Source: Pseudorhodobacter sp. PARRP1 (GTDB taxonomy: Bacteria > Pseudomonadota > Alphaproteobacteria > Rhodobacterales > Rhodobacteraceae). From it: 64,000 nucleotides of DNA. Where the stretch lies: positions 53,333-117,332 of the forward strand of contig NKIU01000008.1 in the NCBI GenBank assembly GCA_002256245.1, in the 5' to 3' direction. The position numbers and the translations under genes are program-made. Below the pieces are notes generated by a model. It saw only the letters and a program-made list of their open reading frames with translations, made no database searches and was not told where the DNA came from. Shown here in pieces: positions 1 through 64,000 of the stretch. Each line of letters opens with the position of its first letter. The stretch's first letter is position 1.

Positions 1-202
1 CGCCATCGTAGTCAGCCGGGGTGAAGACCTTGACCGGAACGCCGAGTTCCTTCTCAATCGCCGCGCGGTAGCATTCGTTCGAGGTCATGCGGTCTTGTGC
101 GTTCTCGCCGCCCAGGATGCCGATGTTGAACTCTTTGATCTCTTGCGCTTGGGCAGAGGTGATGCAGGTGGTGGCGGCCAGAATGGCGAGCAGCTTTTTC
201 AT
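1..202 (-). CDS. phnD: Phosphonate ABC transporter substrate-binding protein (5' part; runs off window start)
   Basis: Manual translation from ATG at 202: MKKLLAILAATTCITSAQAQEIKEFNIGILGGENAQDR...LGVPVKVFTPADYDG (signal peptide plus PhnD-like N-terminus); directly downstream of phnC. Confidence 0.85.
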   Translation of the reverse strand, partial: MKKLLAILAATTCITSAQAQEIKEFNIGILGGENAQDRMTSNECYRAAIEKELGVPVKVFTPADYDG

Positions 203-234
203 TGTCGTCTCCGGTTTGGGTTGGATCGTTGGGC

Positions 235-1047
235 TCAGGCCAGCATCGCATCGGCATAGGCCGCGTCGCGCGGGCCGGTGATGGCGGTGGATGTGGCGGA
301 TTCGTTGAAACTGGCGTCGGCGCCGTAGATGTCGCGGGCGACGCCTGTGGTCAGTTGATCGGGGGTGCCGTCAAACACCACGCGGCCATCGCGCATCCCG
401 ATCACGCGGTCACAATAGCGGCGCGCGGTATCAAGGGTGTGCAGGTTGGCGATCACCATGCGGCCGTCTTCTTCGTGGATGCGGCGCAGGGCGTCCATCA
501 CCACTTGGGCGTTCATCGGATCAAGGCTGGCGATGGGTTCATCGGCCAAGATCACCGCTGGGTCTTGCATCAGCGCACGCGCAATGGCGACGCGTTGCTG
601 TTGGCCGCCCGACAAAGCCTCGGCACGTTTCGGGGCTTGTTCGGCGATGCCGAGACGTTCCAGAATTTGCAGCGCGCGGGTGATATCGGCATCCGACCAC
701 AGGTTGAACATGGTCGCAAAAGTCGAGCGTTGGTTCAGCAGGCCATGCAGCACGTTAGAGGCCACATCCATGCGCGGCACCAGATTGAACTGCTGAAAAA
801 TCATCGCGCATTGGCCTTGCCACGCGCGCTTGGCCGCACCTTGCAGCGTCAGCACATCGCGGCCTTCAAAGGCGATCACGCCGGAACTGGCATCGGTCAA
901 ACGGTTCATCATCCGCAGCAGGGTCGATTTGCCCGCGCCAGAACGGCCAATCACCCCGACAAAAGCCGAGCGGTCGATCTGGAAGCTGACATTGTCCACG
1001 GCGGCCTTTTGACCGAACAGGCGTGTGACGTTCTCGACCTTCAGCAT
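235..1047 (-). CDS. phnC: Phosphonate ABC transporter ATP-binding protein
   Basis: Walker [47 protein letters not shown]; PhnC-typical. Confidence 0.92.
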
Positions 1048-1087
1048 CGCGGCCCCCTTTTGACTGAGGGGCTGATACGCCAGATTC

Positions 1088-1127
1088 GTGACGGTTGCTT
1101 ATCGGCGATGTGACGGTTGGGTGACAA
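1088..1127 (-). promoter_or_regulatory. Tandem Pho boxes (PhoB sites)
   Basis: Minus strand reads TTGTCAC-ccaa-CCGTCAC-atcg-CCGATAA-gcaa-CCGTCAC, i.e. heptamers at 11-bp period about 40 bp upstream of phnC; resembles the CTGTCAT-N4 consensus. Confidence 0.75.
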
Positions 1128-1266
1128 TGCCCCGGCGTCACAACCTATTGGTGTGACACACAAACTTCATGTTGCCGTTACCTGCCCGTCATGCCGGATG
1201 CCTAAGCCACGCCTCAGCAACCGACCGGGCAAAGGCTCGGTGGGGTCGGCTTAACAGGAGACTGCT

Positions 1267-2370
1267 ATGACGAATTTCAAAACCCTGACCTCGGGCGTCA
1301 GCCTGCTGGCGATGCTGGTGGCTGGTGCCGCACAGGCGCAATCGCTGGACGAGATCACCGCAGCGGCCAAGAAAGAGGGCGCGCTGACCACCATCGCGCT
1401 GCCGCATGACTGGTGCGGTTATGGTGCCGTGATCGAGGGCTTCAAGAAGAAATACCCCGAGATTGCCGTGAACGAGCTGAACCCGGATGGGTCGTCGGCA
1501 GATGAGCTGGAAGCCGTGCGCGCCAACAAGGGCAACACCGGCCCGCAAGCGCCCGACGTTCTGGACATCGGCCTGTCGTTTGGCCCGGCTGCCAAGGATG
1601 AAGGCCTGATCCAGCCGTATAAAGTCAGCACGTGGGACAGCATCCCGGCCGAGGCCAAGGATGCCGATGGCTTCTGGTATGGCGATTACTACGGTGTGAT
1701 GTCGTTCATCGTGAACACCGATATGGTCAAGAACGTGCCCGCCGATTGGGCCGATCTGATGAAGCCGGAATATGCGGGCGCGTTTGCGCTGTCGGGCGAT
1801 CCGCGTTCGGGCAACCAGCCGCTGATGTCGGTGATGGGCGCTGGCATGGCGATGGGTGGTGCGCCGGGGGCGGACTCGGCTGCCAAGGGGCTGGAGTTCT
1901 TTGCCGGGCTGAACAAGGCGGGCAATTTCGTTCCGGTCGCTGGCAAAACCGGCACCATCGCGCAGGGGGCTACCCCGATTGTTGCGGCTTGGGACTATAA
2001 CGCTTTGGCTTGGCGCGATACCCTTGCTGGCAACCCGAAGGCCGAGGTTATCGTGCCGGCTTCCGGCACCGTGGCGGGCGTTTATGTGCAGGCGATCAGC
2101 GCCTATGCCCCGCATCCGAACGCGGCAAAACTGTGGATGGAATACATCTATTCGGATGAAGGTCAGCTTGGCTGGTTGAACGGCTATTGCCACCCGATCC
2201 GTTTCAACGACCTCGCCAAGCGCGACGTGATCCCGGCAGAGATGCTGGCAAAACTGCCGCCTGCCGCTGCCTATGAAAAGGCCGTGTTCCCGACTCTGGA
2301 ACAGCAAGCCGCCCATAAAGAGGCTGTGACCGCGGGTTGGGATGCAACCGTCGGCGTCAAGGTCGAGTAA
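1267..2370 (+). CDS. ABC transporter substrate-binding protein (PotD/AfuA-like family)
   Basis: Signal peptide, AGGAG RBS, cluster-D SBP-like sequence; first gene of SBP-permease-permease-ATPase operon. Confidence 0.85.
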   Translation: MTNFKTLTSGVSLLAMLVAGAAQAQSLDEITAAAKKEGALTTIALPHDWCGYGAVIEGFKKKYPEIAVNELNPDGSSADELEAVRANKGNTGPQAPDVLDIGLSFGPAAKDEGLIQPYKVSTWDSIPAEAKDADGFWYGDYYGVMSFIVNTDMVKNVPADWADLMKPEYAGAFALSGDPRSGNQPLMSVMGAGMAMGGAPGADSAAKGLEFFAGLNKAGNFVPVAGKTGTIAQGATPIVAAWDYNALAWRDTLAGNPKAEVIVPASGTVAGVYVQAISAYAPHPNAAKLWMEYIYSDEGQLGWLNGYCHPIRFNDLAKRDVIPAEMLAKLPPAAAYEKAVFPTLEQQAAHKEAVTAGWDATVGVKVE

Positions 2371-2376
2371 ACCCCT

Positions 2377-2408
2377 AACCCTTCCCCGGCGCAGGCTGGG
2401 GAAGGGTT
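2377..2408 (+). terminator. Intra-operon stem-loop after SBP gene (attenuator or mRNA-stabilising hairpin)
   Basis: aacccttccccggc-gcag-gctggggaagggtt, 14-bp stem with one G-U pair. Confidence 0.6.
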
Positions 2409-2427
2409 TCCTTTCAGGATCATAGAC

Positions 2428-3294
2428 ATGAGAAGTTCCCGCCTTTGGCGTGCCCTGCCGTGGAACGGTTTGGGGGCAGTGCCGTTTTTGCTGTTCGCGC
2501 TGCTGTTTCTACTGCTGCCCACCGCGAACATCGTGGCGGGGGCGTTTGTGGACAGTGACGGCGGCTTCACGCTGAAAAACATTTTCAATCTTTTTACGCC
2601 CGAGATCATGAATGCGTTCTGGCTGTCGATCCGGCTCAGTTTCACCTCGGCGCTGATCGGGTGCATCTTGGGCTTCGCGATTGCCTTGGCGGTGGTTTTG
2701 GGCGGCTTGCCCGGCTGGATACGCGGCATCGTGATGACGTTTTCCGGGGTGACTTCGAATTTTGCCGGGGTGCCGTTGGCGTTTGCCTATGTGGCGACCT
2801 TGGGCCGGGTTGGCTTTGTGACGCTTCTGTTGCGCGATTGGTTTGGCGTCAATATCTACGCTTTGGGCTTCAATATGATCAGCTTCTGGGGGCTGGTCGC
2901 GGCCTATGTGTTCTTCCAGATCCCCTTGATGGTGCTGATCATCACCCCCGCGATTGACGGGCTGAAGCGCGAGTGGCGCGAGGCGGCGGAAGTGCTGGGT
3001 GCCACCGGCGGGCAGTATTGGCGCATGGTGGCGCTGCCGGTGCTGGGGCCGTCGCTGCTGGGGACGCTGGCGCTTTTGTTCGCCAATGCCTTTGGCGCGG
3101 TGGCGACCGCGATTGCGTTGACGGGGTCGCTGTTGTCCATCGCCCCGATCCTGCTGTTCAACCAAATCCGTGGCGACGTGCTGCAAGACCCGCATCTGGG
3201 CTATGCCTTGGCCTTCGCGATGATCGTGATTACGGGCATTTCCAACGGGGTTTATGTGGTGATGCGCACGCGCGCCGAGCGGTGGATCAAATGA
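2428..3294 (+). CDS. ABC transporter permease
   Basis: Multiple TM segments, EAA motif (EAAEVLGA). Confidence 0.9.
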   Translation: MRSSRLWRALPWNGLGAVPFLLFALLFLLLPTANIVAGAFVDSDGGFTLKNIFNLFTPEIMNAFWLSIRLSFTSALIGCILGFAIALAVVLGGLPGWIRGIVMTFSGVTSNFAGVPLAFAYVATLGRVGFVTLLLRDWFGVNIYALGFNMISFWGLVAAYVFFQIPLMVLIITPAIDGLKREWREAAEVLGATGGQYWRMVALPVLGPSLLGTLALLFANAFGAVATAIALTGSLLSIAPILLFNQIRGDVLQDPHLGYALAFAMIVITGISNGVYVVMRTRAERWIK

Positions 3295-4073
3295 AGCGTA
3301 TCCTGTCTTGGGCGACCATCGGCTTTGCGGTGGTGTATTTCTTCCTGCCGCTGGTGGGGATGCTGGAATTCTCGCTGAAGATGCGGCGGGGGGAGTATTC
3401 GTTGGACGCTTACCGCTCCGTGATGGGCGATCCGCAGTTTCAGGCCACCTTTGGGTATTCGGTGCTGATGGCCTGCCTGACCATCGTGTTCGGCGTGTTG
3501 GTGGTGGTGCCGACGGTGTTCTGGGTGCGCCTGAAACTGCCGCGCCTGCGCCCGTTCATGGAGTTTATCACGCTGCTGCCGCTGGTTATTCCGCCCATCG
3601 TGATCGTGTTCGGCTATATCCGTTTGTTCAACACCTCCAGTTGGTTGCCGCTGACGGGCTCGGCTTTGGGCACCGATTTTCTGCTGATGTGCGGCTATGC
3701 GGTGCTGGCGCTGCCCTATATGTATCGCGCCGTCGATACCGGCCTTGCGGCGATTGATTTGGCGACGCTTACCGAGGCTGCGCAAAGCCTTGGCGCGGGG
3801 TGGATCACCGTGCTTGCCCGCGTGATCTTGCCGAATGTGCTGGTTGCGGTGCTGTCCGGCGCTTTCCTGACCTTTGCCATCGTGATTGGCGAGTATGTCT
3901 TTGCGGCGCTGCTGGATCGGCCTGCGTTTGGCCCCTATCTGGTCTGGGCGGGCGGCAACAAAGCCTACGAGCCTGCGGCTTTGGCAGTGATGACCTTTGC
4001 GCTGACCTGGGCCTGCATGATGCTGATTCAATTGGCGACCAAATTCTCTAAACATACAAGGATGCCACGCTAA
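3291..4073 (+). CDS. ABC transporter permease
   Basis: ATGA overlap at 3291; EAAQSLGA motif; hydrophobic. Confidence 0.88.
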   Translation: MKRILSWATIGFAVVYFFLPLVGMLEFSLKMRRGEYSLDAYRSVMGDPQFQATFGYSVLMACLTIVFGVLVVVPTVFWVRLKLPRLRPFMEFITLLPLVIPPIVIVFGYIRLFNTSSWLPLTGSALGTDFLLMCGYAVLALPYMYRAVDTGLAAIDLATLTEAAQSLGAGWITVLARVILPNVLVAVLSGAFLTFAIVIGEYVFAALLDRPAFGPYLVWAGGNKAYEPAALAVMTFALTWACMMLIQLATKFSKHTRMPR

Positions 4074-5140
4074 TGGCGTATCTGGACCTTTCCGGCCTGC
4101 AAAAATCCTTTGGCGCGAACCAGGTGGTGAAGAGCTTTGATCTGGGGGTGGCGAAGGGCGAGTTTGTCTCGCTGCTGGGGCCTTCGGGCTGTGGCAAGAC
4201 CACGGTGCTGCGGATGGTGGCGGGGTTTGAGACGCCGACTGCGGGTGCGATCCGTATCGACGGGCAGGATGTGACGGGGCAGCGGCCCAATCAGCGCAAC
4301 ATCGGCATGGTGTTTCAGGCCTATGCGCTGTTTCCCAACCTGACGGTGGCGCAGAATGTGGGCTTTGGGCTGAAGATCGCCGGGGTTTCGGCCAAGGAAA
4401 CCGCTGATCGGGTGGCCGAAATGCTGGCGCTGATCGGCCTGCCCGAGATGGGCGCGCGCTATCCGTTTCAGCTTTCGGGCGGGCAGCAGCAAAGGGTGGC
4501 CTTGGCGCGCGCCCTTGCGCCGCGTCCGCGCGTGTTGTTGCTGGACGAACCGTTGTCGGCGCTGGATGCGAAAATCCGTGTCAGCTTGCGCAGCGAAATC
4601 CGCGATATTCAGCGCAAACTGGGCATCACCACGATCTTTGTGACGCATGATCAGGAAGAAGCCTTGTCGATGTCGGACCGGGTTGTGGTGATGAACGGGG
4701 GCCGCGCCGATCAGGTGGGCGCGCCGTTTGAGATTTATAACCACCCCGCGACGCGGTTTGTGGCGCAGTTTGTCGGCACGCTGAACACTTTGGACGCGGT
4801 GGTGACCAATGCCGCGCGGGGTGAGGTGACGGTGCAGGGCCAGCCGTTGCAACTGGGTCAGGCGATTGCTGCGGGGCAGGGGGCGACGGTGGGTCTGGCG
4901 CTGCGGCCCGAGGTTGTGCATCTGGAGGCGGATACTGCGCTGATCAGCCGGGGTGATTTTGCGCTGGCGGCGCGCATCGCCTCGGTCGATTTTCTGGGTG
5001 CGGTGATCCGGGTGAAGGCGCAGACGGCGGCGGGGGTGATCGCGCTGGATCTGTTCAACCGCCCCGACGCGCCGCCGCCACCCGTGGGTGCCGAGATGGC
5101 GCTGCGGTTCCGCGGGCAGGACGTGATTGTGCTGGGGTAG
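4073..5140 (+). CDS. ABC transporter ATP-binding protein (PotA-like)
   Basis: [38 protein letters not shown]-terminal TOBE-like region. Confidence 0.92.
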   Translation: MAYLDLSGLQKSFGANQVVKSFDLGVAKGEFVSLLGPSGCGKTTVLRMVAGFETPTAGAIRIDGQDVTGQRPNQRNIGMVFQAYALFPNLTVAQNVGFGLKIAGVSAKETADRVAEMLALIGLPEMGARYPFQLSGGQQQRVALARALAPRPRVLLLDEPLSALDAKIRVSLRSEIRDIQRKLGITTIFVTHDQEEALSMSDRVVVMNGGRADQVGAPFEIYNHPATRFVAQFVGTLNTLDAVVTNAARGEVTVQGQPLQLGQAIAAGQGATVGLALRPEVVHLEADTALISRGDFALAARIASVDFLGAVIRVKAQTAAGVIALDLFNRPDAPPPPVGAEMALRFRGQDVIVLG

Positions 5141-5376
5141 GGAGGTGCGCCCCTGTTATGGCTGCGGCCATTGCCGCTGCCATGCGGTGGGGTTTCGACT
5201 TGCCCGACCGTGGCCCAAAGGCCACGGTCAACGCCCGCCCCCCGCAGGGCGGGTGTTCCACCCGCCGGGGCGGGCTCTGACCTAGCCGGTCTTGTGTGAT
5301 GGGCGGTCCGTCGCGGGCGTTTCCACGCGGGCGGGGGCGAGGCAATGCCTCGCCTTGTCCCGCCCAAAGCCGCCGC

Positions 5377-6441
5377 CTAAAACGCGCCGCGTGACAGCCA
5401 GCGGGCCAGCATCGGCCCCAGCAACAGCACCAGCAAGAACCGCGCCATATGCATCACCATCACAAACGCCACATCCACCGGGGTAGAAGCCGCGATGATG
5501 GCGATGGAATCCATGCCGCCGGGGCTGGTGGCCAGATAGGCCGTCAGCGGATCAACCCCGGCAAACTGCACCAGTGCCACAGCCGCCGCGCCGCAGACCG
5601 CGATCAGCACCAGAATTGACGCGAACACCCGCAGAAACGCCCGCCGCGCACCGCGGATTGTGGCGCGGGTAAAGCGCAATCCAATCGCCCAGCCGATGGC
5701 GGCATAGGTCAACGCCAGCAGCCAAGGCGGCAGATAAAGCGGCATCCACCCGGTGTGCGACAGCGCCATGCCGGTGAAGATCGGCAAAAGAAAGCTGCCT
5801 CCGGGCAGGCGCAGCCGCCCGCCTGCGAAGGCCAGCACCACCGCCAAAGCCACGGTTTGGGCGACGCCAAGCGCGGGCATGGCAGGAAACCAGATGATCT
5901 CGGGCGCAGGCCCCGCCGTCACGCCAAACAGCCGCGCAACGACAGTGGCCACCACCGCCACGCAGGCCACCCGCATATACTGCATGAAGGCCACCAGCCG
6001 CATATCCGCGCCATAAGCCCCCGACAGCAGCGTCATCGCGGCAGCAGCCCCGGGCGATGATCCCCAGATGGCGGTGGTGCCCGGCAGCGCGCCAGACCGC
6101 GCCAAAAGCCAGCCCAGCAGGGACGAGGCGAAGATGGTAAACAGCGTGCCTGCCACCACGATCGGCCAGTCTGCCGCCACCTCGGCCATCAGCGACAGCG
6201 GCAGCACCGAGGCCACCATCAGCCCGACCAGCCCCTGTGCGGCGGTCATCACAGGGGCAGGCAGGCTGACGCCATAGCCCTGCACCGCAAGGATAATCGC
6301 CGCGACCATCGGCCCGAGCAGCAAGGCGGCGGGCAGGTGCAGCAGCTCAAACCCGGCGGTGATCAGGGCCGACAGCAGCACCAGAACGCACCAGCGCAGC
6401 GCGCGGTTGGACGGGGATGGGGGCGGGGGCTGCGGTGACAA
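5377..6441 (-). CDS. AbrB-family (AidB regulator-type) duplicated membrane protein
   Basis: Two homologous hydrophobic halves with SSPGAAAAM and TSPGGMDSI motifs; TTG start at 6441 with AAGGA 6 nt upstream (ORF open to 6498). Confidence 0.8.
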   Translation of the reverse strand: MSPQPPPPSPSNRALRWCVLVLLSALITAGFELLHLPAALLLGPMVAAIILAVQGYGVSLPAPVMTAAQGLVGLMVASVLPLSLMAEVAADWPIVVAGTLFTIFASSLLGWLLARSGALPGTTAIWGSSPGAAAAMTLLSGAYGADMRLVAFMQYMRVACVAVVATVVARLFGVTAGPAPEIIWFPAMPALGVAQTVALAVVLAFAGGRLRLPGGSFLLPIFTGMALSHTGWMPLYLPPWLLALTYAAIGWAIGLRFTRATIRGARRAFLRVFASILVLIAVCGAAAVALVQFAGVDPLTAYLATSPGGMDSIAIIAASTPVDVAFVMVMHMARFLLVLLLGPMLARWLSRGAF

Positions 6442-6563
6442 GGTCTGTCCTTTGGGCAGGCGTTGCGCCTTCCTACGCCGCGCACTGGGCAAGGGCAATG
6501 CACTGGACAGCGCCCGCCCTGCCTGCCAGTTTGGCGAAAACCGCCCGCAGTCAAGGCCCTTCG

Positions 6564-6869
6564 ATGCAGCACACCGCCCCGCTTGATCCGGCAGCCGCGC
6601 ACAGCGAACGCTTTGCGATCTGCGGCGATGTGGGCGCTGCGGTCTTTGCGCCTTGGATCACGCGCCATGCGCGCCGTCTTGGCCTGCGCGGCGCGATTTT
6701 GCGCCATGATGCCACGCGGTTGGAGATGGTTGTCACCGGCCTGCCCGACCTGCTGGATGCGATGGCGCTGGCCTGTAGCCTTGGCCCACGCGAGGTGTTG
6801 GTGGACCGGATTGATCGCGCGCCGATGCCCTTGCAAAACGCGAACGAATTTGCTTCGACTGCCGCTTAA
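6564..6869 (+). CDS. Acylphosphatase-like small protein (degenerate active site)
   Basis: RFAICGDV...FAPWITRHARRLGLRG...LEMVVTG...MALACSLGP pattern follows the acylphosphatase fold, but VQGVGFR and the catalytic Asn are not conserved. Confidence 0.6.
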   Translation: MQHTAPLDPAAAHSERFAICGDVGAAVFAPWITRHARRLGLRGAILRHDATRLEMVVTGLPDLLDAMALACSLGPREVLVDRIDRAPMPLQNANEFASTAA

Positions 6870-6883
6870 CATATGATCATATG
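6870..6883. promoter_or_regulatory. Candidate repressor operator (perfect 14-bp palindrome)
   Basis: CATATGATCATATG, an AT-rich palindrome in GC-rich DNA, 117 bp upstream of the Rieske gene start. Confidence 0.55.
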
Positions 6884-6999
6884 CAGAAGGGGCGCTGATT
6901 TTTTGGGCATCTGCCGCGGTGCGGGCTGGGCTGCTTTGCAATAGCCCTTCCGCTATCGCAGCTTGGCATGACAAATCAGCGTCGGAATGTGGGGAAAAC

Positions 7000-7608
7000 A
7001 TGTCGATCTGGATTGCCAACGGTCTGTCGCAAGATTTGCCGCCGGGCGTTGTGATGGCCGGGGCTTGGCGGGGGGCCGAGCTTGCGATCTGGCGCAGCGC
7101 CTCGGGGCGGCTCTCGGCTTGGGGGGATCGCTGCCCGCATCGCGGAATGCGGCTGTCGCATGGGTTTGTGCGCGGTGAGACGCTGTCGTGCATCTATCAC
7201 GGTTGGGTTTATGGCAGCGACGGCGGTTGTCGGAAGATCCCCGCGCATCCGGCGATGGTGCCCCCTGCCACGATCAAGGCCGAGGTTTATCAATGCGTTG
7301 AGGCGGGTGGGGTGATCTGGGTCGCCCCTGCGGCTGTTGAAAGTGACGCGCCCGATCTGGCGGGGCTGACTCCGGTGCGCTCGGTCACTTTGCGCGCGGA
7401 TCGCGGCGCTTTGGCGCGGGTGCTGGCGGGGGCTGTGGCCGAGGGCGATCTGTGGCGGGTGCCTGCGCTGGGCGCGGTGCTGGCGCTGCAAGACCGGGCG
7501 GAAGGGCTTGGCCTGCACGCGCTTTGCCATGATGCTGCGCAGCGCGTGGCGGTCAGCCGCTGGTTGGACGGCGTGTTGCGGCTGGCGGAAGAGGGGGCTT
7601 TGGCATGA
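7000..7608 (+). CDS. Stand-alone Rieske [2Fe-2S] protein of a split Rieske oxygenase
   Basis: DRCPHRG and SCIYHGW give the complete Cys-x-His/Cys-x2-His ligand set; the roughly 90-aa C-terminus has no mononuclear-Fe motif and no reductase domain. Confidence 0.85.
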   Translation: MSIWIANGLSQDLPPGVVMAGAWRGAELAIWRSASGRLSAWGDRCPHRGMRLSHGFVRGETLSCIYHGWVYGSDGGCRKIPAHPAMVPPATIKAEVYQCVEAGGVIWVAPAAVESDAPDLAGLTPVRSVTLRADRGALARVLAGAVAEGDLWRVPALGAVLALQDRAEGLGLHALCHDAAQRVAVSRWLDGVLRLAEEGALA

Positions 7609-8447
7609 TTGCGGCGGCGGTGCTGAACGAATGGTATCCGGTGGCGATGGCGGCGATGGTCGGGCCGTGGCCGGGGCGGGCCACCACGCTTTTGGGCCAT
7701 GATATCAATGTGTTCTCGGAAGGCGACAAAATCATCGTGCGCGGCGCGGGCGGCGATCTGGCGGTGACGCTGGCCTATGGCCATGTCTGGGCCTGCCCCG
7801 GCACCCCGGCGCATGATCTGTTCCCGGTGCCAGAGGCCGCACAGCCGGGGCGGCGGCTGGTCGATTGCGGCGCGGTGCGGGTGAAATGCTCGCCGCTGCG
7901 GGCGGTCGAAAATTTCCTCGATATCGCGCATTTCCCGTTTGTGCATACCGACGTTTTGGGTGCTGAGCCGCACACCGAAGTGGGGCGATATGAGGTGCAA
8001 ATCCGCGAGGACAGCGACGAGGTTTGGGCGACCAAGGTGCATTTCTACCAACCCCAAGCCGCGAAATCGGCGGCGGGGGGGATTGTGACGGAATATATGT
8101 ATCGCGTCGCCGCCTCGACCTCGGCGGTGCTGTATAAAACCTGCCCGAACAACCCCGATGAATGGGACGTGATCGGGATTTTCGTGCAACCCCTGACCGA
8201 GGAGTTGTGCGAGGTCTGGCCGTGGATGGCGCTGTTCGATGACACCACGCCGCAGGCCGATCTGATCCAGTTTCAGCAGATGATCTTCCTGCAAGACCGC
8301 TCAATTCTGGAAAACCAGATCCCGCGGCTGTTGCCTTTGGACCCCGGCAAGGAGATTCCGACGCAGGCTGACCTCACATCAATCGCCTATCGCCGCTGGC
8401 TGAAACGCAAGGGGCTGACCTATGGCGCGCAGATGGTGGCGGCATGA
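7605..8447 (+). CDS. Rieske-less mononuclear-iron oxygenase subunit (VanA-type catalytic domain; NdmC-like N-demethylase)
   Basis: LNEWYPVA start and a vestigial Rieske region without Cys/His ligands; ENFLDIAHFPFVH (2-His motif plus bridging Asp), QDRSILENQ, YRRWL; 280 aa. Confidence 0.8.
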   Translation: MIAAAVLNEWYPVAMAAMVGPWPGRATTLLGHDINVFSEGDKIIVRGAGGDLAVTLAYGHVWACPGTPAHDLFPVPEAAQPGRRLVDCGAVRVKCSPLRAVENFLDIAHFPFVHTDVLGAEPHTEVGRYEVQIREDSDEVWATKVHFYQPQAAKSAAGGIVTEYMYRVAASTSAVLYKTCPNNPDEWDVIGIFVQPLTEELCEVWPWMALFDDTTPQADLIQFQQMIFLQDRSILENQIPRLLPLDPGKEIPTQADLTSIAYRRWLKRKGLTYGAQMVAA

Positions 8448-9100
8448 AACTGTATGATTATGTGCTAAGCGCCAGTTGCTACAAAATCCGCCTGATGGCG
8501 GCGCTGATGGGCGTCAAGCTGCAGACCGAGGCGGTGGATTTCCACCCCGGTCGCGCGCATCGCAGCGCGGATTTCCGCAGCCTGAACCCCGCCGGAACGC
8601 TGCCGGTGCTGGTGGACGGTGATCTGGTGCTGACCGAAAGCACGGCGATGCTGGTGTATCTGGCACGGCCCGAATGGCTGGGGCAGAGCGCGGCAGAAGC
8701 GGCGCAAGTCCAGCAATGGCTGGCATTTTCGGCACGGCTGGGGGCCAGTTTGGGCATGGCGCGGCTGCATGACATGCTGCTTTATCCCGGCGATATTGAT
8801 GCGTTCCGGCGCGCAGGCGTGGAGTGTCTGCGCGAGCTTGACGCGCATCTGACCGAGGCGCGCTTTGCGGGGCGCACCTATCTGGTGGGCGATACCCCCA
8901 CCATCGCCGACATCGCCTGTTTTCCCAACGTGGCACTTGCCCCCGATGGCGGCGTTGGCCTCGACGATTACCCGTCGATCCGCCTGTGGTCGCGCGCCAT
9001 CCGCGCCCTGCCGGGGTTCATCGAGATGCCCGGCATCCACCGCCTGCACGAGTTGAAACCCGCGCCCGAGGCCGTCCCACCGCTGGAGACGCTGCTATGA
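8444..9100 (+). CDS. Glutathione S-transferase family protein (NdmE-like by context)
   Basis: MKLYDYVLSASCYKIRL, GTLPVLVDG, LTESTAML, TIADIA motifs; ATGA-coupled on both sides. Confidence 0.85.
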   Translation: MKLYDYVLSASCYKIRLMAALMGVKLQTEAVDFHPGRAHRSADFRSLNPAGTLPVLVDGDLVLTESTAMLVYLARPEWLGQSAAEAAQVQQWLAFSARLGASLGMARLHDMLLYPGDIDAFRRAGVECLRELDAHLTEARFAGRTYLVGDTPTIADIACFPNVALAPDGGVGLDDYPSIRLWSRAIRALPGFIEMPGIHRLHELKPAPEAVPPLETLL

Positions 9101-10455
9101 GCATCCTTCTGAAAAACTGCGCGGCGATTGTGCCCTCGGCATCCGATCTGGTGCTGGCGGGGCAGGATATGCTGATCGAGGGCAAGCAGATTGCCGCCAT
9201 CGGCCCCAACCTGCACGCGCCGGGGGCCGAGGTGATCGACGCCTCTGGCTGGTTCATCTACCCCGGCTTGGTCAACACGCATCACCATTTCTTTCAATGC
9301 TTTGTGCGCAACCGCGCCGATCTGGATTGGACCAAAATGTCGGTGATCGAATGGCTGGACCTGATCTATCCGATCTTCTCACGCCTGACCGAGGATCAGT
9401 TTTACCACGCCTCTGTCGTGGCTCTGGCCGAGTTGATCAAACACGGCTGCACCACGGCGTTCGATCACCAATACAACTTTCCCCGCCACGCAGGCAGCCG
9501 CATCGTGGATCGCCAGTTTGAAGCCGCCGATCTGTTCGGCATCCGCTTTCATGCGGGCCGGGGCGGCAATACCCTGCCGAAATCCGAAGGCTCCACGATC
9601 CCCGATGAGATGCTGGAAACCACGGATGAATTCATCGCCGATTGCGCGCGGCTGATTGACGCCTACCACGATGCCAGCCCCTTCAGCATGCGGCAGGTGG
9701 TGGTCTCGCCCTGCCAGCCGGTGAATTGCTACAAGGATACCTTCGTGGAATCCGTGCGGCTGGCGCGTGACAAGGGCGTGTTCCTGCACACCCATGTCGG
9801 TGAGGGCGAAAGCCCGGTGATCGCGGCGCGCACCGGGCGCAGGACGGTGCAATACCTTGAGGAGATGGGATTTTCCGGCCCCGATACCTTCTATGCGCAT
9901 TGCTGGGAATTGAGCCATGCCGAACTGGCGCGCATGGCTGCGACCAACACAGGCGTGTCGCATTGCCCCGAGCCTGTGTATCTGGTGGGGGCCGAAGTCA
10001 CCGATATTCCAGCGATGCAGGCGATGGGCTTGCGGATTGGTCTGGGCTGCGATGGGGCTGCGTCGAATGACAATTCCAACCTGATGCACACCATCCATTC
10101 GGGTTACATGCTGCAATGTCTGGTCGCCAATACGCGCCAGCATCCCGTGCCGGAACCAAGCGCGTTCCTTGGCTATGCCACGCAGGGCGGCGCAGACCTT
10201 TTGGGCCGCCGCGACCTTGGCCGCCTTGCCCCCGGCATGGCGGCGGACCTGTTTGCCATCGACACCCGCCGTCTGGAATATGTCGGCACCCGGCACGATC
10301 CGGCCAGCCTGATCCCCAAGGTGGGCATCGGCCGCCCGGTTGATATGACGATGATCAACGGCCGTATCGTCTGGCGTGACGGCCAATTCCCCGGCCTTGA
10401 TGAGCGCGATCTGTTCACAAAAGCCGAAGCATCCTTCCACTGCATCCTGTCCTGA
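9097..10455 (+). CDS. Metal-dependent amidohydrolase, 8-oxoguanine/guanine-deaminase-like
   Basis: PGLVNTHHHFFQ, FHAGRG, HTHVGE, GLGCDG, PGMAAD motifs; ATG at 9097 overlaps the GST stop. Confidence 0.85.
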   Translation: MSILLKNCAAIVPSASDLVLAGQDMLIEGKQIAAIGPNLHAPGAEVIDASGWFIYPGLVNTHHHFFQCFVRNRADLDWTKMSVIEWLDLIYPIFSRLTEDQFYHASVVALAELIKHGCTTAFDHQYNFPRHAGSRIVDRQFEAADLFGIRFHAGRGGNTLPKSEGSTIPDEMLETTDEFIADCARLIDAYHDASPFSMRQVVVSPCQPVNCYKDTFVESVRLARDKGVFLHTHVGEGESPVIAARTGRRTVQYLEEMGFSGPDTFYAHCWELSHAELARMAATNTGVSHCPEPVYLVGAEVTDIPAMQAMGLRIGLGCDGAASNDNSNLMHTIHSGYMLQCLVANTRQHPVPEPSAFLGYATQGGADLLGRRDLGRLAPGMAADLFAIDTRRLEYVGTRHDPASLIPKVGIGRPVDMTMINGRIVWRDGQFPGLDERDLFTKAEASFHCILS

Positions 10456-10479
10456 TCCCACAATCCCAAAGGAAACCCG

Positions 10480-11571
10480 ATGACCCAAACCCGCCGCTCT
10501 TTCCTGAAAACCTCGCTTGCCGCCAGCACCGCCTTGGCTTTGCCGCTGCCCGCCTTTGCCGAAGGCGAAGTGCTGAATGTGGCCCTGATCGTGCCCTCGC
10601 CCGCAGCCGACGTCGGCTGGTCGCACACGCTGGAACTTGGCACCAAGGCGTTGGAGGCCGAATATGGTGACAAGGTCAAGGTCACGCTGCTGGAGAATAT
10701 CGCCGAAGGCCCGGATGCCGACCGGATTATGAACAAGACCGTGGCCGACGGGAACACCTTCCTGATCCTCGGCTCGTTTGGCTATATGAACGGCGGGTTG
10801 AAACTGGCCAAGGCGCATCCGGAAGTGTCGATCCTGCATGCCTCGGGCTATCAGGTGGCCCCGAATTTCTCGCCGTTTGGCGCGCGCTATTATCAGGGCA
10901 CTTACCTGATGGGGATGGCCGCGGCGTCCTTGTCAAAGTCGAAGAAACTCGGCTGCGTGGGGGCCTTTGCGATCCCCGAACTGATCACCTCGATCAACGC
11001 CTTCACCTTGGGGGCGCAATCGGTGGACCCAAGCATTGAGGTGTCGGTGGTCTGGGTGAACTCTTGGTTCGATCCGGCGTCGGAACAAGAGGCCGCCAAG
11101 GCGCTGCTGGCGCAGGGCTGCGATGTGGTGTTCTCGAACGCGCAGGACACGCCTTCGGTGGTGGCGGCGTGTGAAGAGGCCGGGGCCTATGTGTTCAACC
11201 TGAACTCGTCGATGAAAACCTATGCGCCGAAGAAATATCTGGGCGTGGTGGGCACCGACTGGGCGCCGTATTTCAAGGCATCCGTCGCCGCACATCTGGC
11301 GGGCACCTTTGCCGGGGCAAGCGCGTGGCTGGGCATGGCCGACAACTGCGTGTTTGTCGCCGACTGGAACCCCGATATTGCCCCCGATATGGTGGCGAAG
11401 ATCGAGGCCGTTCACGCCACCCTGATGGACGGCAGCTTCAGCCCGTTCACTGGGCCTTTGACCAACCAAGACGGGGCCGAGGCTGTCGCTGCGGGTGTCA
11501 CCTTGGGCGATGACGCGATCCTGTCGATGGATTGGCATGTCAAGGGCGTGACCACGCCGCTGCCGAAGTAA
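10480..11571 (+). CDS. BMP-family (purine/nucleoside) ABC substrate-binding protein
   Basis: Twin-arginine leader TRRSFLK; DVGWSH, SFGYM, VWVNSWFDP motifs of the BMP/PnrA family. Confidence 0.88.
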   Translation: MTQTRRSFLKTSLAASTALALPLPAFAEGEVLNVALIVPSPAADVGWSHTLELGTKALEAEYGDKVKVTLLENIAEGPDADRIMNKTVADGNTFLILGSFGYMNGGLKLAKAHPEVSILHASGYQVAPNFSPFGARYYQGTYLMGMAAASLSKSKKLGCVGAFAIPELITSINAFTLGAQSVDPSIEVSVVWVNSWFDPASEQEAAKALLAQGCDVVFSNAQDTPSVVAACEEAGAYVFNLNSSMKTYAPKKYLGVVGTDWAPYFKASVAAHLAGTFAGASAWLGMADNCVFVADWNPDIAPDMVAKIEAVHATLMDGSFSPFTGPLTNQDGAEAVAAGVTLGDDAILSMDWHVKGVTTPLPK

Positions 11572-11575
11572 ACCC

Positions 11576-13066
11576 ATGGCCGCGCTGTTGTCTTTGCAAG
11601 CTGTGTCAAAGCGTTACGGCGCGGTGCAGGCCAATGCCGGGATCGACCTTGTGGTTGATCCCGGCTCGATCCATGCCATTCTGGGCGAAAATGGCGCGGG
11701 CAAATCCACGCTGATGAAGCTGATCTATGGCGTGGAATCCCCCGATGCCGGGGTGATGCTGTGGAAGGGCCAGCCGGTGAACCTTGCCAGCCCAGCCGAG
11801 GCGCGGGCGCATGGCATCGGCATGGTGTTTCAGCATTTCTCGCTGTTTGAAACGCTAAGCGTGGTGCAGAACATCGCGCTGATCGTGCCGGGCAAGCAGG
11901 CAGACCTCGCCCGCCGCATCCGGGCCTTGGGCGCGGAATTTGGCCTTGAGGTTGACCCCGAGGCGATGGTGCACGCGCTGTCGGTGGGAGAGCGGCAACG
12001 GGTGGAAATCATCCGTTGCCTGCTGCTGAACCCCGAACTGCTTATTCTGGACGAGCCGACATCAGTGCTGCCGCCGCAAAGCGTGGCGCGGTTGTTTGAG
12101 ACACTCAGGGCCTTGCAGGCGCGCGGCATGGCGATCTTGTTCATCAGCCATAAACTGGAAGAAATCAAAGAGTTATGCGACACCGCCACCATCCTGCGGG
12201 GTGGCCGCGTATCGGGCCGTGTCGATCCGCGCGGCCATTCGGCCAAGGATCTGGCAACGCTGATGATCGGCCGCGCCATGCCGCCGCCGTTGCCTGCAAC
12301 CGCGCAGGACCCGGGCGAGGCGTGGCTGGAACTGGCGGGGCTCAGCTATCGCAACGATGATCCGTTTGGCGTCTCGCTGCATGATCTGTCGCTACAGGCG
12401 CGCAGCGGCGAGATCGTTGGCATCGCGGGCATTTCCGGCAATGGCCAGCAGGAGTTGGCGGCGCTGATCTCGGGTGAAATCGCAGCGCAGGGCGCGGGGT
12501 TGCGGATGATGGGGCAGGGCGTGGGGCGTCTGGGCGTCGCCGCGCGCCGCCGTCTGGGCTTTGCCTTTGTGCCGGAAGAACGTTTGGGCCGCGGCGCTGT
12601 GCCGGAAATGTCTTTGGCCGACAACGCCTTGCTGACCGCCCATCGCGCGGGGCTGGTGGCGCGCGGCTTTATCCGTCGCGCGCCCGAGCGGGCCTTCACC
12701 GCCGCCATTATCACCCGCTATGACGTGCGCACGCCGGGGCCAGAGGCCGAGGCGGCGGCGCTGTCGGGCGGCAATCTGCAAAAGTTCATCATGGGGCGCG
12801 AAATGATGCTGGACCCCAAACTGTTGTTGGTGTCGCAGCCGACATGGGGCGTGGATATTGGGGCGGCCACCGAAATCCGCCAGCGCCTGATCGCGATGCG
12901 CAATGCGGGCGCGGCCATTCTGGTGATTTCCGAGGAGTTGGAGGAGTTGTTCCAGATCTGCGACCGCCTGCATGTGCTGCACAAGGGCCATCTGTCGCCG
13001 TCCCTGCCTGTGGCCGAGACCAATGCCGAGGCCGTGGGGGCCTATATGATCGGAAGTGCGGCATGA
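11576..13066 (+). CDS. Nucleoside-type ABC ATP-binding protein (two ABC domains)
   Basis: GENGAGKST, LSVGERQRVEI, second domain with LSGGNLQK and QPTWGVD. Confidence 0.92.
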   Translation: MAALLSLQAVSKRYGAVQANAGIDLVVDPGSIHAILGENGAGKSTLMKLIYGVESPDAGVMLWKGQPVNLASPAEARAHGIGMVFQHFSLFETLSVVQNIALIVPGKQADLARRIRALGAEFGLEVDPEAMVHALSVGERQRVEIIRCLLLNPELLILDEPTSVLPPQSVARLFETLRALQARGMAILFISHKLEEIKELCDTATILRGGRVSGRVDPRGHSAKDLATLMIGRAMPPPLPATAQDPGEAWLELAGLSYRNDDPFGVSLHDLSLQARSGEIVGIAGISGNGQQELAALISGEIAAQGAGLRMMGQGVGRLGVAARRRLGFAFVPEERLGRGAVPEMSLADNALLTAHRAGLVARGFIRRAPERAFTAAIITRYDVRTPGPEAEAAALSGGNLQKFIMGREMMLDPKLLLVSQPTWGVDIGAATEIRQRLIAMRNAGAAILVISEELEELFQICDRLHVLHKGHLSPSLPVAETNAEAVGAYMIGSAA

Positions 13067-14133
13067 GGATCAGCTTTGTCCGCCGGGATCACGCCTCGCG
13101 CCCCGCCATGCTGCTGGCCCCGGTGGTGGCCTTTGCCTGCGCGATTGTGGCGAGCGTGATCCTGTTCACCGCCTTGGGCAAAGCCCCCGGCCAAGCCTTG
13201 TATTCGCTGCTGCTGGAGCCGTTTCTGACGTGGTATAACTTTTCCGAAGTCTTGCTGAAAATGGCCCCGCTGCTGCTGATTGCCCAAGGGCTTGCCATCG
13301 GTTTTCGCGCCAATGTGTTCAACATCGGGGCCGAGGGGCAGTTGATTATCGGAGCCATCGCGGCTTCGGCTTTACCGGTCTGGTATCCGCAGGGCGACAG
13401 CGCTTTGATGCTGCCTGCGATGCTGGTGATGGGGGCAGGGGCGGGGATGGCTTGGGCCGCGATTGCCGCCATGTTCCGCACAAGGTTCAATGCCAATGAG
13501 ATTCTGGTGACGCTGATGCTGTCGCTGATCGCCGCGCAAGTGCTGAACTATCTGCTGCTGGGCCCGTGGAAAGACCCGCATGGCTTCAACTTTCCGCAAA
13601 GCGTGATGTTTCCCGATGCCGCCCTGCTGCCGATCCTGCTGCCGGGCACGCGGGTGAATATCTCGCTTTTGTTCGCGCTGGTGGCAAGCGTGTTGGCCTA
13701 TGTGCTGATGCGCCACCGCTTTGCCGGGTTTCAACTGCTGGTGGGTGGGCTTGCCCCCCGCGCGGCTCGCTATGCCGGTTTCAGTGAGGCCCGTGCCATT
13801 TGGCTAAGCCTGCTTTTGGGTGGGCTTGCGGCAGGGCTGGCGGGGGCTGCGGAGGTGGCGGGGCCGCTGGGGCAGTTGCAACGCTCGGTTTCCCTTGGCT
13901 ACGGCTATTCCGCGATCATTGTGGCTTACTTGGGCGGGTTGAACCCTTTGGGCATTGTGGTGTCGGCCTTTGTGATGTCGGTGATTTATATCGGCGGCGA
14001 CAATGCGATGGTGTCGGCGGATTTGCCGGTGGCCGCCGTCTGGGTGTTTCAGGGCCTGCTGCTGTGCTTTTACCTCGCCGGCCTGACCTTCATCCGTCAC
14101 CGTGTCAGCTTTAGTCGCAAGGCCCTGCCATGA
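13063..14133 (+). CDS. Nucleoside-type ABC permease
   Basis: FNIGAEGQ, NEILVTLML, GYGYSAIIVA motifs; ATGA overlap. Confidence 0.9.
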   Translation: MRISFVRRDHASRPAMLLAPVVAFACAIVASVILFTALGKAPGQALYSLLLEPFLTWYNFSEVLLKMAPLLLIAQGLAIGFRANVFNIGAEGQLIIGAIAASALPVWYPQGDSALMLPAMLVMGAGAGMAWAAIAAMFRTRFNANEILVTLMLSLIAAQVLNYLLLGPWKDPHGFNFPQSVMFPDAALLPILLPGTRVNISLLFALVASVLAYVLMRHRFAGFQLLVGGLAPRAARYAGFSEARAIWLSLLLGGLAAGLAGAAEVAGPLGQLQRSVSLGYGYSAIIVAYLGGLNPLGIVVSAFVMSVIYIGGDNAMVSADLPVAAVWVFQGLLLCFYLAGLTFIRHRVSFSRKALP

Positions 14134-15041
14134 ACGCTGTTGATTTCATTCTGGCGGGTATGCTGGCCGCCGCCACGCCGATGTTGCTGGCGGCCTTGGG
14201 CGAGATGGTGGTGGAGCGATCCGGCGTGTTGAACCTTGGGCTGGAGGGGATGATGGCCCTGGGTGCGGCTTTGGGGTTTATCACCACCTACAGCACGGGC
14301 AGCCATGCCTTGGGCTTTGTGGTGGCGGCGTTGGGCGGGGCGGCGCTGTCGCTGCTGTTTGCGCTGATCGTGCTGGGGTTTGTCGCCAATCAGGTGGCGG
14401 CGGGGCTGGCGATCGGGATTTTGGGCACCGGGCTGTCGTCGCTGTTTGGCAAGAATTTTGAAAGCCTGACGATTGACGGTTTGCCGAAGCTGGCGCTGCC
14501 GGGGCTGTCTGATCTGCCGGTGGTGGGGGTGTTGTTTGTGCAGGATGCGGTGGTCTGGGCCACCGCTGTGCTGGCGCTGGCGATCTGGGCGGTGATGACC
14601 CATTCGAAACTTGGCCTGATCATCCGCGCGGTGGGCGAGAACCCGCATGCGGCCCGCGCAATTGGCTTTGGGGTGCTGCGGGTGCGCTGCGGCGCGATTG
14701 CGTTTGGCGGCGCGCTTGCGGGCATCGCCGGGGCTTATGCGTCAACGGTTTACACGCCGCTGTGGGCCGATGGCATGATCGCCGGGCGCGGCTGGATCGC
14801 GCTGGCGCTGGTGGTGTTTGGCACCTGGATGACGGGCCGGGTGGTGTTTGGCGCGGTGCTGTTTGGTGCGTTGTCGCTGGGCGAGTTGACCACGCAAGCG
14901 GCGGGGGTGAACATCCCCTCGCAACTGTTGGCTTGCGTGCCCTATGTCGTGACGATTTTGATGCTGGCGGTGATTTCCTCGAACCGCAGGCGGATGCGGC
15001 TGAACACGATTGCCTCACTCGGCCAGCCGTTCGAGCGTTGA
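14130..15041 (+). CDS. Nucleoside-type ABC permease
   Basis: ERSGVLNLGLEGMM, RAVGENP, GRGWIALALV motifs. Confidence 0.9.
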   Translation: MNAVDFILAGMLAAATPMLLAALGEMVVERSGVLNLGLEGMMALGAALGFITTYSTGSHALGFVVAALGGAALSLLFALIVLGFVANQVAAGLAIGILGTGLSSLFGKNFESLTIDGLPKLALPGLSDLPVVGVLFVQDAVVWATAVLALAIWAVMTHSKLGLIIRAVGENPHAARAIGFGVLRVRCGAIAFGGALAGIAGAYASTVYTPLWADGMIAGRGWIALALVVFGTWMTGRVVFGAVLFGALSLGELTTQAAGVNIPSQLLACVPYVVTILMLAVISSNRRRMRLNTIASLGQPFER

Positions 15042-15114
15042 TGCGGGCGGGGGTTTTGCCAACCCCCGCACCCCCGCTTGGTGACCGTTCTGAAGTCGTC
15101 TCGTTTGTGGCAGA

Positions 15115-15163
15115 CCCCGGGGGCTCGCCCCCGGACCCCGAGGATATTTGAGAACGGATGAAA
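15115..15163 (-). repeat. TCATC-N8-9-AAATATCC dispersed repeat, copy a
   Basis: Reverse complement tttcatccgttctcaaatatcctcggggtccgggggcgagcccc matches copies at 18600, 24716, 24764, 51345. Confidence 0.7.
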
Positions 15164-15170
15164 CGCGGCG

Positions 15171-15818
15171 CTATTCGAAGGGTTCGTAGTGCGGGTTCGC
15201 TGTGGGCGGGGCTTTGGCCGCTTGGCGGGCGAGGATTTCGACAAAGCTGCGTCCGGTCTTGATCTCGGCGTGCAGCACCACTTGGGCTGCGGCGCGGGCA
15301 TCTTCTCCGGCGTCATGGTGGTGGAACTGCAGCGACAGCGCGGTTTTCAGATGGCCCAAACCGTGGCCGCCACGGCCCTTGAACTCGGGCCAGGCGCGGC
15401 GGGCGATGGTGACGCTATCGACCCAGTGCAGGCTGGGCACATCGAGGCCATGCCAGCCGCAAGCCGCCGCCACCGCGCGTTCGTCAAAGCGCGAGTGTTG
15501 CACCATGGGTTGCTGCGCCATCAGGGGCGCAAGGGCTGCGATCACTTCGGGAAACAGCGGGGCGTCGCGCACCATCGCCGCGTCAATGCCATGCAGTTGG
15601 GTGTTGAAGGGCGAGAACGCCTCTGCGGGGTTTACCAGCAGGCTGAAGTTGTCGATCTGCCCCCAGTCATCGACGCAGGCAAAGCCCATCTGGCAGATGC
15701 TATGCGCGTTGCGGTTGGCGGTTTCGACATCAAAAGCGATGAAGCGATAGGGCGGGCGCAGGCGTTCTGGCAGCAGCGGGTGGGGCAGCAGCGGGTGGGG
15801 CGGCAGCACGGGCGTCAA
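15171..15818 (-). CDS. DEDDh 3'-5' exonuclease (DnaQ/epsilon-like)
   Basis: FDVET, HSRFD, DSVTIAR, HHDAGEDA motifs; TTG start overlaps the uraH stop. Confidence 0.82.
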   Translation of the reverse strand: MTPVLPPHPLLPHPLLPERLRPPYRFIAFDVETANRNAHSICQMGFACVDDWGQIDNFSLLVNPAEAFSPFNTQLHGIDAAMVRDAPLFPEVIAALAPLMAQQPMVQHSRFDERAVAAACGWHGLDVPSLHWVDSVTIARRAWPEFKGRGGHGLGHLKTALSLQFHHHDAGEDARAAAQVVLHAEIKTGRSFVEILARQAAKAPPTANPHYEPFE

Positions 15819-16168
15819 CTGCCGCGATAGGTCGAATAGGCGAAGGGCGAGATCAGCAGCGGCACATGGTAATGTGCCTCGGCATCCGCCACGCCGAAGC
15901 GGATCGGGATTTCATCCAGAAACAGCACCTCGGCACTGGTCTGACCCGTGCTGCGCAGGTAGTTGCCCGCGCAAAACACCAGCTCATAGCTGCCCGCCGT
16001 CAGCGCCTTGCCTTCCAGCATGGGCGCATCGGTGCGGCCATCGGCGTTGGTCACGGTCTCGGCAATCTTCTTGTGGCTGTTGCCGCCGACCCGGTAGAGC
16101 ATGATCTTCACCCCCGCCGCAGGCTTGCCGCGCGCCGTATCCAGCACATGCGTTGTCAACTTGCCCAT
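15815..16168 (-). CDS. uraH: 5-hydroxyisourate hydrolase (transthyretin-like)
   Basis: LTTHVLDT, TNADGR, HYHVPLL and C-terminal YRGS signature. Confidence 0.95.
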   Translation of the reverse strand: MGKLTTHVLDTARGKPAAGVKIMLYRVGGNSHKKIAETVTNADGRTDAPMLEGKALTAGSYELVFCAGNYLRSTGQTSAEVLFLDEIPIRFGVADAEAHYHVPLLISPFAYSTYRGS

Positions 16169-16323
16169 CATCGCCCCCGTTTTCTGCCGCGCGTATTTCT
16201 GCCAACCTAGCCAAACTTGCCCCTTGCCGCAGCCCCTGCCAAGCCGCAAAACTCCTTTCGGGATTATTTGATAAAACCTTTAGGATCTTCGATATAGTTT
16301 CGCCGAAGAAGAAGGAGAGTTTG

Positions 16324-17739
16324 ATGCCCCGCTACCCCCGTGATTTCCGTGGCTACGGCCCCGATGCCCCTGATGCGGCCTGGCCGGGCGGTGCCAAGAT
16401 CGCGGTGTCGGTGGTGTTGAACTACGAAGAGGGCGGCGAGAACAACATCCTGCACGGCGATGGCAGCTCGGAAGCGTTTTTGTCCGATATTGCAGGGGCT
16501 GCGCCTTGGCCCGGTCAGCGCCATTGGAACATGGAATCGATCTACGATTACGGCGCGCGCGCGGGCTTCTGGCGGTTGCACCGGCTGTTCACCGGCATGG
16601 AGATTCCGGTGACGATCTACGGTGTGTCCACCGCTTTGGCGCGCAACCCCGAGCAGGTGGCCGCGATGAAGGCCGCCGGGTGGGAGATCGCGTCGCACGG
16701 GCTGAAATGGGTCGATCACCGCGACATGCCCCTTGCAGAGGAGCGTGCCCAGATCGCAGAATCCATCCGCCTGCACACCGAAGTCGTAGGCACACCCCCG
16801 CGCGGCTGGTACACCGGGCGCTGCTCGGTCAATACCGTCGATCTGACCGCCGAGACCGGGCAATTCGACTGGATTTCCGACACTTACGACGACGATCTGC
16901 CCTATTGGCGCGAGGTCGGCGCGCGTGATCAGTTGGTGATCCCCTACACGCTGGAAGCCAACGACATGCGCTTTGCCACAGCGCCGGGTTACATCGAGGG
17001 CCAGCAGTTCTTCCAATACCTGAAAGACAGCTTTGACACCCTTTATGCCGAGGGCTGCGAGGGCCGCGCGAAGATGTTCTCGATCGGTCTGCACTGCCGC
17101 CTGATCGGACGCCCGGGCAAAATCGCAGGGCTCAAGCGCTTCCTCGACTATGCAAAATCCCACAATGACGTGTGGTTCCCCCGCCGGATCGAGATCGCCG
17201 AACATTGGGCAAAAACCCATCCGCACAAACGCTTCGCACGGCCTTCTCAGATGACACGCGAAGCTTTCGTTGCGGCTTATGGTCCCATTTTCGAACATTC
17301 ACCCTGGATCGCCGACCGCGCCTTCGATCTGGAACTTGGCCCCGCCCATGACAGCGCCACAGGCCTGCACAACGCGCTCGCCCGTATCTTCCGCTCAGCC
17401 AGCCCCGCAGAACGCTTGGGCGTGCTGCAAGCCCACCCCGATCTTGCCGGCAAACTCGCCGCCGCCAAACAACTGACCGCGGCATCCAGTGCCGAGCAGG
17501 CCAGCGCAGCCCTCGATGCGCTGAGCGATGCCGAGCGTGCCGCGTTCCAAAGCCTGAACGCGGCTTATGTCGCCAAACACGGGTTCCCCTTCATCATCGC
17601 CGTGCGCGATAACACCAAGGCCAGCATCCTTGCGGCTTTTCACGCCCGCATCGCGCATGACACCGAAACCGAACTGCAAACCGCCTGCATGCAGGTCGAA
17701 CGTATCGCCGAACTCCGCCTGAAGGACATCCTGCCATGA
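16324..17739 (+). CDS. puuE: Allantoinase PuuE fused to C-terminal OHCU decarboxylase (UraD)
   Basis: LNYEEGGE, ESIYDYGARAGFWR, SHGLKW, SIGLHCRLIGRPG followed by FEHSPWIA, AHPDLAG, SSAEQ, FPFIIAV, ERIAELRL; AAGGAG RBS. Confidence 0.92.
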   Translation: MPRYPRDFRGYGPDAPDAAWPGGAKIAVSVVLNYEEGGENNILHGDGSSEAFLSDIAGAAPWPGQRHWNMESIYDYGARAGFWRLHRLFTGMEIPVTIYGVSTALARNPEQVAAMKAAGWEIASHGLKWVDHRDMPLAEERAQIAESIRLHTEVVGTPPRGWYTGRCSVNTVDLTAETGQFDWISDTYDDDLPYWREVGARDQLVIPYTLEANDMRFATAPGYIEGQQFFQYLKDSFDTLYAEGCEGRAKMFSIGLHCRLIGRPGKIAGLKRFLDYAKSHNDVWFPRRIEIAEHWAKTHPHKRFARPSQMTREAFVAAYGPIFEHSPWIADRAFDLELGPAHDSATGLHNALARIFRSASPAERLGVLQAHPDLAGKLAAAKQLTAASSAEQASAALDALSDAERAAFQSLNAAYVAKHGFPFIIAVRDNTKASILAAFHARIAHDTETELQTACMQVERIAELRLKDILP

Positions 17740-18578
17740 CCGCTTACTACTCCCCCCCCGGTGGGTTGCCCGCGCAAACCACGCTGATGACCGGCCGCGC
17801 GGTGTTCACCGACGCCTATGCCTTCATCCCGAAGGGCTGCTTTTCCGATATCCTCACCAGTTATCTGCCGGGCTGGCGCGGCACCAAACTGTGGCTGATC
17901 GCGCGGCCGATGTCGGGGTTTTCCGAAACCTTCAGCCAATATGTGATGGAGGTGCAGCCGGGCGGCGGCTCTGACGCCCCCGATGCCGAAACCGGGGCCG
18001 AGCATTTCCTGTTTGTCACCGGCGGCCTGATCACCCTCACCATCGACGGTGTCGGCTATGAGATGGACGCAGGCGGCTACGCCTTCATCCCGCCGGGCGC
18101 GAAATGGCAGCTTCTGGCCGAAGGCACCGAACCCGCCCGCTTCCACTGGCTCCGCAAACTGTATGAACCCGCGCCGGGCGTCGCGATCCCGCCCGCCTTC
18201 GTGATCAACGAAAAGGATGTCGCACTCAGCATGATGCCCGACACAAACGGCGTCTGGGGCACCACCCGCTTTGTCGATCCGACCGACGTGCGCTACGACG
18301 CCCATGTCAACATCGTCACCTTCCAGCCCGGCGGCGTGATCCCGTTTGAAGAAACCCATGTGATGGAGCACGGGCTTTACGTGCTGGAAGGCAAAGCGGT
18401 TTACAAACTGAACAAGGATTGGGTCGAGGTTGAGGCCGGCGATTTCATGTGGCTGCGCGCCTATTGCCCGCAAGCCTGCTACGCCGCAGGGCCGGGCCCT
18501 TTCCGCTACCTTCTCTACAAGGATGTGAACCGCCACGCCAACCTGCGCGGGCCCGGCGGCTATCGCCCGACGCGTTGA
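17736..18578 (+). CDS. allE: (S)-ureidoglycine aminohydrolase-like bicupin (AllE family)
   Basis: Bicupin with ETFSQY, ETHVMEHGLYVLEG, LRAYCPQ; ATGA-coupled to puuE. Confidence 0.85.
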   Translation: MTAYYSPPGGLPAQTTLMTGRAVFTDAYAFIPKGCFSDILTSYLPGWRGTKLWLIARPMSGFSETFSQYVMEVQPGGGSDAPDAETGAEHFLFVTGGLITLTIDGVGYEMDAGGYAFIPPGAKWQLLAEGTEPARFHWLRKLYEPAPGVAIPPAFVINEKDVALSMMPDTNGVWGTTRFVDPTDVRYDAHVNIVTFQPGGVIPFEETHVMEHGLYVLEGKAVYKLNKDWVEVEAGDFMWLRAYCPQACYAAGPGPFRYLLYKDVNRHANLRGPGGYRPTR

Positions 18579-18599
18579 AGCAAATTTGACTAAAATTTG

Positions 18600-18654
18600 T
18601 TTCATCCGTTTCTAAATATCCCACGGGGAGCGCGAGGGGTGTGAAACCCCTCGC
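18600..18654 (+). repeat. TCATC-N8-9-AAATATCC dispersed repeat, copy b
   Basis: tttcatccgtttctaaatatcccacggggagcgcgagggg-tgtgaaa-cccctcgc, ending in a GC hairpin. Confidence 0.7.
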
Positions 18655-18678
18655 TTCGCCGCAAGCCCAAGGCGCACC

Positions 18679-19167
18679 ATGCAGACGATCCACCCCGAAC
18701 CCCTCACCGCCGCCGCCTTCGCCGCGTTCGGCGATGTGCTGGACGCCACAGGCGATTTCCGCCTGATCAATGACGGCATGTGCCAACGCCACCACGACCG
18801 CGCCCGCCTCGATTTCGCGCCCGAGGTCAGCCCCGACAACCGCGCAGGCCTGTCGATCTTTAACGCCGTCCCGCGCGGGCTTCCCTACAGCTTTGATCTG
18901 ATCGAGCGTCACCCCGAAGGCAGCCAGGCCTTTATCCCGATGACCCAGCATCCGTTTCTGGTGATTGTGGCTGCCAGCCCCAATGACAAACCCCGCGCCT
19001 TCCTGACCAATGGCGCGCAAGCGATCAACCTGCACCGCGGTATCTGGCACGGCGTACTTACCCCACTGCACGCCCCCGGCCTGTTCGCCGTGGTGGACCG
19101 TATCGGCCCATCAGCCAACCTTGAAGAACACCGCTATCTGCAACCCTGGACAGTCACGCCCGCGTAG
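18679..19167 (+). CDS. allA: Ureidoglycolate lyase
   Basis: EPLTAAAFAAFGDV, ERHPEGSQAFIP, INLHRGIWH motifs; purine cluster context. Confidence 0.9.
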   Translation: MQTIHPEPLTAAAFAAFGDVLDATGDFRLINDGMCQRHHDRARLDFAPEVSPDNRAGLSIFNAVPRGLPYSFDLIERHPEGSQAFIPMTQHPFLVIVAASPNDKPRAFLTNGAQAINLHRGIWHGVLTPLHAPGLFAVVDRIGPSANLEEHRYLQPWTVTPA

Positions 19168-19187
19168 GGTGCGTGCTCGCACGCACC
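19164..19187 (+). repeat. GTAG-family REP (single)
   Basis: GTAG-GGTGCGTG-ctcg-CACGCACC; same arms as the REP doublet at 47974-48034. Confidence 0.7.
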
Positions 19188-19270
19188 GCGCACCCCCCCG
19201 CCTCATGTTCCCCGCCGCCCCGGATGTGATCGGGGGCCTCATGCCAGTTCAGCAGATAACAGCACGCCGC

Positions 19271-19741
19271 CTAATCCCCCTCAAACCGCCGCGTGAACCG
19301 CTCCCCGTTGAACGTGTGGGTGCAGCAGGCGCAAAACGGCATCATGTCATCCACCGTCAAATCGGGTGCGACCTTTTCCAACTGGTTCGCTGCATTGACC
19401 CGCAAGCCACTGAAATAGCTGCTTTCACCGCAGCGTATGTAATCCTGCTCGTCCTCTTTGCGCAAAGCCACCATCTCGAAAATCGGATCGGGCCGGTCCA
19501 GCCGCGCCACGGCTTCGGCATGAACCGCATCCCAATCCTGCCCGACTTTCGACAGTAAAAACCGATAAAGCGGCGTGTAATCCAGCCCATGCCGATGCCC
19601 CGGATGCATCGAGCCACGAACAGCCTCGCTGGTCTTGGTGGCTTTGGTATTGCGCGCCCACCGCGCTTCGCCGCCGCCGTGATGCACGCCATGCGTCCGG
19701 GTGTTCACGCGGCGATACAAAGGCTCCTTCTGCCCCCTCAT
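19271..19741 (-). CDS. Hypothetical protein
   Basis: 156-aa ORF 3 nt downstream of the GNAT stop; natural-looking sequence with LDYTPLYRFLLSKVG and CACCTHTFNG; no family recognised. Confidence 0.6.
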   Translation of the reverse strand: MRGQKEPLYRRVNTRTHGVHHGGGEARWARNTKATKTSEAVRGSMHPGHRHGLDYTPLYRFLLSKVGQDWDAVHAEAVARLDRPDPIFEMVALRKEDEQDYIRCGESSYFSGLRVNAANQLEKVAPDLTVDDMMPFCACCTHTFNGERFTRRFEGD

Positions 19742-19744
19742 TGC

Positions 19745-20182
19745 CTAAAGCTTGATATCATAAGTCACCCATTTCGCCTTCTCGGCCACCCGATCATACA
19801 GGCCCCGGGCGCGGTAGTTGTCCTCGGCGGTGATCCAGCGGATCAGCGTCCAGCCCCGCGCGCGGCCCATATCGGCCACGCCCTGCACCAAAGCCTCTGC
19901 CGCACCCGTGCCCCGCGCATCCGGCCCCACGAACAGATCATCCAGAAACCCGCCCACACTTGCCGACAAGGGCCGCGCGAAGGCACGGTAATGCGCAAGG
20001 CCCACCACCACGCCGTCAACTTCGGCCACAAGGCCCTCGGTGCCATGGCCTGCGTCCATCAGCCAGCCCCAGACGGTCGCCCGCATCGCATCGGTCTGCG
20101 CCACACCGTAAAACGCCGCATAGCCTGCGTAAAGCGCGGCCCAGGCCGCCCGATCTTTCGCCTCCACAGCCCGCACAATCAT
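19745..20182 (-). CDS. GNAT family N-acetyltransferase
   Basis: FLDDLFVGPDARGTGAA (motif A), NYRARGLYDR (motif B). Confidence 0.88.
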   Translation of the reverse strand: MIVRAVEAKDRAAWAALYAGYAAFYGVAQTDAMRATVWGWLMDAGHGTEGLVAEVDGVVVGLAHYRAFARPLSASVGGFLDDLFVGPDARGTGAAEALVQGVADMGRARGWTLIRWITAEDNYRARGLYDRVAEKAKWVTYDIKL

Positions 20183-20250
20183 CGTGTTTCTCCCCATCCC
20201 ATGTCGCCGGAAGCCTAGCCAACTTGGCGCATCCCCGCTAGCCTTTGGCC

Positions 20251-21135
20251 ATGAAATTGCTCAGCTATAACATCCAATACGGCTTTGGCGCAGACGGCCA
20301 GTATGATCTGTCCCGCGCCGCACGCGTCATCGACGGCGCTGATATCATCGCGCTGCAAGAGGTTGAACGCCACTGGTCGCGCAGCGGGCATGACGACCAG
20401 CCCGCCCTGCTGGAAGCGATGCTGCCGCAGTATTACACCGCCTATGGGCCTGCGTTTGACATGGACGCGTCAACCACCGACGGTGCCCGCGTGATCAACC
20501 GCCGCCGCCAGTTCGGCACGATGATCCTGTCGCGCTGGCCGATCGTCTGGACCCGGCTGCACCTGTTGCCAATGCGGCGGATGATCACGCCCTTGAACAC
20601 CCAGAACCCCGCGCTTGAGGCGCTGATCATAACCCCGCTTGGCCCGATCCGGGTGCTGTCCGTTCACCTTGCCCATGTCGGGGTCGAAGAACGCCTAAGC
20701 CAGATCGACCACCTGCTGCATCTGCATGCCAAGGTGCCGCACACTGGCGGGCCGTGGAGTGGCTGCGATGACGAGCCATCGCGCAACTGGACGCAAAGCC
20801 AACCCGAACCGCCCGCGCCACAAACCGCGATCTGGATGGGCGATTTCAACAGCGAACCGGGAAGCGTTGAGCACGCCCGCATCACCGGCCAGTCGCCCTA
20901 CCACCCCGGCGCTGTCTATGCGGGCGGCCTTGTGAACGCGGTGGCGCATCTGGGCCAAACCCTTCACACGCATGAGAAAATCATCGCCGGAAACACCCGC
21001 CTGCGCCAGTTGGACCACTGCTTTGTCACCGGCGATCTTGTGCCGCATCTGCGCCGGGCCTGGACGGATAACACCGAAATCGCCTCGGATCATCATCCGC
21101 TGTGGGTGGAGATGGAGGCGGCCAAGCCGAGTTAA
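20251..21135 (+). CDS. Endonuclease/exonuclease/phosphatase (EEP) family protein
   Basis: LLSYNIQ, ALQEVE, MGDFN, LDHCF, SDHHP motifs. Confidence 0.88.
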   Translation: MKLLSYNIQYGFGADGQYDLSRAARVIDGADIIALQEVERHWSRSGHDDQPALLEAMLPQYYTAYGPAFDMDASTTDGARVINRRRQFGTMILSRWPIVWTRLHLLPMRRMITPLNTQNPALEALIITPLGPIRVLSVHLAHVGVEERLSQIDHLLHLHAKVPHTGGPWSGCDDEPSRNWTQSQPEPPAPQTAIWMGDFNSEPGSVEHARITGQSPYHPGAVYAGGLVNAVAHLGQTLHTHEKIIAGNTRLRQLDHCFVTGDLVPHLRRAWTDNTEIASDHHPLWVEMEAAKPS

Positions 21136-21157
21136 AACGCTCTGGGAGAGCGTTTTT
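21134..21157. terminator. Intrinsic terminator-like hairpin
   Basis: aaaacgctct-ggg-agagcgtttt(t) at the EEP stop, between convergent genes. Confidence 0.65.
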
Positions 21158-21222
21158 CGGCTTGTTGCGCAAAGGCGGCACGCCGTCGCGCAAGGGGCGT
21201 CGTGCCACAAACCGACGTTTCA

Positions 21223-21316
21223 GAAATCGGGGCGCGCCTGACTGGGCGGGCGCGGTAACGCGCCTGCCGGGGGCAGGCAGGCGCGGCCCGATTTGGCGCG
21301 GGCCAAATCGGGCAAG
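21223..21316 (+). repeat. ~94-bp structured dispersed repeat, copy 1
   Basis: Near-identical to the reverse complement of 33957-34051; differences fall mainly in hairpin loops. Confidence 0.85.
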
Positions 21317-21320
21317 TGGC

Positions 21321-22640
21321 CTAAAGTCGCGCCAAAACCCCCTCAAACGCCGCGATGAAATGATCGACATTGGCCTTCGAGAACATCAACGGCGGCCTGA
21401 TCTTCAGCACATTCGAGCGTGGCCCGGTGGCCGAGATCAGCACCCGCGCCTCGCGCAACCCATTGACAATCCGCGCGCAACTCGCGGCATCTGCCTCCAG
21501 CGGCCCGCCCGCGACAATCTCTTGCCCCAGAAACAACCCCGCCGCCCGCAACGGCCCAAGGCAATCAAACCGCCCCGCCAGCCCCCGCAGGCTATCGGCG
21601 AAATACCCGCCCACCACGCGGGCGTTTTCCTGCAAGCCTTCGGATTGAACCACCTCCAGCACCGCCATCGCCGTCGCCGCCGCCACCGCATTGCCGCCGA
21701 ACGTGTTGAAATAGCGCGCTTTTGCGCCAAAGGCCGCGATCACCCCCGGCTGCATCACCAGCCCCGCCACCGGATAGCCATTGCCCATCGGCTTGCCCAG
21801 ACTGACCATATCGGGCACCAGCCCATGCCGCTGAAAGCCCCACATCGTGTCGCCACACCGCCCGAACCCCGGCTGCACCTCATCGGCGATGAACACGCCC
21901 CCCGCCGCCCGGATCGCCGCCACCGCAGGTGCGAGAAACCCCGCAGGCCCCTCAAACACCCCATCGGATGAGAAGATCGTATCGACGATCAGCCCCGCAG
22001 GCTTGATGCCATGCCGCAGCATGTCGTCAATCGCCGCCTGCACTTCGGCGGCGAATGCAGCCCCCAGATCGCCCGCCATTCGCAACGGATCGGGGGCCTT
22101 CACGGTGCGCACATGCTCGCCCAGAGCCACGCCCTCACCCAAACTCGGCGACATCCCCGCAATCGCGTAAGTGACCCCATGATAAGCGTTTTCCGTCACG
22201 ATAAACCCGGTGCCGCCAGTATGGGCGCGGGCAATCCGAAACGCCAGATCATTGGCTTCCGACCCGGTGCAGGTGAACATCACATGGCTCAACGCGCCCG
22301 GAAACGTCGCCAGCAACCGCTCGGCATAATCCAGCACCGCGTCGTGCAGATAGCGCGTGTGGCTGGACAGGATCGCCGCCTGCCGCGCCGTTGCCGCCAC
22401 CACGGCGGGGTGACAATGGCCCACGCTTGCGACGTTGTTATAGGTATCCAGATAGGCATTGCCGTCGCCATCATAAAGCCAAACGCCCTCACCGCGCACC
22501 AGATGCACCGGGGTTTCATAAAACAACCGATACGCAGGCCCCATCGCGCGGGCGCGCCGCGCCACCAGCGCCTGATCCTCGGGCGAGAGTGATCCGCGCC
22601 CCGGCACATAGGCGTTCACCATGGTTCCGTCGTTTTTCAT
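21321..22640 (-). CDS. Class III PLP enzyme, 5-phosphohydroxylysine phospho-lyase/AGXT2L-like
   Basis: YLDTYNNV, GHCHP, TGSEAND, DEVQPGFGR, SLGKPMGNG, YFNTFGG; coupled to the kinase gene. Confidence 0.82.
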   Translation of the reverse strand: MKNDGTMVNAYVPGRGSLSPEDQALVARRARAMGPAYRLFYETPVHLVRGEGVWLYDGDGNAYLDTYNNVASVGHCHPAVVAATARQAAILSSHTRYLHDAVLDYAERLLATFPGALSHVMFTCTGSEANDLAFRIARAHTGGTGFIVTENAYHGVTYAIAGMSPSLGEGVALGEHVRTVKAPDPLRMAGDLGAAFAAEVQAAIDDMLRHGIKPAGLIVDTIFSSDGVFEGPAGFLAPAVAAIRAAGGVFIADEVQPGFGRCGDTMWGFQRHGLVPDMVSLGKPMGNGYPVAGLVMQPGVIAAFGAKARYFNTFGGNAVAAATAMAVLEVVQSEGLQENARVVGGYFADSLRGLAGRFDCLGPLRAAGLFLGQEIVAGGPLEADAASCARIVNGLREARVLISATGPRSNVLKIRPPLMFSKANVDHFIAAFEGVLARL

Positions 22641-23641
22641 AGGGCCTCCAAGGCGTTAAGCATGTCGCCGCGCGGCACGGCAGCCAACGCGGCCAGCCCC
22701 GCGCGGGCGGTGGCGACGTTGCGCAGGATATAGGCGGCATTGCCCGGATAAGCGCGCGCGCGGGCCGAGGCGATGGTCAGCGTGGTCAGCATCCGCGCAG
22801 CCACCAGATCGGGAAACAGCCGCGCTTCGGCAGGCGTCAGCGGCAGCACCGCATGATAGGCGCGGGCAAAGTTCAGCACACTGTCCAGCGGATGCGCGGC
22901 GTCGATGCAGTAAGACGCCGCAATCGCCGCATCGCACACCAACGGCGTATGCACCATGTCGCCAAAATCCAGCACGCCCGCAATCTCGTCGGGATTATCG
23001 GGCAAGACCAGCACGTTATGCGGGTTCAGATCGTTGTGCACCACCTGCCAGCGCAGGCTTGGCAACTGCGGTGCCAGCGCGTCAAACCGCGCCAGCGCCG
23101 CTTGCGCCAGCGCCTGCATGTCATCCGGCACCGCAGGCAACATCGGGCGCAGGGCGCTGGCCTGCTTGATATCCCATTGCAGCACGTAATCGGCGGCGGG
23201 ATGCGCGAACCCGGCCAGCCCTTGCGTCAACCGCGCCGCCATCCGGGCCATCGCGCGGGCTTGGGCGGGGGTTGCGGGCGTCAGGTGCTGCGGCGTGCCT
23301 TCCAGATAGGTCAGCAGCCGCAAGGTGCCGTGAGGGGTGGCAACCTCGGTCGCCCCCGTGCGCGTGGCGATCACCCGTGGCACCGGCAGGTCTGAGCCTT
23401 GCAGATGCAGCAGCGCCTTGGTCTGAAAATCGGTGACTTCGGGCGGCTCGGCGGGGTTGGCGAGTTTCAGCACATACGACTGCCCCGCAGCGCTGATCCG
23501 CATGTTCAGATCGCGCTCGGATGTCAGCCGCTTCAGCGCGCCTGTGACGCCGAAATGCACCTGCGCAAGCTGCAAAGCCGCATCATCGCTCAGCGTGGGC
23601 GGGGCCGAGGACAACACCTCGCCCAGGGCGGTTTTGTTCAT
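22637..23641 (-). CDS. Aminoglycoside-phosphotransferase-fold kinase, hydroxylysine kinase-like
   Basis: LTSERDLN, VLKLAN, VHNDLNPHN, VLDFGD motifs. Confidence 0.82.
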   Translation of the reverse strand: MNKTALGEVLSSAPPTLSDDAALQLAQVHFGVTGALKRLTSERDLNMRISAAGQSYVLKLANPAEPPEVTDFQTKALLHLQGSDLPVPRVIATRTGATEVATPHGTLRLLTYLEGTPQHLTPATPAQARAMARMAARLTQGLAGFAHPAADYVLQWDIKQASALRPMLPAVPDDMQALAQAALARFDALAPQLPSLRWQVVHNDLNPHNVLVLPDNPDEIAGVLDFGDMVHTPLVCDAAIAASYCIDAAHPLDSVLNFARAYHAVLPLTPAEARLFPDLVAARMLTTLTIASARARAYPGNAAYILRNVATARAGLAALAAVPRGDMLNALEAL

Positions 23642-23773
23642 GGCAGGTCCGATGCGGCAGGTCTGGTCTTGGGTGCCCGCATCAGGCCTTTCCGGGCCGG
23701 AACTGTCAAGCGCCGCGCTCCGATTTTACCGGTGTCCGCGTGGTGGGAAGCGCCGGGTGGGGCGGGGTGGTGT

Positions 23774-23848
23774 GGTTAACAATTGGTGAACGACATTTCC
23801 CAAGTGCTTGAAATCGCACGGGGCAAATCCGGTCCCCGCTTGGGACCA
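23774..23848 (+). repeat. 75-bp GTTAA...GGTCCC-N5-GGGACCA element, copy 1
   Basis: ggttaacaattggtgaacgaca...gcttgaaat...ggtccccgcttgggacca; same length and motif layout as 44028-44102 and 62723-62797. Confidence 0.7.
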
Positions 23849-23951
23849 TGGCTTCACCCCACCCCCAAGGCCCCCACTCCAAGGCCCCCAACCCCAAGAC
23901 CCTTGCCGCCGCCCCCGCTTGCACTATCCTTGCCACAATCAAGGAGCCGCC

Positions 23952-24689
23952 ATGCCCCCCATCCTTCCCGCCAGCTTTCCCCCCATCCTGATCGCCGCCC
24001 ACGGCCAGCCATCAGACCCAGCACCCGCGAGCGCCGAACTCGCCCGGCTGGCGGCCGAGGTGGCCAGCCTGCTGCCCGGCCAGATCGTGACCTCTGCCAC
24101 CCTGGCCGAATCCGAGGCACTGGCGCAAGCCATCGCGCGCCTTGGCCCCGGCGGCCTGCTGTTTCCGATGTTCATGGCCGGGGGTTGGTTCACCCGCACC
24201 CATCTGCCCGCCCGCCTGACCGCCGCAGGCGCGCAGGGCTGGCAAGTGCTGGAACCGCTCGGCTGCCTTGCCACCCTGCACGACCTTGCCGTGCAGGTGA
24301 TCGCCCAGACGCGGACAAGCCATCCCGGCCCGGTGGTTCTGGCCGCACATGGGTCATTCAAAAGCAGCGTGCCCTCGGATATCGCCCAGCACTTGGCCGA
24401 GAAAATCCGCGCAGCACTCGGCTGCGAAGTGATCGCCGCGTTCATCGACCAGACACCGCAACTGGCCGATCTGCCCCCGCTTGGGAAGGATTCGGTCTGC
24501 CTGCCCTATTTCGCAGCCAGCGGCGGCCATGTCACCACCGACATCCCCGCAGCCCTCGCCCAGGCGGGCTTCAAAGGCACCCTGCTGCCCGCCCTCGGCC
24601 TGCGCCCGGAAATCCCCGGCCTGATCGCACAAGCCCTGCGCAGCCCAAGCCCGGTTTGCACGCAAGAATGTCGCTATAAACGCGGCTGA
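23952..24689 (+). CDS. CbiX/SirB-family chelatase (two-domain)
   Basis: IAAHG...ATL...PMFMAGGWF...LP, repeated as LAAHGS...AFIDQ...PYFAASGGHV..DIP; AAGGAG RBS before ATG 23952. Confidence 0.75.
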   Translation: MPPILPASFPPILIAAHGQPSDPAPASAELARLAAEVASLLPGQIVTSATLAESEALAQAIARLGPGGLLFPMFMAGGWFTRTHLPARLTAAGAQGWQVLEPLGCLATLHDLAVQVIAQTRTSHPGPVVLAAHGSFKSSVPSDIAQHLAEKIRAALGCEVIAAFIDQTPQLADLPPLGKDSVCLPYFAASGGHVTTDIPAALAQAGFKGTLLPALGLRPEIPGLIAQALRSPSPVCTQECRYKRG

Positions 24690-24715
24690 GGCGGCCCCTT
24701 GCGCAGACCGAAGCA

Positions 24716-24800
24716 GCCTCCGGCGGGGATATTTAGGCAGAGAGGATGACCAAAACCCGTCAACTTCATCTTGGCCTAAATACTCCCGCGCGGAGCGCAG
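24716..24800. repeat. Back-to-back pair of TCATC-N8-9-AAATA repeats (copies c and d)
   Basis: ggggatatttaggcagagaggatga (minus copy, 24716-24749) and ttcatcttggcctaaatactcccg (plus copy, 24764-24800) between convergent genes. Confidence 0.65.
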
Positions 24801-24815
24801 CCGACCTGTCCGCCC

Positions 24816-26213
24816 TCAGACCGTGTGCAGGTAAAGGTCGAAATCGACCTCTGACACCGTCCGCATCACCCGGGCATATTCCGCCGCCTTGATCGCGCAG
24901 AAGGTGCGGTGCATGTCCTCGCCCAACGCCGCCTTCAGGAAATCCGACGCTTTCGCGGCCTCGATCGCCGAGCGCCAATCCACCGGGATCGGCGGCGCGT
25001 CGCTTGCATCGGTATAGCCGTTGCCGGTGGTTTCGGGGCCGGGGTCCATCCGGTGCGCAAGGCCGTGGCGGATACCGGCCAGCACGGTTGCCGCCACCAG
25101 ATAGGGCTGCGCATCGACACCCGCCGGGCGGTGCTCGATCCGCCGCGCGCGGATATCGCCTGCCGGGATGCGCAATGCGACCGAGCGGTTGTTCACCCCC
25201 CAGGTCGGGCTGACCGGCGCGTAGGAGTTTGAGGCAAACCGCCGCCATGAATTCGCGTGCGGCGCGAAGATCAGCATGGATTCGGCCATCGTGGCGCGCA
25301 ACCCGCCCAAGGCGTGCAGGATGGTGGGGTTATAATGCCCCTCGACATCCTCGATGAACACGTTGCGGCCCGCGTCATCCAGCATCGAGACGTGGAAATG
25401 CATCCCCGATCCGGCGTAATCCTCGTTCGGTTTCGCCATGAAACAGGCGGTGACACCGTGCTGGCGCGCGTGGTAGCGCACCATCCGTTTCAGCCGCAAA
25501 AGATCATCGGCGGCCTGCATCACATCCTCGCGGTAGTGCAGCGTCAGCTCATACTGCCCCGGCGCGAATTCGGAAATCAGCGTTTCCGCCTTGATCCCGG
25601 CCTTGGCGGCATCGGCATAGACATCGTTGAACAAGGGCAACATGCCGTGCAACTGATCGACCGAATAGACGTCGGTTTTGCTGTTGCGCCGCCCGTCGAG
25701 CACATCGCGCGCGGGAACCATCTTGCCATCCGGGCCGCGTTCATTTTGCAGCAGGAAAAACTCCAACTCGAACGCGCCCGCCGGATGCAGGCCTTCGGCG
25801 GCCAGCGCATCAACTTGCCGCTGCAAGGCGTGGCGTGGATCGCTGCTCATCGGGGTGCCGTCAAGGTTATAGACGCACATCAGCACCTCGCCACGCGGCG
25901 GGTTGCTGGCGTGGATCGGGCGCAGGGTGCCGGGCAGGGGCCAGGCACGGCGGTCGCCATCGCCTTCGTCCCAGATCAGCCCGGTTTCATGCACATCCTC
26001 GCCGCAGATATCCAGACCCAGGATCGAGATCGGCAGATGCCGCCCGGATTTGAACATGCCCAGCAATTCATGCCGGCGGATGATCTTGCCGCGCCCGATG
26101 CCATTGGCATCATGCAACACGATATCAAAGGCTTCGATCTCGGGGTGCGCATCAAGAAAGGCTTCGGCCTCGGCTGTGGTGGAACCGGAAGGGCTGGTCA
26201 GGGTCATGGTCAT
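24816..26213 (-). CDS. Glutamine-synthetase-like gamma-glutamyl-amine ligase (PuuA/PauA-like)
   Basis: GRGK, FELEFF, SEFAPGQYE, FMAKP, GSGMHFHVS, WGVNNRSVALRIP, IEHRP motifs. Confidence 0.85.
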   Translation of the reverse strand: MTMTLTSPSGSTTAEAEAFLDAHPEIEAFDIVLHDANGIGRGKIIRRHELLGMFKSGRHLPISILGLDICGEDVHETGLIWDEGDGDRRAWPLPGTLRPIHASNPPRGEVLMCVYNLDGTPMSSDPRHALQRQVDALAAEGLHPAGAFELEFFLLQNERGPDGKMVPARDVLDGRRNSKTDVYSVDQLHGMLPLFNDVYADAAKAGIKAETLISEFAPGQYELTLHYREDVMQAADDLLRLKRMVRYHARQHGVTACFMAKPNEDYAGSGMHFHVSMLDDAGRNVFIEDVEGHYNPTILHALGGLRATMAESMLIFAPHANSWRRFASNSYAPVSPTWGVNNRSVALRIPAGDIRARRIEHRPAGVDAQPYLVAATVLAGIRHGLAHRMDPGPETTGNGYTDASDAPPIPVDWRSAIEAAKASDFLKAALGEDMHRTFCAIKAAEYARVMRTVSEVDFDLYLHTV

Positions 26214-26214
26214 C

Positions 26215-27591
26215 TCAAAACAATTCGGACAGGATTTCATCAAACGCGGCAATCAGGCGATCCACCTGCCGCTTTTTGGTGGCGGGGCTGATCAGCATCA
26301 TGTTGTGGAACGGCGCGATCAGGCAGCCGCGATTAAGCAGCGCCACATGCAGCGCAGATTCCACGCTGGGCTGATGTGCCAAAGCGGCGTCAGTGCCGTT
26401 GTGCAACGGGCCGGGGGCGCAGATGAATTCCACCCGCGCGCCGACGCGCACCACATGCCAAGGCGCCTTGTGGCGGGTGATGGATTTGGCAAGGCCGCTG
26501 GCAAGACGGTCGGCCAGCTTTTCCATATGGGCGTAGTTTTTCGCCGTCATCACCTCGGCCAATGTGGCTTTCAGGCAGGCAAACTGCATCGGATTGGCCG
26601 ACAGCGTGGTGCCCATACCGGAATGGCCGGGCGCGCGGGCCTCGTTTGCGGCGGCGTAGCGGGCGGCCACTTCGGGGGAGAGCCCCCAGACAGCGGTGGG
26701 CATCCCGCCCGCCACGCATTTGCCAACCACGAAAACATCGGGTTGCAAGCCATGCACGCCCGTATAGCCGCCCAAACCACTGGAGATCGTATGCGTCTCA
26801 TCAATCATCAGCAGCGCGCCATACTTCAACGACAGCGCGCGCAGGCCCGCATGAAAGCCCGGATCGGGCAGCACCATGCAGGAATTGGTCATCACAGGCT
26901 CGGTCAGGATCGCCGCGACATCGCCCTTGGCCAAAGCCGCCTCAACCCCGGCCAAGTCATTGAATTCGCAGGCCACCGCACCAAGCGTCAGGTCGGCCAC
27001 TTGCCCCAGCAGGCCCTGGCGGTTCTGCGTTACACCATTGGAAAGCTCGACCATCGCGTCGTCCACCGTGCCATGGTAGCAGCCGTTGAACACAAGGATT
27101 TTCGCGCGCCCCGTGACGGCGCGCGCCACCCGGATGGCAAAGCGATTGGCATCGGTGGCGGTGGTGGCAATCTGCCAGCGAAAATCGCCAAACCGCGTGG
27201 TCAGCAGGCGGCCTGCGTCGAGTGCATCCTCGGAGGGCAGCATATAGGTCAACCCGCGCCCAGCTTGACGGCGGATCGCCTTGGCCACCGGGGCAGGCGA
27301 GTGGCCGAACATGCTGCCGGTGTCGCCCAAGCAGAAATCGTCAATCTCATAGCCGTCGATATCGGTGATCCGCGCGCCCTTTGCCTTTGTGATCAACGGC
27401 AAATGCGGCATCGGCCAGTCTTTCATCCAATGCAGCGGCACACCATCAAGAAAAGCCTCCGCCCCGTGATCCAGTGCCGCAAGCGCCTTCGGGCGGCCCT
27501 GCGCAAAGCGCTTGGCCTCGCGCACGCGCAGCTTTTCCAGACGGTCGCGGCGCATACCGGCGATCAACGTGTCGGGCAAGGATTCGGACAT
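26215..27591 (-). CDS. Class III aminotransferase (GSA-aminomutase-like subgroup)
   Basis: DFCLGDTGSMFGH, TATDANR, GCYHG, IDETHT, VVGKCVAGG, GTTLSANP. Confidence 0.82.
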   Translation of the reverse strand: MSESLPDTLIAGMRRDRLEKLRVREAKRFAQGRPKALAALDHGAEAFLDGVPLHWMKDWPMPHLPLITKAKGARITDIDGYEIDDFCLGDTGSMFGHSPAPVAKAIRRQAGRGLTYMLPSEDALDAGRLLTTRFGDFRWQIATTATDANRFAIRVARAVTGRAKILVFNGCYHGTVDDAMVELSNGVTQNRQGLLGQVADLTLGAVACEFNDLAGVEAALAKGDVAAILTEPVMTNSCMVLPDPGFHAGLRALSLKYGALLMIDETHTISSGLGGYTGVHGLQPDVFVVGKCVAGGMPTAVWGLSPEVAARYAAANEARAPGHSGMGTTLSANPMQFACLKATLAEVMTAKNYAHMEKLADRLASGLAKSITRHKAPWHVVRVGARVEFICAPGPLHNGTDAALAHQPSVESALHVALLNRGCLIAPFHNMMLISPATKKRQVDRLIAAFDEILSELF

Positions 27592-27671
27592 GGGGCTGCA
27601 CCTTTCAGAAGATGCCGCCTTATGCCAAATAATTTGATCAAAAGAAAGGGGCGCGACTGCCAAGCCGAAAT

Positions 27672-27715
27672 CGGAATTCGCGCGAATTCCGTGCACGATT
27701 TTCGCGCGAAAATCG
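27672..27715. repeat. Double 20-bp perfect palindrome element, copy A
   Basis: cggaattcgcgcgaattccg-tgca-cgattttcgcgcgaaaatcg. Confidence 0.85.
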
Positions 27716-27716
27716 G

Positions 27717-29285
27717 CTACTTTGCCACCCGCACCTCGATCATCCTTGCGCCGGTATGCGGCTGCACCAGTGCCGCGTGCAGCGCTTCGGGGTCGAGCGT
27801 GACGGATGCAAACGGCAGATCACACGCGGCGGCAAAGGGTTTCATGTTCAGGGGCGAGGGCGCGCAGCCGATCACTTCGGTATTCGCGCCGCGCATCGCA
27901 TCGGCGATCTCGCCGAAGGCCGCGTTGTTCCATACGACATAGGTGATGGGCAGGCGCTCATCGACCGCGGTGCGCAACTCGCCGGGGCTGAACTGCAAGC
28001 CGCCATCGCCGATCAGGCAGACCACCTCTGCCCCCGGTGCGGCCAGCGCGGCACCCACCGCAGCGCCCGGGCCATAGCCTAACGCGCCAAAGCCGGTGGC
28101 GGCGTTGAAAAAGCCGCCCGCGCGGTCGTGGTCGTAATAAAGGTTCGCGGCATAGATCGCTTGTGTGCTGTCGCCCACGATCAGCGCCCCCGGCATCGCG
28201 CGGCGGATGGTTTCGACCATATCCAGCCGCCCCGGCATCAGCGCGTCCAACTCGGCGAGTTCCGCCCGCGCCGCCTGACGCGCAGCCGAGGCGCGCGCGG
28301 CACCTTGCGCCGCTCTCGCGCCAACCAGCGGCAGCAGCGCCGCCATCACCGCGCCCGCATCTCCGTGCAGCGCCACGCCTGCCTTGTGCCGCGCCAGTTG
28401 CCGCGCGCAAATGTCCACCCGAATCATTCCCGACACATCCGGAAATCCGCCGCGCACATACATATCGTAATCGGTCGGGCCAAATTCGGTGCCGATCGCC
28501 AGCACCTGATCGGCCTGCGCCAGCAGCGCGCGCGGGGCATCAAGGCTGGGCGAGGCCGGAACCACCAGCGGATGCGCGTGCATCATGCCGCGCGCGTTCA
28601 CCGTCTGGATCACCGGCGCGTCCAGCTTTTCGGCCAGCGCCTGCAACGCCGCCTCTTGCCCGCGCGCGCCGCCGCCCGCAAGGATCACCACCGATTGCGC
28701 CGCGTTCAACCGCGCCACCGCAGCGCCGATATCCGGCACTGCCGCCACGGGCAGGGCGGTTGGGGCGGGCAAAGCCTCGCACTCCAGCGGCATCACGTCG
28801 GTCGGCACCTCAAGATGCACTGGGCCGGGACGCCCGGTTGCCATGGTTGCAAACGCCCAGTCGAGCGCGGGGCCGACATCTGACGCAGACAAAATCTGCC
28901 GCGTCGGGCACAGCGGGCGCACCATCGCCGCCTGATCGGGCAACTCGTGCAGCAAGCCCAGGCCCAAGCCCAAAGAATCGCGCCGGTTGACGCCCGAAAT
29001 CACCAGCATCGGCACCGAATCTGCCGCCGCCTGGCCCATCGCGGTCAGCGCGTTCAAAATCCCCGGCCCGGTGATCACCAACGCCACGCCGGGCTTGCCC
29101 GACACCCGCGCATAGCCGTCGGCCATGAAGGCGCAGCCCTGTTCGTGCCGCGCGGTGACATGGCGGATCGGGCTGCCGGACAACCCGCGATACATCTCAA
29201 CCGTGTGCACGCCGGGGATGCCGAAAATCACCTCGACCCCGCGCGCGGCCAAGCCTTCGACCAAACGCTCGCCCACCGTTTTCAT
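27717..29285 (-). CDS. aruI: ThDP-dependent decarboxylase, 5-guanidino-2-oxopentanoate (2-ketoarginine) decarboxylase-like
   Basis: FGIPGVH, RHEQGCAFMADGYAR, GDGG...WNN ThDP motif; coupled to an AruH-like aminotransferase. Confidence 0.72.
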   Translation of the reverse strand: MKTVGERLVEGLAARGVEVIFGIPGVHTVEMYRGLSGSPIRHVTARHEQGCAFMADGYARVSGKPGVALVITGPGILNALTAMGQAAADSVPMLVISGVNRRDSLGLGLGLLHELPDQAAMVRPLCPTRQILSASDVGPALDWAFATMATGRPGPVHLEVPTDVMPLECEALPAPTALPVAAVPDIGAAVARLNAAQSVVILAGGGARGQEAALQALAEKLDAPVIQTVNARGMMHAHPLVVPASPSLDAPRALLAQADQVLAIGTEFGPTDYDMYVRGGFPDVSGMIRVDICARQLARHKAGVALHGDAGAVMAALLPLVGARAAQGAARASAARQAARAELAELDALMPGRLDMVETIRRAMPGALIVGDSTQAIYAANLYYDHDRAGGFFNAATGFGALGYGPGAAVGAALAAPGAEVVCLIGDGGLQFSPGELRTAVDERLPITYVVWNNAAFGEIADAMRGANTEVIGCAPSPLNMKPFAAACDLPFASVTLDPEALHAALVQPHTGARMIEVRVAK

Positions 29286-30469
29286 GCGGCTATTCCCTGC
29301 TTCAAAGCGGCATGGCGCGCGATGCGGGCGCAGGCCTCGGCCACCAGCGCGTCGTCTTGCGTCAGGCTGATCCTGATCCAACCGGACAGCGCCGCGCCAA
29401 AGCTTTCGCCCGGCATCACCGCCACGCCCTGCTCGGCCAGCAGGCTTTGCGCAAAGCACTCGCCGCTAAGACCGGTGGCGTTGATGTTCACCACGGTGAA
29501 CATGCCCGCGTCAGGCTTGTGCACGGCCAAGCCATTCACGCCGTGCAGTTTATCATAAATCAACGCGGCGCGGCGGGCGAAGCGGGCAGCCATCCCCCCC
29601 GCCACTTCCGAAGGCGCCGAGACCGCCATCGCTGTCATATCCGCAATGAAGGGTTGGTTGCCAAACAGCATGGTTTCGGCCACGGGCAGCAGCCGCGCCG
29701 AGAACTCTTGCGGCCCCACGCACCAGCCCGAGCGGAAACCGGGTGCCGCGTGCGATTTTGAGATCGAGGCCGTCACCACCACCCGATCCGCCAGATCGGC
29801 GTTGTCCAGCGGCGAGGCGAAAGTGCCACCTTCGAACACCAACTCTTCATAGACCTCGTCGCTAAGAATCCACAGATCGTGGGCTTTCGCCAAATCTCCC
29901 AGTGCCGCCAGATCAGCGGCGGTCAGGATTGCCCCGGTCGGATTGTGCGGCGTGTTCAGAAAGAGCATCCGGCTGCGCGGGGTGATCCGGGCTGCCACAT
30001 CCGCTGCCTGCATACGAAATCCGGCCTCGGCGCGCAGCGGCACCGGCACCGCAACCGCGCCGGTGGACGCAATCAACCCCTCATACGTCGCATACAAAGG
30101 ATCACCGACCAACACCTCATCCCCCGGCCCGGTCAGGGTCAGCAACACGGCATAAAGCGCGGTTTGCGTGCCGGGCAGGCAGGCGATCTGCTCAGGAGAA
30201 ATCGCGCGCCCGGTGCGTTTGGAATAGCGCGCGGCCAAGGCGGCCAGCAGGGCAGGCTCTCCGCGGCCATTCGAATAGCCCAGACGCCCGGCATCCATCG
30301 CCCGCTTGGCCTCGGCGATCAGGGCGGGCGGCGTGGCCACATCCGGCTCGCCAATCGTCAATTGGATGATCGGCTGGCCCGCCGCTTGCATCGCCTTGGC
30401 GCGGGCGTGAACCTCCCACTTGGCCCCGCCCAAATGGGCAAGACGGTCGGTGATGGCTGCGTATTTCAT
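29282..30469 (-). CDS. aruH: Class I PLP aminotransferase, arginine:pyruvate transaminase-like
   Basis: LTIGEPD, PGTQTALY, NTPHNPTG, SDEVY, SISKSHAAPGFRSGW; AruH-AruI gene order. Confidence 0.7.
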   Translation of the reverse strand: MKYAAITDRLAHLGGAKWEVHARAKAMQAAGQPIIQLTIGEPDVATPPALIAEAKRAMDAGRLGYSNGRGEPALLAALAARYSKRTGRAISPEQIACLPGTQTALYAVLLTLTGPGDEVLVGDPLYATYEGLIASTGAVAVPVPLRAEAGFRMQAADVAARITPRSRMLFLNTPHNPTGAILTAADLAALGDLAKAHDLWILSDEVYEELVFEGGTFASPLDNADLADRVVVTASISKSHAAPGFRSGWCVGPQEFSARLLPVAETMLFGNQPFIADMTAMAVSAPSEVAGGMAARFARRAALIYDKLHGVNGLAVHKPDAGMFTVVNINATGLSGECFAQSLLAEQGVAVMPGESFGAALSGWIRISLTQDDALVAEACARIARHAALKQGIAA

Positions 30470-31110
30470 GGGGTCGTCCGATCTGGCTGATAAGCAGCAA
30501 CAAGGTTAACATTCAGGATGGCGCCCACCGAAGTCAGCGCGATCGAGGCGATTTCGCCGGGTTCAAACGCCTCGGGCAGGATCGAGCCTTCCAGCCACAA
30601 GCCATCAATCACGCCATTGCAGGCGATGGCGTCGCAAAGAAGTTGCCGGTCGTTTACCGCGCGGGGCAGGGCGGCGATCAGGCCCTGCAACATATTGCGG
30701 AACGAAAGATAGTTGGTGGTGTGGACGTGACGCATCTCGGTATCGCGGCGCACATCATGCACAAAGGCCGCCCACAGCCCCACCGCAACCGGGTCCGCCA
30801 CCGGTGGGCTGACCGACGCCACCACGAAATTGGCCAGCCGCGCGGTGGCATCCTCGGGGCCGTCCTGCAGCACCGCTGCGGAATCCGCGGTCATCTGCTC
30901 CATCAGCCGATGATAGGCCACGCGCGTAAGGTCTTCTTTCGACGAGAAATAATGCCGGATCAAGCCCGGCGTCACACCTGCACGGTCGGCAATCGCCCGC
31001 ACGGTGGCGGCATGAAGCCCACCTTCGGCCACCAGATCAAGCGCCGCGGCGATCAGATCATCGCGGCGGCGTTCTTCACTTTCGCGGCGGTAGGGGCGGC
31101 GACTTGCCAT
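30466..31110 (-). CDS. TetR-family regulator (BetI-like C-terminus)
   Basis: HTH TVRAIADRAGVTPGLIRHYFSSKE; DGLWLE in C-terminal domain. Confidence 0.9.
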   Translation of the reverse strand: MASRRPYRRESEERRRDDLIAAALDLVAEGGLHAATVRAIADRAGVTPGLIRHYFSSKEDLTRVAYHRLMEQMTADSAAVLQDGPEDATARLANFVVASVSPPVADPVAVGLWAAFVHDVRRDTEMRHVHTTNYLSFRNMLQGLIAALPRAVNDRQLLCDAIACNGVIDGLWLEGSILPEAFEPGEIASIALTSVGAILNVNLVAAYQPDRTTP

Positions 31111-31125
31111 GATGGCCCTATCTTG

Positions 31126-31141
31126 TTATACGGTTGTGTAA
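31126..31141. promoter_or_regulatory. Candidate TetR auto-operator
   Basis: TTATAC-ggtt-GTGTAA imperfect palindrome 15 bp upstream of the TetR start. Confidence 0.45.
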
Positions 31142-31326
31142 TTCAACGTTAATATGAGACTCACTTGCAGGCGTTTGCAAGGCTTGTGACGCATTTTTGT
31201 GCATCTTGCGCGAAAATCCCAAGATGCATACCTTTTGATTGTAGCGCAAATTGGTCTGCCCACAAAGCGCGCAAGCGCGGCTCCCGCAGCGCATAATGCG
31301 GCACCTGCTGTGCGGCGCGCGTTGTG

Positions 31327-32205
31327 TTATCGGGCCACATCCTTGTGAATGATCACATCGGTTTGCGGATAAGCCTCGAGAATGGCGCGGCGCAGGGCGG
31401 CCCCGATGTCATGCGCCTCGCGCAGGCTTTGCGCGCCATCCAACTCGATATGCAGATTGACGAACACCCGGCTGCCCGCCATGCGGGTTTTCAGATCGTG
31501 GTGGCCATGCACCCCCGGCCATTTGTCCGCAATCGCGGCAATGCCTGCGACGATGTCGGCATCCGCCGTGCGGTCCATCAGCGCATCGAACGCGCCCTTG
31601 CCGATGCGCAGCGCGCCCACCGCCATGATCGCCGCCGCCGTCAGCGCCACCACCGAGTCGATGCTGCCCAGACCAAAGCTTTTCGACGCCCAAAGCGAGA
31701 TGATCGCGCCCATGTTGGGCAACAGATCACCCATGTAATGCAAGCGGTCCGCCGCAACCACGCGGCTGCCGGTGCGCCGGGCCACACGGCCCTGCCACCA
31801 CACCAGCGCCACCGTCAGCGCCACCGACACGCCCATCACCAGCATGCCCTCGCCTTCGCCCACCAGATGCGCCTCGGATGGCCCCAGCAGCCGCGCGATA
31901 GAGGCCCAAGTGATCACCCCGGCCGAGATCAGGATGAAAAACGCCTGCCCCAACGCCGCCAGATCTTCGGCCGAGCTGTGGCCAAAGGCGTGATCTTCAT
32001 CCGCAGGTTTTGCCGCATAGATCAGCGCAGCCATCGCGCCCAACGACACCATCAGATCCATCGCGCTGTCCGCCAGCGACGCCGCGACAGAAAGCGATCC
32101 GGTTGTGCCATAGGCCCACAGCTTCAGCCCCACCATCACCGCAGCGATCGAGACCGAGGCCAGCCCCGCCGAGATGTTCAACTTCATGCTGTCGGCGGTG
32201 CTCAT
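31327..32205 (-). CDS. fieF: Cation diffusion facilitator (FieF/YiiP-like)
   Basis: SLADSAMD, DEDHAFGH, ADRLHYMGD, HDLKTR, LHIELD motifs. Confidence 0.85.
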   Translation of the reverse strand: MSTADSMKLNISAGLASVSIAAVMVGLKLWAYGTTGSLSVAASLADSAMDLMVSLGAMAALIYAAKPADEDHAFGHSSAEDLAALGQAFFILISAGVITWASIARLLGPSEAHLVGEGEGMLVMGVSVALTVALVWWQGRVARRTGSRVVAADRLHYMGDLLPNMGAIISLWASKSFGLGSIDSVVALTAAAIMAVGALRIGKGAFDALMDRTADADIVAGIAAIADKWPGVHGHHDLKTRMAGSRVFVNLHIELDGAQSLREAHDIGAALRRAILEAYPQTDVIIHKDVAR

Positions 32206-32292
32206 GGTTCGCTCCTTAAATCCGGCGCCGTTCTGTCTCTGATGAAACGCGGAGCCGCGCCCTAAACCCCAAGGCGAACCAGCGCAACCCGA

Positions 32293-32838
32293 TTAGTCGA
32301 TCACTTCGCCGGGATCGACACCCCAAAGTGCCGATTTCAAGATCCAGCCCTTTTCACCGCTTGCATTCACGCGGCACCAATCTGCGTTACATTCCAACAG
32401 CTTGGCGATCACCCCAAGCTCTGCCTGAAACGACACCCGCGCCTGCGCGTCCGGGCTGTCGCGAAATTCCGCCATATCTTGCGTCACCAGAACCGAGCGT
32501 GACCCCGACAGCAGGTTGAACTGCATCCAGCCGCCCATGCCCTGATAATCTTCCACCCGCCGCCAGCGGTCATATTCCGCCGTGATCCGCAAAGGCATGC
32601 CTGCGGTGGTGAACACCCAGTCGATGCGGTGCGTCATCCCCGGCCCGCGCCGCACATTGCCCTCGCGCCCTTTCAGGCTGACGTAACGCGGCAGCGGCAG
32701 GTTGGTGACGGGCCCCTTGTTCGGATCGCGCGGCGTCTTGCCGTCATTTGCCGGGGCCATCGGCAGTTCTTCCTGCGCGCCCGCCCGCGTGGCCAGCAAC
32801 GCCCCCGCCATTCCTGCCAAAAACTGCTTCCTGTTCAT
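32293..32838 (-). CDS. Bacterial SH3-domain protein
   Basis: LPLPRYVSLK, NVRRGPG, WRRVED, GWILKSALWGV; divergent from the 2-hydroxyacid dehydrogenase. Confidence 0.85.
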   Translation of the reverse strand: MNRKQFLAGMAGALLATRAGAQEELPMAPANDGKTPRDPNKGPVTNLPLPRYVSLKGREGNVRRGPGMTHRIDWVFTTAGMPLRITAEYDRWRRVEDYQGMGGWMQFNLLSGSRSVLVTQDMAEFRDSPDAQARVSFQAELGVIAKLLECNADWCRVNASGEKGWILKSALWGVDPGEVID

Positions 32839-32936
32839 CCCAAGCCGCCCCAATATCAGACGGGGGCTTGTGCGCGGCCCCGCTTCCCGCCACTTTGCCA
32901 AACATTACGCTGATTTGGAAGTGCAGGGAGGCCTCC

Positions 32937-33923
32937 ATGCCCGCAACACGCCTGAACGTTATCGTGACGCGCCGTTTGCCGGAACCCGTCGAGACCCGGA
33001 TGAAGGAGCTGTTCGATGTCGAGTTGCGCGACCCCGACACAGCCATGAGCCGTGAAGAACTGGCCGCCGCCCTGCGCCGCTGCGATGTGCTGGTGCCCAC
33101 CATCACCGACCAGATTGACGCGGGCCTGATCGCGCAGGCCGGAGAGCGGCTGAAACTGATCGCCAACTATGGCTCGGGCATTGACCATATTGATGTCGCA
33201 ACCGCCCGCCAACGCGGCATTCTGGTGTCAAACACCCCCGGCACGGTGACGGATGACACCGCCGATATGACGCTGGCGCTGATGCTGTCGGTCACCCGCC
33301 GCATCCCCGAGGGCCTCGCCGAAATGCAGGCGGGCAAGTGGCAGGGCTGGTCGCCGATGGCGCATCTGGGGGGCCGGATGGGCGGGCGGCGTCTGGGCAT
33401 CCTTGGCATGGGCCGCATTGGCCAAGCCGTCGCCCGCCGCGCCCGCGCCTTTGGCTGTCAGGTCCACTACCACAACCGCAAACGCGTCCGCCCCGAGATT
33501 GAAGCCGAGCTTGAGGCCACCTATTGGGACAGCCTTGATCAGATGATCGCCCGCATGGACATCATCAGCGTCAACTGCCCGCACACGCCCTCGACCTTCC
33601 ATCTGCTGAACGCACGGCGGCTGAAATTGCTGAAGCCGAAGGCGGTGATCATCAACACCTCGCGCGGGGAAGTGATCGACGAAAACGCCCTCGCACGTGG
33701 CCTGAAAGCCGGAGAGATCGGCGGCGCGGGCCTTGACGTTTATGAGCACGGCACCGAGATCAACCCCACCCTGCGCAGCCTGCCGAATGTGGTGCTCTTG
33801 CCCCACATGGGGTCTGCCACCATCGAGGGCCGGATCGAGATGGGCGAGAAAGTCATCATCAATATCAAGACCTTCGCCGACGGGCACAGGCCGCCAGATC
33901 AGGTCGTGCCGGGGATGCTGTAA
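32937..33923 (+). CDS. D-isomer-specific 2-hydroxyacid dehydrogenase (glyoxylate/D-glycerate type)
   Basis: GILGMGRIG, INTSRG, GLDVYE, LLPHMGS. Confidence 0.9.
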   Translation: MPATRLNVIVTRRLPEPVETRMKELFDVELRDPDTAMSREELAAALRRCDVLVPTITDQIDAGLIAQAGERLKLIANYGSGIDHIDVATARQRGILVSNTPGTVTDDTADMTLALMLSVTRRIPEGLAEMQAGKWQGWSPMAHLGGRMGGRRLGILGMGRIGQAVARRARAFGCQVHYHNRKRVRPEIEAELEATYWDSLDQMIARMDIISVNCPHTPSTFHLLNARRLKLLKPKAVIINTSRGEVIDENALARGLKAGEIGGAGLDVYEHGTEINPTLRSLPNVVLLPHMGSATIEGRIEMGEKVIINIKTFADGHRPPDQVVPGML

Positions 33924-33956
33924 AAGCCGCTTGGCCAAGTCCAAAGTTTTGACGTT

Positions 33957-34051
33957 CTTGCCCGATTTGTTCGAAAACAAATCGGGCCGCGCCTGCCTGC
34001 CCATGGGCAGGCGCGTTTCCGCGCCCACCCAGTCAGGCGCGCCCCGATTTC
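33957..34051 (-). repeat. ~94-bp structured dispersed repeat, copy 2
   Basis: Reverse complement of 21223-21316; lies 33 bp after the dehydrogenase stop. Confidence 0.85.
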
Positions 34052-34276
34052 CCAAACCGATGCTTGCTGCCCAACGCCCCTTGCTCAACGGCCTCCAGCC
34101 TTATGAGCAACGAACCGGAAAACTCTGCCCCGCAGAGTTTTCTTTCGGTTCGCAGTCACGCCCCTTTTGCATGTTGAATAGCACACCTCCCCCAACCTCT
34201 TTCCTGTGCCGGGTTGAAATGCCATCCGCGAAACCTTACCTGTCGCGCGATAACAACAACGTGAGCCGGGACATCA

Positions 34277-34936
34277 ATGGAAATTTTCACTCAGGCGGGC
34301 TTTATAGCCCTGCTTCAGGTCATGGGCATCGACTTGGTGCTTGCGGGCGACAACGCCATCGTGATTGGCCTTGCCGCCGCTGGCCTGCCGAAAGAGCAGC
34401 GCAATAAAGCCATTCTGGTGGGAATTTTGGCCGCAACGGTGATGCGGATCGGCTTTGCACTGATCACCACGCACCTGCTGGCGATTGTGGGCCTGCTACT
34501 GGCCGGGGGTGTGCTGCTGCTTTGGGTCTGCTGGAAAATGTGGCGCGAGCTGCAACAGGGCCACGGCACTGACAACATGGCCGAGGAATCGCTGACCGAC
34601 AGCGATCTGAACGCCGATGGCACCGTCGCCGGCGGTGCGCCGCGCAAGACCTTCGCGCAAGCCGCATGGCAGATCGTGATCGCCGATATCTCGATGAGCC
34701 TAGATAACGTGCTGGCCGTCGCCGGTGCCGCGCGCGAACATCCCACCGTGCTGGTGATCGGTCTGATCCTGTCGATTGCGCTGATGGGCCTTGCCGCCAC
34801 CTTCATCGCGCGCCTGCTGAACAAGCACCGCTGGATCGCCTATATCGGCCTTGCCATCATCGTCTATGTCGCGCTGAAAATGATGTGGGAAGGCTGGCAC
34901 GAGGTGCAGCCCTATGTGATGGCCTACCTGCAATAA
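34277..34936 (+). CDS. TerC family (YjbE-like) membrane protein
   Basis: DLVLAGDNAIVI, ADISMSLDNVLAVAGAA, IGLILSIALM. Confidence 0.9.
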   Translation: MEIFTQAGFIALLQVMGIDLVLAGDNAIVIGLAAAGLPKEQRNKAILVGILAATVMRIGFALITTHLLAIVGLLLAGGVLLLWVCWKMWRELQQGHGTDNMAEESLTDSDLNADGTVAGGAPRKTFAQAAWQIVIADISMSLDNVLAVAGAAREHPTVLVIGLILSIALMGLAATFIARLLNKHRWIAYIGLAIIVYVALKMMWEGWHEVQPYVMAYLQ

Positions 34937-34955
34937 GCCACGCAGTTACCGCAAC

Positions 34956-34985
34956 AAAACCGCCCCCGAAACGGGGCGGTTTTTT
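34956..34985. terminator. Bidirectional intrinsic terminator
   Basis: aaaaccgcccc-cgaaac-ggggcggtttttt after the terC stop. Confidence 0.85.
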
Positions 34986-35304
34986 ATTGCCAGCCGTGCC
35001 CGGCGCTTGGCAGGCGCTGGCAATTTGCAACGCTTGACCTTTCGCGCTGTTCGGGCGGCCAGATCGGCAAGACATGCCTGCCCCAAGGTTTCACCAAGGG
35101 CCGCAACGCGCAAACTGCGGCCCGGTTGGATGGCATCGCGGACGGCGTTAAGGTTGCGCCGCGCGCAAACCGTCACAGCGGGCACGGTCTGGGTTGGCCC
35201 GCGCCAACGCTGCGTGCTCTGTCCGGCAGCTTCGGGGCCCCCCACAAGTTCCGCATCTTGGCGATGCACGCCGATGATTGCCGCCAAAGCCCCTTGCGCC
35301 GGTG

Positions 35305-36924
35305 TCAGGATGCCAAATGCTCGAACAACCTTGCGACTGCCTCTGCCCCCGGATCAACGTGCCCGCTTAACTGATCGGCGTTGATATAGGTGCTGCGCCC
35401 GGCCTTTGCCGTGGTCAGCGTCGCGGTATAGTTGGCACCGTCGCGCGCCGCTTTTGCGGCATGGCCAAGGCCGTGGTCCAACGCATCCAAGGCGGGCAAC
35501 AACGCATCGACCATGGTGCGATCGCCCGGATTTGCCCCACCAATCTGGCGCATCCGCGCAAGGCCGGCTTGCAAGGCCTCGCGCATGGGCAGGCCGGATG
35601 CCGACGCATCGCCCGCGGCGGCAAAGAAGATGGCAAGCAACACCCCCGACGATCCGCCCATGGTCTGGCTCAGCTCAAGCCCGATGGCGCGGTAAAGCTG
35701 CGTGTGATCTGCCAAAGGCAGCGTATCCATCGCCTCGATCAGCGCGCGCGCAGCCCCGGCCAAAGTCGATCCTGTGTCGCCATCGCCAGATTTGGCATCA
35801 AGCAGGTTCAGATCGTCTTCAGCCGCAATCAGCGCCGCACAACAGCCGCGCAAAAAGGCTTTGGTGGGCGCATGGGCCGAGGCAGGCGCGCGGATGGGCG
35901 ACAACCCGTCTGGCAACGGCAGCACCTTGGCGGGCTGGATCTTGTGGCATCCCGGCCAGCCTTGGCATTGAACAGGTTGCGCCAACAGGGCTTGGTCGCC
36001 TTCACTCAACTCCATGACCGAAACCGAGAAGCCGTGCATATCCAGCGCCGTCATCATCGACGCGGGCCCCACGATCAGCCGGATGTGCCCGCCGATCCCC
36101 GAGGCAAGCAATTCATGCGTCAGGATCGACATTTCCAGAACCGACGCCGCGCCAAGGTTGTTGACCAAGGCGACATGCGGGGTCTTGGGCATGGTCGCGG
36201 CCAGCTTTGCGGTGACTTTGGCAAGCGCATCGCGGGCACCGCCCGAGGCGACCTGTTCAACGCCTGCCTCGCCGTGAATGCCCAGCCCCAACTCGGCCAT
36301 GCCATGCGGGATGCGGTCTTCCTTCAGCGACCCCGGAACGGTGCAGGTATCCAAGGACATGCCGATGCTGCGGCTGGCGTTGATCACCCTTTGCGCAGCC
36401 ATTGTGCAGGCCTCAAGGTTGGCGCCATTCTCAGCCATCGCGCCTGCGATCTTGTGGACAAACAGCGTGCCCGCCAGCCCGCGCGCTTGCGGCAGATCGG
36501 GCAGGGCCACGTCGTCATCGACGATCACCATGCTGACGCTTAGCCCAAACGCACGGGCGCGTTCTGCCGCCAGACCAAAATTCAGCCGGTCGCCGGTGTA
36601 ATTCTTCACGATCAGCAGACACCCCGCAGGCCCCGTCACCGCCAGAATGCCTGCCAGCACCGCATCGACAGAAGGCGAGGCAAACACATCACCGCAGACC
36701 GCAGCCGTCAGCATACCCGCCCCGACAAACCCCACATGCGCAGGCTCGTGTCCCGAGCCGCCGCCCGATACCAAAGCCACCTTGGATTTGGTCCAGTCGG
36801 CGCGCACGACGACGCGGATATGCGGATAGCCATCCAGACGCGCAATCGCCCCGCCCGATGCCGCAATAGCGCCGTCGATGGCTTCGGTCACCATGTCTTC
36901 TTTGGCATTGATGAACTGTTTCAT
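35305..36924 (-). CDS. dhaK: Dihydroxyacetone kinase, fused K+L (ATP-dependent type)
   Basis: SGGGSGHEP, KNYTGD, GLGIHGE (Dak1); GDGDTG, GGSSG, GDRTMVD, AGRS, DPGA (Dak2). Confidence 0.9.
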   Translation of the reverse strand: MKQFINAKEDMVTEAIDGAIAASGGAIARLDGYPHIRVVVRADWTKSKVALVSGGGSGHEPAHVGFVGAGMLTAAVCGDVFASPSVDAVLAGILAVTGPAGCLLIVKNYTGDRLNFGLAAERARAFGLSVSMVIVDDDVALPDLPQARGLAGTLFVHKIAGAMAENGANLEACTMAAQRVINASRSIGMSLDTCTVPGSLKEDRIPHGMAELGLGIHGEAGVEQVASGGARDALAKVTAKLAATMPKTPHVALVNNLGAASVLEMSILTHELLASGIGGHIRLIVGPASMMTALDMHGFSVSVMELSEGDQALLAQPVQCQGWPGCHKIQPAKVLPLPDGLSPIRAPASAHAPTKAFLRGCCAALIAAEDDLNLLDAKSGDGDTGSTLAGAARALIEAMDTLPLADHTQLYRAIGLELSQTMGGSSGVLLAIFFAAAGDASASGLPMREALQAGLARMRQIGGANPGDRTMVDALLPALDALDHGLGHAAKAARDGANYTATLTTAKAGRSTYINADQLSGHVDPGAEAVARLFEHLAS

Positions 36925-36936
36925 GGTCTCTCTCCC

Positions 36937-37932
36937 TTAGGCCAAGCGCGCGCCAGCGGCGTCAAAGTAGAATGCCTTGTTTGGACGAATTTTCACGATA
37001 TCGCCCTCTTTGAGCGTGGTATGTGCATCTGTGACGGTGATCAGACCGTGCGATTTCAGCGCCAGATGCAGGCGGGTCTGATCGCCAAGATGCTCGACGC
37101 GCTGCACAAAACTGTCTTCGCCTTCGCCTTGCAGGATATGTTCGGGCCGCAGCCCGATATGTGTGGCATTGCGCGGGGCACCACCAAACACATCGGCAGG
37201 CAGCACATTGATGCGCGGCTGGCCAAGGCGGCTGGCGGCATAGATGCTGACCGGATTTTCGTAAATCTCGCGCGGGCTGCCAAATTGCACCAAACGGCCC
37301 TTGTCCAGCACGCCGACATGGGTCGCCATCGTCATCGCCTCGATCTGGTCATGCGTCACATACAGCAGCGTGGCACCCGAATTGGCCTGAATGCTTTTCA
37401 ACTCGATGCGCAGATCCGACCGCAGCTTGGCATCCAGCGAACTGAGCGGCTCGTCCATCAGATAAACGGATGGGTTCCGCACCAAGGCCCGCCCGATCGA
37501 CACGCGCTGCATCTCGCCCCCCGAAAGTGCGGTGGCCTTGTTGTCCAGCTTGTGGCTGATCTGCAAAACCTCGGCCACCTCGGCGACCTTGCGGTCAATC
37601 TCGGCCTGAGGCGTGCGCAGGATCGGCGATTTCAGCGGAAACTCCAGATTTTGCCGCACCGTCAGATGCGGGTAAAGCGAGTATTGCTGAAACACCATCG
37701 CCACATCGCGCTGCGCAGGCGTCAGGCCCGATGCGTCCCGGCCCCCGATGCGCACCTGGCCCATATCCGGCCTGTCCAACCCCGACACCATCCGCAGCGT
37801 GGTGGTTTTGCCCGCACCCGTGGGGCCAAGCAAGACCACGAACGACCCATCCGGAATGGTCATCGACACATCCTCAAGCGCGGTCTGTTTGCCAAAGGAT
37901 TTGGATATCCCCGCAAGAACGACTTCAGCCAT
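36937..37932 (-). CDS. Carbohydrate ABC ATP-binding protein
   Basis: GPTGAGKTT, LSGGEMQR, LMDEP, VTHDQ. Confidence 0.9.
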   Translation of the reverse strand: MAEVVLAGISKSFGKQTALEDVSMTIPDGSFVVLLGPTGAGKTTTLRMVSGLDRPDMGQVRIGGRDASGLTPAQRDVAMVFQQYSLYPHLTVRQNLEFPLKSPILRTPQAEIDRKVAEVAEVLQISHKLDNKATALSGGEMQRVSIGRALVRNPSVYLMDEPLSSLDAKLRSDLRIELKSIQANSGATLLYVTHDQIEAMTMATHVGVLDKGRLVQFGSPREIYENPVSIYAASRLGQPRINVLPADVFGGAPRNATHIGLRPEHILQGEGEDSFVQRVEHLGDQTRLHLALKSHGLITVTDAHTTLKEGDIVKIRPNKAFYFDAAGARLA

Positions 37933-39022
37933 GTGCCAGCACTCCTTGATTTGCCTGCGAGCGCAGGGCCTTGCCGGATTTTGCGTCAAACAGCGTCACC
38001 GTGCGCGGATCAAACCGCAGCCCCGTGGTGGCCCCAACCCGCACCGCATCCGAACTTGGTGCGCGCGCCTTGATCACGCCATTCGGGGTTTCAAGCGTGA
38101 TGATCTGCGTCGTGCCCAGATATTCCGTGGCCTTCACCACGCCGCGATAGCCCGCGGCATCATCAAGCTGCACATGCTCGGGGCGCACGCCAAAGCTAAG
38201 GGCACCATTCGCGCCATCCAGACATTGCGGGATCGCCATTGCGATATCATTTAGCCGCACTTCGGTTGAACCGTTTCCGACCATGCCGTTGAAATCGAGG
38301 AAATTCATCGGCGGCGACCCAATGAACTGCGCCACGAACTTGGTCGCGGGCCAGTCGTAGATTTCCTGCGGCACGCCAAATTGTTCGACCACGCCGTGGT
38401 TCATCACCACAATCTTGTCGCCCATCTGCATCGCCTCCAGCTGGTCATGCGTGACATAAACCGTGGTCGCCCCCATCCGGTCATGCAGAGCGCGCAATTC
38501 CTCTGACATATGCTCGCGGAATTCGGCATCCAGCGCGCCCAACGGTTCGTCCATGAAGAACGCCTTGGGGTTGCGCACGATGGCGCGCCCCAGCGCCACG
38601 CGCTGCCGATCCCCGCCCGAAAGGCCACCAACCGGCTTTTTCAAAATGTCGGTGATGCCCAAAATCTCGGCGATCTCATCCACCTTCTTTTTCACCTGCG
38701 CTTTGGGCATGCCTTGCGAAACCAGCGGATAGCTGATGTTTTTGCCGACATTCATATGCGGGTAAAGCGCGAACATCTGGAACACAAAGGCGATGTCGCG
38801 CTGGCTTGCGGGCTTTTGCCCCACCTCTTCGCCGTCAATGTAAATCTCGCCCGAGGTCGGCAATTCCAGCCCCGCCATCATTCGCAAGGTGGTGGTTTTG
38901 CCGCAACCAGATGGGCCCAGCAGCATGAAAAACTCGCCGTCTTCAATGGTGAAGGTCGAGGATTTGACCGCATTGAACGACCCGAAATCCTTGCGCACGT
39001 TTTCAATTCTGATCTGTGCCAT
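37925..39022 (-). CDS. Carbohydrate ABC ATP-binding protein
   Basis: GPSGCGKTT, LSGGDRQR, FMDEP, VTHDQ. Confidence 0.92.
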   Translation of the reverse strand: MAQIRIENVRKDFGSFNAVKSSTFTIEDGEFFMLLGPSGCGKTTTLRMMAGLELPTSGEIYIDGEEVGQKPASQRDIAFVFQMFALYPHMNVGKNISYPLVSQGMPKAQVKKKVDEIAEILGITDILKKPVGGLSGGDRQRVALGRAIVRNPKAFFMDEPLGALDAEFREHMSEELRALHDRMGATTVYVTHDQLEAMQMGDKIVVMNHGVVEQFGVPQEIYDWPATKFVAQFIGSPPMNFLDFNGMVGNGSTEVRLNDIAMAIPQCLDGANGALSFGVRPEHVQLDDAAGYRGVVKATEYLGTTQIITLETPNGVIKARAPSSDAVRVGATTGLRFDPRTVTLFDAKSGKALRSQANQGVLAHG

Positions 39023-39025
39023 GGG

Positions 39026-39214
39026 CTACTCCGGGAAATGGCTGACGATGATGAACATCACCGTGCCGACAAGGGTGACAATGAAGGAATAGCTGTAAAG
39101 CCCGATGGCAAAGGGCTGCATCAGCATGAAAACACCCAGCGCAATCAGGATGGTTGCCAGCATTTCCCAAGGGCCACGGCGCAGGCGCAAAAGACCGCTT
39201 ACAATGTTCCTCAT
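39026..39214 (-). CDS. Small (62 aa) two-TM membrane protein within the ABC operon
   Basis: MRNIVSG...WEMLATILIALGVFMLMQPF...FIVTLVGTVMFIIVSHFPE; ATGA-coupled to the permease, 3 nt before the ATPase. Confidence 0.75.
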   Translation of the reverse strand: MRNIVSGLLRLRRGPWEMLATILIALGVFMLMQPFAIGLYSYSFIVTLVGTVMFIIVSHFPE

Positions 39215-40149
39215 TTGCGCACCGCCCCGAATGTAATGCCCCGCAGCAGGTGCTTGCGCAGCATGATGGTGAACACCATGACCGGGACGAGGAATATCGT
39301 GGCCCCCGCTGCAACCGCCGGCCAATCCTTGCCGCCAGTGCCGATGATGGTGGGAATGAAGGGCGGCGCGGTTTGCGCGGTGCCCGAGGTCAGCAGCACC
39401 GCAAAGGCATATTCGTTCCACGCAAAGATCAGGCAAAAAATCGCGGTCGAGGCGATGCCCGTGGCCGCTTGCGGCAGCACAACCTTGTAAAACGCCTGAA
39501 ACCGCGTGTAGCCGTCGATCAGGGCCGCTTCTTCATATTCAATCGGAATCTCGTCGATAAAACCTTTCAGCAACCAGACCGAAAGCGAAAGGTTAACCGC
39601 CGTGTAAAGCAGGATCATGCCAAGATGCGTGTCGTTCAGGCCCAGATTGCGGAACATCAGAAAGATCGGAATAGCGACTGCAATCGGCGGCATCATCCGG
39701 GTGGACAGGATGAAAAACAGCAGATCATCCTTCAGCGGCACCTTGAAGCGGCTGAACGCATAGGCCGCAGCCGTGCCCAGCACCATGCACAGCGCGGTCG
39801 AGCCAAATCCGATGATCACCGAATTCAGAAACCGCTGACCATAGCGCGACGGGCCCGAGATAACCGTGCCGCGATCGCGCGCGATCTGGTCATACCAGGT
39901 GGTCGGCGGCCCTGCGGCGGCAAGCATCTCATCTGTCGCCCGGGTGCGTTCGGTGAACAGGTTGACATAGCCTTCAAGCGTGGGCTGAAACACCACAACG
40001 GGCGGGTAGGCGATTGAATCTGTGGGGGATTTGAACCCGGTGGCGATGATCCACAAAAGCGGGATCAGGGTGATGATCGCATAGCTGACCACCAAAACTC
40101 CGGCCAACCATTTGGTGCCTTTGCTTGGTTCTGTGACGGAATAGCTCAT
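39211..40149 (-). CDS. Carbohydrate ABC permease
   Basis: EEAALIDG motif, FAWNEY. Confidence 0.9.
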   Translation of the reverse strand: MSYSVTEPSKGTKWLAGVLVVSYAIITLIPLLWIIATGFKSPTDSIAYPPVVVFQPTLEGYVNLFTERTRATDEMLAAAGPPTTWYDQIARDRGTVISGPSRYGQRFLNSVIIGFGSTALCMVLGTAAAYAFSRFKVPLKDDLLFFILSTRMMPPIAVAIPIFLMFRNLGLNDTHLGMILLYTAVNLSLSVWLLKGFIDEIPIEYEEAALIDGYTRFQAFYKVVLPQAATGIASTAIFCLIFAWNEYAFAVLLTSGTAQTAPPFIPTIIGTGGKDWPAVAAGATIFLVPVMVFTIMLRKHLLRGITFGAVRK

Positions 40150-41093
40150 CTTTCTTTCACCTTGTTCAGGGCTTTGACATAGATCGACGCAAGGCCGAAC
40201 ACGGTGACAAACAGCATAACGGCATAGGCAGACGAATATCCTGTCCGCCATTTCTCAAACGCCTCGCGCTTAAGGTCGATCGAGGTCAGGGTGGTGGTAT
40301 TGCCCGGCCCACCGCCCGTAAGCTGCACCACAAGGTCAAACATCTTGAAATTCTCAATGCCGCGAAACAACACCGCCAGCATCAAAAACGGCAGCGCCAT
40401 CGGCAGGGTAATGGTCCAGAACTGACGCCACGCACTCGCACGGTCACATTCGGCGGCCTCATAGATACTGTCAGGAATAGACCGCAGCCCCGCGAGGCAA
40501 ATCAGCATCACAAACGGCGTCCACATCCAGGTGTCAGCAATGATGATCGCCCAAGGTGCCAGGTTCACATCGCCAATCATCGAAAAACTGGCAGGGTCCG
40601 CGCCGGTCAGAAACTCGACCACATAGTTGAACAGACCAATCTGCGGCTGATACAAAAACGTCCAGAAATTGCCCACCACAGCCGGAGACAGCATCATCGG
40701 AAACACGATGATCGTGGTCCACATGTCATTGCCACGGAATTTCTTGTTGATCAGAAACGCCAGCGCAAACCCGATCAGAACCTGCAACGTGATGGTCCAG
40801 ATCAGGAAATGCGCCGTCGCCTGCATGGTCTGCCAAACCGTTGGATCGCTCAGAATGCGGCGGTAATTTTCCAACCCCACCCATTCGACGGCATTGTTCG
40901 GGCGATTGACCCGAAAGTTGGTAAAACTCAGCCGGATGGTCCAGATCAGCGGAAAGATGTTGACGGCCAACAACAAAAAGATCGTCGGCGCCACGAAAAT
41001 CCACGCGATGGTGCGATCAGACAACCCACGGATTTTGCGCGCGATACCGTCAGGCGTTGCCGCCGCAACCCGTGTGAGGGGGGATAAGCTCAT
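40146..41093 (-). CDS. Carbohydrate ABC permease
   Basis: DTWMWTPF, IYEAAECD, GGGPG. Confidence 0.9.
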   Translation of the reverse strand: MSLSPLTRVAAATPDGIARKIRGLSDRTIAWIFVAPTIFLLLAVNIFPLIWTIRLSFTNFRVNRPNNAVEWVGLENYRRILSDPTVWQTMQATAHFLIWTITLQVLIGFALAFLINKKFRGNDMWTTIIVFPMMLSPAVVGNFWTFLYQPQIGLFNYVVEFLTGADPASFSMIGDVNLAPWAIIIADTWMWTPFVMLICLAGLRSIPDSIYEAAECDRASAWRQFWTITLPMALPFLMLAVLFRGIENFKMFDLVVQLTGGGPGNTTTLTSIDLKREAFEKWRTGYSSAYAVMLFVTVFGLASIYVKALNKVKER

Positions 41094-41224
41094 ATCTTGA
41101 TTTCCTTCAAACGCCGCCCGGTTGTGGACGGCGGAGGTCGTTCAACGGAAAGCTCCTCTGGCCGAACGCGGGTTCAGCCAGAGGCAAGGTCAGACACCGT
41201 CTTGCAGATGTGCGACGGGCAGGC

Positions 41225-42547
41225 TTACAGCTTGCCCTCATCTGTGAAGATCTTTGTCCAATCCTGAACAACCCCATCCAGCGCCTCTTTTGCGGTGCCT
41301 TGCCCGGCGACAACATAGTTGTGCATCCGCTCCTGCATCGCCAGCAACAGATCGGCATAGGCGGGCTCGGCCCAGAAATCCTTCACGATGGCCATGCTAT
41401 CAAGGAAGGTCTGCGCATAGGGCTGGCTGCTGGCAAAGCCCGGATCATTGACCACCGCATTCAGCGCGGAATAGCCGCCAAGTTTCCACCATTGCGTCTG
41501 CACGCTCGGCTGGGCAAACCACTTGATATAGTCAAGCGCCGCCTGCTGGTGATCCGAGTTTGCAACCACCGAAATCCCTTGACCACCAAGCTGGGCAAAC
41601 TGGCCCGCGGGGCCGGCCGGATTTGCGAAATAGCCCGATTTGCCACCGCCGACATTCGGATCAGATTCAACCCCCGGCCACACGAAAGCAAAGTTCATCT
41701 GAAGCGCCACCTGACCCGATTTATAGGCGTCGATGTCTTCGCCCATATACCAGTTCGAGGATCCCGGAGGCGTCGCGGTGTCATAGAGGCTCTTGTAAAA
41801 CTCAAGCCCCGCCACCGCGCCGTCCGAGTTTACAAAGCCCTCAAGATCATAGGGTTTTGCCGGGTTTTCATACTGAAACCCATAGTTATAAAGCGCATTG
41901 GTCACGCCCATCGTGATGCCTTCCGACCCGCGCTCGGTATAGATCGCGGCGCCGTAAACGGTCTTGCCGTCAATATCGCGACCCTGGAAGAATTGTGCAA
42001 TGTCGCGCAGCTCCTCCAAGGTAGCCGGAACGCCAAGGTCGCGGCCATATTTGGTTTTGAACTCTGCCTGAATTTCGGGGCGATCAAACCAGTCTTTGCG
42101 ATAGGTCCAGCCCACCACATCGCCAAACGCAGGCAAGGCGTAATAGTTGGGCGTGCCCTTGGGCCATTCGGCATAGCCCGTCACCGTCGCCGGGATGAAA
42201 TCTGCCATCTTGATGCCATTGGCATCGAAAAAGTCGTTCAGTTTCAGATACTGGCCGTTCTCCGCCGCACCACCGATCCACTGGCTGTCACCGATCAGCA
42301 GGTCGCAAAGCTTGCCGCCCGAATTCAGCTCGTTCAACATGCGGTCGGCAAAGTTCGGCCACGGCACGAATTCGAAATGCATGGTGTTGCCCGATTGCTT
42401 TTCGAAGTCCTTGCTCAACTCGATCAGCGCATTGGCCGGGTCCCAGGCAGCCCAGCACAGGGTCAGATCTTCGGCCTGCGCAGCCGAAGACAGCCCGCCG
42501 ACAAGCAAAGCGCCAGCGGCAGCCGTCATCATCAGGTTCATCTTCAT
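41225..42547 (-). CDS. Carbohydrate ABC substrate-binding protein
   Basis: Signal peptide, GGAG RBS, cluster-B SBP features. Confidence 0.88.
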   Translation of the reverse strand: MKMNLMMTAAAGALLVGGLSSAAQAEDLTLCWAAWDPANALIELSKDFEKQSGNTMHFEFVPWPNFADRMLNELNSGGKLCDLLIGDSQWIGGAAENGQYLKLNDFFDANGIKMADFIPATVTGYAEWPKGTPNYYALPAFGDVVGWTYRKDWFDRPEIQAEFKTKYGRDLGVPATLEELRDIAQFFQGRDIDGKTVYGAAIYTERGSEGITMGVTNALYNYGFQYENPAKPYDLEGFVNSDGAVAGLEFYKSLYDTATPPGSSNWYMGEDIDAYKSGQVALQMNFAFVWPGVESDPNVGGGKSGYFANPAGPAGQFAQLGGQGISVVANSDHQQAALDYIKWFAQPSVQTQWWKLGGYSALNAVVNDPGFASSQPYAQTFLDSMAIVKDFWAEPAYADLLLAMQERMHNYVVAGQGTAKEALDGVVQDWTKIFTDEGKL

Positions 42548-42618
42548 TCGGTTTCTCCTCCCACGGATTTTTCCAGGCTCAGCTTTTGCGCCGCACCTTG
42601 TCGTGCAACAACTGTTAA

Positions 42619-42666
42619 TGAGGCACGTGCCTCAAAGCAAGTTATTTTTGAGACACGTGCCTCAAA
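42619..42666. promoter_or_regulatory. Twin LacI-family operators
   Basis: TGAGGCACGTGCCTCA (perfect, 42619-42634) and TGAGACACGTGCCTCA (42649-42664), 30 bp apart, between the SBP gene and the divergent LacI gene. Confidence 0.8.
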
Positions 42667-42765
42667 CCTTGCTAGCTTGGCAGGGCGCGCGCAGAACGGC
42701 TGCGTTGAAGGTCGCCAAAACTATGATAGTAAGGGGAAAATACAAAAGTGATCTTGCTGGAACCG

Positions 42766-43788
42766 ATGCTGAGACCAACCACAAAAGATCTTGCAAAGGC
42801 CGCAGGCGTAAGCCGGGCAACGGTTGATCGGGTGTTGAACGAACGCGACGGCGTCAAGCAAGACACGGTCGAGCGCGTCCACAAGGCCATCGAGGCCATC
42901 GGATTTGAGCGCAACATCCAAGCCGCGAATCTTGCCAAATCGCAAAGTTATCGCTTCATCTTTGCATTGCCGCGCTCTGGGGATCAGTTTTTACAAGAGA
43001 TCATCAAGCGCATTGACGAAGCGCGCAGCCTGTTTGCTTCCGATCAAATCTGGTGCGACGTGCATCAGATCGACGAAAACGATCCGCACAGCATCGCAAC
43101 CTATCTGTCGTCGCTCGACAAGTCGCAGGTCGCCGGGGTGGCCATCATGGCACCCGAGACGCCGCAAGTCCGCGATGCGATCCGGCGGGTGCAAGAAAGG
43201 GGCGTGGCGGCGCTGCCCTTCATTTCGAACCAGACCACGATGGATGCGAACTGGGTCGGTATCGACAACCGCGCGGCAGGGGCCACGGCGGGGCTGCTGA
43301 TGGGCCAGTTTATCGGTCAAAAGCCGGGCGCGATCATGGTTATCGCAGAAAGCATGCAGTCGCGCGACAGCCTAGAGCGGCGCTTGGGCTTTGATCAGGA
43401 AATCAACGAGGGCTTTGCACAACTGCGCGCGTTGCCGTCGCTGGAAACCTACGCCAACGAAGACCGCGCCCGCACCATCATCGCGGCAAGCCTGCGCGCG
43501 AACCCCGATATTGTGGGCATCTATGTCATGGCCTCGGAAGCGCGCTCGCCGCTGTCGATCCTGAAGGATTTGAACATCGCGCAGTCGATTGTCAAAATCG
43601 CGCACGAACGCACCCCGTTTACCGAGCATGAATTGAAGGCCAAGATGCTGCATGGCCTGATCGCACAAGACCCCGGGCATCTTGTCCGCAGCGCGATCCG
43701 ACGCCTGAAAGGCATGGTGGATCGCCGCCAGACCTTTGGCTCACAAGAGCAGATTCGCATCGAGATTTTGCTTAGAACCAATATCTAG
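42766..43788 (+). CDS. LacI-family transcriptional regulator
   Basis: PTTKDLAKAAGVSRATVDRVLN HTH plus sugar-binding domain (alternative GTG start at 42748). Confidence 0.9.
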   Translation: MLRPTTKDLAKAAGVSRATVDRVLNERDGVKQDTVERVHKAIEAIGFERNIQAANLAKSQSYRFIFALPRSGDQFLQEIIKRIDEARSLFASDQIWCDVHQIDENDPHSIATYLSSLDKSQVAGVAIMAPETPQVRDAIRRVQERGVAALPFISNQTTMDANWVGIDNRAAGATAGLLMGQFIGQKPGAIMVIAESMQSRDSLERRLGFDQEINEGFAQLRALPSLETYANEDRARTIIAASLRANPDIVGIYVMASEARSPLSILKDLNIAQSIVKIAHERTPFTEHELKAKMLHGLIAQDPGHLVRSAIRRLKGMVDRRQTFGSQEQIRIEILLRTNI

Positions 43789-44027
43789 CCCGCGCTTGGT
43801 GCGCGTCAGCCTAGCCCAAGCCCGCATGGCGGCTTCGGGGCAGTTTGGTGCAGCGTGCCGCCAAAGCGCATCGTCGGGCAACAGCGCCGTTCCGATAGAT
43901 TGCCCATCGAATTTCCGGGGCCAAAAGGTGAAACCTTCCATCGCCCGGAACCATCCCTGCCGCGCCTGCCCTTGCGTGCGCGCAGCCCTTTGCTTGGCGT
44001 GGGTCGGGCGGGCGCATCGCTGCCAAA

Positions 44028-44102
44028 CGTTAAAAATTCGTTAAAATGACAGGGCTATCCTATTGTTTTTGCTGAAACAAATTTGGTCCCGAGTTGGGAC
44101 CA
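44028..44102 (+). repeat. 75-bp GTTAA...GGTCCC-N5-GGGACCA element, copy 2
   Basis: cgttaaaaattcgttaaaatgaca...ctattgtttt...ggtcccgagttgggacca; contains a perfect TTAA-N7-TTAA. Confidence 0.7.
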
Positions 44103-44104
44103 CC

Positions 44105-45346
44105 CTAAAACCGCCCCGGCAGATAGGGCGAGATATCCAATTCCGGTGCCCGCCCCACCACCAAATCCGCCACCAGCGCCGCCGTGATCGGGGCCAGGGT
44201 CAGCCCGATATGGCCGTGCCCGTAAGCATGGATAACCTCTGCCCCCGCGCGCGAAGGCCCGATCACCGGCACCGAATCCGGCATGGATGGCCGGAACCCC
44301 ATCCACTCGCGATCCGGCGCGCCCAGATCCGGAAAGATCGCCCGCGCGCCCTCCACCAGTTTCCGGGTCCGGTGCGCCGAGGGCGGGGCCGTCAGCCCCC
44401 CCAACTCCACCGTCCCCGCCACCCTGAGCCGCCCCGTCATCGGGCACAGATAAAACCCGCGTGACGTGGGGCAGGCGGGCCGGGTCAACCTCGGCGCGGC
44501 CATGTCCCACTCCACATGATAGCCCCGCTCGGTATCCAACGGCACCTTATCCCCCGCCTGCAAAGCCAGCGCCCGCGAATGCGCCCCCGCCGCGATCACC
44601 ACCCGCCGCGCCCGCAACCGCAGATCGGGGCCTTCCACCACGATGCCATCAAACTGCCGCGTGATCGTCCGTGCCTCGGCCTGCACAAACCCCGCCTGCT
44701 TGAAGATATGCGCGGCCAAGGTCTGCACCATCAGGCCGGGGTCAGACAGAAACACCGCCTTCGGAAAGAACGCAGCCCCGCCTTCCACGGCAGGCAACCC
44801 CGGTTCCATCCCGGCCAGCACATCCGGCGAGATCAACTCCACCGTAATCCCCTGCGTGCGCCGGAAAGCCATGTCGGCCTCGGCAGCCCTGAACGCAGCA
44901 GCCGTCTCATAAAGATACAAACATCCCTTGTGCTGCAAGATCGCGCTGCCGCCGATCCGCTCGGCCAGCGCGATCCAGCGCGGGCAGGCATCCGCCACCA
45001 ACGCCGCAATCGCCGCCGCATTGCGCCGGGTAGGGGCGGGCAGGGACTGGCGGGCAAACCGCAGCAGCCACGGCATAAGCGCGGGCAGGCCAGCGCGGCG
45101 GATCGCCAGCGGCGAGTTTTTGTCCAGCAGCAGCGACGGCAGGTTCCGCAGCACTTCCGGGCTGCCCACTGGCATCACCGCATAATCGGCAATCGTGCCC
45201 GCATTGCCATAGCTGGCCCCCATGCCGGGCTGGCCGGGATCAACCAGCACCACATCGCGGCCTTCAGCGGTCAGCGCCTCGGCCACGGCAAGCCCCACGA
45301 CCCCCGCCCCAAGGATCGCAATATCGGTGGTGACGTGTTGGGTCAT
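44105..45346 (-). CDS. FAD-dependent oxidoreductase, D-amino acid dehydrogenase (DadA/DAO) family
   Basis: GAGVVG, ASYGNAG, RGYH, WMGFRP..PD, GHGHIGLTLA. Confidence 0.88.
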   Translation of the reverse strand: MTQHVTTDIAILGAGVVGLAVAEALTAEGRDVVLVDPGQPGMGASYGNAGTIADYAVMPVGSPEVLRNLPSLLLDKNSPLAIRRAGLPALMPWLLRFARQSLPAPTRRNAAAIAALVADACPRWIALAERIGGSAILQHKGCLYLYETAAAFRAAEADMAFRRTQGITVELISPDVLAGMEPGLPAVEGGAAFFPKAVFLSDPGLMVQTLAAHIFKQAGFVQAEARTITRQFDGIVVEGPDLRLRARRVVIAAGAHSRALALQAGDKVPLDTERGYHVEWDMAAPRLTRPACPTSRGFYLCPMTGRLRVAGTVELGGLTAPPSAHRTRKLVEGARAIFPDLGAPDREWMGFRPSMPDSVPVIGPSRAGAEVIHAYGHGHIGLTLAPITAALVADLVVGRAPELDISPYLPGRF

Positions 45347-45415
45347 GCTGGCATCTTTTCCGTAAAGAAACGGGCACCGTCGCCGATGCCCGCCACAGGT
45401 TAGGTTTGGCCGCTG

Positions 45416-46576
45416 TTACAGGCAAGCCTCGAACAACGCGCGGGTATTCTCGCGCGTCATCACCACCGGGTTGCCGCCGCAGGACGGATCTTCCAGCGCC
45501 ATCTCGGTCAGCGTGTCGAGATCGGGGTTGGTAACGCCCAAGGCTGTCAGGTTTTCCGGGATGTTCAGCGTCTTGCGCAGGTCCATCACAGCGGCACGGA
45601 AGCCATCAAAACCGCCCTTGATGCCCAGATAAGCGGCGGCGGCGTTGATGCGATCCTCAATCGCCGCACGGTTCATATCCAGCACCATCGGCATCACCAC
45701 AGCGTTGGTGGTGCCGTGGTGGGTGCCATAGACAGCACCAATCGGGTGGGAAAGCGAGTGGATCGCGCCCAGACCCTTTTGGAAGGCCGTTGCCCCCATC
45801 GCCGCCGCCGACATCATATGCGCGCGGGCATCCAGATCGTTCGGGTTGGCATAGACTTTGGCCAAATTTTCGAACACCAACCGCATGCCTTCCAAGGCGA
45901 TGCCCTGGCTCATCGGGTGGTAGAACGGGCTGCAATAGGCCTCAAGGCAATGCGCCAGCGCATCCATGCCGGTGCCTGCGGTGATGAATTTCGGCATCCC
46001 CACGGTCAGCGCCGGGTCGCAGATCGTCACCACGGGCAGCAGTTTGGGGTGGAAGATGATCTTTTTCTTATGCGTGACCGAGTTGGTCAAAACGCCTGCG
46101 CGCCCCACTTCCGAACCCGTGCCAGCGGTGGTGGGCACCGCGATGATCGGGGCGATTTTGCTGGCATCGGCGCGGGTGAACCAGTCGTCGATGTCTTCCA
46201 GATCCCACACCGAAAGGTCTTTGCGCTGATGCGCCATCAGGGCGATCATCTTGCCAAGGTCGAGCGCCGAACCGCCGCCAAAGCAGATCACGCCGTCATG
46301 GCCGCCCGCCAGATACACGGCGATGCCGTCGGCCATGTTCTTCTCATTCGGGTTCGGATCGACCTCCGAGAATACCGCCGTGCCAAGGCCATGCGCTTTC
46401 AGGATCGCCACGGCTTCGGCGGTGATCGGCAGGGATGCAAGCGCCTTGTCGGTGACGAACAGCGGCTTTTTCACGCCCGCAGCGGCGCAATGCTCGGCCA
46501 GCTCGCTGATGCGGCCCACGCCGAATTTGATCGCGGTGGGATAGGACCAGTTCCGGTTGGGGACTGAGTGCGTCAT
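45416..46576 (-). CDS. Iron-containing alcohol dehydrogenase
   Basis: GGGSALD, PTTAGTGSE, DALAHCLE, GAIHSLSH, HHG motifs. Confidence 0.9.
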   Translation of the reverse strand: MTHSVPNRNWSYPTAIKFGVGRISELAEHCAAAGVKKPLFVTDKALASLPITAEAVAILKAHGLGTAVFSEVDPNPNEKNMADGIAVYLAGGHDGVICFGGGSALDLGKMIALMAHQRKDLSVWDLEDIDDWFTRADASKIAPIIAVPTTAGTGSEVGRAGVLTNSVTHKKKIIFHPKLLPVVTICDPALTVGMPKFITAGTGMDALAHCLEAYCSPFYHPMSQGIALEGMRLVFENLAKVYANPNDLDARAHMMSAAAMGATAFQKGLGAIHSLSHPIGAVYGTHHGTTNAVVMPMVLDMNRAAIEDRINAAAAYLGIKGGFDGFRAAVMDLRKTLNIPENLTALGVTNPDLDTLTEMALEDPSCGGNPVVMTRENTRALFEACL

Positions 46577-46579
46577 GGT

Positions 46580-47959
46580 TCAGACTTTCTTCAGATGGTA
46601 GGATTTCGGACGGGTGACGCTGAGGAAACCCAAATAGGAAAGCGAGCCGCCGCGCCCGGTGTCTTTGCAGCCGGTCCAGCACAACGCGGGGTCGAGATAA
46701 TCGGCGCGGTTCATGAAAATCGTGCCGGTCTCGATCTGCGCGCCCAAGTCGGCGGCGGTGTCGTAATCGGTCGTCCAGATGCTGGCGGTCAGGCCGTAAG
46801 GCGAGTCGTTCATCAGGCGCAAAGCCTCGGCATCGTCCTTGACCTTCATGATGCCGACGACCGGGCCAAAGGATTCCTCCATCATCACCCGCATGGAATG
46901 ATCCACGTTCACAAGCACTTGCGGGGCAAGATAGGCGCCACCGTCATCAGCGGGGAACAGTGCGGGGTCGATCAGGGCTTTGGCGCCTGCCGCCACAGCC
47001 TCGGCAATCTGGCCGCGCACCACGGCGGCGAAGCGTTTGTTGGCCATCGGGCCGAGGGTGCTGCCCGCGTCAAACGGGTTGCCGAGCGTCAACGTTTTCA
47101 CCCAAGCCACGGCCTTTTCCACGAAGGCATCGTAGAGGCTTTCATGCACATAAATCCGCTCAATCCCGCAGCAGCATTGGCCCGCGTTGAACATCGCGCC
47201 ATCCATCAGCGTATCGACGGCGGCATCCAAGTTGGCGTCGGCGCGGACATAGCCGGGGTCTTTGCCGCCGAGTTCAAGGCCAAGCGGCGTGAAAGTGCCA
47301 GCAGCGGCACGTTCAATCGCCTGACCGCCGCCGACCGAGCCGGTGAAGTTGACGAAATTGAACGCGCGATTGGCGATCAGGTGTTCGGTGGTGGCATGGT
47401 CCAGCACAACATTCTGGAACACATCGGCAGGGACGCCAGCGGCGTGGAAGGCTTCGGCCAGACGCTCACCCACCAGCATGGTTTGGCTTGCGTGTTTCAG
47501 CACGACCGTGTTTCCGGCGATCAGGGCGGGGACAAGCGTGTTGATCGTGGTCAGATACGGGTAGTTCCACGGGGCCACGATAAACACCACGCCCAAGGCT
47601 TCGCGCGCAAGGTAGCGGCGGAATTTATCGCTGTCTTCAATGGTTTGCGGGGCAAGTGTGGCCTCGGCAATCTCGGACATATACTCGGTCCGGGCGTTCA
47701 CACCGCCGAATTCGCCGCCAAAGCGGGTGGGGCGGCCCATTTGCCATGCCAGTTCTTCGACGATCTTCTCGGCATTGGCGTTCAGGTTGGCGACCCCGGC
47801 TTTCACCAGCGCAATGCGTTCGGCCAAGGGGCGCGCGGCCCAGCCCTTTTGGGCGGCTTTGGCGCGGGCGGCTGCGGCGCGGGCGGCGTCTAGGGTCAGC
47901 GGCGTGCGCTCGGCATAGACCGAGCCATCGACCGGGGAAATCAGTTGGATGGGTTTCAT
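46580..47959 (-). CDS. Aldehyde dehydrogenase
   Basis: PWNYP, LKH, FTGS, LELGGKD, GQCCC, EESFGP. Confidence 0.92.
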   Translation of the reverse strand: MKPIQLISPVDGSVYAERTPLTLDAARAAAARAKAAQKGWAARPLAERIALVKAGVANLNANAEKIVEELAWQMGRPTRFGGEFGGVNARTEYMSEIAEATLAPQTIEDSDKFRRYLAREALGVVFIVAPWNYPYLTTINTLVPALIAGNTVVLKHASQTMLVGERLAEAFHAAGVPADVFQNVVLDHATTEHLIANRAFNFVNFTGSVGGGQAIERAAAGTFTPLGLELGGKDPGYVRADANLDAAVDTLMDGAMFNAGQCCCGIERIYVHESLYDAFVEKAVAWVKTLTLGNPFDAGSTLGPMANKRFAAVVRGQIAEAVAAGAKALIDPALFPADDGGAYLAPQVLVNVDHSMRVMMEESFGPVVGIMKVKDDAEALRLMNDSPYGLTASIWTTDYDTAADLGAQIETGTIFMNRADYLDPALCWTGCKDTGRGGSLSYLGFLSVTRPKSYHLKKV

Positions 47960-47973
47960 CGTCTTGGTCCTTG

Positions 47974-48034
47974 GTAGGGTGCGTGATGTCACGCACCTTT
48001 GTCCGAAAAAGGTGCGTGAAATCACGCACCCTAC
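47974..48034. repeat. GTAG-family REP doublet (REPIN-like)
   Basis: GTAGGGTGCGTGA-tg-TCACGCACC...GGTGCGTGA-aa-TCACGCACCCTAC, two inverted REPs 13 bp apart inside an operon. Confidence 0.8.
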
Positions 48035-48038
48035 ACAT

Positions 48039-49403
48039 TCACGCCCGCTCGAGCAGGCGCTGGATTTCAAAATCGGTCACCACGCGGTCGGTTTCCGAAA
48101 TCTCCCACTGGGCGGCGTGGTGGTAGTGGTCCACCACATCGTCGCCAAAGGCTTTGCGATACATCGCCGATTGGTTCAACAGATCGGCCGCCTCGCGCAG
48201 GTTATGCGGGATTTCGCGCACATCGCCCGCGGCATACATATCGCCCTGCATTTCGGGTTCCAACTCCAGTTTCTGCTCGATGCCGTCAAGGCCAGCGGCG
48301 AGCAGGGCGGCACAGGTCAGATAGGGGTTCACATCGCTGCCGGGAATGCGACATTCCACCCGGATCGCCTTGGTATGCTCACCACAAACGCGGAAACCTG
48401 CGGTGCGATTGTCGGCGGACCAGACGGCTTTGGTGGGGGCGAACATGCCCACGGTGAAGCGTTTGTAGCTGTTGACGTAAGGTGCCAGAAACACCGTCAT
48501 CTCCCGCGCATAGGCCAACTGCCCTGCGATGTAGTGCTTCATAAGCTGGCTCATGCCGTGCTTGTCGGATGCGTCAAAGAACGCGGGCTTGCCGTCCAGC
48601 GTCCACAAAGACTGGTGGCAATGCGACGACGACCCGGCCTTGCGATGATCGTATTTCGCCATGAAGGTCACCGACTTGCCCTTCGACCAAGCGATTTCCT
48701 TGATGCCGTGCTTGACGATGCTGTGGTTGTCGGCTGTATCCAAAGCGTCGGAGTATTTGTAGTTCACCTCCTCTTGCCCGGCATCGGCCTCACCCTTGGA
48801 GTTTTCAATCGTGATGCCCGCGCCATAGAGGCCATTACGCACGGCGCGCATCACGTCTTCTTCCTTGGTGGTCTGGAAGATGTGGTAATCTTCATTATAG
48901 GCGCTGACGGGTTTCAGGCCTGCGAAATTGCTGTCGCGCAGGGATTCGTAGCTGTTTTCAAACAGATAGAATTCCAACTCGGTCGCCATCATCGCGTCGA
49001 ACCCCATCGCGCGGGCACGTTCAACCTGCTTCTTCAGGATATTGCGCGGCGCGTGTGGCACCGGGTTGTGGTGGTGATCCAGCGTGTCGCCCAGCACCAT
49101 CGCGGTGCCTTCCAGCCACGGCACCCGGCGCAGCGTGCTCATGTCGGTTTTCAGGATATAGTCGCCATATCCCGTCTGCCAGTTCGACGATTTATAGCCC
49201 TGAACGGTATTCATCTCCATATCGACGGCAAGAAGGTAGTTGCAGCAATGCGTCTCCTCCCATCCGCCATCGACGAAGAATTGCGCGTGAAAACGCTTGC
49301 CCATCAGGCGGCCTTGCATGTCGATGCCAGCCACCAGAACGGTGTCAATTTCGCCAGCCTTCACGGCGGCTTTCAGTTCTGCGAGTGTCAAATTGCCGGG
49401 CAT
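48039..49403 (-). CDS. Glutamine-synthetase-like gamma-glutamyl-amine ligase
   Basis: DMQGRLMGKR, ATELEF, KGEADAGQEE, FMAK, GSSSHCHQS, DNRTAGFR, VECRIPG. Confidence 0.88.
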   Translation of the reverse strand: MPGNLTLAELKAAVKAGEIDTVLVAGIDMQGRLMGKRFHAQFFVDGGWEETHCCNYLLAVDMEMNTVQGYKSSNWQTGYGDYILKTDMSTLRRVPWLEGTAMVLGDTLDHHHNPVPHAPRNILKKQVERARAMGFDAMMATELEFYLFENSYESLRDSNFAGLKPVSAYNEDYHIFQTTKEEDVMRAVRNGLYGAGITIENSKGEADAGQEEVNYKYSDALDTADNHSIVKHGIKEIAWSKGKSVTFMAKYDHRKAGSSSHCHQSLWTLDGKPAFFDASDKHGMSQLMKHYIAGQLAYAREMTVFLAPYVNSYKRFTVGMFAPTKAVWSADNRTAGFRVCGEHTKAIRVECRIPGSDVNPYLTCAALLAAGLDGIEQKLELEPEMQGDMYAAGDVREIPHNLREAADLLNQSAMYRKAFGDDVVDHYHHAAQWEISETDRVVTDFEIQRLLERA

Positions 49404-49493
49404 ATCCGGGATCTCCGCTGTTGAGTTCCCCGTCTGGTGCGGGGTCATGTGCATTCGGGGCCACGGCCCCACCGACAAGCCTTCAGCCGCGCC

Positions 49494-50312
49494 TCAACTG
49501 GCCTTTGCCTGCCGCTGGATTTCCACCAGACCCATGTTCAGCACGGCTGCCAACTGATCGGCCATCCCCTCGGCGGCCTCTGGCGTGGCAATCAGATCGT
49601 TGCGGATTTCCAGCATGGCGTTGGGCAGACCGTAAGGCGTCGCCTGCACCCGCAACGTATGCGTCACATCATCCGCCGCCGAATAGGGCGCGTTCAATTC
49701 GGCCTGCAGCCGCGTCAGCTTGCGCGCGGCGTTCAGGATTGCCACCGACAAATGCGGATCAGCGTCGTGGATCACACCAAACTCCACCCGCCGCTGCTTA
49801 CCGTGATAGACCGGCGTGAAGGAATGGATGGTCACAATGACGGGCTTCAGGCCCAAGGCGATGCGCTTGGCGATCAGCCCGTGCAACCCGGTGGCCCAAG
49901 GCAGATAGACCGCTTCGGTGCGGCCCAGACGCTCGGCTGTGGAAACGCTGGCATTGCCGGGAATGTCGTGGATTTCCGACCGCGCGGGCATCGCCCCGGC
50001 CATATCAGGCGCGCGGTTGCAGTCATAGACAAGGCGGCTGATGGGCGCATGGATCAACACCGCATCCAACCGCTGCGCCAATCCGCGCGATACCGCCAAA
50101 GCGCCCGGGTCCCAGGCGATATGGGCTTGGCGCTGATCGGCCGTCAGCCCCAGATCACCCCAGCGCGCCGGGATGTGGTTGGACGCATGTTCACAGACCA
50201 GCACGATCCGGCCCGTGGCGGCTGCATTCTCGATCACCGGCATGAATGCCTCGGCCGCGGGCGCGGTGGCCTTCGGTTTTGCGGGCGCTTTTGTGTGTGT
50301 AGCCGCGCGCAT
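49494..50312 (-). CDS. N-formylglutamate amidohydrolase family protein
   Basis: VCEHASN, HIAWDPGA, SRLVYDCNR, TIHSFTP, LEIRNDL. Confidence 0.88.
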   Translation of the reverse strand: MRAATHTKAPAKPKATAPAAEAFMPVIENAAATGRIVLVCEHASNHIPARWGDLGLTADQRQAHIAWDPGALAVSRGLAQRLDAVLIHAPISRLVYDCNRAPDMAGAMPARSEIHDIPGNASVSTAERLGRTEAVYLPWATGLHGLIAKRIALGLKPVIVTIHSFTPVYHGKQRRVEFGVIHDADPHLSVAILNAARKLTRLQAELNAPYSAADDVTHTLRVQATPYGLPNAMLEIRNDLIATPEAAEGMADQLAAVLNMGLVEIQRQAKAS

Positions 50313-50466
50313 GGGGGCGAGTCATCCTTTGAAACTGCGGGAAGGCTCACTCTTTGGCTGGCCTCTGTCAAGAATGTTTCTGAGGGGGCGGCGTTGATAC
50401 GATCTTTTCCAAACTGGCTTTTCCAAATCCCCTGATCTGCTAGTCTGCCACAAAGCGGAGAGCGAT

Positions 50467-51336
50467 ATGGACGCCAGACTGCCCCTAGACGAGCAACTGC
50501 GCAACGCCTTGCCAGACCTGACGCGGGCCGAGCGGCAACTGGCCAGCCATGTGCTGTCGCATTACCCGGTGGCGGCACTCGGTTCGATCACCATTCTGGC
50601 GAAGGCCGCGTCTGTCTCTACCCCCACCGTGGTGCGGCTGGCGCAAAAGCTGGGCTACAAAGGCTATCCCGATTTTCAGGCAGCCCTGCGCGGCGAGGTC
50701 GAGGCGATGCTGATCTCACCGCTGGCCAAGCATGACCGGTGGGCGGGCGGGGTGCCGGAAACCCATATCCTGAACCGCTTTGCCGATGCGGTGATGAGCA
50801 ATCTGCAAGCCACCTTGGGCCAGATCGACCACGCCGAATTTGACGCCGCAGCCCAGTTGCTGGCCGATCCATCGCGGCATGTGTTTGCGATGGGCGGGCG
50901 GATCACCCATTCGATGGCGGATTACTTCACTTCGCTGATGACCATCGTGCGGCCGGAAGTTACCTTGCTGTCCGACAGCTCCTCCACCTGGCAACCGGCG
51001 CTGCTGGATATGCAGCCCGGCGATGTGCTGCTGGTATTCGACATCCGCCGCTACGAAAACGCCGTGCTGCAAGTGACGGAAATGGCGAAAGAACGCGGCG
51101 CGGACATCATCCTGATCACCGACCGCTGGATCTCGCCAGCTTCGGCCCACGCGCGCCACACGCTGGCCTGCCATATCGAAGCGCCCTCGGCTTGGGACAG
51201 CAACGTATCGCTGATGGTGTTGGTGGAAACTCTGCTGGCAGCGGTGCAGGATCTGACATGGGAGGTCACCGAAGGCCGGATGAAGCGGCTGGAAGACCTC
51301 TACGCGCGCACAAGGTTCTTCCGCCGCCACCGCTAG
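50467..51336 (+). CDS. MurR/RpiR-family regulator
   Basis: LTRAERQLA, VSTPTVVRLAQKLGYKGY HTH plus SIS domain. Confidence 0.92.
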   Translation: MDARLPLDEQLRNALPDLTRAERQLASHVLSHYPVAALGSITILAKAASVSTPTVVRLAQKLGYKGYPDFQAALRGEVEAMLISPLAKHDRWAGGVPETHILNRFADAVMSNLQATLGQIDHAEFDAAAQLLADPSRHVFAMGGRITHSMADYFTSLMTIVRPEVTLLSDSSSTWQPALLDMQPGDVLLVFDIRRYENAVLQVTEMAKERGADIILITDRWISPASAHARHTLACHIEAPSAWDSNVSLMVLVETLLAAVQDLTWEVTEGRMKRLEDLYARTRFFRRHR

Positions 51337-51344
51337 GGCTTTGG

Positions 51345-51404
51345 TCATCCTCTCTGTTCAAATATCCTGGGGGTGAGGCCGCAGGCCGAGGGGGCTAGCC
51401 CCCT
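51345..51404 (+). repeat. TCATC-N8-9-AAATATCC dispersed repeat, copy e (overlaps the DMT 3' end)
   Basis: tcatcctctctgttcaaatatcctgggggtgagg...gggggctagccccct. Confidence 0.7.
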
Positions 51405-52269
51405 GCGCCTTTACAGCCCGTCCGCCATAGGCATTCAACAGCACCGCCGCCAGCAACACCGCGCCGCCAATCAGCGTGCCCCGCGATACCGTCTCGCCCA
51501 TCAGCAACCAGACCCACAGCGGCGCCAGCAACACCTCGACCAGCGACAGCAATGTCGCCTGCGCGGCGGGCACAACTTTGCTGCCGATGGTGTAAAGCAG
51601 CATCCCCCCGGTCAGCGTCACCGCCCCCATCGCGCCCGAGATCGCAATCTCGGGCAACGGGATCAGCATGGGTTTGCCCAAGATGGCCAAAGCAATCGCC
51701 CCTGCAATCATCGAGAACACACCGCCCAAAGCCACCGCGGGCAGCATGTTGGCCAGCTTGCCCCAGCGCAGCGTCACGGTGAAAATTGCAAATCCCAAGG
51801 CCGAGGCAAGCGCCGCGATATTGCCATCCATCGCCCCGCCCGCAAGGCCGCCGCCGACCATCACCAGAATCCCTATCGCTGCCAGCACGATGGCAAACCA
51901 TGTCAGCGGGCTGACCCATTCGGCCAGCAGCACACGGCCCAGAATGGCGGCAAAGAACGGCGAGGCCGCAAACAGCAGCACCGCATTGGCGACGCTTGTG
52001 GCCTGAAACGCATAGATCGCGCCGGAAAACGCCATCACCAACCCAAAGCCACCCAACACCCCGGCCCAACCGACGGCGCGGATTTCGGCGATGATGTTGC
52101 CGCGAGAGGAGAACCCAATCCACAGCGCCAAAACCGGCAGCATACCGGCCGAGCGCCAGAACAAGATGGCCCAAGATCCGGTTTCCGGGATCAACCGGAT
52201 GATCAAGCCTTGGGTTGACCACAGCACCCCGGCAAGGATGATCAGAACTGCGCCGCCAATGTATGACAT
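51358..52269 (-). CDS. DMT/EamA family transporter
   Basis: Ten hydrophobic segments in two EamA-like repeats; SPFF, EVLLAPLW. Confidence 0.88.
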   Translation of the reverse strand: MSYIGGAVLIILAGVLWSTQGLIIRLIPETGSWAILFWRSAGMLPVLALWIGFSSRGNIIAEIRAVGWAGVLGGFGLVMAFSGAIYAFQATSVANAVLLFAASPFFAAILGRVLLAEWVSPLTWFAIVLAAIGILVMVGGGLAGGAMDGNIAALASALGFAIFTVTLRWGKLANMLPAVALGGVFSMIAGAIALAILGKPMLIPLPEIAISGAMGAVTLTGGMLLYTIGSKVVPAAQATLLSLVEVLLAPLWVWLLMGETVSRGTLIGGAVLLAAVLLNAYGGRAVKAQGASPLGLRPHPQDI

Positions 52270-52368
52270 GATTGCCCCCGTTTGCGGCAAGCTGGGCGCG
52301 TGGCGCGGGCGGGTCTGGCCTATTCGCGACCTTTGCCGCATTGATCCTGCCGAAACCGCACGCGAAAC

Positions 52369-52411
52369 CGATTTCCGCGCGGAAATCGTGCCGAAATTCG
52401 CGCGAATTTCG
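52369..52411. repeat. Double 20-bp perfect palindrome element, copy B
   Basis: cgatttccgcgcggaaatcg-tgc-cgaaattcgcgcgaatttcg. Confidence 0.85.
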
Positions 52412-52416
52412 TCTGG

Positions 52417-53349
52417 TTAGTAACCGCGCGCGCGATCAACCAGATGCAGCAGGGGGGCACCCGCCTCGCTGCGGCGGATATTTTTGACCAAGACTTTCGC
52501 CGCCCCGGTGGCACGGGTATCCGCCGCGATATGCGGGGTGACGGTGACGCGCGGATGGCCCCAGAACGGATGATCCAGCGGCAAAGGCTCGATGCGGAAC
52601 ACATCCAGCGTCGCGTGGCCGACTTGGCCTGTCTCCAGCGCCGCCAGCAAGGCTGCATCGTCGATCAGCGGCCCGCGTCCGGGGTTAAGGATAAACGCGC
52701 CGGGTTTCAGCCAAGCCAGACGCTGCGCGTTCAGGATATTCTCGGTTTCAGGGGTTTTCGGCAGCAGCGTCACCACGATCTCTGCGCCGCGCAACGCGGC
52801 TTCAAGCCCTGCCTCGCCGTGAAAGCCTTGGATGCCGGGGGTGTGCTTCTCGGTCCGGCTCCACCCCACCACGTTGAAATTCAGCGCAGCCAAGCCTTGC
52901 GCGCAGGCGGTGCCCAAAGCGCCCATGCCCAGCATCGCCACCTTACGCTCGCGTGCCAAGGGCGGGCAGGTCGCATCCCAGACATGGCCCGGATTGACGA
53001 TGTGACGGTCCATGCCAAGGTGATGGCGCAGCGCGTGGCCCACCACCCATTCCAGCATGCCCTCGGTCAGGCCAGTATCAACCATCCGGCACAAAGGCTG
53101 CGTCAGGGTGGTGTTGCCAACGATCCGCTCCACCCCGGCCCACAGGCTGAGCACCGCCTTGCAGCGGGTAAACGGCGTGAAATCCTGCAACGGGGCCGAG
53201 GGCGCGTAGATGATGTAATCCACCGCAGCCGGGTCGGGGGCCAAGGTCACCACGCGGGCGTCGATCCCGGCATCGGCCAGCAGGCCCGGCAGCAGGTCGC
53301 GGTATTCCTCCCACACGGCGGGGGCTGCGAAAAACACGGTGATGGTCAT
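52417..53349 (-). CDS. ghrA: Glyoxylate/hydroxypyruvate reductase A
   Basis: SLWAGVE, LGMGALG, GWSR, LNPGRG, LDVFRIEPLP, TPHIAA. Confidence 0.88.
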   Translation of the reverse strand: MTITVFFAAPAVWEEYRDLLPGLLADAGIDARVVTLAPDPAAVDYIIYAPSAPLQDFTPFTRCKAVLSLWAGVERIVGNTTLTQPLCRMVDTGLTEGMLEWVVGHALRHHLGMDRHIVNPGHVWDATCPPLARERKVAMLGMGALGTACAQGLAALNFNVVGWSRTEKHTPGIQGFHGEAGLEAALRGAEIVVTLLPKTPETENILNAQRLAWLKPGAFILNPGRGPLIDDAALLAALETGQVGHATLDVFRIEPLPLDHPFWGHPRVTVTPHIAADTRATGAAKVLVKNIRRSEAGAPLLHLVDRARGY

Positions 53350-53367
53350 GGGCTTGGTCCTGTCAGC

Positions 53368-53991
53368 TCATCCGGCGCTGGTGACAGCAGCGTTCACCGC
53401 AAGCGCAAGTATGATGGTGTTGTAAAAGAATGTCCCGACGGAATGCAGCAGCACCACCTTGCGCATCTCAGCCGACGAGGTGGTGACATCGCTGACCTGT
53501 GCGGTCATGCCGATGACGAATGAGAAATACAGAAAATCCCATGGGTCGGGTGCGTCAGTGCCCGGAAACTCCAGCCCGGCGGGCGTTTTCGCCTTGCGGG
53601 GCTGATAGAACAGATAGGCGTAGTGAAATCCCGCCAGCACATGCACCGCGGCCCAGCCCAGCGGCACCGATGCCAGCGCGATCAACCGCACATGGGTGCT
53701 GTCGCTTGGCGCGCCCAGCACCAGGATGATCGAGGTCAGGCTAACCGCACCCGCCGCCAGTGCCAGCACAAGGATGGCCGCCGCCCCTGCGTCATTCTGT
53801 TCGGCATGGTTGCGCAATTCGTCCGACGATGTCGATACCGCAAAGTGCAGCATCAAGCCGAGGTAACTGACGAAAAACGCATTTGCCGCGGCCAGCACGC
53901 GCAACTCGAACGGCAGCGGCGTCAGTTGCACCAGCAGCGCCACCGCTGTCCCAATAAGAAAGGCCAGCACGAACCGGATATGGCGCCGCAT
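53368..53991 (-). CDS. DUF1345-like membrane protein
   Basis: FHYAYLFY, LEFPG, DFLYFSFVIGMTAQVSD, FFYNTIILALAVN. Confidence 0.8.
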   Translation of the reverse strand: MRRHIRFVLAFLIGTAVALLVQLTPLPFELRVLAAANAFFVSYLGLMLHFAVSTSSDELRNHAEQNDAGAAAILVLALAAGAVSLTSIILVLGAPSDSTHVRLIALASVPLGWAAVHVLAGFHYAYLFYQPRKAKTPAGLEFPGTDAPDPWDFLYFSFVIGMTAQVSDVTTSSAEMRKVVLLHSVGTFFYNTIILALAVNAAVTSAG

Positions 53992-53995
53992 CAAA

Positions 53996-55135
53996 TCACC
54001 TTGGCCTGTGCACAATCGCACTTTGCACCAACCCGAAGGCCAGCAAGATCACCAAAGTGGCCGACCCGCCATAGGATAGCAAGGGCAGCGGCACCCCCAC
54101 CACTGGGGCCATCCCCATCACCATCGACAGATTGACGGCCAGATACAGAAAGAAATTCATCGCCACGCCGATGATCAAAAGCTGGCTGAAACGGTCCTTG
54201 TTCTGGATAGCGGCGGTGATGCAGAACACCAGAACCAGCGTGTAAAGTGCCAGCAGGGAAATCGCGCCGACAAAGCCAAACTCCTCACCCAAGGTGGTGA
54301 AGATGAAGTCGGTGTGCTTTTCGGGCAGAAAGTTCAGCCGGCTTTGCGTGCCCTGCATGAAACCCTTGCCCGCCCAGCCACCAGACCCCAGCGCGATCTT
54401 GGCTTGGATGATGTTGTATCCGGTGCCCAGCGGGTCTGCGGCAGGGTCCAGAAATGTATGGATGCGCTTATATTGGTAATCATGCAGCACCTGCCATGGC
54501 GTGCCTTCCGACATGATAATCGCCGCGATGCCGCCACCGCCCAAGGCCCCCACCACGCCGAAATACCACAAAGACACCCCCGCCGCGAACATCACCCCGG
54601 CCCCGGCCAGAATAAGCATCATCGAGGTGCCAAGGTTGGGTTGCTTCAACACAAAGTAGGTTGGCAGCAAAATCAGCACCACCGGGATCAGCACCCACAA
54701 CGGCCGCGAGACTTTCTTGTCGTCCAGCCAATCGTAATAGGCGGCCAGGATCATCACCAACGTCACCTTCATCAGTTCCGAAGGCTGCAAGCGCATGAAG
54801 CCCAGATCAATCCAGCGCTGCGCGCCCATGCCAACCGTGCCGAAGAAATGCACCACCAGCAGCAAAAGCATCGCGACAATGTAGGACACCCCCGACATGC
54901 TGCGCCAGAACCAGATCGGGATGAAGGCCACGAAGAACAACAGCCCCAAGCCCATGCCAAACCGCTTGATCTGCGGCAAAGCCCAGGTGTCCATATCGCC
55001 GCCCGCGATGGAATACAGCATCAGCCAGCCAATCGCCGCAATCGCGATCAGCACAAGGATCAGCGCCCATTGGATGTAGAACACCTTGGCGATGCCACTG
55101 GGGGCGAGTTTCAGCCGATACTCCAGAAAGCTCAT
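53996..55135 (-). CDS. rodA: Rod shape-determining peptidoglycan glycosyltransferase RodA
   Basis: GAQRWI, QPSE, QPNLGT, FLPEKHTDFIF, GVPLPLLSYGGS. Confidence 0.95.
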   Translation of the reverse strand: MSFLEYRLKLAPSGIAKVFYIQWALILVLIAIAAIGWLMLYSIAGGDMDTWALPQIKRFGMGLGLLFFVAFIPIWFWRSMSGVSYIVAMLLLLVVHFFGTVGMGAQRWIDLGFMRLQPSELMKVTLVMILAAYYDWLDDKKVSRPLWVLIPVVLILLPTYFVLKQPNLGTSMMLILAGAGVMFAAGVSLWYFGVVGALGGGGIAAIIMSEGTPWQVLHDYQYKRIHTFLDPAADPLGTGYNIIQAKIALGSGGWAGKGFMQGTQSRLNFLPEKHTDFIFTTLGEEFGFVGAISLLALYTLVLVFCITAAIQNKDRFSQLLIIGVAMNFFLYLAVNLSMVMGMAPVVGVPLPLLSYGGSATLVILLAFGLVQSAIVHRPR

Positions 55136-55139
55136 CGCG

Positions 55140-57119
55140 CTACACCTTCGAGGCTTCGGGCTGGCTGCCATCGGGCAGGCGCAGGCGCAAATCGTTCATC
55201 CGCGACTCGATGGTGCCGCGCTGATCGGCCGGATACGCGTCCAGCGGTGGAATGCCGCCGGTCAGTGCGCGCAGCAAGGCGTCGCGCGCAATCGGGCCTG
55301 CCACCGCCGATCCGCCGCCGCCGTGCTCCACCACCACCGACACCGCGTAGCGCGGTGCATTGGCGGGGGCAAAGCCGACGAACAGCGCATGGTCGCGCAA
55401 ACGCCACGGCAGGGCGTCGTTCTTGGTCGCGCCATCACGCTTTTCGGCATCCGAAAAGTTGCGCACCTGCGCGGTGCCCGATTTGCCGCACATCTGCATC
55501 GAGGCATCGACAATCCGCGATCCGCGCCCGGTGCCATGCTGGCCGTTCATCACCTCAAACATCCCCATCTGCACGGCGCGCAGCTTTGATCCGTCCAGAT
55601 CAAGGCCTGCGACCTCGGCGATGGGCACTTCGATGTCGTTCACCGAATGGATAATCCGGGGTGCCACCTGACGACCTGCCGCAATGCGCGAGGCCATCAC
55701 CGCCAGTTGCAAAGGCGTCGCCAGCACATAGCCTTGGCCGATCGAGGCGTTGATGGTGTCGCCGATCACCCAATCTTGCTTGAACTTTTCCTGCTTCCAC
55801 GCCTTGTTCGGCATTGCACCGGTGGAAATTGCCGACATCGGCAGATCGTGGCGCTGACCCAAGCCCAGCTTGTTGCCCATTTCGGCCATCATATCGATGC
55901 CAACCCGTTGGCTAACATCGTAAAAGAACACGTCGCAGCTTTCCGACAACCCGCGCTTGAGGTTCACCGAACCATGGCCGCCGCGCTTCCAGCAGTTAAA
56001 GCGGATGCCGCCGACCTCGATATAGCCGGGGCAGCGGACGGTGGTGTTTTCGTCAATCACCCCGGCCTCCAACGCTGCCAGCGCCGTCACCATCTTGAAG
56101 GTTGACCCCGGCGGATAGGCGCCCTGAACCACCTTGTTGGCCAGCGGGCGGTGATCGTGTTCGGTCAGAGCGGCATAATCGGCGCTGGAAATCCCGCGCA
56201 CGAACAGGTTGGGGTCAAACGACGGTGACGAGACCGCCGCGATGATGTCGCCGTTGTTGACATCCATCACCACGCAGGCGGCACTTTCCTCGCCCAGACG
56301 GGCCTGCACGAAATTCTGCACATCGGCGTCAATGGTCAGCCGCAGGTCTTTGCCCTTCAGGCCTTCCTCGCGGTCCAACTCGCGCATCACGCGGCCCACG
56401 GCGTTGACCTCAATCCGCTTGGTGCCTGCCGAGCCGCGCAGAGTGTCTTCCATCCACTTCTCAACACCGATCTTGCCGATCTGAAAGCGCGGGATCATCA
56501 GCAGCGGATCGACGTTTTCCGCGCCTTCCTTGTCCTTCAATTCGGTCAGGTCTTTTTCCGAAACCGGGCCGACATAGCCCACCACATGCGCAAAATCTAT
56601 ATCGCGCGGATAGACGCGGCTTAACCCAACCTCGGGCGAGACACCGGGCAGTGCAGGGGCGTTGATGGCGATTTTGCTGAAATCGGTCCAGCTTAGCCGT
56701 TCGGCCACGGTGATCGGCACGAAGGCAGAGTTGACGCGCGGGTTCAGCTCTTTCATCGCATCGGTCAGATCCTGCGCCGTCATCGGGATGATATTGCTGA
56801 GACGGTTCAGCACACCTTCCACCTCGGCATCGGTCTTGCCGGCATTTTCGCGTGTGATCACAACGCGGTAGTTCTGTTCATTGCCCGCAATCAGCTTGCC
56901 GTTGCGATCCTGAATAAGCCCACGCGCGGGCGGGATCAGCCGGATGTTGATGCGATTTTCCTCGGCCAGCAGGCGAAACTGATCGGCCTGCTCTACCCCC
57001 AGAAACCGCATCCGCGCGCCCAAGGCGGCCACCATCGCCGCCATGCCGCCGCCCATCAGCAACGCCCGGCGCGTGACAGAGCGTGCGGTGGCTTCGGTAT
57101 CGCGTGGCGCCCGTCTCAC
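55140..57119 (-). CDS. mrdA: Penicillin-binding protein 2
   Basis: PARGLI, PPGSTFK (SxxK), SCD (SxD), GKSGTAQ (KxG). Confidence 0.95.
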   Translation of the reverse strand: MRRAPRDTEATARSVTRRALLMGGGMAAMVAALGARMRFLGVEQADQFRLLAEENRINIRLIPPARGLIQDRNGKLIAGNEQNYRVVITRENAGKTDAEVEGVLNRLSNIIPMTAQDLTDAMKELNPRVNSAFVPITVAERLSWTDFSKIAINAPALPGVSPEVGLSRVYPRDIDFAHVVGYVGPVSEKDLTELKDKEGAENVDPLLMIPRFQIGKIGVEKWMEDTLRGSAGTKRIEVNAVGRVMRELDREEGLKGKDLRLTIDADVQNFVQARLGEESAACVVMDVNNGDIIAAVSSPSFDPNLFVRGISSADYAALTEHDHRPLANKVVQGAYPPGSTFKMVTALAALEAGVIDENTTVRCPGYIEVGGIRFNCWKRGGHGSVNLKRGLSESCDVFFYDVSQRVGIDMMAEMGNKLGLGQRHDLPMSAISTGAMPNKAWKQEKFKQDWVIGDTINASIGQGYVLATPLQLAVMASRIAAGRQVAPRIIHSVNDIEVPIAEVAGLDLDGSKLRAVQMGMFEVMNGQHGTGRGSRIVDASMQMCGKSGTAQVRNFSDAEKRDGATKNDALPWRLRDHALFVGFAPANAPRYAVSVVVEHGGGGSAVAGPIARDALLRALTGGIPPLDAYPADQRGTIESRMNDLRLRLPDGSQPEASKV

Positions 57120-57706
57120 ATCCGTCTCCCATATGCATCAATCTCTCCCATCGCGGGCTTGTGCAGGTCCAGCACATAGCGCGACAGGAACACCACCAAA
57201 GGATAGCACATCACCGACCACAGCACTTGCAACATCGCAAAGCCAAAGCCCGCCTGCGGCAGCAGCACCATGGCAAAAGTCAGCCGATACACCACCAACA
57301 TCGCCACCATCAGCCCCGAGACCAATAGCCATTCGACCCCGAAGTTCAACTCACGAGTCAGTGCAACCCGCCCACGCACGAATTCCGACGCCAGCAGCAC
57401 CAGCGCCGTCCACAGCCCCGGTGGGCGATCCAGCAGCATATCTTCCAGCAGCACCACCGCCGCAATCAACAGGGCGGGCAGGTAATCCGGGCGGCGCATC
57501 GTCCAGGCAAAGATCACGCACAGCAACAGATCCGGCCCCGGCGTGCGGTTCAGCCAGACGGTAAAGCGGCACCAGCCCTCGGCCTCGGCGCAATCCGACA
57601 TCATCGCCATCGGCAAGGGCAGCAGCCGCCAGAACAGCAGCAACAGCGCAATGCCCACAAACAGCGCGCGGTGCAGCCAAACCTCGCGCGTCGCCTCATC
57701 AACCAT
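57116..57706 (-). CDS. mreD: Rod shape-determining protein MreD
   Basis: PGPDLLL, RRPDY, EDMLLDRPPG; position between mreC and mrdA. Confidence 0.88.
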   Translation of the reverse strand: MVDEATREVWLHRALFVGIALLLLFWRLLPLPMAMMSDCAEAEGWCRFTVWLNRTPGPDLLLCVIFAWTMRRPDYLPALLIAAVVLLEDMLLDRPPGLWTALVLLASEFVRGRVALTRELNFGVEWLLVSGLMVAMLVVYRLTFAMVLLPQAGFGFAMLQVLWSVMCYPLVVFLSRYVLDLHKPAMGEIDAYGRRM

Positions 57707-58628
57707 TGCTCGCCCCCGCTTCCGACGCAGGCTCGGGCGAGGTTGGTGGCTTCGGCGGGCCTTGGATGGGGGGCGATGTCACCAACGCCCCCGGATCGGT
57801 GATCGGGGTCAATTCATGGCTGCGCAGCACGCGCAGAAACTCCAGCCGCTGATAATCGGCTGACAACGTCACCCGCAGCCGCTTGTCGGTGCCCAGAACG
57901 ACCGAGCCGACCAGCAGCCCCGCCGGAAACATCCCGCCGTCGCCCGATGTCACCACCCGGTCGCCGGGGCGCACCTCATCGGGGTCTTCCAGAAAATCCA
58001 AGGGCGGCAGGTCGGAATTGTCGCCAGAAAGCAGCGCCTTCTGCCCCGAGGGCTGCACCGTCACTGGCACACGGCTGTTGCTGTCGGTCAGCAAGATCAC
58101 CCGGCTGATCTGCTGCCCCACGCCCGAGATGCGGCCCACAAGGCCAATACCGTCCATCGTCGCCCAGCCATCCTTGATGCCGTCGCGCGCGCCGACATTC
58201 AGCAACACCGATTGGCGGAAGGGCGAGCCGCTGTCGGCCAAAACCACGCCCGTCACATGCGTCAGCATCGGGTCCAGCCGCACATGGTTCAAATCCAGCA
58301 GCCGGGCGTTTTTCTGCTCCAGCTGCAAGGCGGCCTCTTTCCACGCCTTCATCTGGCGCAATTCCTCGCGCAGTTGCTGGTTCTGCTCATAGAGCCGCGA
58401 ATAGGATTGGAAGTTGTCCAGCACTCCGGCCGTCCATGTGACCGGCGCCGCAGCCCATTGAAAACTGGGCACAAAGCGGTCAACCAAGGCGGTGCGAAAG
58501 CGTTCAACCCGTGGGCTGTCGATCCGCCACAAAAAGAACAACCCCACCATCAACAGAATCAGAAGACCCACCAGAACCCGGCGCAGCGGGCGGTGGAATT
58601 CTTCGGGATCTATGCGGTTTCTTGCCAT
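57699..58628 (-). CDS. mreC: Rod shape-determining protein MreC
   Basis: N-terminal TM, coiled coil, GLVGRI, VVTSG..G.FP.GL.VG. Confidence 0.93.
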   Translation of the reverse strand: MARNRIDPEEFHRPLRRVLVGLLILLMVGLFFLWRIDSPRVERFRTALVDRFVPSFQWAAAPVTWTAGVLDNFQSYSRLYEQNQQLREELRQMKAWKEAALQLEQKNARLLDLNHVRLDPMLTHVTGVVLADSGSPFRQSVLLNVGARDGIKDGWATMDGIGLVGRISGVGQQISRVILLTDSNSRVPVTVQPSGQKALLSGDNSDLPPLDFLEDPDEVRPGDRVVTSGDGGMFPAGLLVGSVVLGTDKRLRVTLSADYQRLEFLRVLRSHELTPITDPGALVTSPPIQGPPKPPTSPEPASEAGASNG

Positions 58629-58683
58629 AACTGGCCCGTTTCACTTGAAAGACAAAAGGACCGCGACCTTGACGCGCGCCAAC

Positions 58684-59775
<1,092 letters not shown>

Positions 59776-60024
59776 CTAAGGCGGGCGTGTTCATATAAAG
59801 CCATGCCGGGGCCGGGGAAAGGCCCGCAAGACTTTAGGCGCGCCTTTCCGCCTTGAACGATGGGCTGTTCATTTACCGCCATTATGGCCGGGAATTGGCC
59901 GCAAGATTGGCAAAACACTTGCACTAATCAAACTTTCCTGACCACCAGCGTCATTCGGCAGGCGCGGGCCATCGTAAACCCGCTATCATTTCCGCGTGTA
60001 GGATGGCGGTTTCAAGGGGCCCAA

Positions 60025-60786
60025 ATGTTCAGTTTCAACAATCGGGTGGCACTGGTCACAGGCGCTGGCAGCGCCGACGGCATTGGCTTTGCCATCGCAA
60101 AAGCCCTCGTCTCGGCGGGTGCGCGGGTCTGCATCACCGCCACCAGCGCACGGATTTTTGACCGTGCCGCCGCGTTGGGCTGCATGGCCCACACCGCCGA
60201 TTTGACTGACCCGGCGCAAGTCGCAGATCTGTTCGCGGCGGTCACCAAGCAGTTGGGCGCGGTCGAGGTGTTGATCAACAACGCGGGCATGGTCCAAAGC
60301 GGCAAACCGATGCAAGCGGTGAAACTGGCCGAGGTCACCGATGTCGATTGGGCCACCCATCTGGCGCTGAACATCGGCACCACGTTTCACTGCATCCGCG
60401 CGGCCCTGCCCGCGATGCAAGCGGCAGGCTACGGTCGCATCGTCAACATAGGCTCGGTGACCGGGCCTGTCGTAGCCATCGAAGGCGCGTCCGCCTATGC
60501 CACCGCCAAAGCCGGGGTCACTGGCATGACCCGGTCGGTTGCGCTGGAATAGGGCCGCTATGGCATCACCTGCAACGCCGTGCTGCCGGGTTGGATTGCC
60601 ACAGCATCCTCTACTGAAGCCGAGTTGCGCGCGGGCCATGCGACCCCCGCAGGCAGGCCGGGCAGCCCCGCCGAAGTCGCCGCTTGTGCGGCGTTTCTCG
60701 CCTCAGAGGCCGCCGCCTATGTCAATGGTGCGACGCTGGTGGTCGATGGTGGCAACACCCTGACCGAGATGAAGGGCGCGTTCTGA
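60025..60786 (+). pseudogene. Short-chain dehydrogenase (FabG-like) interrupted by an in-frame TAG at 60550-60552
   Basis: VTGAGSADGIG, NNAG, YATAK; the frame continues past TAG as GRYGITCNAVLPGWI...GRPG.P.EVA...AYVNGATLVVDGG to TGA 60786. Confidence 0.82.
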
Positions 60787-60826
60787 GCAGCAGCGCGGCC
60801 CCTTGGCAGGGCCGCGCCTTTGGAAA

Positions 60827-62458
60827 TCACTGGTCTTTGTAGTTCACCGATTTCTTGTCGCTGTCTGGTGCCGATTTGGTCCGGCGTACGATCAACTTGT
60901 TCAGCGCGTTGACATAGGCTTTCACGCTTGCCACCACGGTATCGGTATCCGCCGAGGCCCCGGTGACGATGCGGCCTTCTTCTTCCATCCGCACCGAAAC
61001 CGTCGCCTGCGCGTCGGTGCCTTCGGTCACGGCTTGCACCTGATACAGTTGCAACCGTGCGCTGTGTGGGAACAGCATTTTCACCGCATTGAACGCCGCA
61101 TCCACCGGGCCATCGCCTGTGGCATCAACCGAGTGATCCACCCCCTCGATGGTCAGCGTCAACTCTGCCTCACGCGGGCCTTCGGTGCCGCAAACCACGC
61201 GCAGGCGTTTGACCTGAATGGTGTCATGCGCGTCATTGGTGGCTTCATCGGCGACGAGGGCCAACAAATCCTCGTCATAGACCTCTTTCTTGCTGTCGGC
61301 CAAAGCCTTGAAGCGCACGAACACGTCGTTCAACTGATTGTCGGCCAATTCATAGCCGAGTTCCTTCAGCTTTGAGCGCAGCGCAGCGCGGCCCGAGTGT
61401 TTGCCCATCGAGATGTTATGCGCGTTCAGGCCGATGTCGGCGGGGCGCATGATCTCGAAGGTTTCGATGTTTTTCAGCACGCCATCCTGATGGATGCCGG
61501 ACTCGTGCAGGAAGGCATTCTTGCCGACGATGGCCTTGTTGAACTGCACCGCAAAGCCCGACACCGAGGAAACCCGACGCGACAGGTTCATGATCTTGGT
61601 GGTGTCGATCTGGGTGCGGTAGGGCATGATGTCGTTCCTGACCTTCATCGCCATCACGACTTCTTCCAACGCGGTGTTGCCCGCGCGTTCGCCCAAACCG
61701 TTGATGGTGCATTCGATCTGCCGCGCGCCAGCCTCAACCGCGGCGAGGGAGTTCGCCGTCGCCATCCCCAAATCGTTGTGGCAATGGGTGGCAAAGATCA
61801 CCCCATCCGCCCCCGGCACGCGTTCCAGCAGCATACGGATCAGGTCAGCGGATTCGCGCGGCGCGGTGTAGCCGACGGTGTCGGGGATGTTGATGGTGCT
61901 GGCCCCGGCCTTGATCGCGATTTCGACCACGCGGCAGAGGTAATCATGTTCCGTCCGCGTCGCATCCATCGCCGACCATTGCACGTTGTCGCACAGGTTG
62001 CGGGCGTGGGTGACGGTGTCGTGGATGCGGGTGGCCATCTGATCCATATCAAGGTTCGGGATGGCGCGGTGCAGCGGCGAGGTGCCGATGAAGGTGTGGA
62101 TGCGCGGGCTGGCCGCGTGTTTCACGGCCTCCCAGCAGCGATCAATGTCTTTGTAATTGGCGCGCGCAAGGCCGCAGATGGTGGAGTTTTTCGAGCGCTT
62201 TGCGATCTCAGTCACGGCGGCGAAATCGCCTTCGGAGGCGATGGGAAAGCCCGCCTCGATCACATCGACGCCCATTTCATCCAGCAGGCTGGCGATTTCC
62301 AGCTTTTCGTCGTGGGTCATGGTGGCGCCGGGCGATTGCTCGCCGTCGCGCAGGGTGGTGTCGAAGATGATGACTTTGGGCTGAGATTGCGCCTTTTCGG
62401 CGCGGGCGGGCTGCGATTTAGCGGCTTCGGCGCGGGTTTGCGCGGGCGTGGCGGTCAT
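60827..62458 (-). CDS. leuA: 2-isopropylmalate synthase
   Basis: FDTTLRDGEQ, EAGFP, HCHNDLG, GLGERAGN, HESGIHQDG, GKHSG, C-terminal regulatory domain. Confidence 0.97.
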   Translation of the reverse strand: MTATPAQTRAEAAKSQPARAEKAQSQPKVIIFDTTLRDGEQSPGATMTHDEKLEIASLLDEMGVDVIEAGFPIASEGDFAAVTEIAKRSKNSTICGLARANYKDIDRCWEAVKHAASPRIHTFIGTSPLHRAIPNLDMDQMATRIHDTVTHARNLCDNVQWSAMDATRTEHDYLCRVVEIAIKAGASTINIPDTVGYTAPRESADLIRMLLERVPGADGVIFATHCHNDLGMATANSLAAVEAGARQIECTINGLGERAGNTALEEVVMAMKVRNDIMPYRTQIDTTKIMNLSRRVSSVSGFAVQFNKAIVGKNAFLHESGIHQDGVLKNIETFEIMRPADIGLNAHNISMGKHSGRAALRSKLKELGYELADNQLNDVFVRFKALADSKKEVYDEDLLALVADEATNDAHDTIQVKRLRVVCGTEGPREAELTLTIEGVDHSVDATGDGPVDAAFNAVKMLFPHSARLQLYQVQAVTEGTDAQATVSVRMEEEGRIVTGASADTDTVVASVKAYVNALNKLIVRRTKSAPDSDKKSVNYKDQ

Positions 62459-62532
62459 GGGATCGTTCCTTGGTGTTTGTTGCTGCTTTCCGGGCGCTGA
62501 TCACTTCCGAGCGGTCGCACCCAAGGGCACGC

Positions 62533-62625
62533 TCAGAAGCGGGTAAGAAGCAGCAGGCCACGGGAAAGCGACGCGCCGGAATTGGGCGCGGTGTGGGTAA
62601 AGGCGATGATGGTTTCCCGTGTCAT
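62533..62625 (-). promoter_or_regulatory. leuA leader peptide (Leu-sensing attenuator)
   Basis: 30-codon ORF MTRETIIAFTHTAPNSGASLSRGLLLLTRF with CTG CTG CTT CTT near its end, 74 nt upstream of leuA. Confidence 0.78.
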
Positions 62626-62722
62626 GGCCGTGACTATACGGCGGATTTACTGGAAGGGAAGGGGGTGGCGGTGAAAAAGTAGCAGGGCTGCGGGCCTGCA
62701 CCGGGGCGGGGGATTTGCGGTG

Positions 62723-62797
62723 TGGTCCCAACTCGGGACCTTTTTCGAGTGTTTGTTTTCAATGGGTTAAGGGGGTGTCGTTTAGGATGTGTTAACC
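62723..62797 (-). repeat. 75-bp GTTAA...GGTCCC-N5-GGGACCA element, copy 3
   Basis: Minus strand: ggttaacacatcctaaacgaca...cccattgaaa...ggtcccgagttgggacca. Confidence 0.7.
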
Positions 62798-62929
62798 TTT
62801 GGCCGCGAAATCCGCACCACCGGCATCTTGCGCAGGCGCAGAATTCAGCGCGGCGTCGTGGCGATGGCGGGGCTTTGCGCTAGGTTTTGGCGGCGTGGTT
62901 GCGCAGAGAAATGGCGAAGGGGGATCAAG

Positions 62930-63574
62930 GTGCGGGCATTGGTGATCGGAGCCTCGGGCGGGATTGGCGGGGCCTTGGCCACGGCGCTGGCGGGGCAGGG
63001 CGACGTGGTGGCGCTGTCACGCGCGCGCGACGGGCTGGATATTACCGATGAGACATCTGTCGCCCGGGTGCTGGAGGGCGTGACGGGCGCGTTTGACTGG
63101 GTGTTCATCGCATCGGGCGCTTTGGGGGTGCCGGAGAAATCGCTGCGCGCCTTGGATGCGCAGGCGATGCTGGCACAGTTTGCCGTCAATGCGGTGGGGC
63201 CTGCGCTGGTGATCAAGCATGTGCTGCGGCTGATGCCCAAGGATCGGGTGGCGCGGTTGGGCGTGCTGTCGGCGCGGGTCGGCTCGATTGGTGACAATGC
63301 GTTGGGGGGGTGGTATTCCTACCGGGCGGCGAAGGCGGCGCTTAACCAACTGGTGCATACGGCGGCGATCGAAGTGGCGCGCAGCCATCCGTTGGCGGTG
63401 CTGGCCTGTCTGCACCCCGGCACGGTAGAGACTGCGTTCACAGCGGGATATCCCGCCAAGCACAAGGATACCCCTGCGCAAGCGGCGGCGCGGTTGATCG
63501 CCGTGCTGGGCGATCTGACCCCGGCGCAATCGGGGGGATTTTACGATTATGCGGGCAAGATGGTGGCGTGGTAG
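62930..63574 (+). CDS. CsgA (C-factor)-like short-chain dehydrogenase
   Basis: IGASGGIG, LSARVGSIGDNALGGWYSYRAAKAALN, HPGTVET; GTG start inferred. Confidence 0.85.
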   Translation: MRALVIGASGGIGGALATALAGQGDVVALSRARDGLDITDETSVARVLEGVTGAFDWVFIASGALGVPEKSLRALDAQAMLAQFAVNAVGPALVIKHVLRLMPKDRVARLGVLSARVGSIGDNALGGWYSYRAAKAALNQLVHTAAIEVARSHPLAVLACLHPGTVETAFTAGYPAKHKDTPAQAAARLIAVLGDLTPAQSGGFYDYAGKMVAW

Positions 63575-63654
63575 CCCGGCACGCGGTTGCTGGCTTGCGG
63601 TGTGGCGTGAACCTTCGCTAAACCGGCGGGGCAAACCCGGGGCAGGAGAATGAC

Positions 63655-64000
63655 ATGACCCAACAGACCGAACCGCTTTCCACCCATGCCGCGCAAAAGC
63701 GCATCGTCTTGTCCAGCGATCATGCCGCGATTGCTTTGCGGCAGGCCGTGGGCGCGCATATCGCGGCGCAGGGCTGGCAGGTGGTGGATATTGGCCCGAC
63801 AACCCCGGAAAGCACGCATTATCCAAAGCATGGCGCGGCGGCGGCGCGGCTGGTGGCATCGGGCGATTGCCGGTTTGGCATTGTGTTGTGTGGCACCGGG
63901 CAGGGCATCATGATGGCGGCGAACAAGGTCAGGGGCATCCGCTGCGGGGTTTGCATGGATACGTTCTCGGCCCGGATGATCCGCCAGCACAACGATGCCA
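63655..64000 (+). CDS. rpiB: Ribose-5-phosphate isomerase B (runs off window end)
   Basis: Manual translation: ...IVLSSDHAA...DIGP...HYP...CGTGQGIMMAANKVRGIRC; AGGAG RBS. Confidence 0.9.
   Translation, partial: MTQQTEPLSTHAAQKRIVLSSDHAAIALRQAVGAHIAAQGWQVVDIGPTTPESTHYPKHGAAAARLVASGDCRFGIVLCGTGQGIMMAANKVRGIRCGVCMDTFSARMIRQHNDA

Follow-up and report, generated by a model that had tools for sequence, protein, structure and literature searches.

Three intergenic sites in the 64-kb window (by which the whole stretch of DNA analyzed is meant) belong to a family of polar, ~80-bp repeats that is dispersed between the genes in about 100 copies in the genome, and at each copy a domain of leading-strand-like composition begins, independently of gene orientation. 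As every copy stands at the onset of a long strand-biased stretch, the elements probably mark the start sites of an unknown DNA-processing event. The family is an old one, retained at orthologous loci with its motifs and their spacing under purifying selection, and no description of it was found in the literature searched, in line with an earlier note on this DNA, whose author did not recognize the sites as a described element.

The repeat family and its copies in the window

The element consists of three modules: a TTAA-N7-T(T/G/A)AA direct repeat matching the CtrA-box consensus, an IHF-type core (WATCAA-N4-TTR) beside an A/T tract, and a GC-rich, lineage-specific palindrome. All three window copies agree with the description in the earlier note, the TTAA starting in each exactly 55 nt before GGTCCC-N5-GGGACC, with TTG(A/T) in between, and, the motif columns being constant in an ungapped alignment of ~89 copies anchored on the palindrome (TTAA at -55..-52 and -44..-41, TTGAT at -22..-18), the fixed spacing holds on this wider scale as well. 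Of the 75-bp length given at that time, the fixed geometry stands, while the element itself is slightly longer (~80 bp, conservation extending from CAAA at -61 to about +21); the AA(C/T)GACA word is there as a feature of a subfamily, not of the whole family; and the “CtrA-like box” is, at the level of sequence, a match to the TTAA-N7-TTAA consensus. Conserved and free positions together reproduce the IHF consensus as a sequence match in paralogues and orthologues alike, and the palindrome is flanked by an A/T run and ACCCC, its GGTC being paired inside the stem. No second hairpin was found in the TTAA box, where Watson-Crick pairs occur at chance rate without covariation, and the box is thus a direct repeat.

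Copy 1 (23774..23848, + strand in the box-to-palindrome direction, minor subfamily) has an APH-family gene (-) on one side and a CbiX-like gene (+) on the other, and its palindrome GGTCCC-CGCTT-GGGACC (23831..23847, from the pattern search) adjoins an ATG at 23849; the direct-repeat box, placed by the family alignment columns, is TTAA-N7-TGAA (23776..23790, +), and the IHF-type core (23801..23813, -) reads TTTCAAGCACTTG on the - strand, its sole mismatch to WATCAA-N4-TTR being T for A of WATCAA. Copy 2 (44028..44102, +, major subfamily) is the one that had been said to lie between convergent genes, and a LacI-type regulator (+) and a DAO oxidoreductase (-) do indeed converge on it, the stop of the latter (44105-45346, -) being located 3 nt before the palindrome GGTCCC-GAGTT-GGGACC (44085..44101, likewise from the pattern search), which was scored as terminator-like on the - strand. 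Its box (44030..44044, +) is the full CtrA-type consensus TTAA-N7-TTAA, and the position of the IHF-type core (44056..44068, -) holds a weak match, TTGTTT instead of TTGATW. Copy 3 (62723..62797, - in the box-to-palindrome direction), flanked by a LeuA-like gene (-) and an SDR gene (+), has the box TTAA-N7-TAAA (62781..62795, -), an IHF-type core (62757..62769, +) reading TTTCAATGGGTTA on the + strand, again with T for A of WATCAA as the sole mismatch, and a palindrome (62724..62740) after which the + strand continues with TTTTT. Copies 1 and 3 thus lie between divergent genes and copy 2 between convergent ones. Three matches to the palindrome pattern (at most one mismatch) in the window compare with 0.28 expected, and at least three were seen in 0 of 100 shuffles.

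The genome as a whole contains GGTCCC-N5-GGGACC hairpins in 89 exact copies and 99 matches to the profile, all of them intergenic and falling into minor and major subfamilies, and the reversed control pattern gave 0 matches. Copies are spaced ~35 kb apart, more evenly than chance would have it (CV 0.69 vs. 0.94+-0.09 for the null, P=2e-4). The TTAA-box side faces a gene 3' end in 63/99 copies and a gene 5' end in 36/99, with 44/99 copies placed between convergent genes, while close pairs of elements, counted in two genomes, are divergent (10) or tandem (12) and never convergent (0). Flanking proteins are unrelated between copies, whereby the element being the end of some larger repeated unit was rejected.

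In 52/89 copies the palindrome follows a stop codon at a distance of 0-12 nt, and 54/89 have an A-run (four or more A among the six bases preceding the palindrome when read box-to-palindrome), which is a T-run after the palindrome on the other strand. The opposite run is seen in 16/89 by the same count, and about 28% of the copies have T-runs in place of A-runs before the palindrome, so a terminator role would not be universal. Given the stop-adjoining palindrome in most copies and the T-run in ~60%, a role at the upstream mRNA end, which the palindrome would terminate or stabilize, is probable.

The palindrome in its GGTCCC form is characteristic of a Cypionkella subclade (the exact sequence occurs at most four times per genus in 150 other genera of the same family), and other Paracoccaceae genera harbor sister families having the box and IHF layout in common and different palindromes. 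Sister-family matches number 43 in G170, 106 in G041, 15 in G060, 12 in G012 and 11 in G118, against 0-2 in the controls. The palindrome types encountered are GGTCCC-N5-GGGACC, TGTCCACGCGTGGACA, GCGTCCGAGCTCGGACGC and TTGGGCAACTTGCCCAA, and even orthologous copies can differ in type. Copy number within a single genus ranges from 0 to 89, indicating lineage-specific expansion.

The element is retained at 53/58 syntenic loci, and in 48 orthologous pairs (flank identity 85%) the spacers are 0.3-0.5 identical, which is about random, with the TTAA blocks at 0.85-0.96; it is this retention of motifs and spacing while the spacers randomize that argues for purifying selection. The earlier proposal of a fixed-geometry site for several proteins, rather than a mere promoter of the neighboring gene, agrees with these findings, the TTAA repeat, the IHF core and the palindrome all being conserved at invariant spacing. 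Points going beyond that note are the existence of a ~100-copy polar family, the assignment of the central TTGA to an IHF-type core, and the GC-skew steps at the elements.

Strand composition around the elements

On the element strand, G exceeds C and T exceeds A over a stretch that begins ~1.5 kb short of the palindrome and reaches 12-25 kb past the TTAA box. GC skew is ~0 at -12..-3 kb, rises to +0.13 to +0.20 in the last kb, stays at +0.07 to +0.13 over 0-12 kb and decays by 20-30 kb, whereas random gene 3' ends, used as a control, give a flat profile. Downstream skew is positive for 77/82 elements, compared with 48/82 upstream (Wilcoxon 1e-11). The same holds for a second genus, G041 (39/40 positive downstream, P=3e-10), on whose complete chromosome the sign of the skew alternates with element direction every few tens of kb, and five loci of G060 show the same direction more weakly. 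A sawtooth model built from the elements explains ~40% of the genome-wide local GC skew (r=0.63 vs. 0.20+-0.07 for random orientations). The three window copies show modest steps only: at copy 2 (C5:97433), the - strand skew is +0.062 over the 12 kb ahead in the palindrome-to-box direction (32000..44027) and +0.135 over the 1.5 kb lying behind its palindrome, a domain weaker than the family average.

Gene orientation was rejected as the cause of the skew, GC3 skew on the element strand being practically the same in the 421 co-oriented (+0.173) and the 443 anti-oriented genes (+0.167) and the gene 3' end control being flat. Replication direction, as something the elements might merely be oriented by, was rejected likewise: skew sign and element direction alternate together over tens of kb with ~0 skew behind the elements, and such alternation on a complete chromosome cannot reflect true fork direction. 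No replichore-scale skew was visible. Orthologous genes have a skew of +0.15 to +0.18 in element-bearing genomes and of +0.03 to +0.05 in five element-free members of the genus, a comparison which, the element-free relatives forming one clade, counts phylogenetically as one contrast only. Skew and element are linked by correlation, and some third factor could be responsible for the orientation as well as for the skew. For the skew to be positive on either side of the element, the process must have two parts, one acting over a short range behind it and the other over a long range ahead, and no known type of site accounts cleanly for both by itself.

Two further points concern the skew. A ~4-kb periodicity of the downstream skew, such as would be expected from a GTA headful, was considered and not adopted, the binned profiles of two genomes showing, by eye, weak agreement only. 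A second palindromic family in the same genome, unrelated-looking, is accompanied by a similar skew step.

Resemblance to known sites and competing readings

The reading we favor, although our confidence in it is evenly balanced, is that of a REP/BIME(RIP)-like nucleoprotein site which starts or directs a one-directional process exposing ssDNA, the proteins and the mechanism being inferred. IHF would introduce a bend between two bound proteins, one specific for the palindrome and one sitting on the TTAA repeat (CtrA or a different binder of tandem sites), and a processive, one-directional DNA transaction would start at, or be directed by, the element with one strand exposed as ssDNA, candidates being nick- or break-initiated repair or displacement synthesis and an entry site of the cos/pac or oriT kind; recurring in the course of evolution, such a transaction would write the sawtooth GC skew.

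A close parallel is the BIME-1/RIP of E. coli (RIB; REP - IHF site - REP), which is also a high-copy extragenic unit with a GC-rich palindrome and an IHF consensus at a fixed distance (here a sequence match), often found, like our element, where a gene ends or where two genes converge. Unlike BIME-1/RIP, where two inverted REPs surround the IHF site, the element has one palindrome, the other arm being the TTAA-N7-TTAA direct repeat, and the palindrome has been swapped between lineages with the IHF and box part kept. We know of no description of BIMEs having a polarity tied to GC-skew steps. As to REPs in the narrower sense, the element is a high-copy, extragenic, short imperfect palindrome, lacking the unpaired GTAG/CGTC tag at the palindrome end by which such REPs, including Neisseria dRS3 and Rickettsia RPE, are defined (Di Nocera et al. 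2013, PMC3733652). GTAG/CGTC REPs are likewise short palindromic intergenic repeats, common in Alphaproteobacteria and near or overlapping gene ends (PMC3733652), and some sister palindromes start with CGTC or TGTC (G041 GCGTCCGAG..., type B TGTCCACG...); the stem of our element, though, is 6 bp compared with their 8-9 bp and without A/T first pairs, its tetranucleotide is paired inside the palindrome instead of forming a tag, and the whole forms a composite of 80 bp whose geometry is fixed.

That these are just passive REP/BIME-like repeats, selfish or structural, acting at most as terminators or IHF sites, is unlikely but the most serious of the alternatives. The skew would then be a by-product, e.g., of repeats being inserted or retained with a strand bias relative to a compositional domain that was already there. 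REP/BIME dynamics are called to mind by the copy number, the location outside genes, the palindrome, the subfamilies and the 0-89 copies within a genus, CGTC-type REPs of Alphaproteobacteria do without a dedicated transposase, too (PMC3733652), and the second palindromic family mentioned above comes with its own step. Passive repeats, however, would be hard to reconcile with ~0 skew behind and high skew ahead, which is a sawtooth and not a block of co-oriented elements, with the alternation of sign that fork direction cannot account for, with the orthologous genes of element-free relatives being without the skew, and with motif blocks under selection at a more regular spacing than random.

A more specific version of the favored reading, which we consider doubtful, takes the elements for dispersed cos/pac- or oriT-like entry sites of a host-domesticated DNA-mobilizing or break-repair machine, e.g., CtrA-controlled GTA packaging and uptake. 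The analogy is one of architecture only: phage lambda cos (cosN - I1 IHF site - R sites), pac and plasmid oriT (inverted repeat/nic - IHF - accessory-protein repeats) have the same module order as the element, i.e., a symmetric cleavage/recognition sequence, an IHF bend and repeated protein-binding sites, and launch a polar, processive event toward the repeated-site side, the very side on which our skew domain lies, whereas they are single-copy sites on a mobile genome as opposed to ~100 chromosomal copies here. Module order and one-sided skew domain are consistent with a polar entry site of this type. The palindrome would be cut or nicked, IHF and the TTAA-repeat binder would anchor the machine, processing would run in one direction for 10-25 kb, and C>T changes would build up on the strand that is time and again exposed or imported as ssDNA; local GC skew in these Paracoccaceae would then come mainly from ~100-170 sites and not from oriC-to-ter replication. 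GTA packaging in D. shibae is non-random, with no motif found there (PMC5786225). Chi and KOPS, too, are chromosomal signals that occur dispersed and depend on their orientation, which is correlated with the composition of the strand; they are, by contrast, 8-mers in ~1000 copies with replichore polarity, and the element is an 80-bp composite about every 35 kb with the local skew following each site and not the replichore.

Local control of replication, with the skew recording a real but locally set replication direction, seems improbable. The elements would be unidirectional secondary initiation sites or polar fork barriers, divergent pairs amounting to bidirectional origins, and the CtrA-type box, IHF site and A/T tract do recall alphaproteobacterial origins such as that of Caulobacter, just as skew jumps followed by decay are reminiscent of the skew domains at origins, close pairs are never convergent and the replichores leave no visible skew of their own. 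The family column profile, on the other hand, shows no DnaA-box conservation, ~100 origins per bacterial chromosome would be unprecedented, and positive skew throughout the 1.5 kb behind the element misfits a unidirectional origin.

Mobile-element readings are very improbable, be it decayed MITEs, solo transposon ends or REPs moved by a RAYT (an IS200/IS605-type Y1 transposase). The family is dispersed with subfamilies, IHF sites beside terminal repeats are common at transposon ends, and in G041, G012 and G118 the palindrome half-site recurs within or close to the TTAA box. Yet the consensus has no terminal inverted repeats and no boundary/length combination gave a target-site duplication signal, on which grounds MITEs were rejected. 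The search for clean empty sites yielded just an imprecise indel of ~130 bp at locus L011 (at locus L054 the position is taken by another palindromic repeat, that of family 2); most copies are fixed at orthologous positions, and the genes between divergent element pairs are of the housekeeping kind (ArgE-like, MurD, HisC-like). The single Y1/HUH-like gene of the genome (G000:C28:59480-59992) has no flanking palindromes, and its homologue is missing in G041, G060 and G012, which are rich in elements, and occurs in G153, G163 and G169, which have none, so that the RAYT/REPtron option was rejected. No candidate enzyme emerged.

Equally improbable is the reading that CtrA binds the box to drive a short RNA or a neighboring gene: the box fits TTAA-N7-TTAA(C) as known from promoters and origins in Alphaproteobacteria, orthologues retain both of its half-sites and over a third of box sides do face a gene 5' end, but most copies, with their box sides at gene 3' ends or between convergent genes, are not at the -35 position upstream of a gene as in CtrA promoters, no conserved -10 lies at a usable distance, the repeats hold far more of the TTAA-N7-TTAA matches of the genome (106/154 strand matches, 69%) than a regulon would need, and transcription cannot account for GC3 skew being equal in both gene orientations over >12 kb. 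The promoter for small RNAs suggested in the earlier note likewise finds no support, given these placements, the palindromes closely following stop codons, and 0 Rfam matches at the gathering score; read box-to-palindrome, moreover, there is an A-run before the hairpin and not a U-run after it. A sigma-70 promoter was rejected in either direction, as the consensus has no hexamer pair at workable spacing, and so was a tRNA/tmRNA, a thought prompted by the 75-nt length and CCA-like end (ARAGORN, 0 genes).

Implications for genome organization

Should the link between elements and skew hold, strand asymmetry in this group of common aquatic Alphaproteobacteria would be organized by dispersed polar repeats, not by two replichores, and predicting origin and terminus from GC skew would be invalid in their genomes. 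There would exist a frequent, site-directed, unidirectional DNA transaction, previously undescribed, be it repair synthesis, transfer, packaging or local initiation, and for REP/BIME-like repeats, about whose function there have been questions ever since they were discovered, evolution would have left a footprint of function that can be read. As the repeats hold about two-thirds of the TTAA-N7-TTAA sites of the genome, motif-based predictions of CtrA regulons will be swamped by them, and, if CtrA binds them, the repeats could also titrate it.

Copies, modules and genomic setting

The three stretches that the earlier note had singled out, copy 1 at 23774-23848 (+), copy 2 at 44028-44102 (+) and copy 3 at 62723-62797 (-), hold up as described, with TTAA exactly 55 nt ahead of GGTCCC-N5-GGGACC in each; the palindrome pattern is seen three times in the window versus 0.28 expected, and neither a tRNA nor a match to an Rfam family was found at the three sites. 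They belong to a polar, modular repeat family that is under selection, shows lineage-specific palindromes and is regularly spaced. The source genome (G000; 4.35 Mb, 61.8% GC, with the window at C5:53333-117332) has 89 exact palindromes and no occurrence of the reversed control pattern, and a profile made from these 89 retrieves 99 copies, all 99 of which are intergenic relative to our own gene calls (from a home-made codon-usage caller, of which the raw-skew results are independent). Elsewhere in the bacterial family, the palindrome does not exceed four copies per genus in 150 other genera, and the exact 22-mer AAAAAGGTCCCGAGTTGGGACC has over 100 occurrences among Cypionkella species and MAGs close to them, which makes the source organism a Cypionkella or something near to it.

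The consensus of an ungapped, palindrome-anchored alignment, read from box to palindrome, is CAAAcGTTAAaAAatCCTTAAAtccACcaCcccAACCctTTGATTTaaAAcaAtaAAAAAa-GGTCCCGAGTTGGGACC-ACCCC. In the opposite, palindrome-to-box direction, the modules are the palindrome, a T-run with an A/T tract, WATCAA-N4-TTR, which is the IHF consensus, and TTAA-N7-TTAAC, the full CtrA-type consensus, both being matches at the sequence level. The arms of the apparent palindrome at the TTAA box pair no more commonly than by chance, which rules out a hairpin and makes the box a direct repeat such as protein sites have. Two subfamilies are seen: a major one (loop GAGTT, 64 copies) and a more diverged minor one, including copy 1, with flipped or variant loops and the box TTAAC-N6-TGAACG. 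The G000 family shows no detectable terminal inverted repeats or target-site duplications.

A gene 3' end lies on the palindrome side of 70 of the 99 copies, 44 being placed between convergent and 10 between divergent genes. An open frame 100 or more codons long stops 0-12 nt ahead of the palindrome in 52/89 copies, and a T-run past the palindrome on that strand gives 54/89 a terminator-like shape (the 16/89 with the opposite run are equally near stop codons); mRNA 3'-end formation is a likely secondary role of the element. Copy 2 comes 3 nt after the stop of a DAO oxidoreductase gene and is scored as a terminator, and copies 1 and 3 are flanked by divergent genes (APH-family (-) and CbiX-like (+); LeuA-like (-) and SDR (+), respectively). 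The proteins flanking different copies are unrelated to one another. An ATG immediately follows the palindrome of copy 1 (23849); the CbiX-like ORF may truly begin there rather than at 23808, within the copy, where the longest-ORF call has it start. Two copies 7 kb apart (C27:105581 and C27:112740) have near-identical upstream flanks of ~90 nt, suggesting that a segmental duplication carried the element along with the gene end.

Along the chromosome, copies are more even than random intergenic placement (spacing CV 0.69 vs. a null of 0.94±0.09, P=2e-4; spacings below 8 kb, 9.5% vs. 19% expected), with the mean spacing being ~35 kb both in G000 and in G041, a genome of a different genus. Close pairs comprise 8 tandem, 2 divergent and 0 convergent ones in G000, and 4, 8 and 0, respectively, among those listed for G041. 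Divergent pairs 1.5-2.2 kb apart (back-to-back pairs at G041:C1 396287/398401, 1728480/1730020 and 2043317/2045060, and at G000:C24:405054/407248) enclose one or two housekeeping genes.

Age, selection and exchanged palindromes

Of 58 loci from other Cypionkella species for which both flanks map together in G000, 53 have the element in G000 as well. Across 48 orthologous pairs (85% identity over the alignable flanks), spacer columns show an identity of 0.3-0.5, barely over random paralogue pairs, both TTAA blocks show 0.85-0.96, and the IHF core is graded according to its consensus (specified positions 0.71-0.92, degenerate W 0.46, N4 0.42-0.62), with the spacing between modules being invariant. 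Such conserved blocks at constant spacing argue that purifying selection is acting on what appear to be protein-recognition blocks held in a fixed geometry; conservation of the palindrome and A-run is biased, as the loci were found via these parts.

The GGTCCC palindrome is limited to a part of the genus (0-89 copies across 25 members). The pattern TTAA-N7-TDAA-N17-19-TTGA, 56 of whose 58 matches in G000 fall in elements, recurs elsewhere, with another palindrome standing at an equal distance in G170, G041, G012 and G118: 43 hits vs. 2 for the control in G170 of the same genus (palindrome TGTCCACGCGTGGACA) and, in other genera, 106 vs. 1 in G041 (GCGTCCGAGCTCGGACGC), 15 vs. 1 in G060, 12 vs. 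0 in G012 (TTGGGCAACTTGCCCAA) and 11 vs. 0 in G118 (TGTCCACGCGTGGACA). The 7-nt spacer between the TTAA words nearly copies the palindrome half-site in G041, G012 and part of the G118 copies (GTCCAAG, GGGCAAG, GTCCACG). Orthologous copies of G170 and G000 (loci L107, L125, L149 and L141) have the box and IHF core in common and differ in their palindromes, so the palindrome module evolves in concert across loci. Around 11 G000 copies of the box and IHF element (e.g., C5:13584, C5:50098, C10:560808, C16:35647 and C7:131128) carry GTCCACGCGTGGAC, the type predominating in G170 and G118, and two palindrome types thus coexist in one genome. A separate second family in G000 (65 copies, e.g., outside the window, C5:146931, C5:146956, C7:103752-103829 and C24:287078) consists of the palindrome GTCCCCGCGGGGAC, frequently lengthened to CACAAGTCTGTCCCCGCGGGGACAGACTTGTG, and a CCACAA-N4-TTGTGG module ~40-60 nt away.

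Elements are tied to one-sided domains of leading-strand-like composition

The association is tight and replicated. With GC skew taken on the palindrome-to-box strand and "downstream" meaning beyond the box, the element strand is the G-rich one in 77/89 copies (±5-kb window) and in 62/77 8-kb loci of other species. The averaged G000 profile is a sawtooth: mean skew is ~0 from -12 to -3 kb, climbs to between +0.13 and +0.20 within the final kb ahead of the palindrome, dips to +0.07 at the element itself, stays at +0.07 to +0.13 for 12 kb past it and has fallen to between +0.03 and +0.05 at 20-30 kb, with AT skew moving towards T>A across the same stretch; random gene 3' ends, the control, are at 0 apart from +0.04 over the final kb. 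Taken one by one, 77/82 elements have positive skew downstream, against 48/82 upstream (paired Wilcoxon 1e-11). Downstream skew is also positive in 5/5 testable GTCCACGCGTGGAC-type copies, and the second family, oriented palindrome-to-module, goes from -0.01 behind to +0.05 ahead (24/31 positive, P=8e-4).

Transcription is excluded as the cause by the third-codon-position skew, which at 0-12 kb downstream is equal for co-oriented (+0.173, n=421) and anti-oriented genes (+0.167, n=443), the upstream values (-12 to -3 kb) being +0.034 and -0.003; the asymmetry is thus independent of transcription direction and resides at mostly synonymous sites. Regional skew is common to plus- and minus-strand genes (r=0.86 across bins). 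A sawtooth model, a sum to which each of 139 oriented elements from the two families adds an exponential decay (20-30 kb), follows the 5-kb-bin skew of the whole of G000 with r=0.63-0.64 and a sign agreement of 93%; with random orientations, r is 0.20±0.07 (maximum 0.39 in 1000 trials).

The complete 4.15-Mb chromosome of G041, with its different palindrome, shows the same shape (-0.01, then +0.14, +0.066, and +0.06 to +0.15; positive downstream in 39/40, upstream in 18/40, P=3e-10). Every few tens of kb its plus-strand skew flips sign, following the direction of the elements, an alternation that excludes ordinary replication polarity as the cause. Replichore-scale skew is visible neither in G041 nor in G000, where sign blocks measure tens to hundreds of kb. 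At divergent pairs, plus-strand skew would turn from negative into positive, resembling the signature of an origin. Five loci of G060, a third genus, show the predicted sign weakly across the first ~5 kb. For genes downstream of three strong elements, skew is +0.15 to +0.18 in G000 and +0.18 for the orthologues in the element-bearing relative G151, versus +0.03 to +0.05 in five element-free genus members, which form one clade and so amount phylogenetically to a single contrast.

Possible nature of the element and its consequences

Among known elements, the nearest counterparts are E. coli BIME-1/RIP and CGTC-type alphaproteobacterial REPs, the latter, as here, being without a dedicated transposase (PMC3733652). 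The G000 element, however, lacks the second inverted REP of BIME-1/RIP and the unpaired GTAG/CGTC tag of REPs, and its stems are 6 bp, where GTAG/CGTC-tagged REPs have 8-9 bp. No RAYT gene flanked by the repeats was found in G000, whose single HUH/Y1 (RAYT-like) transposase-family gene (C28:59480-59992 (-), 170 aa; Pfam Y1_Tnp, 22.7 bits) has none of them beside it, and RAYT-like proteins and repeats do not co-occur across the genomes compared. The literature searched gives no account of the repeat family or of repeat-anchored skew sawteeth; D. shibae GTA packaging, mentioned for context only, is non-random and without a motif (PMC5786225).

On mechanism, here and throughout, we infer: the element would be a nucleoprotein site similar in kind to REP/BIME-1 (RIP), one that launches or directs a processive process running one way, with the palindrome-to-box strand left single-stranded. 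Cytosine deamination in single-stranded DNA is the standard account of G>C and T>A on an exposed strand. The short rise behind and the long tail ahead could reflect one resected end together with displacement or break-induced-type synthesis. A cos/pac- or oriT-like entry site might fit equally; the element mimics the order of modules in such sites, where a symmetric site is followed by IHF and then by repeated binding sites, towards which processing runs.

Of the 154 TTAA-N7-TTAA strand matches in G000, 106 (69%) lie inside repeats, which, if CtrA binds, are likely to serve secondarily as a large pool of CtrA sites, and repeat copies would dominate motif-based prediction of the CtrA regulon in the genus. 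Skew-based origin/terminus prediction would, moreover, fail in G000 and G041, because skew sign flips in blocks.
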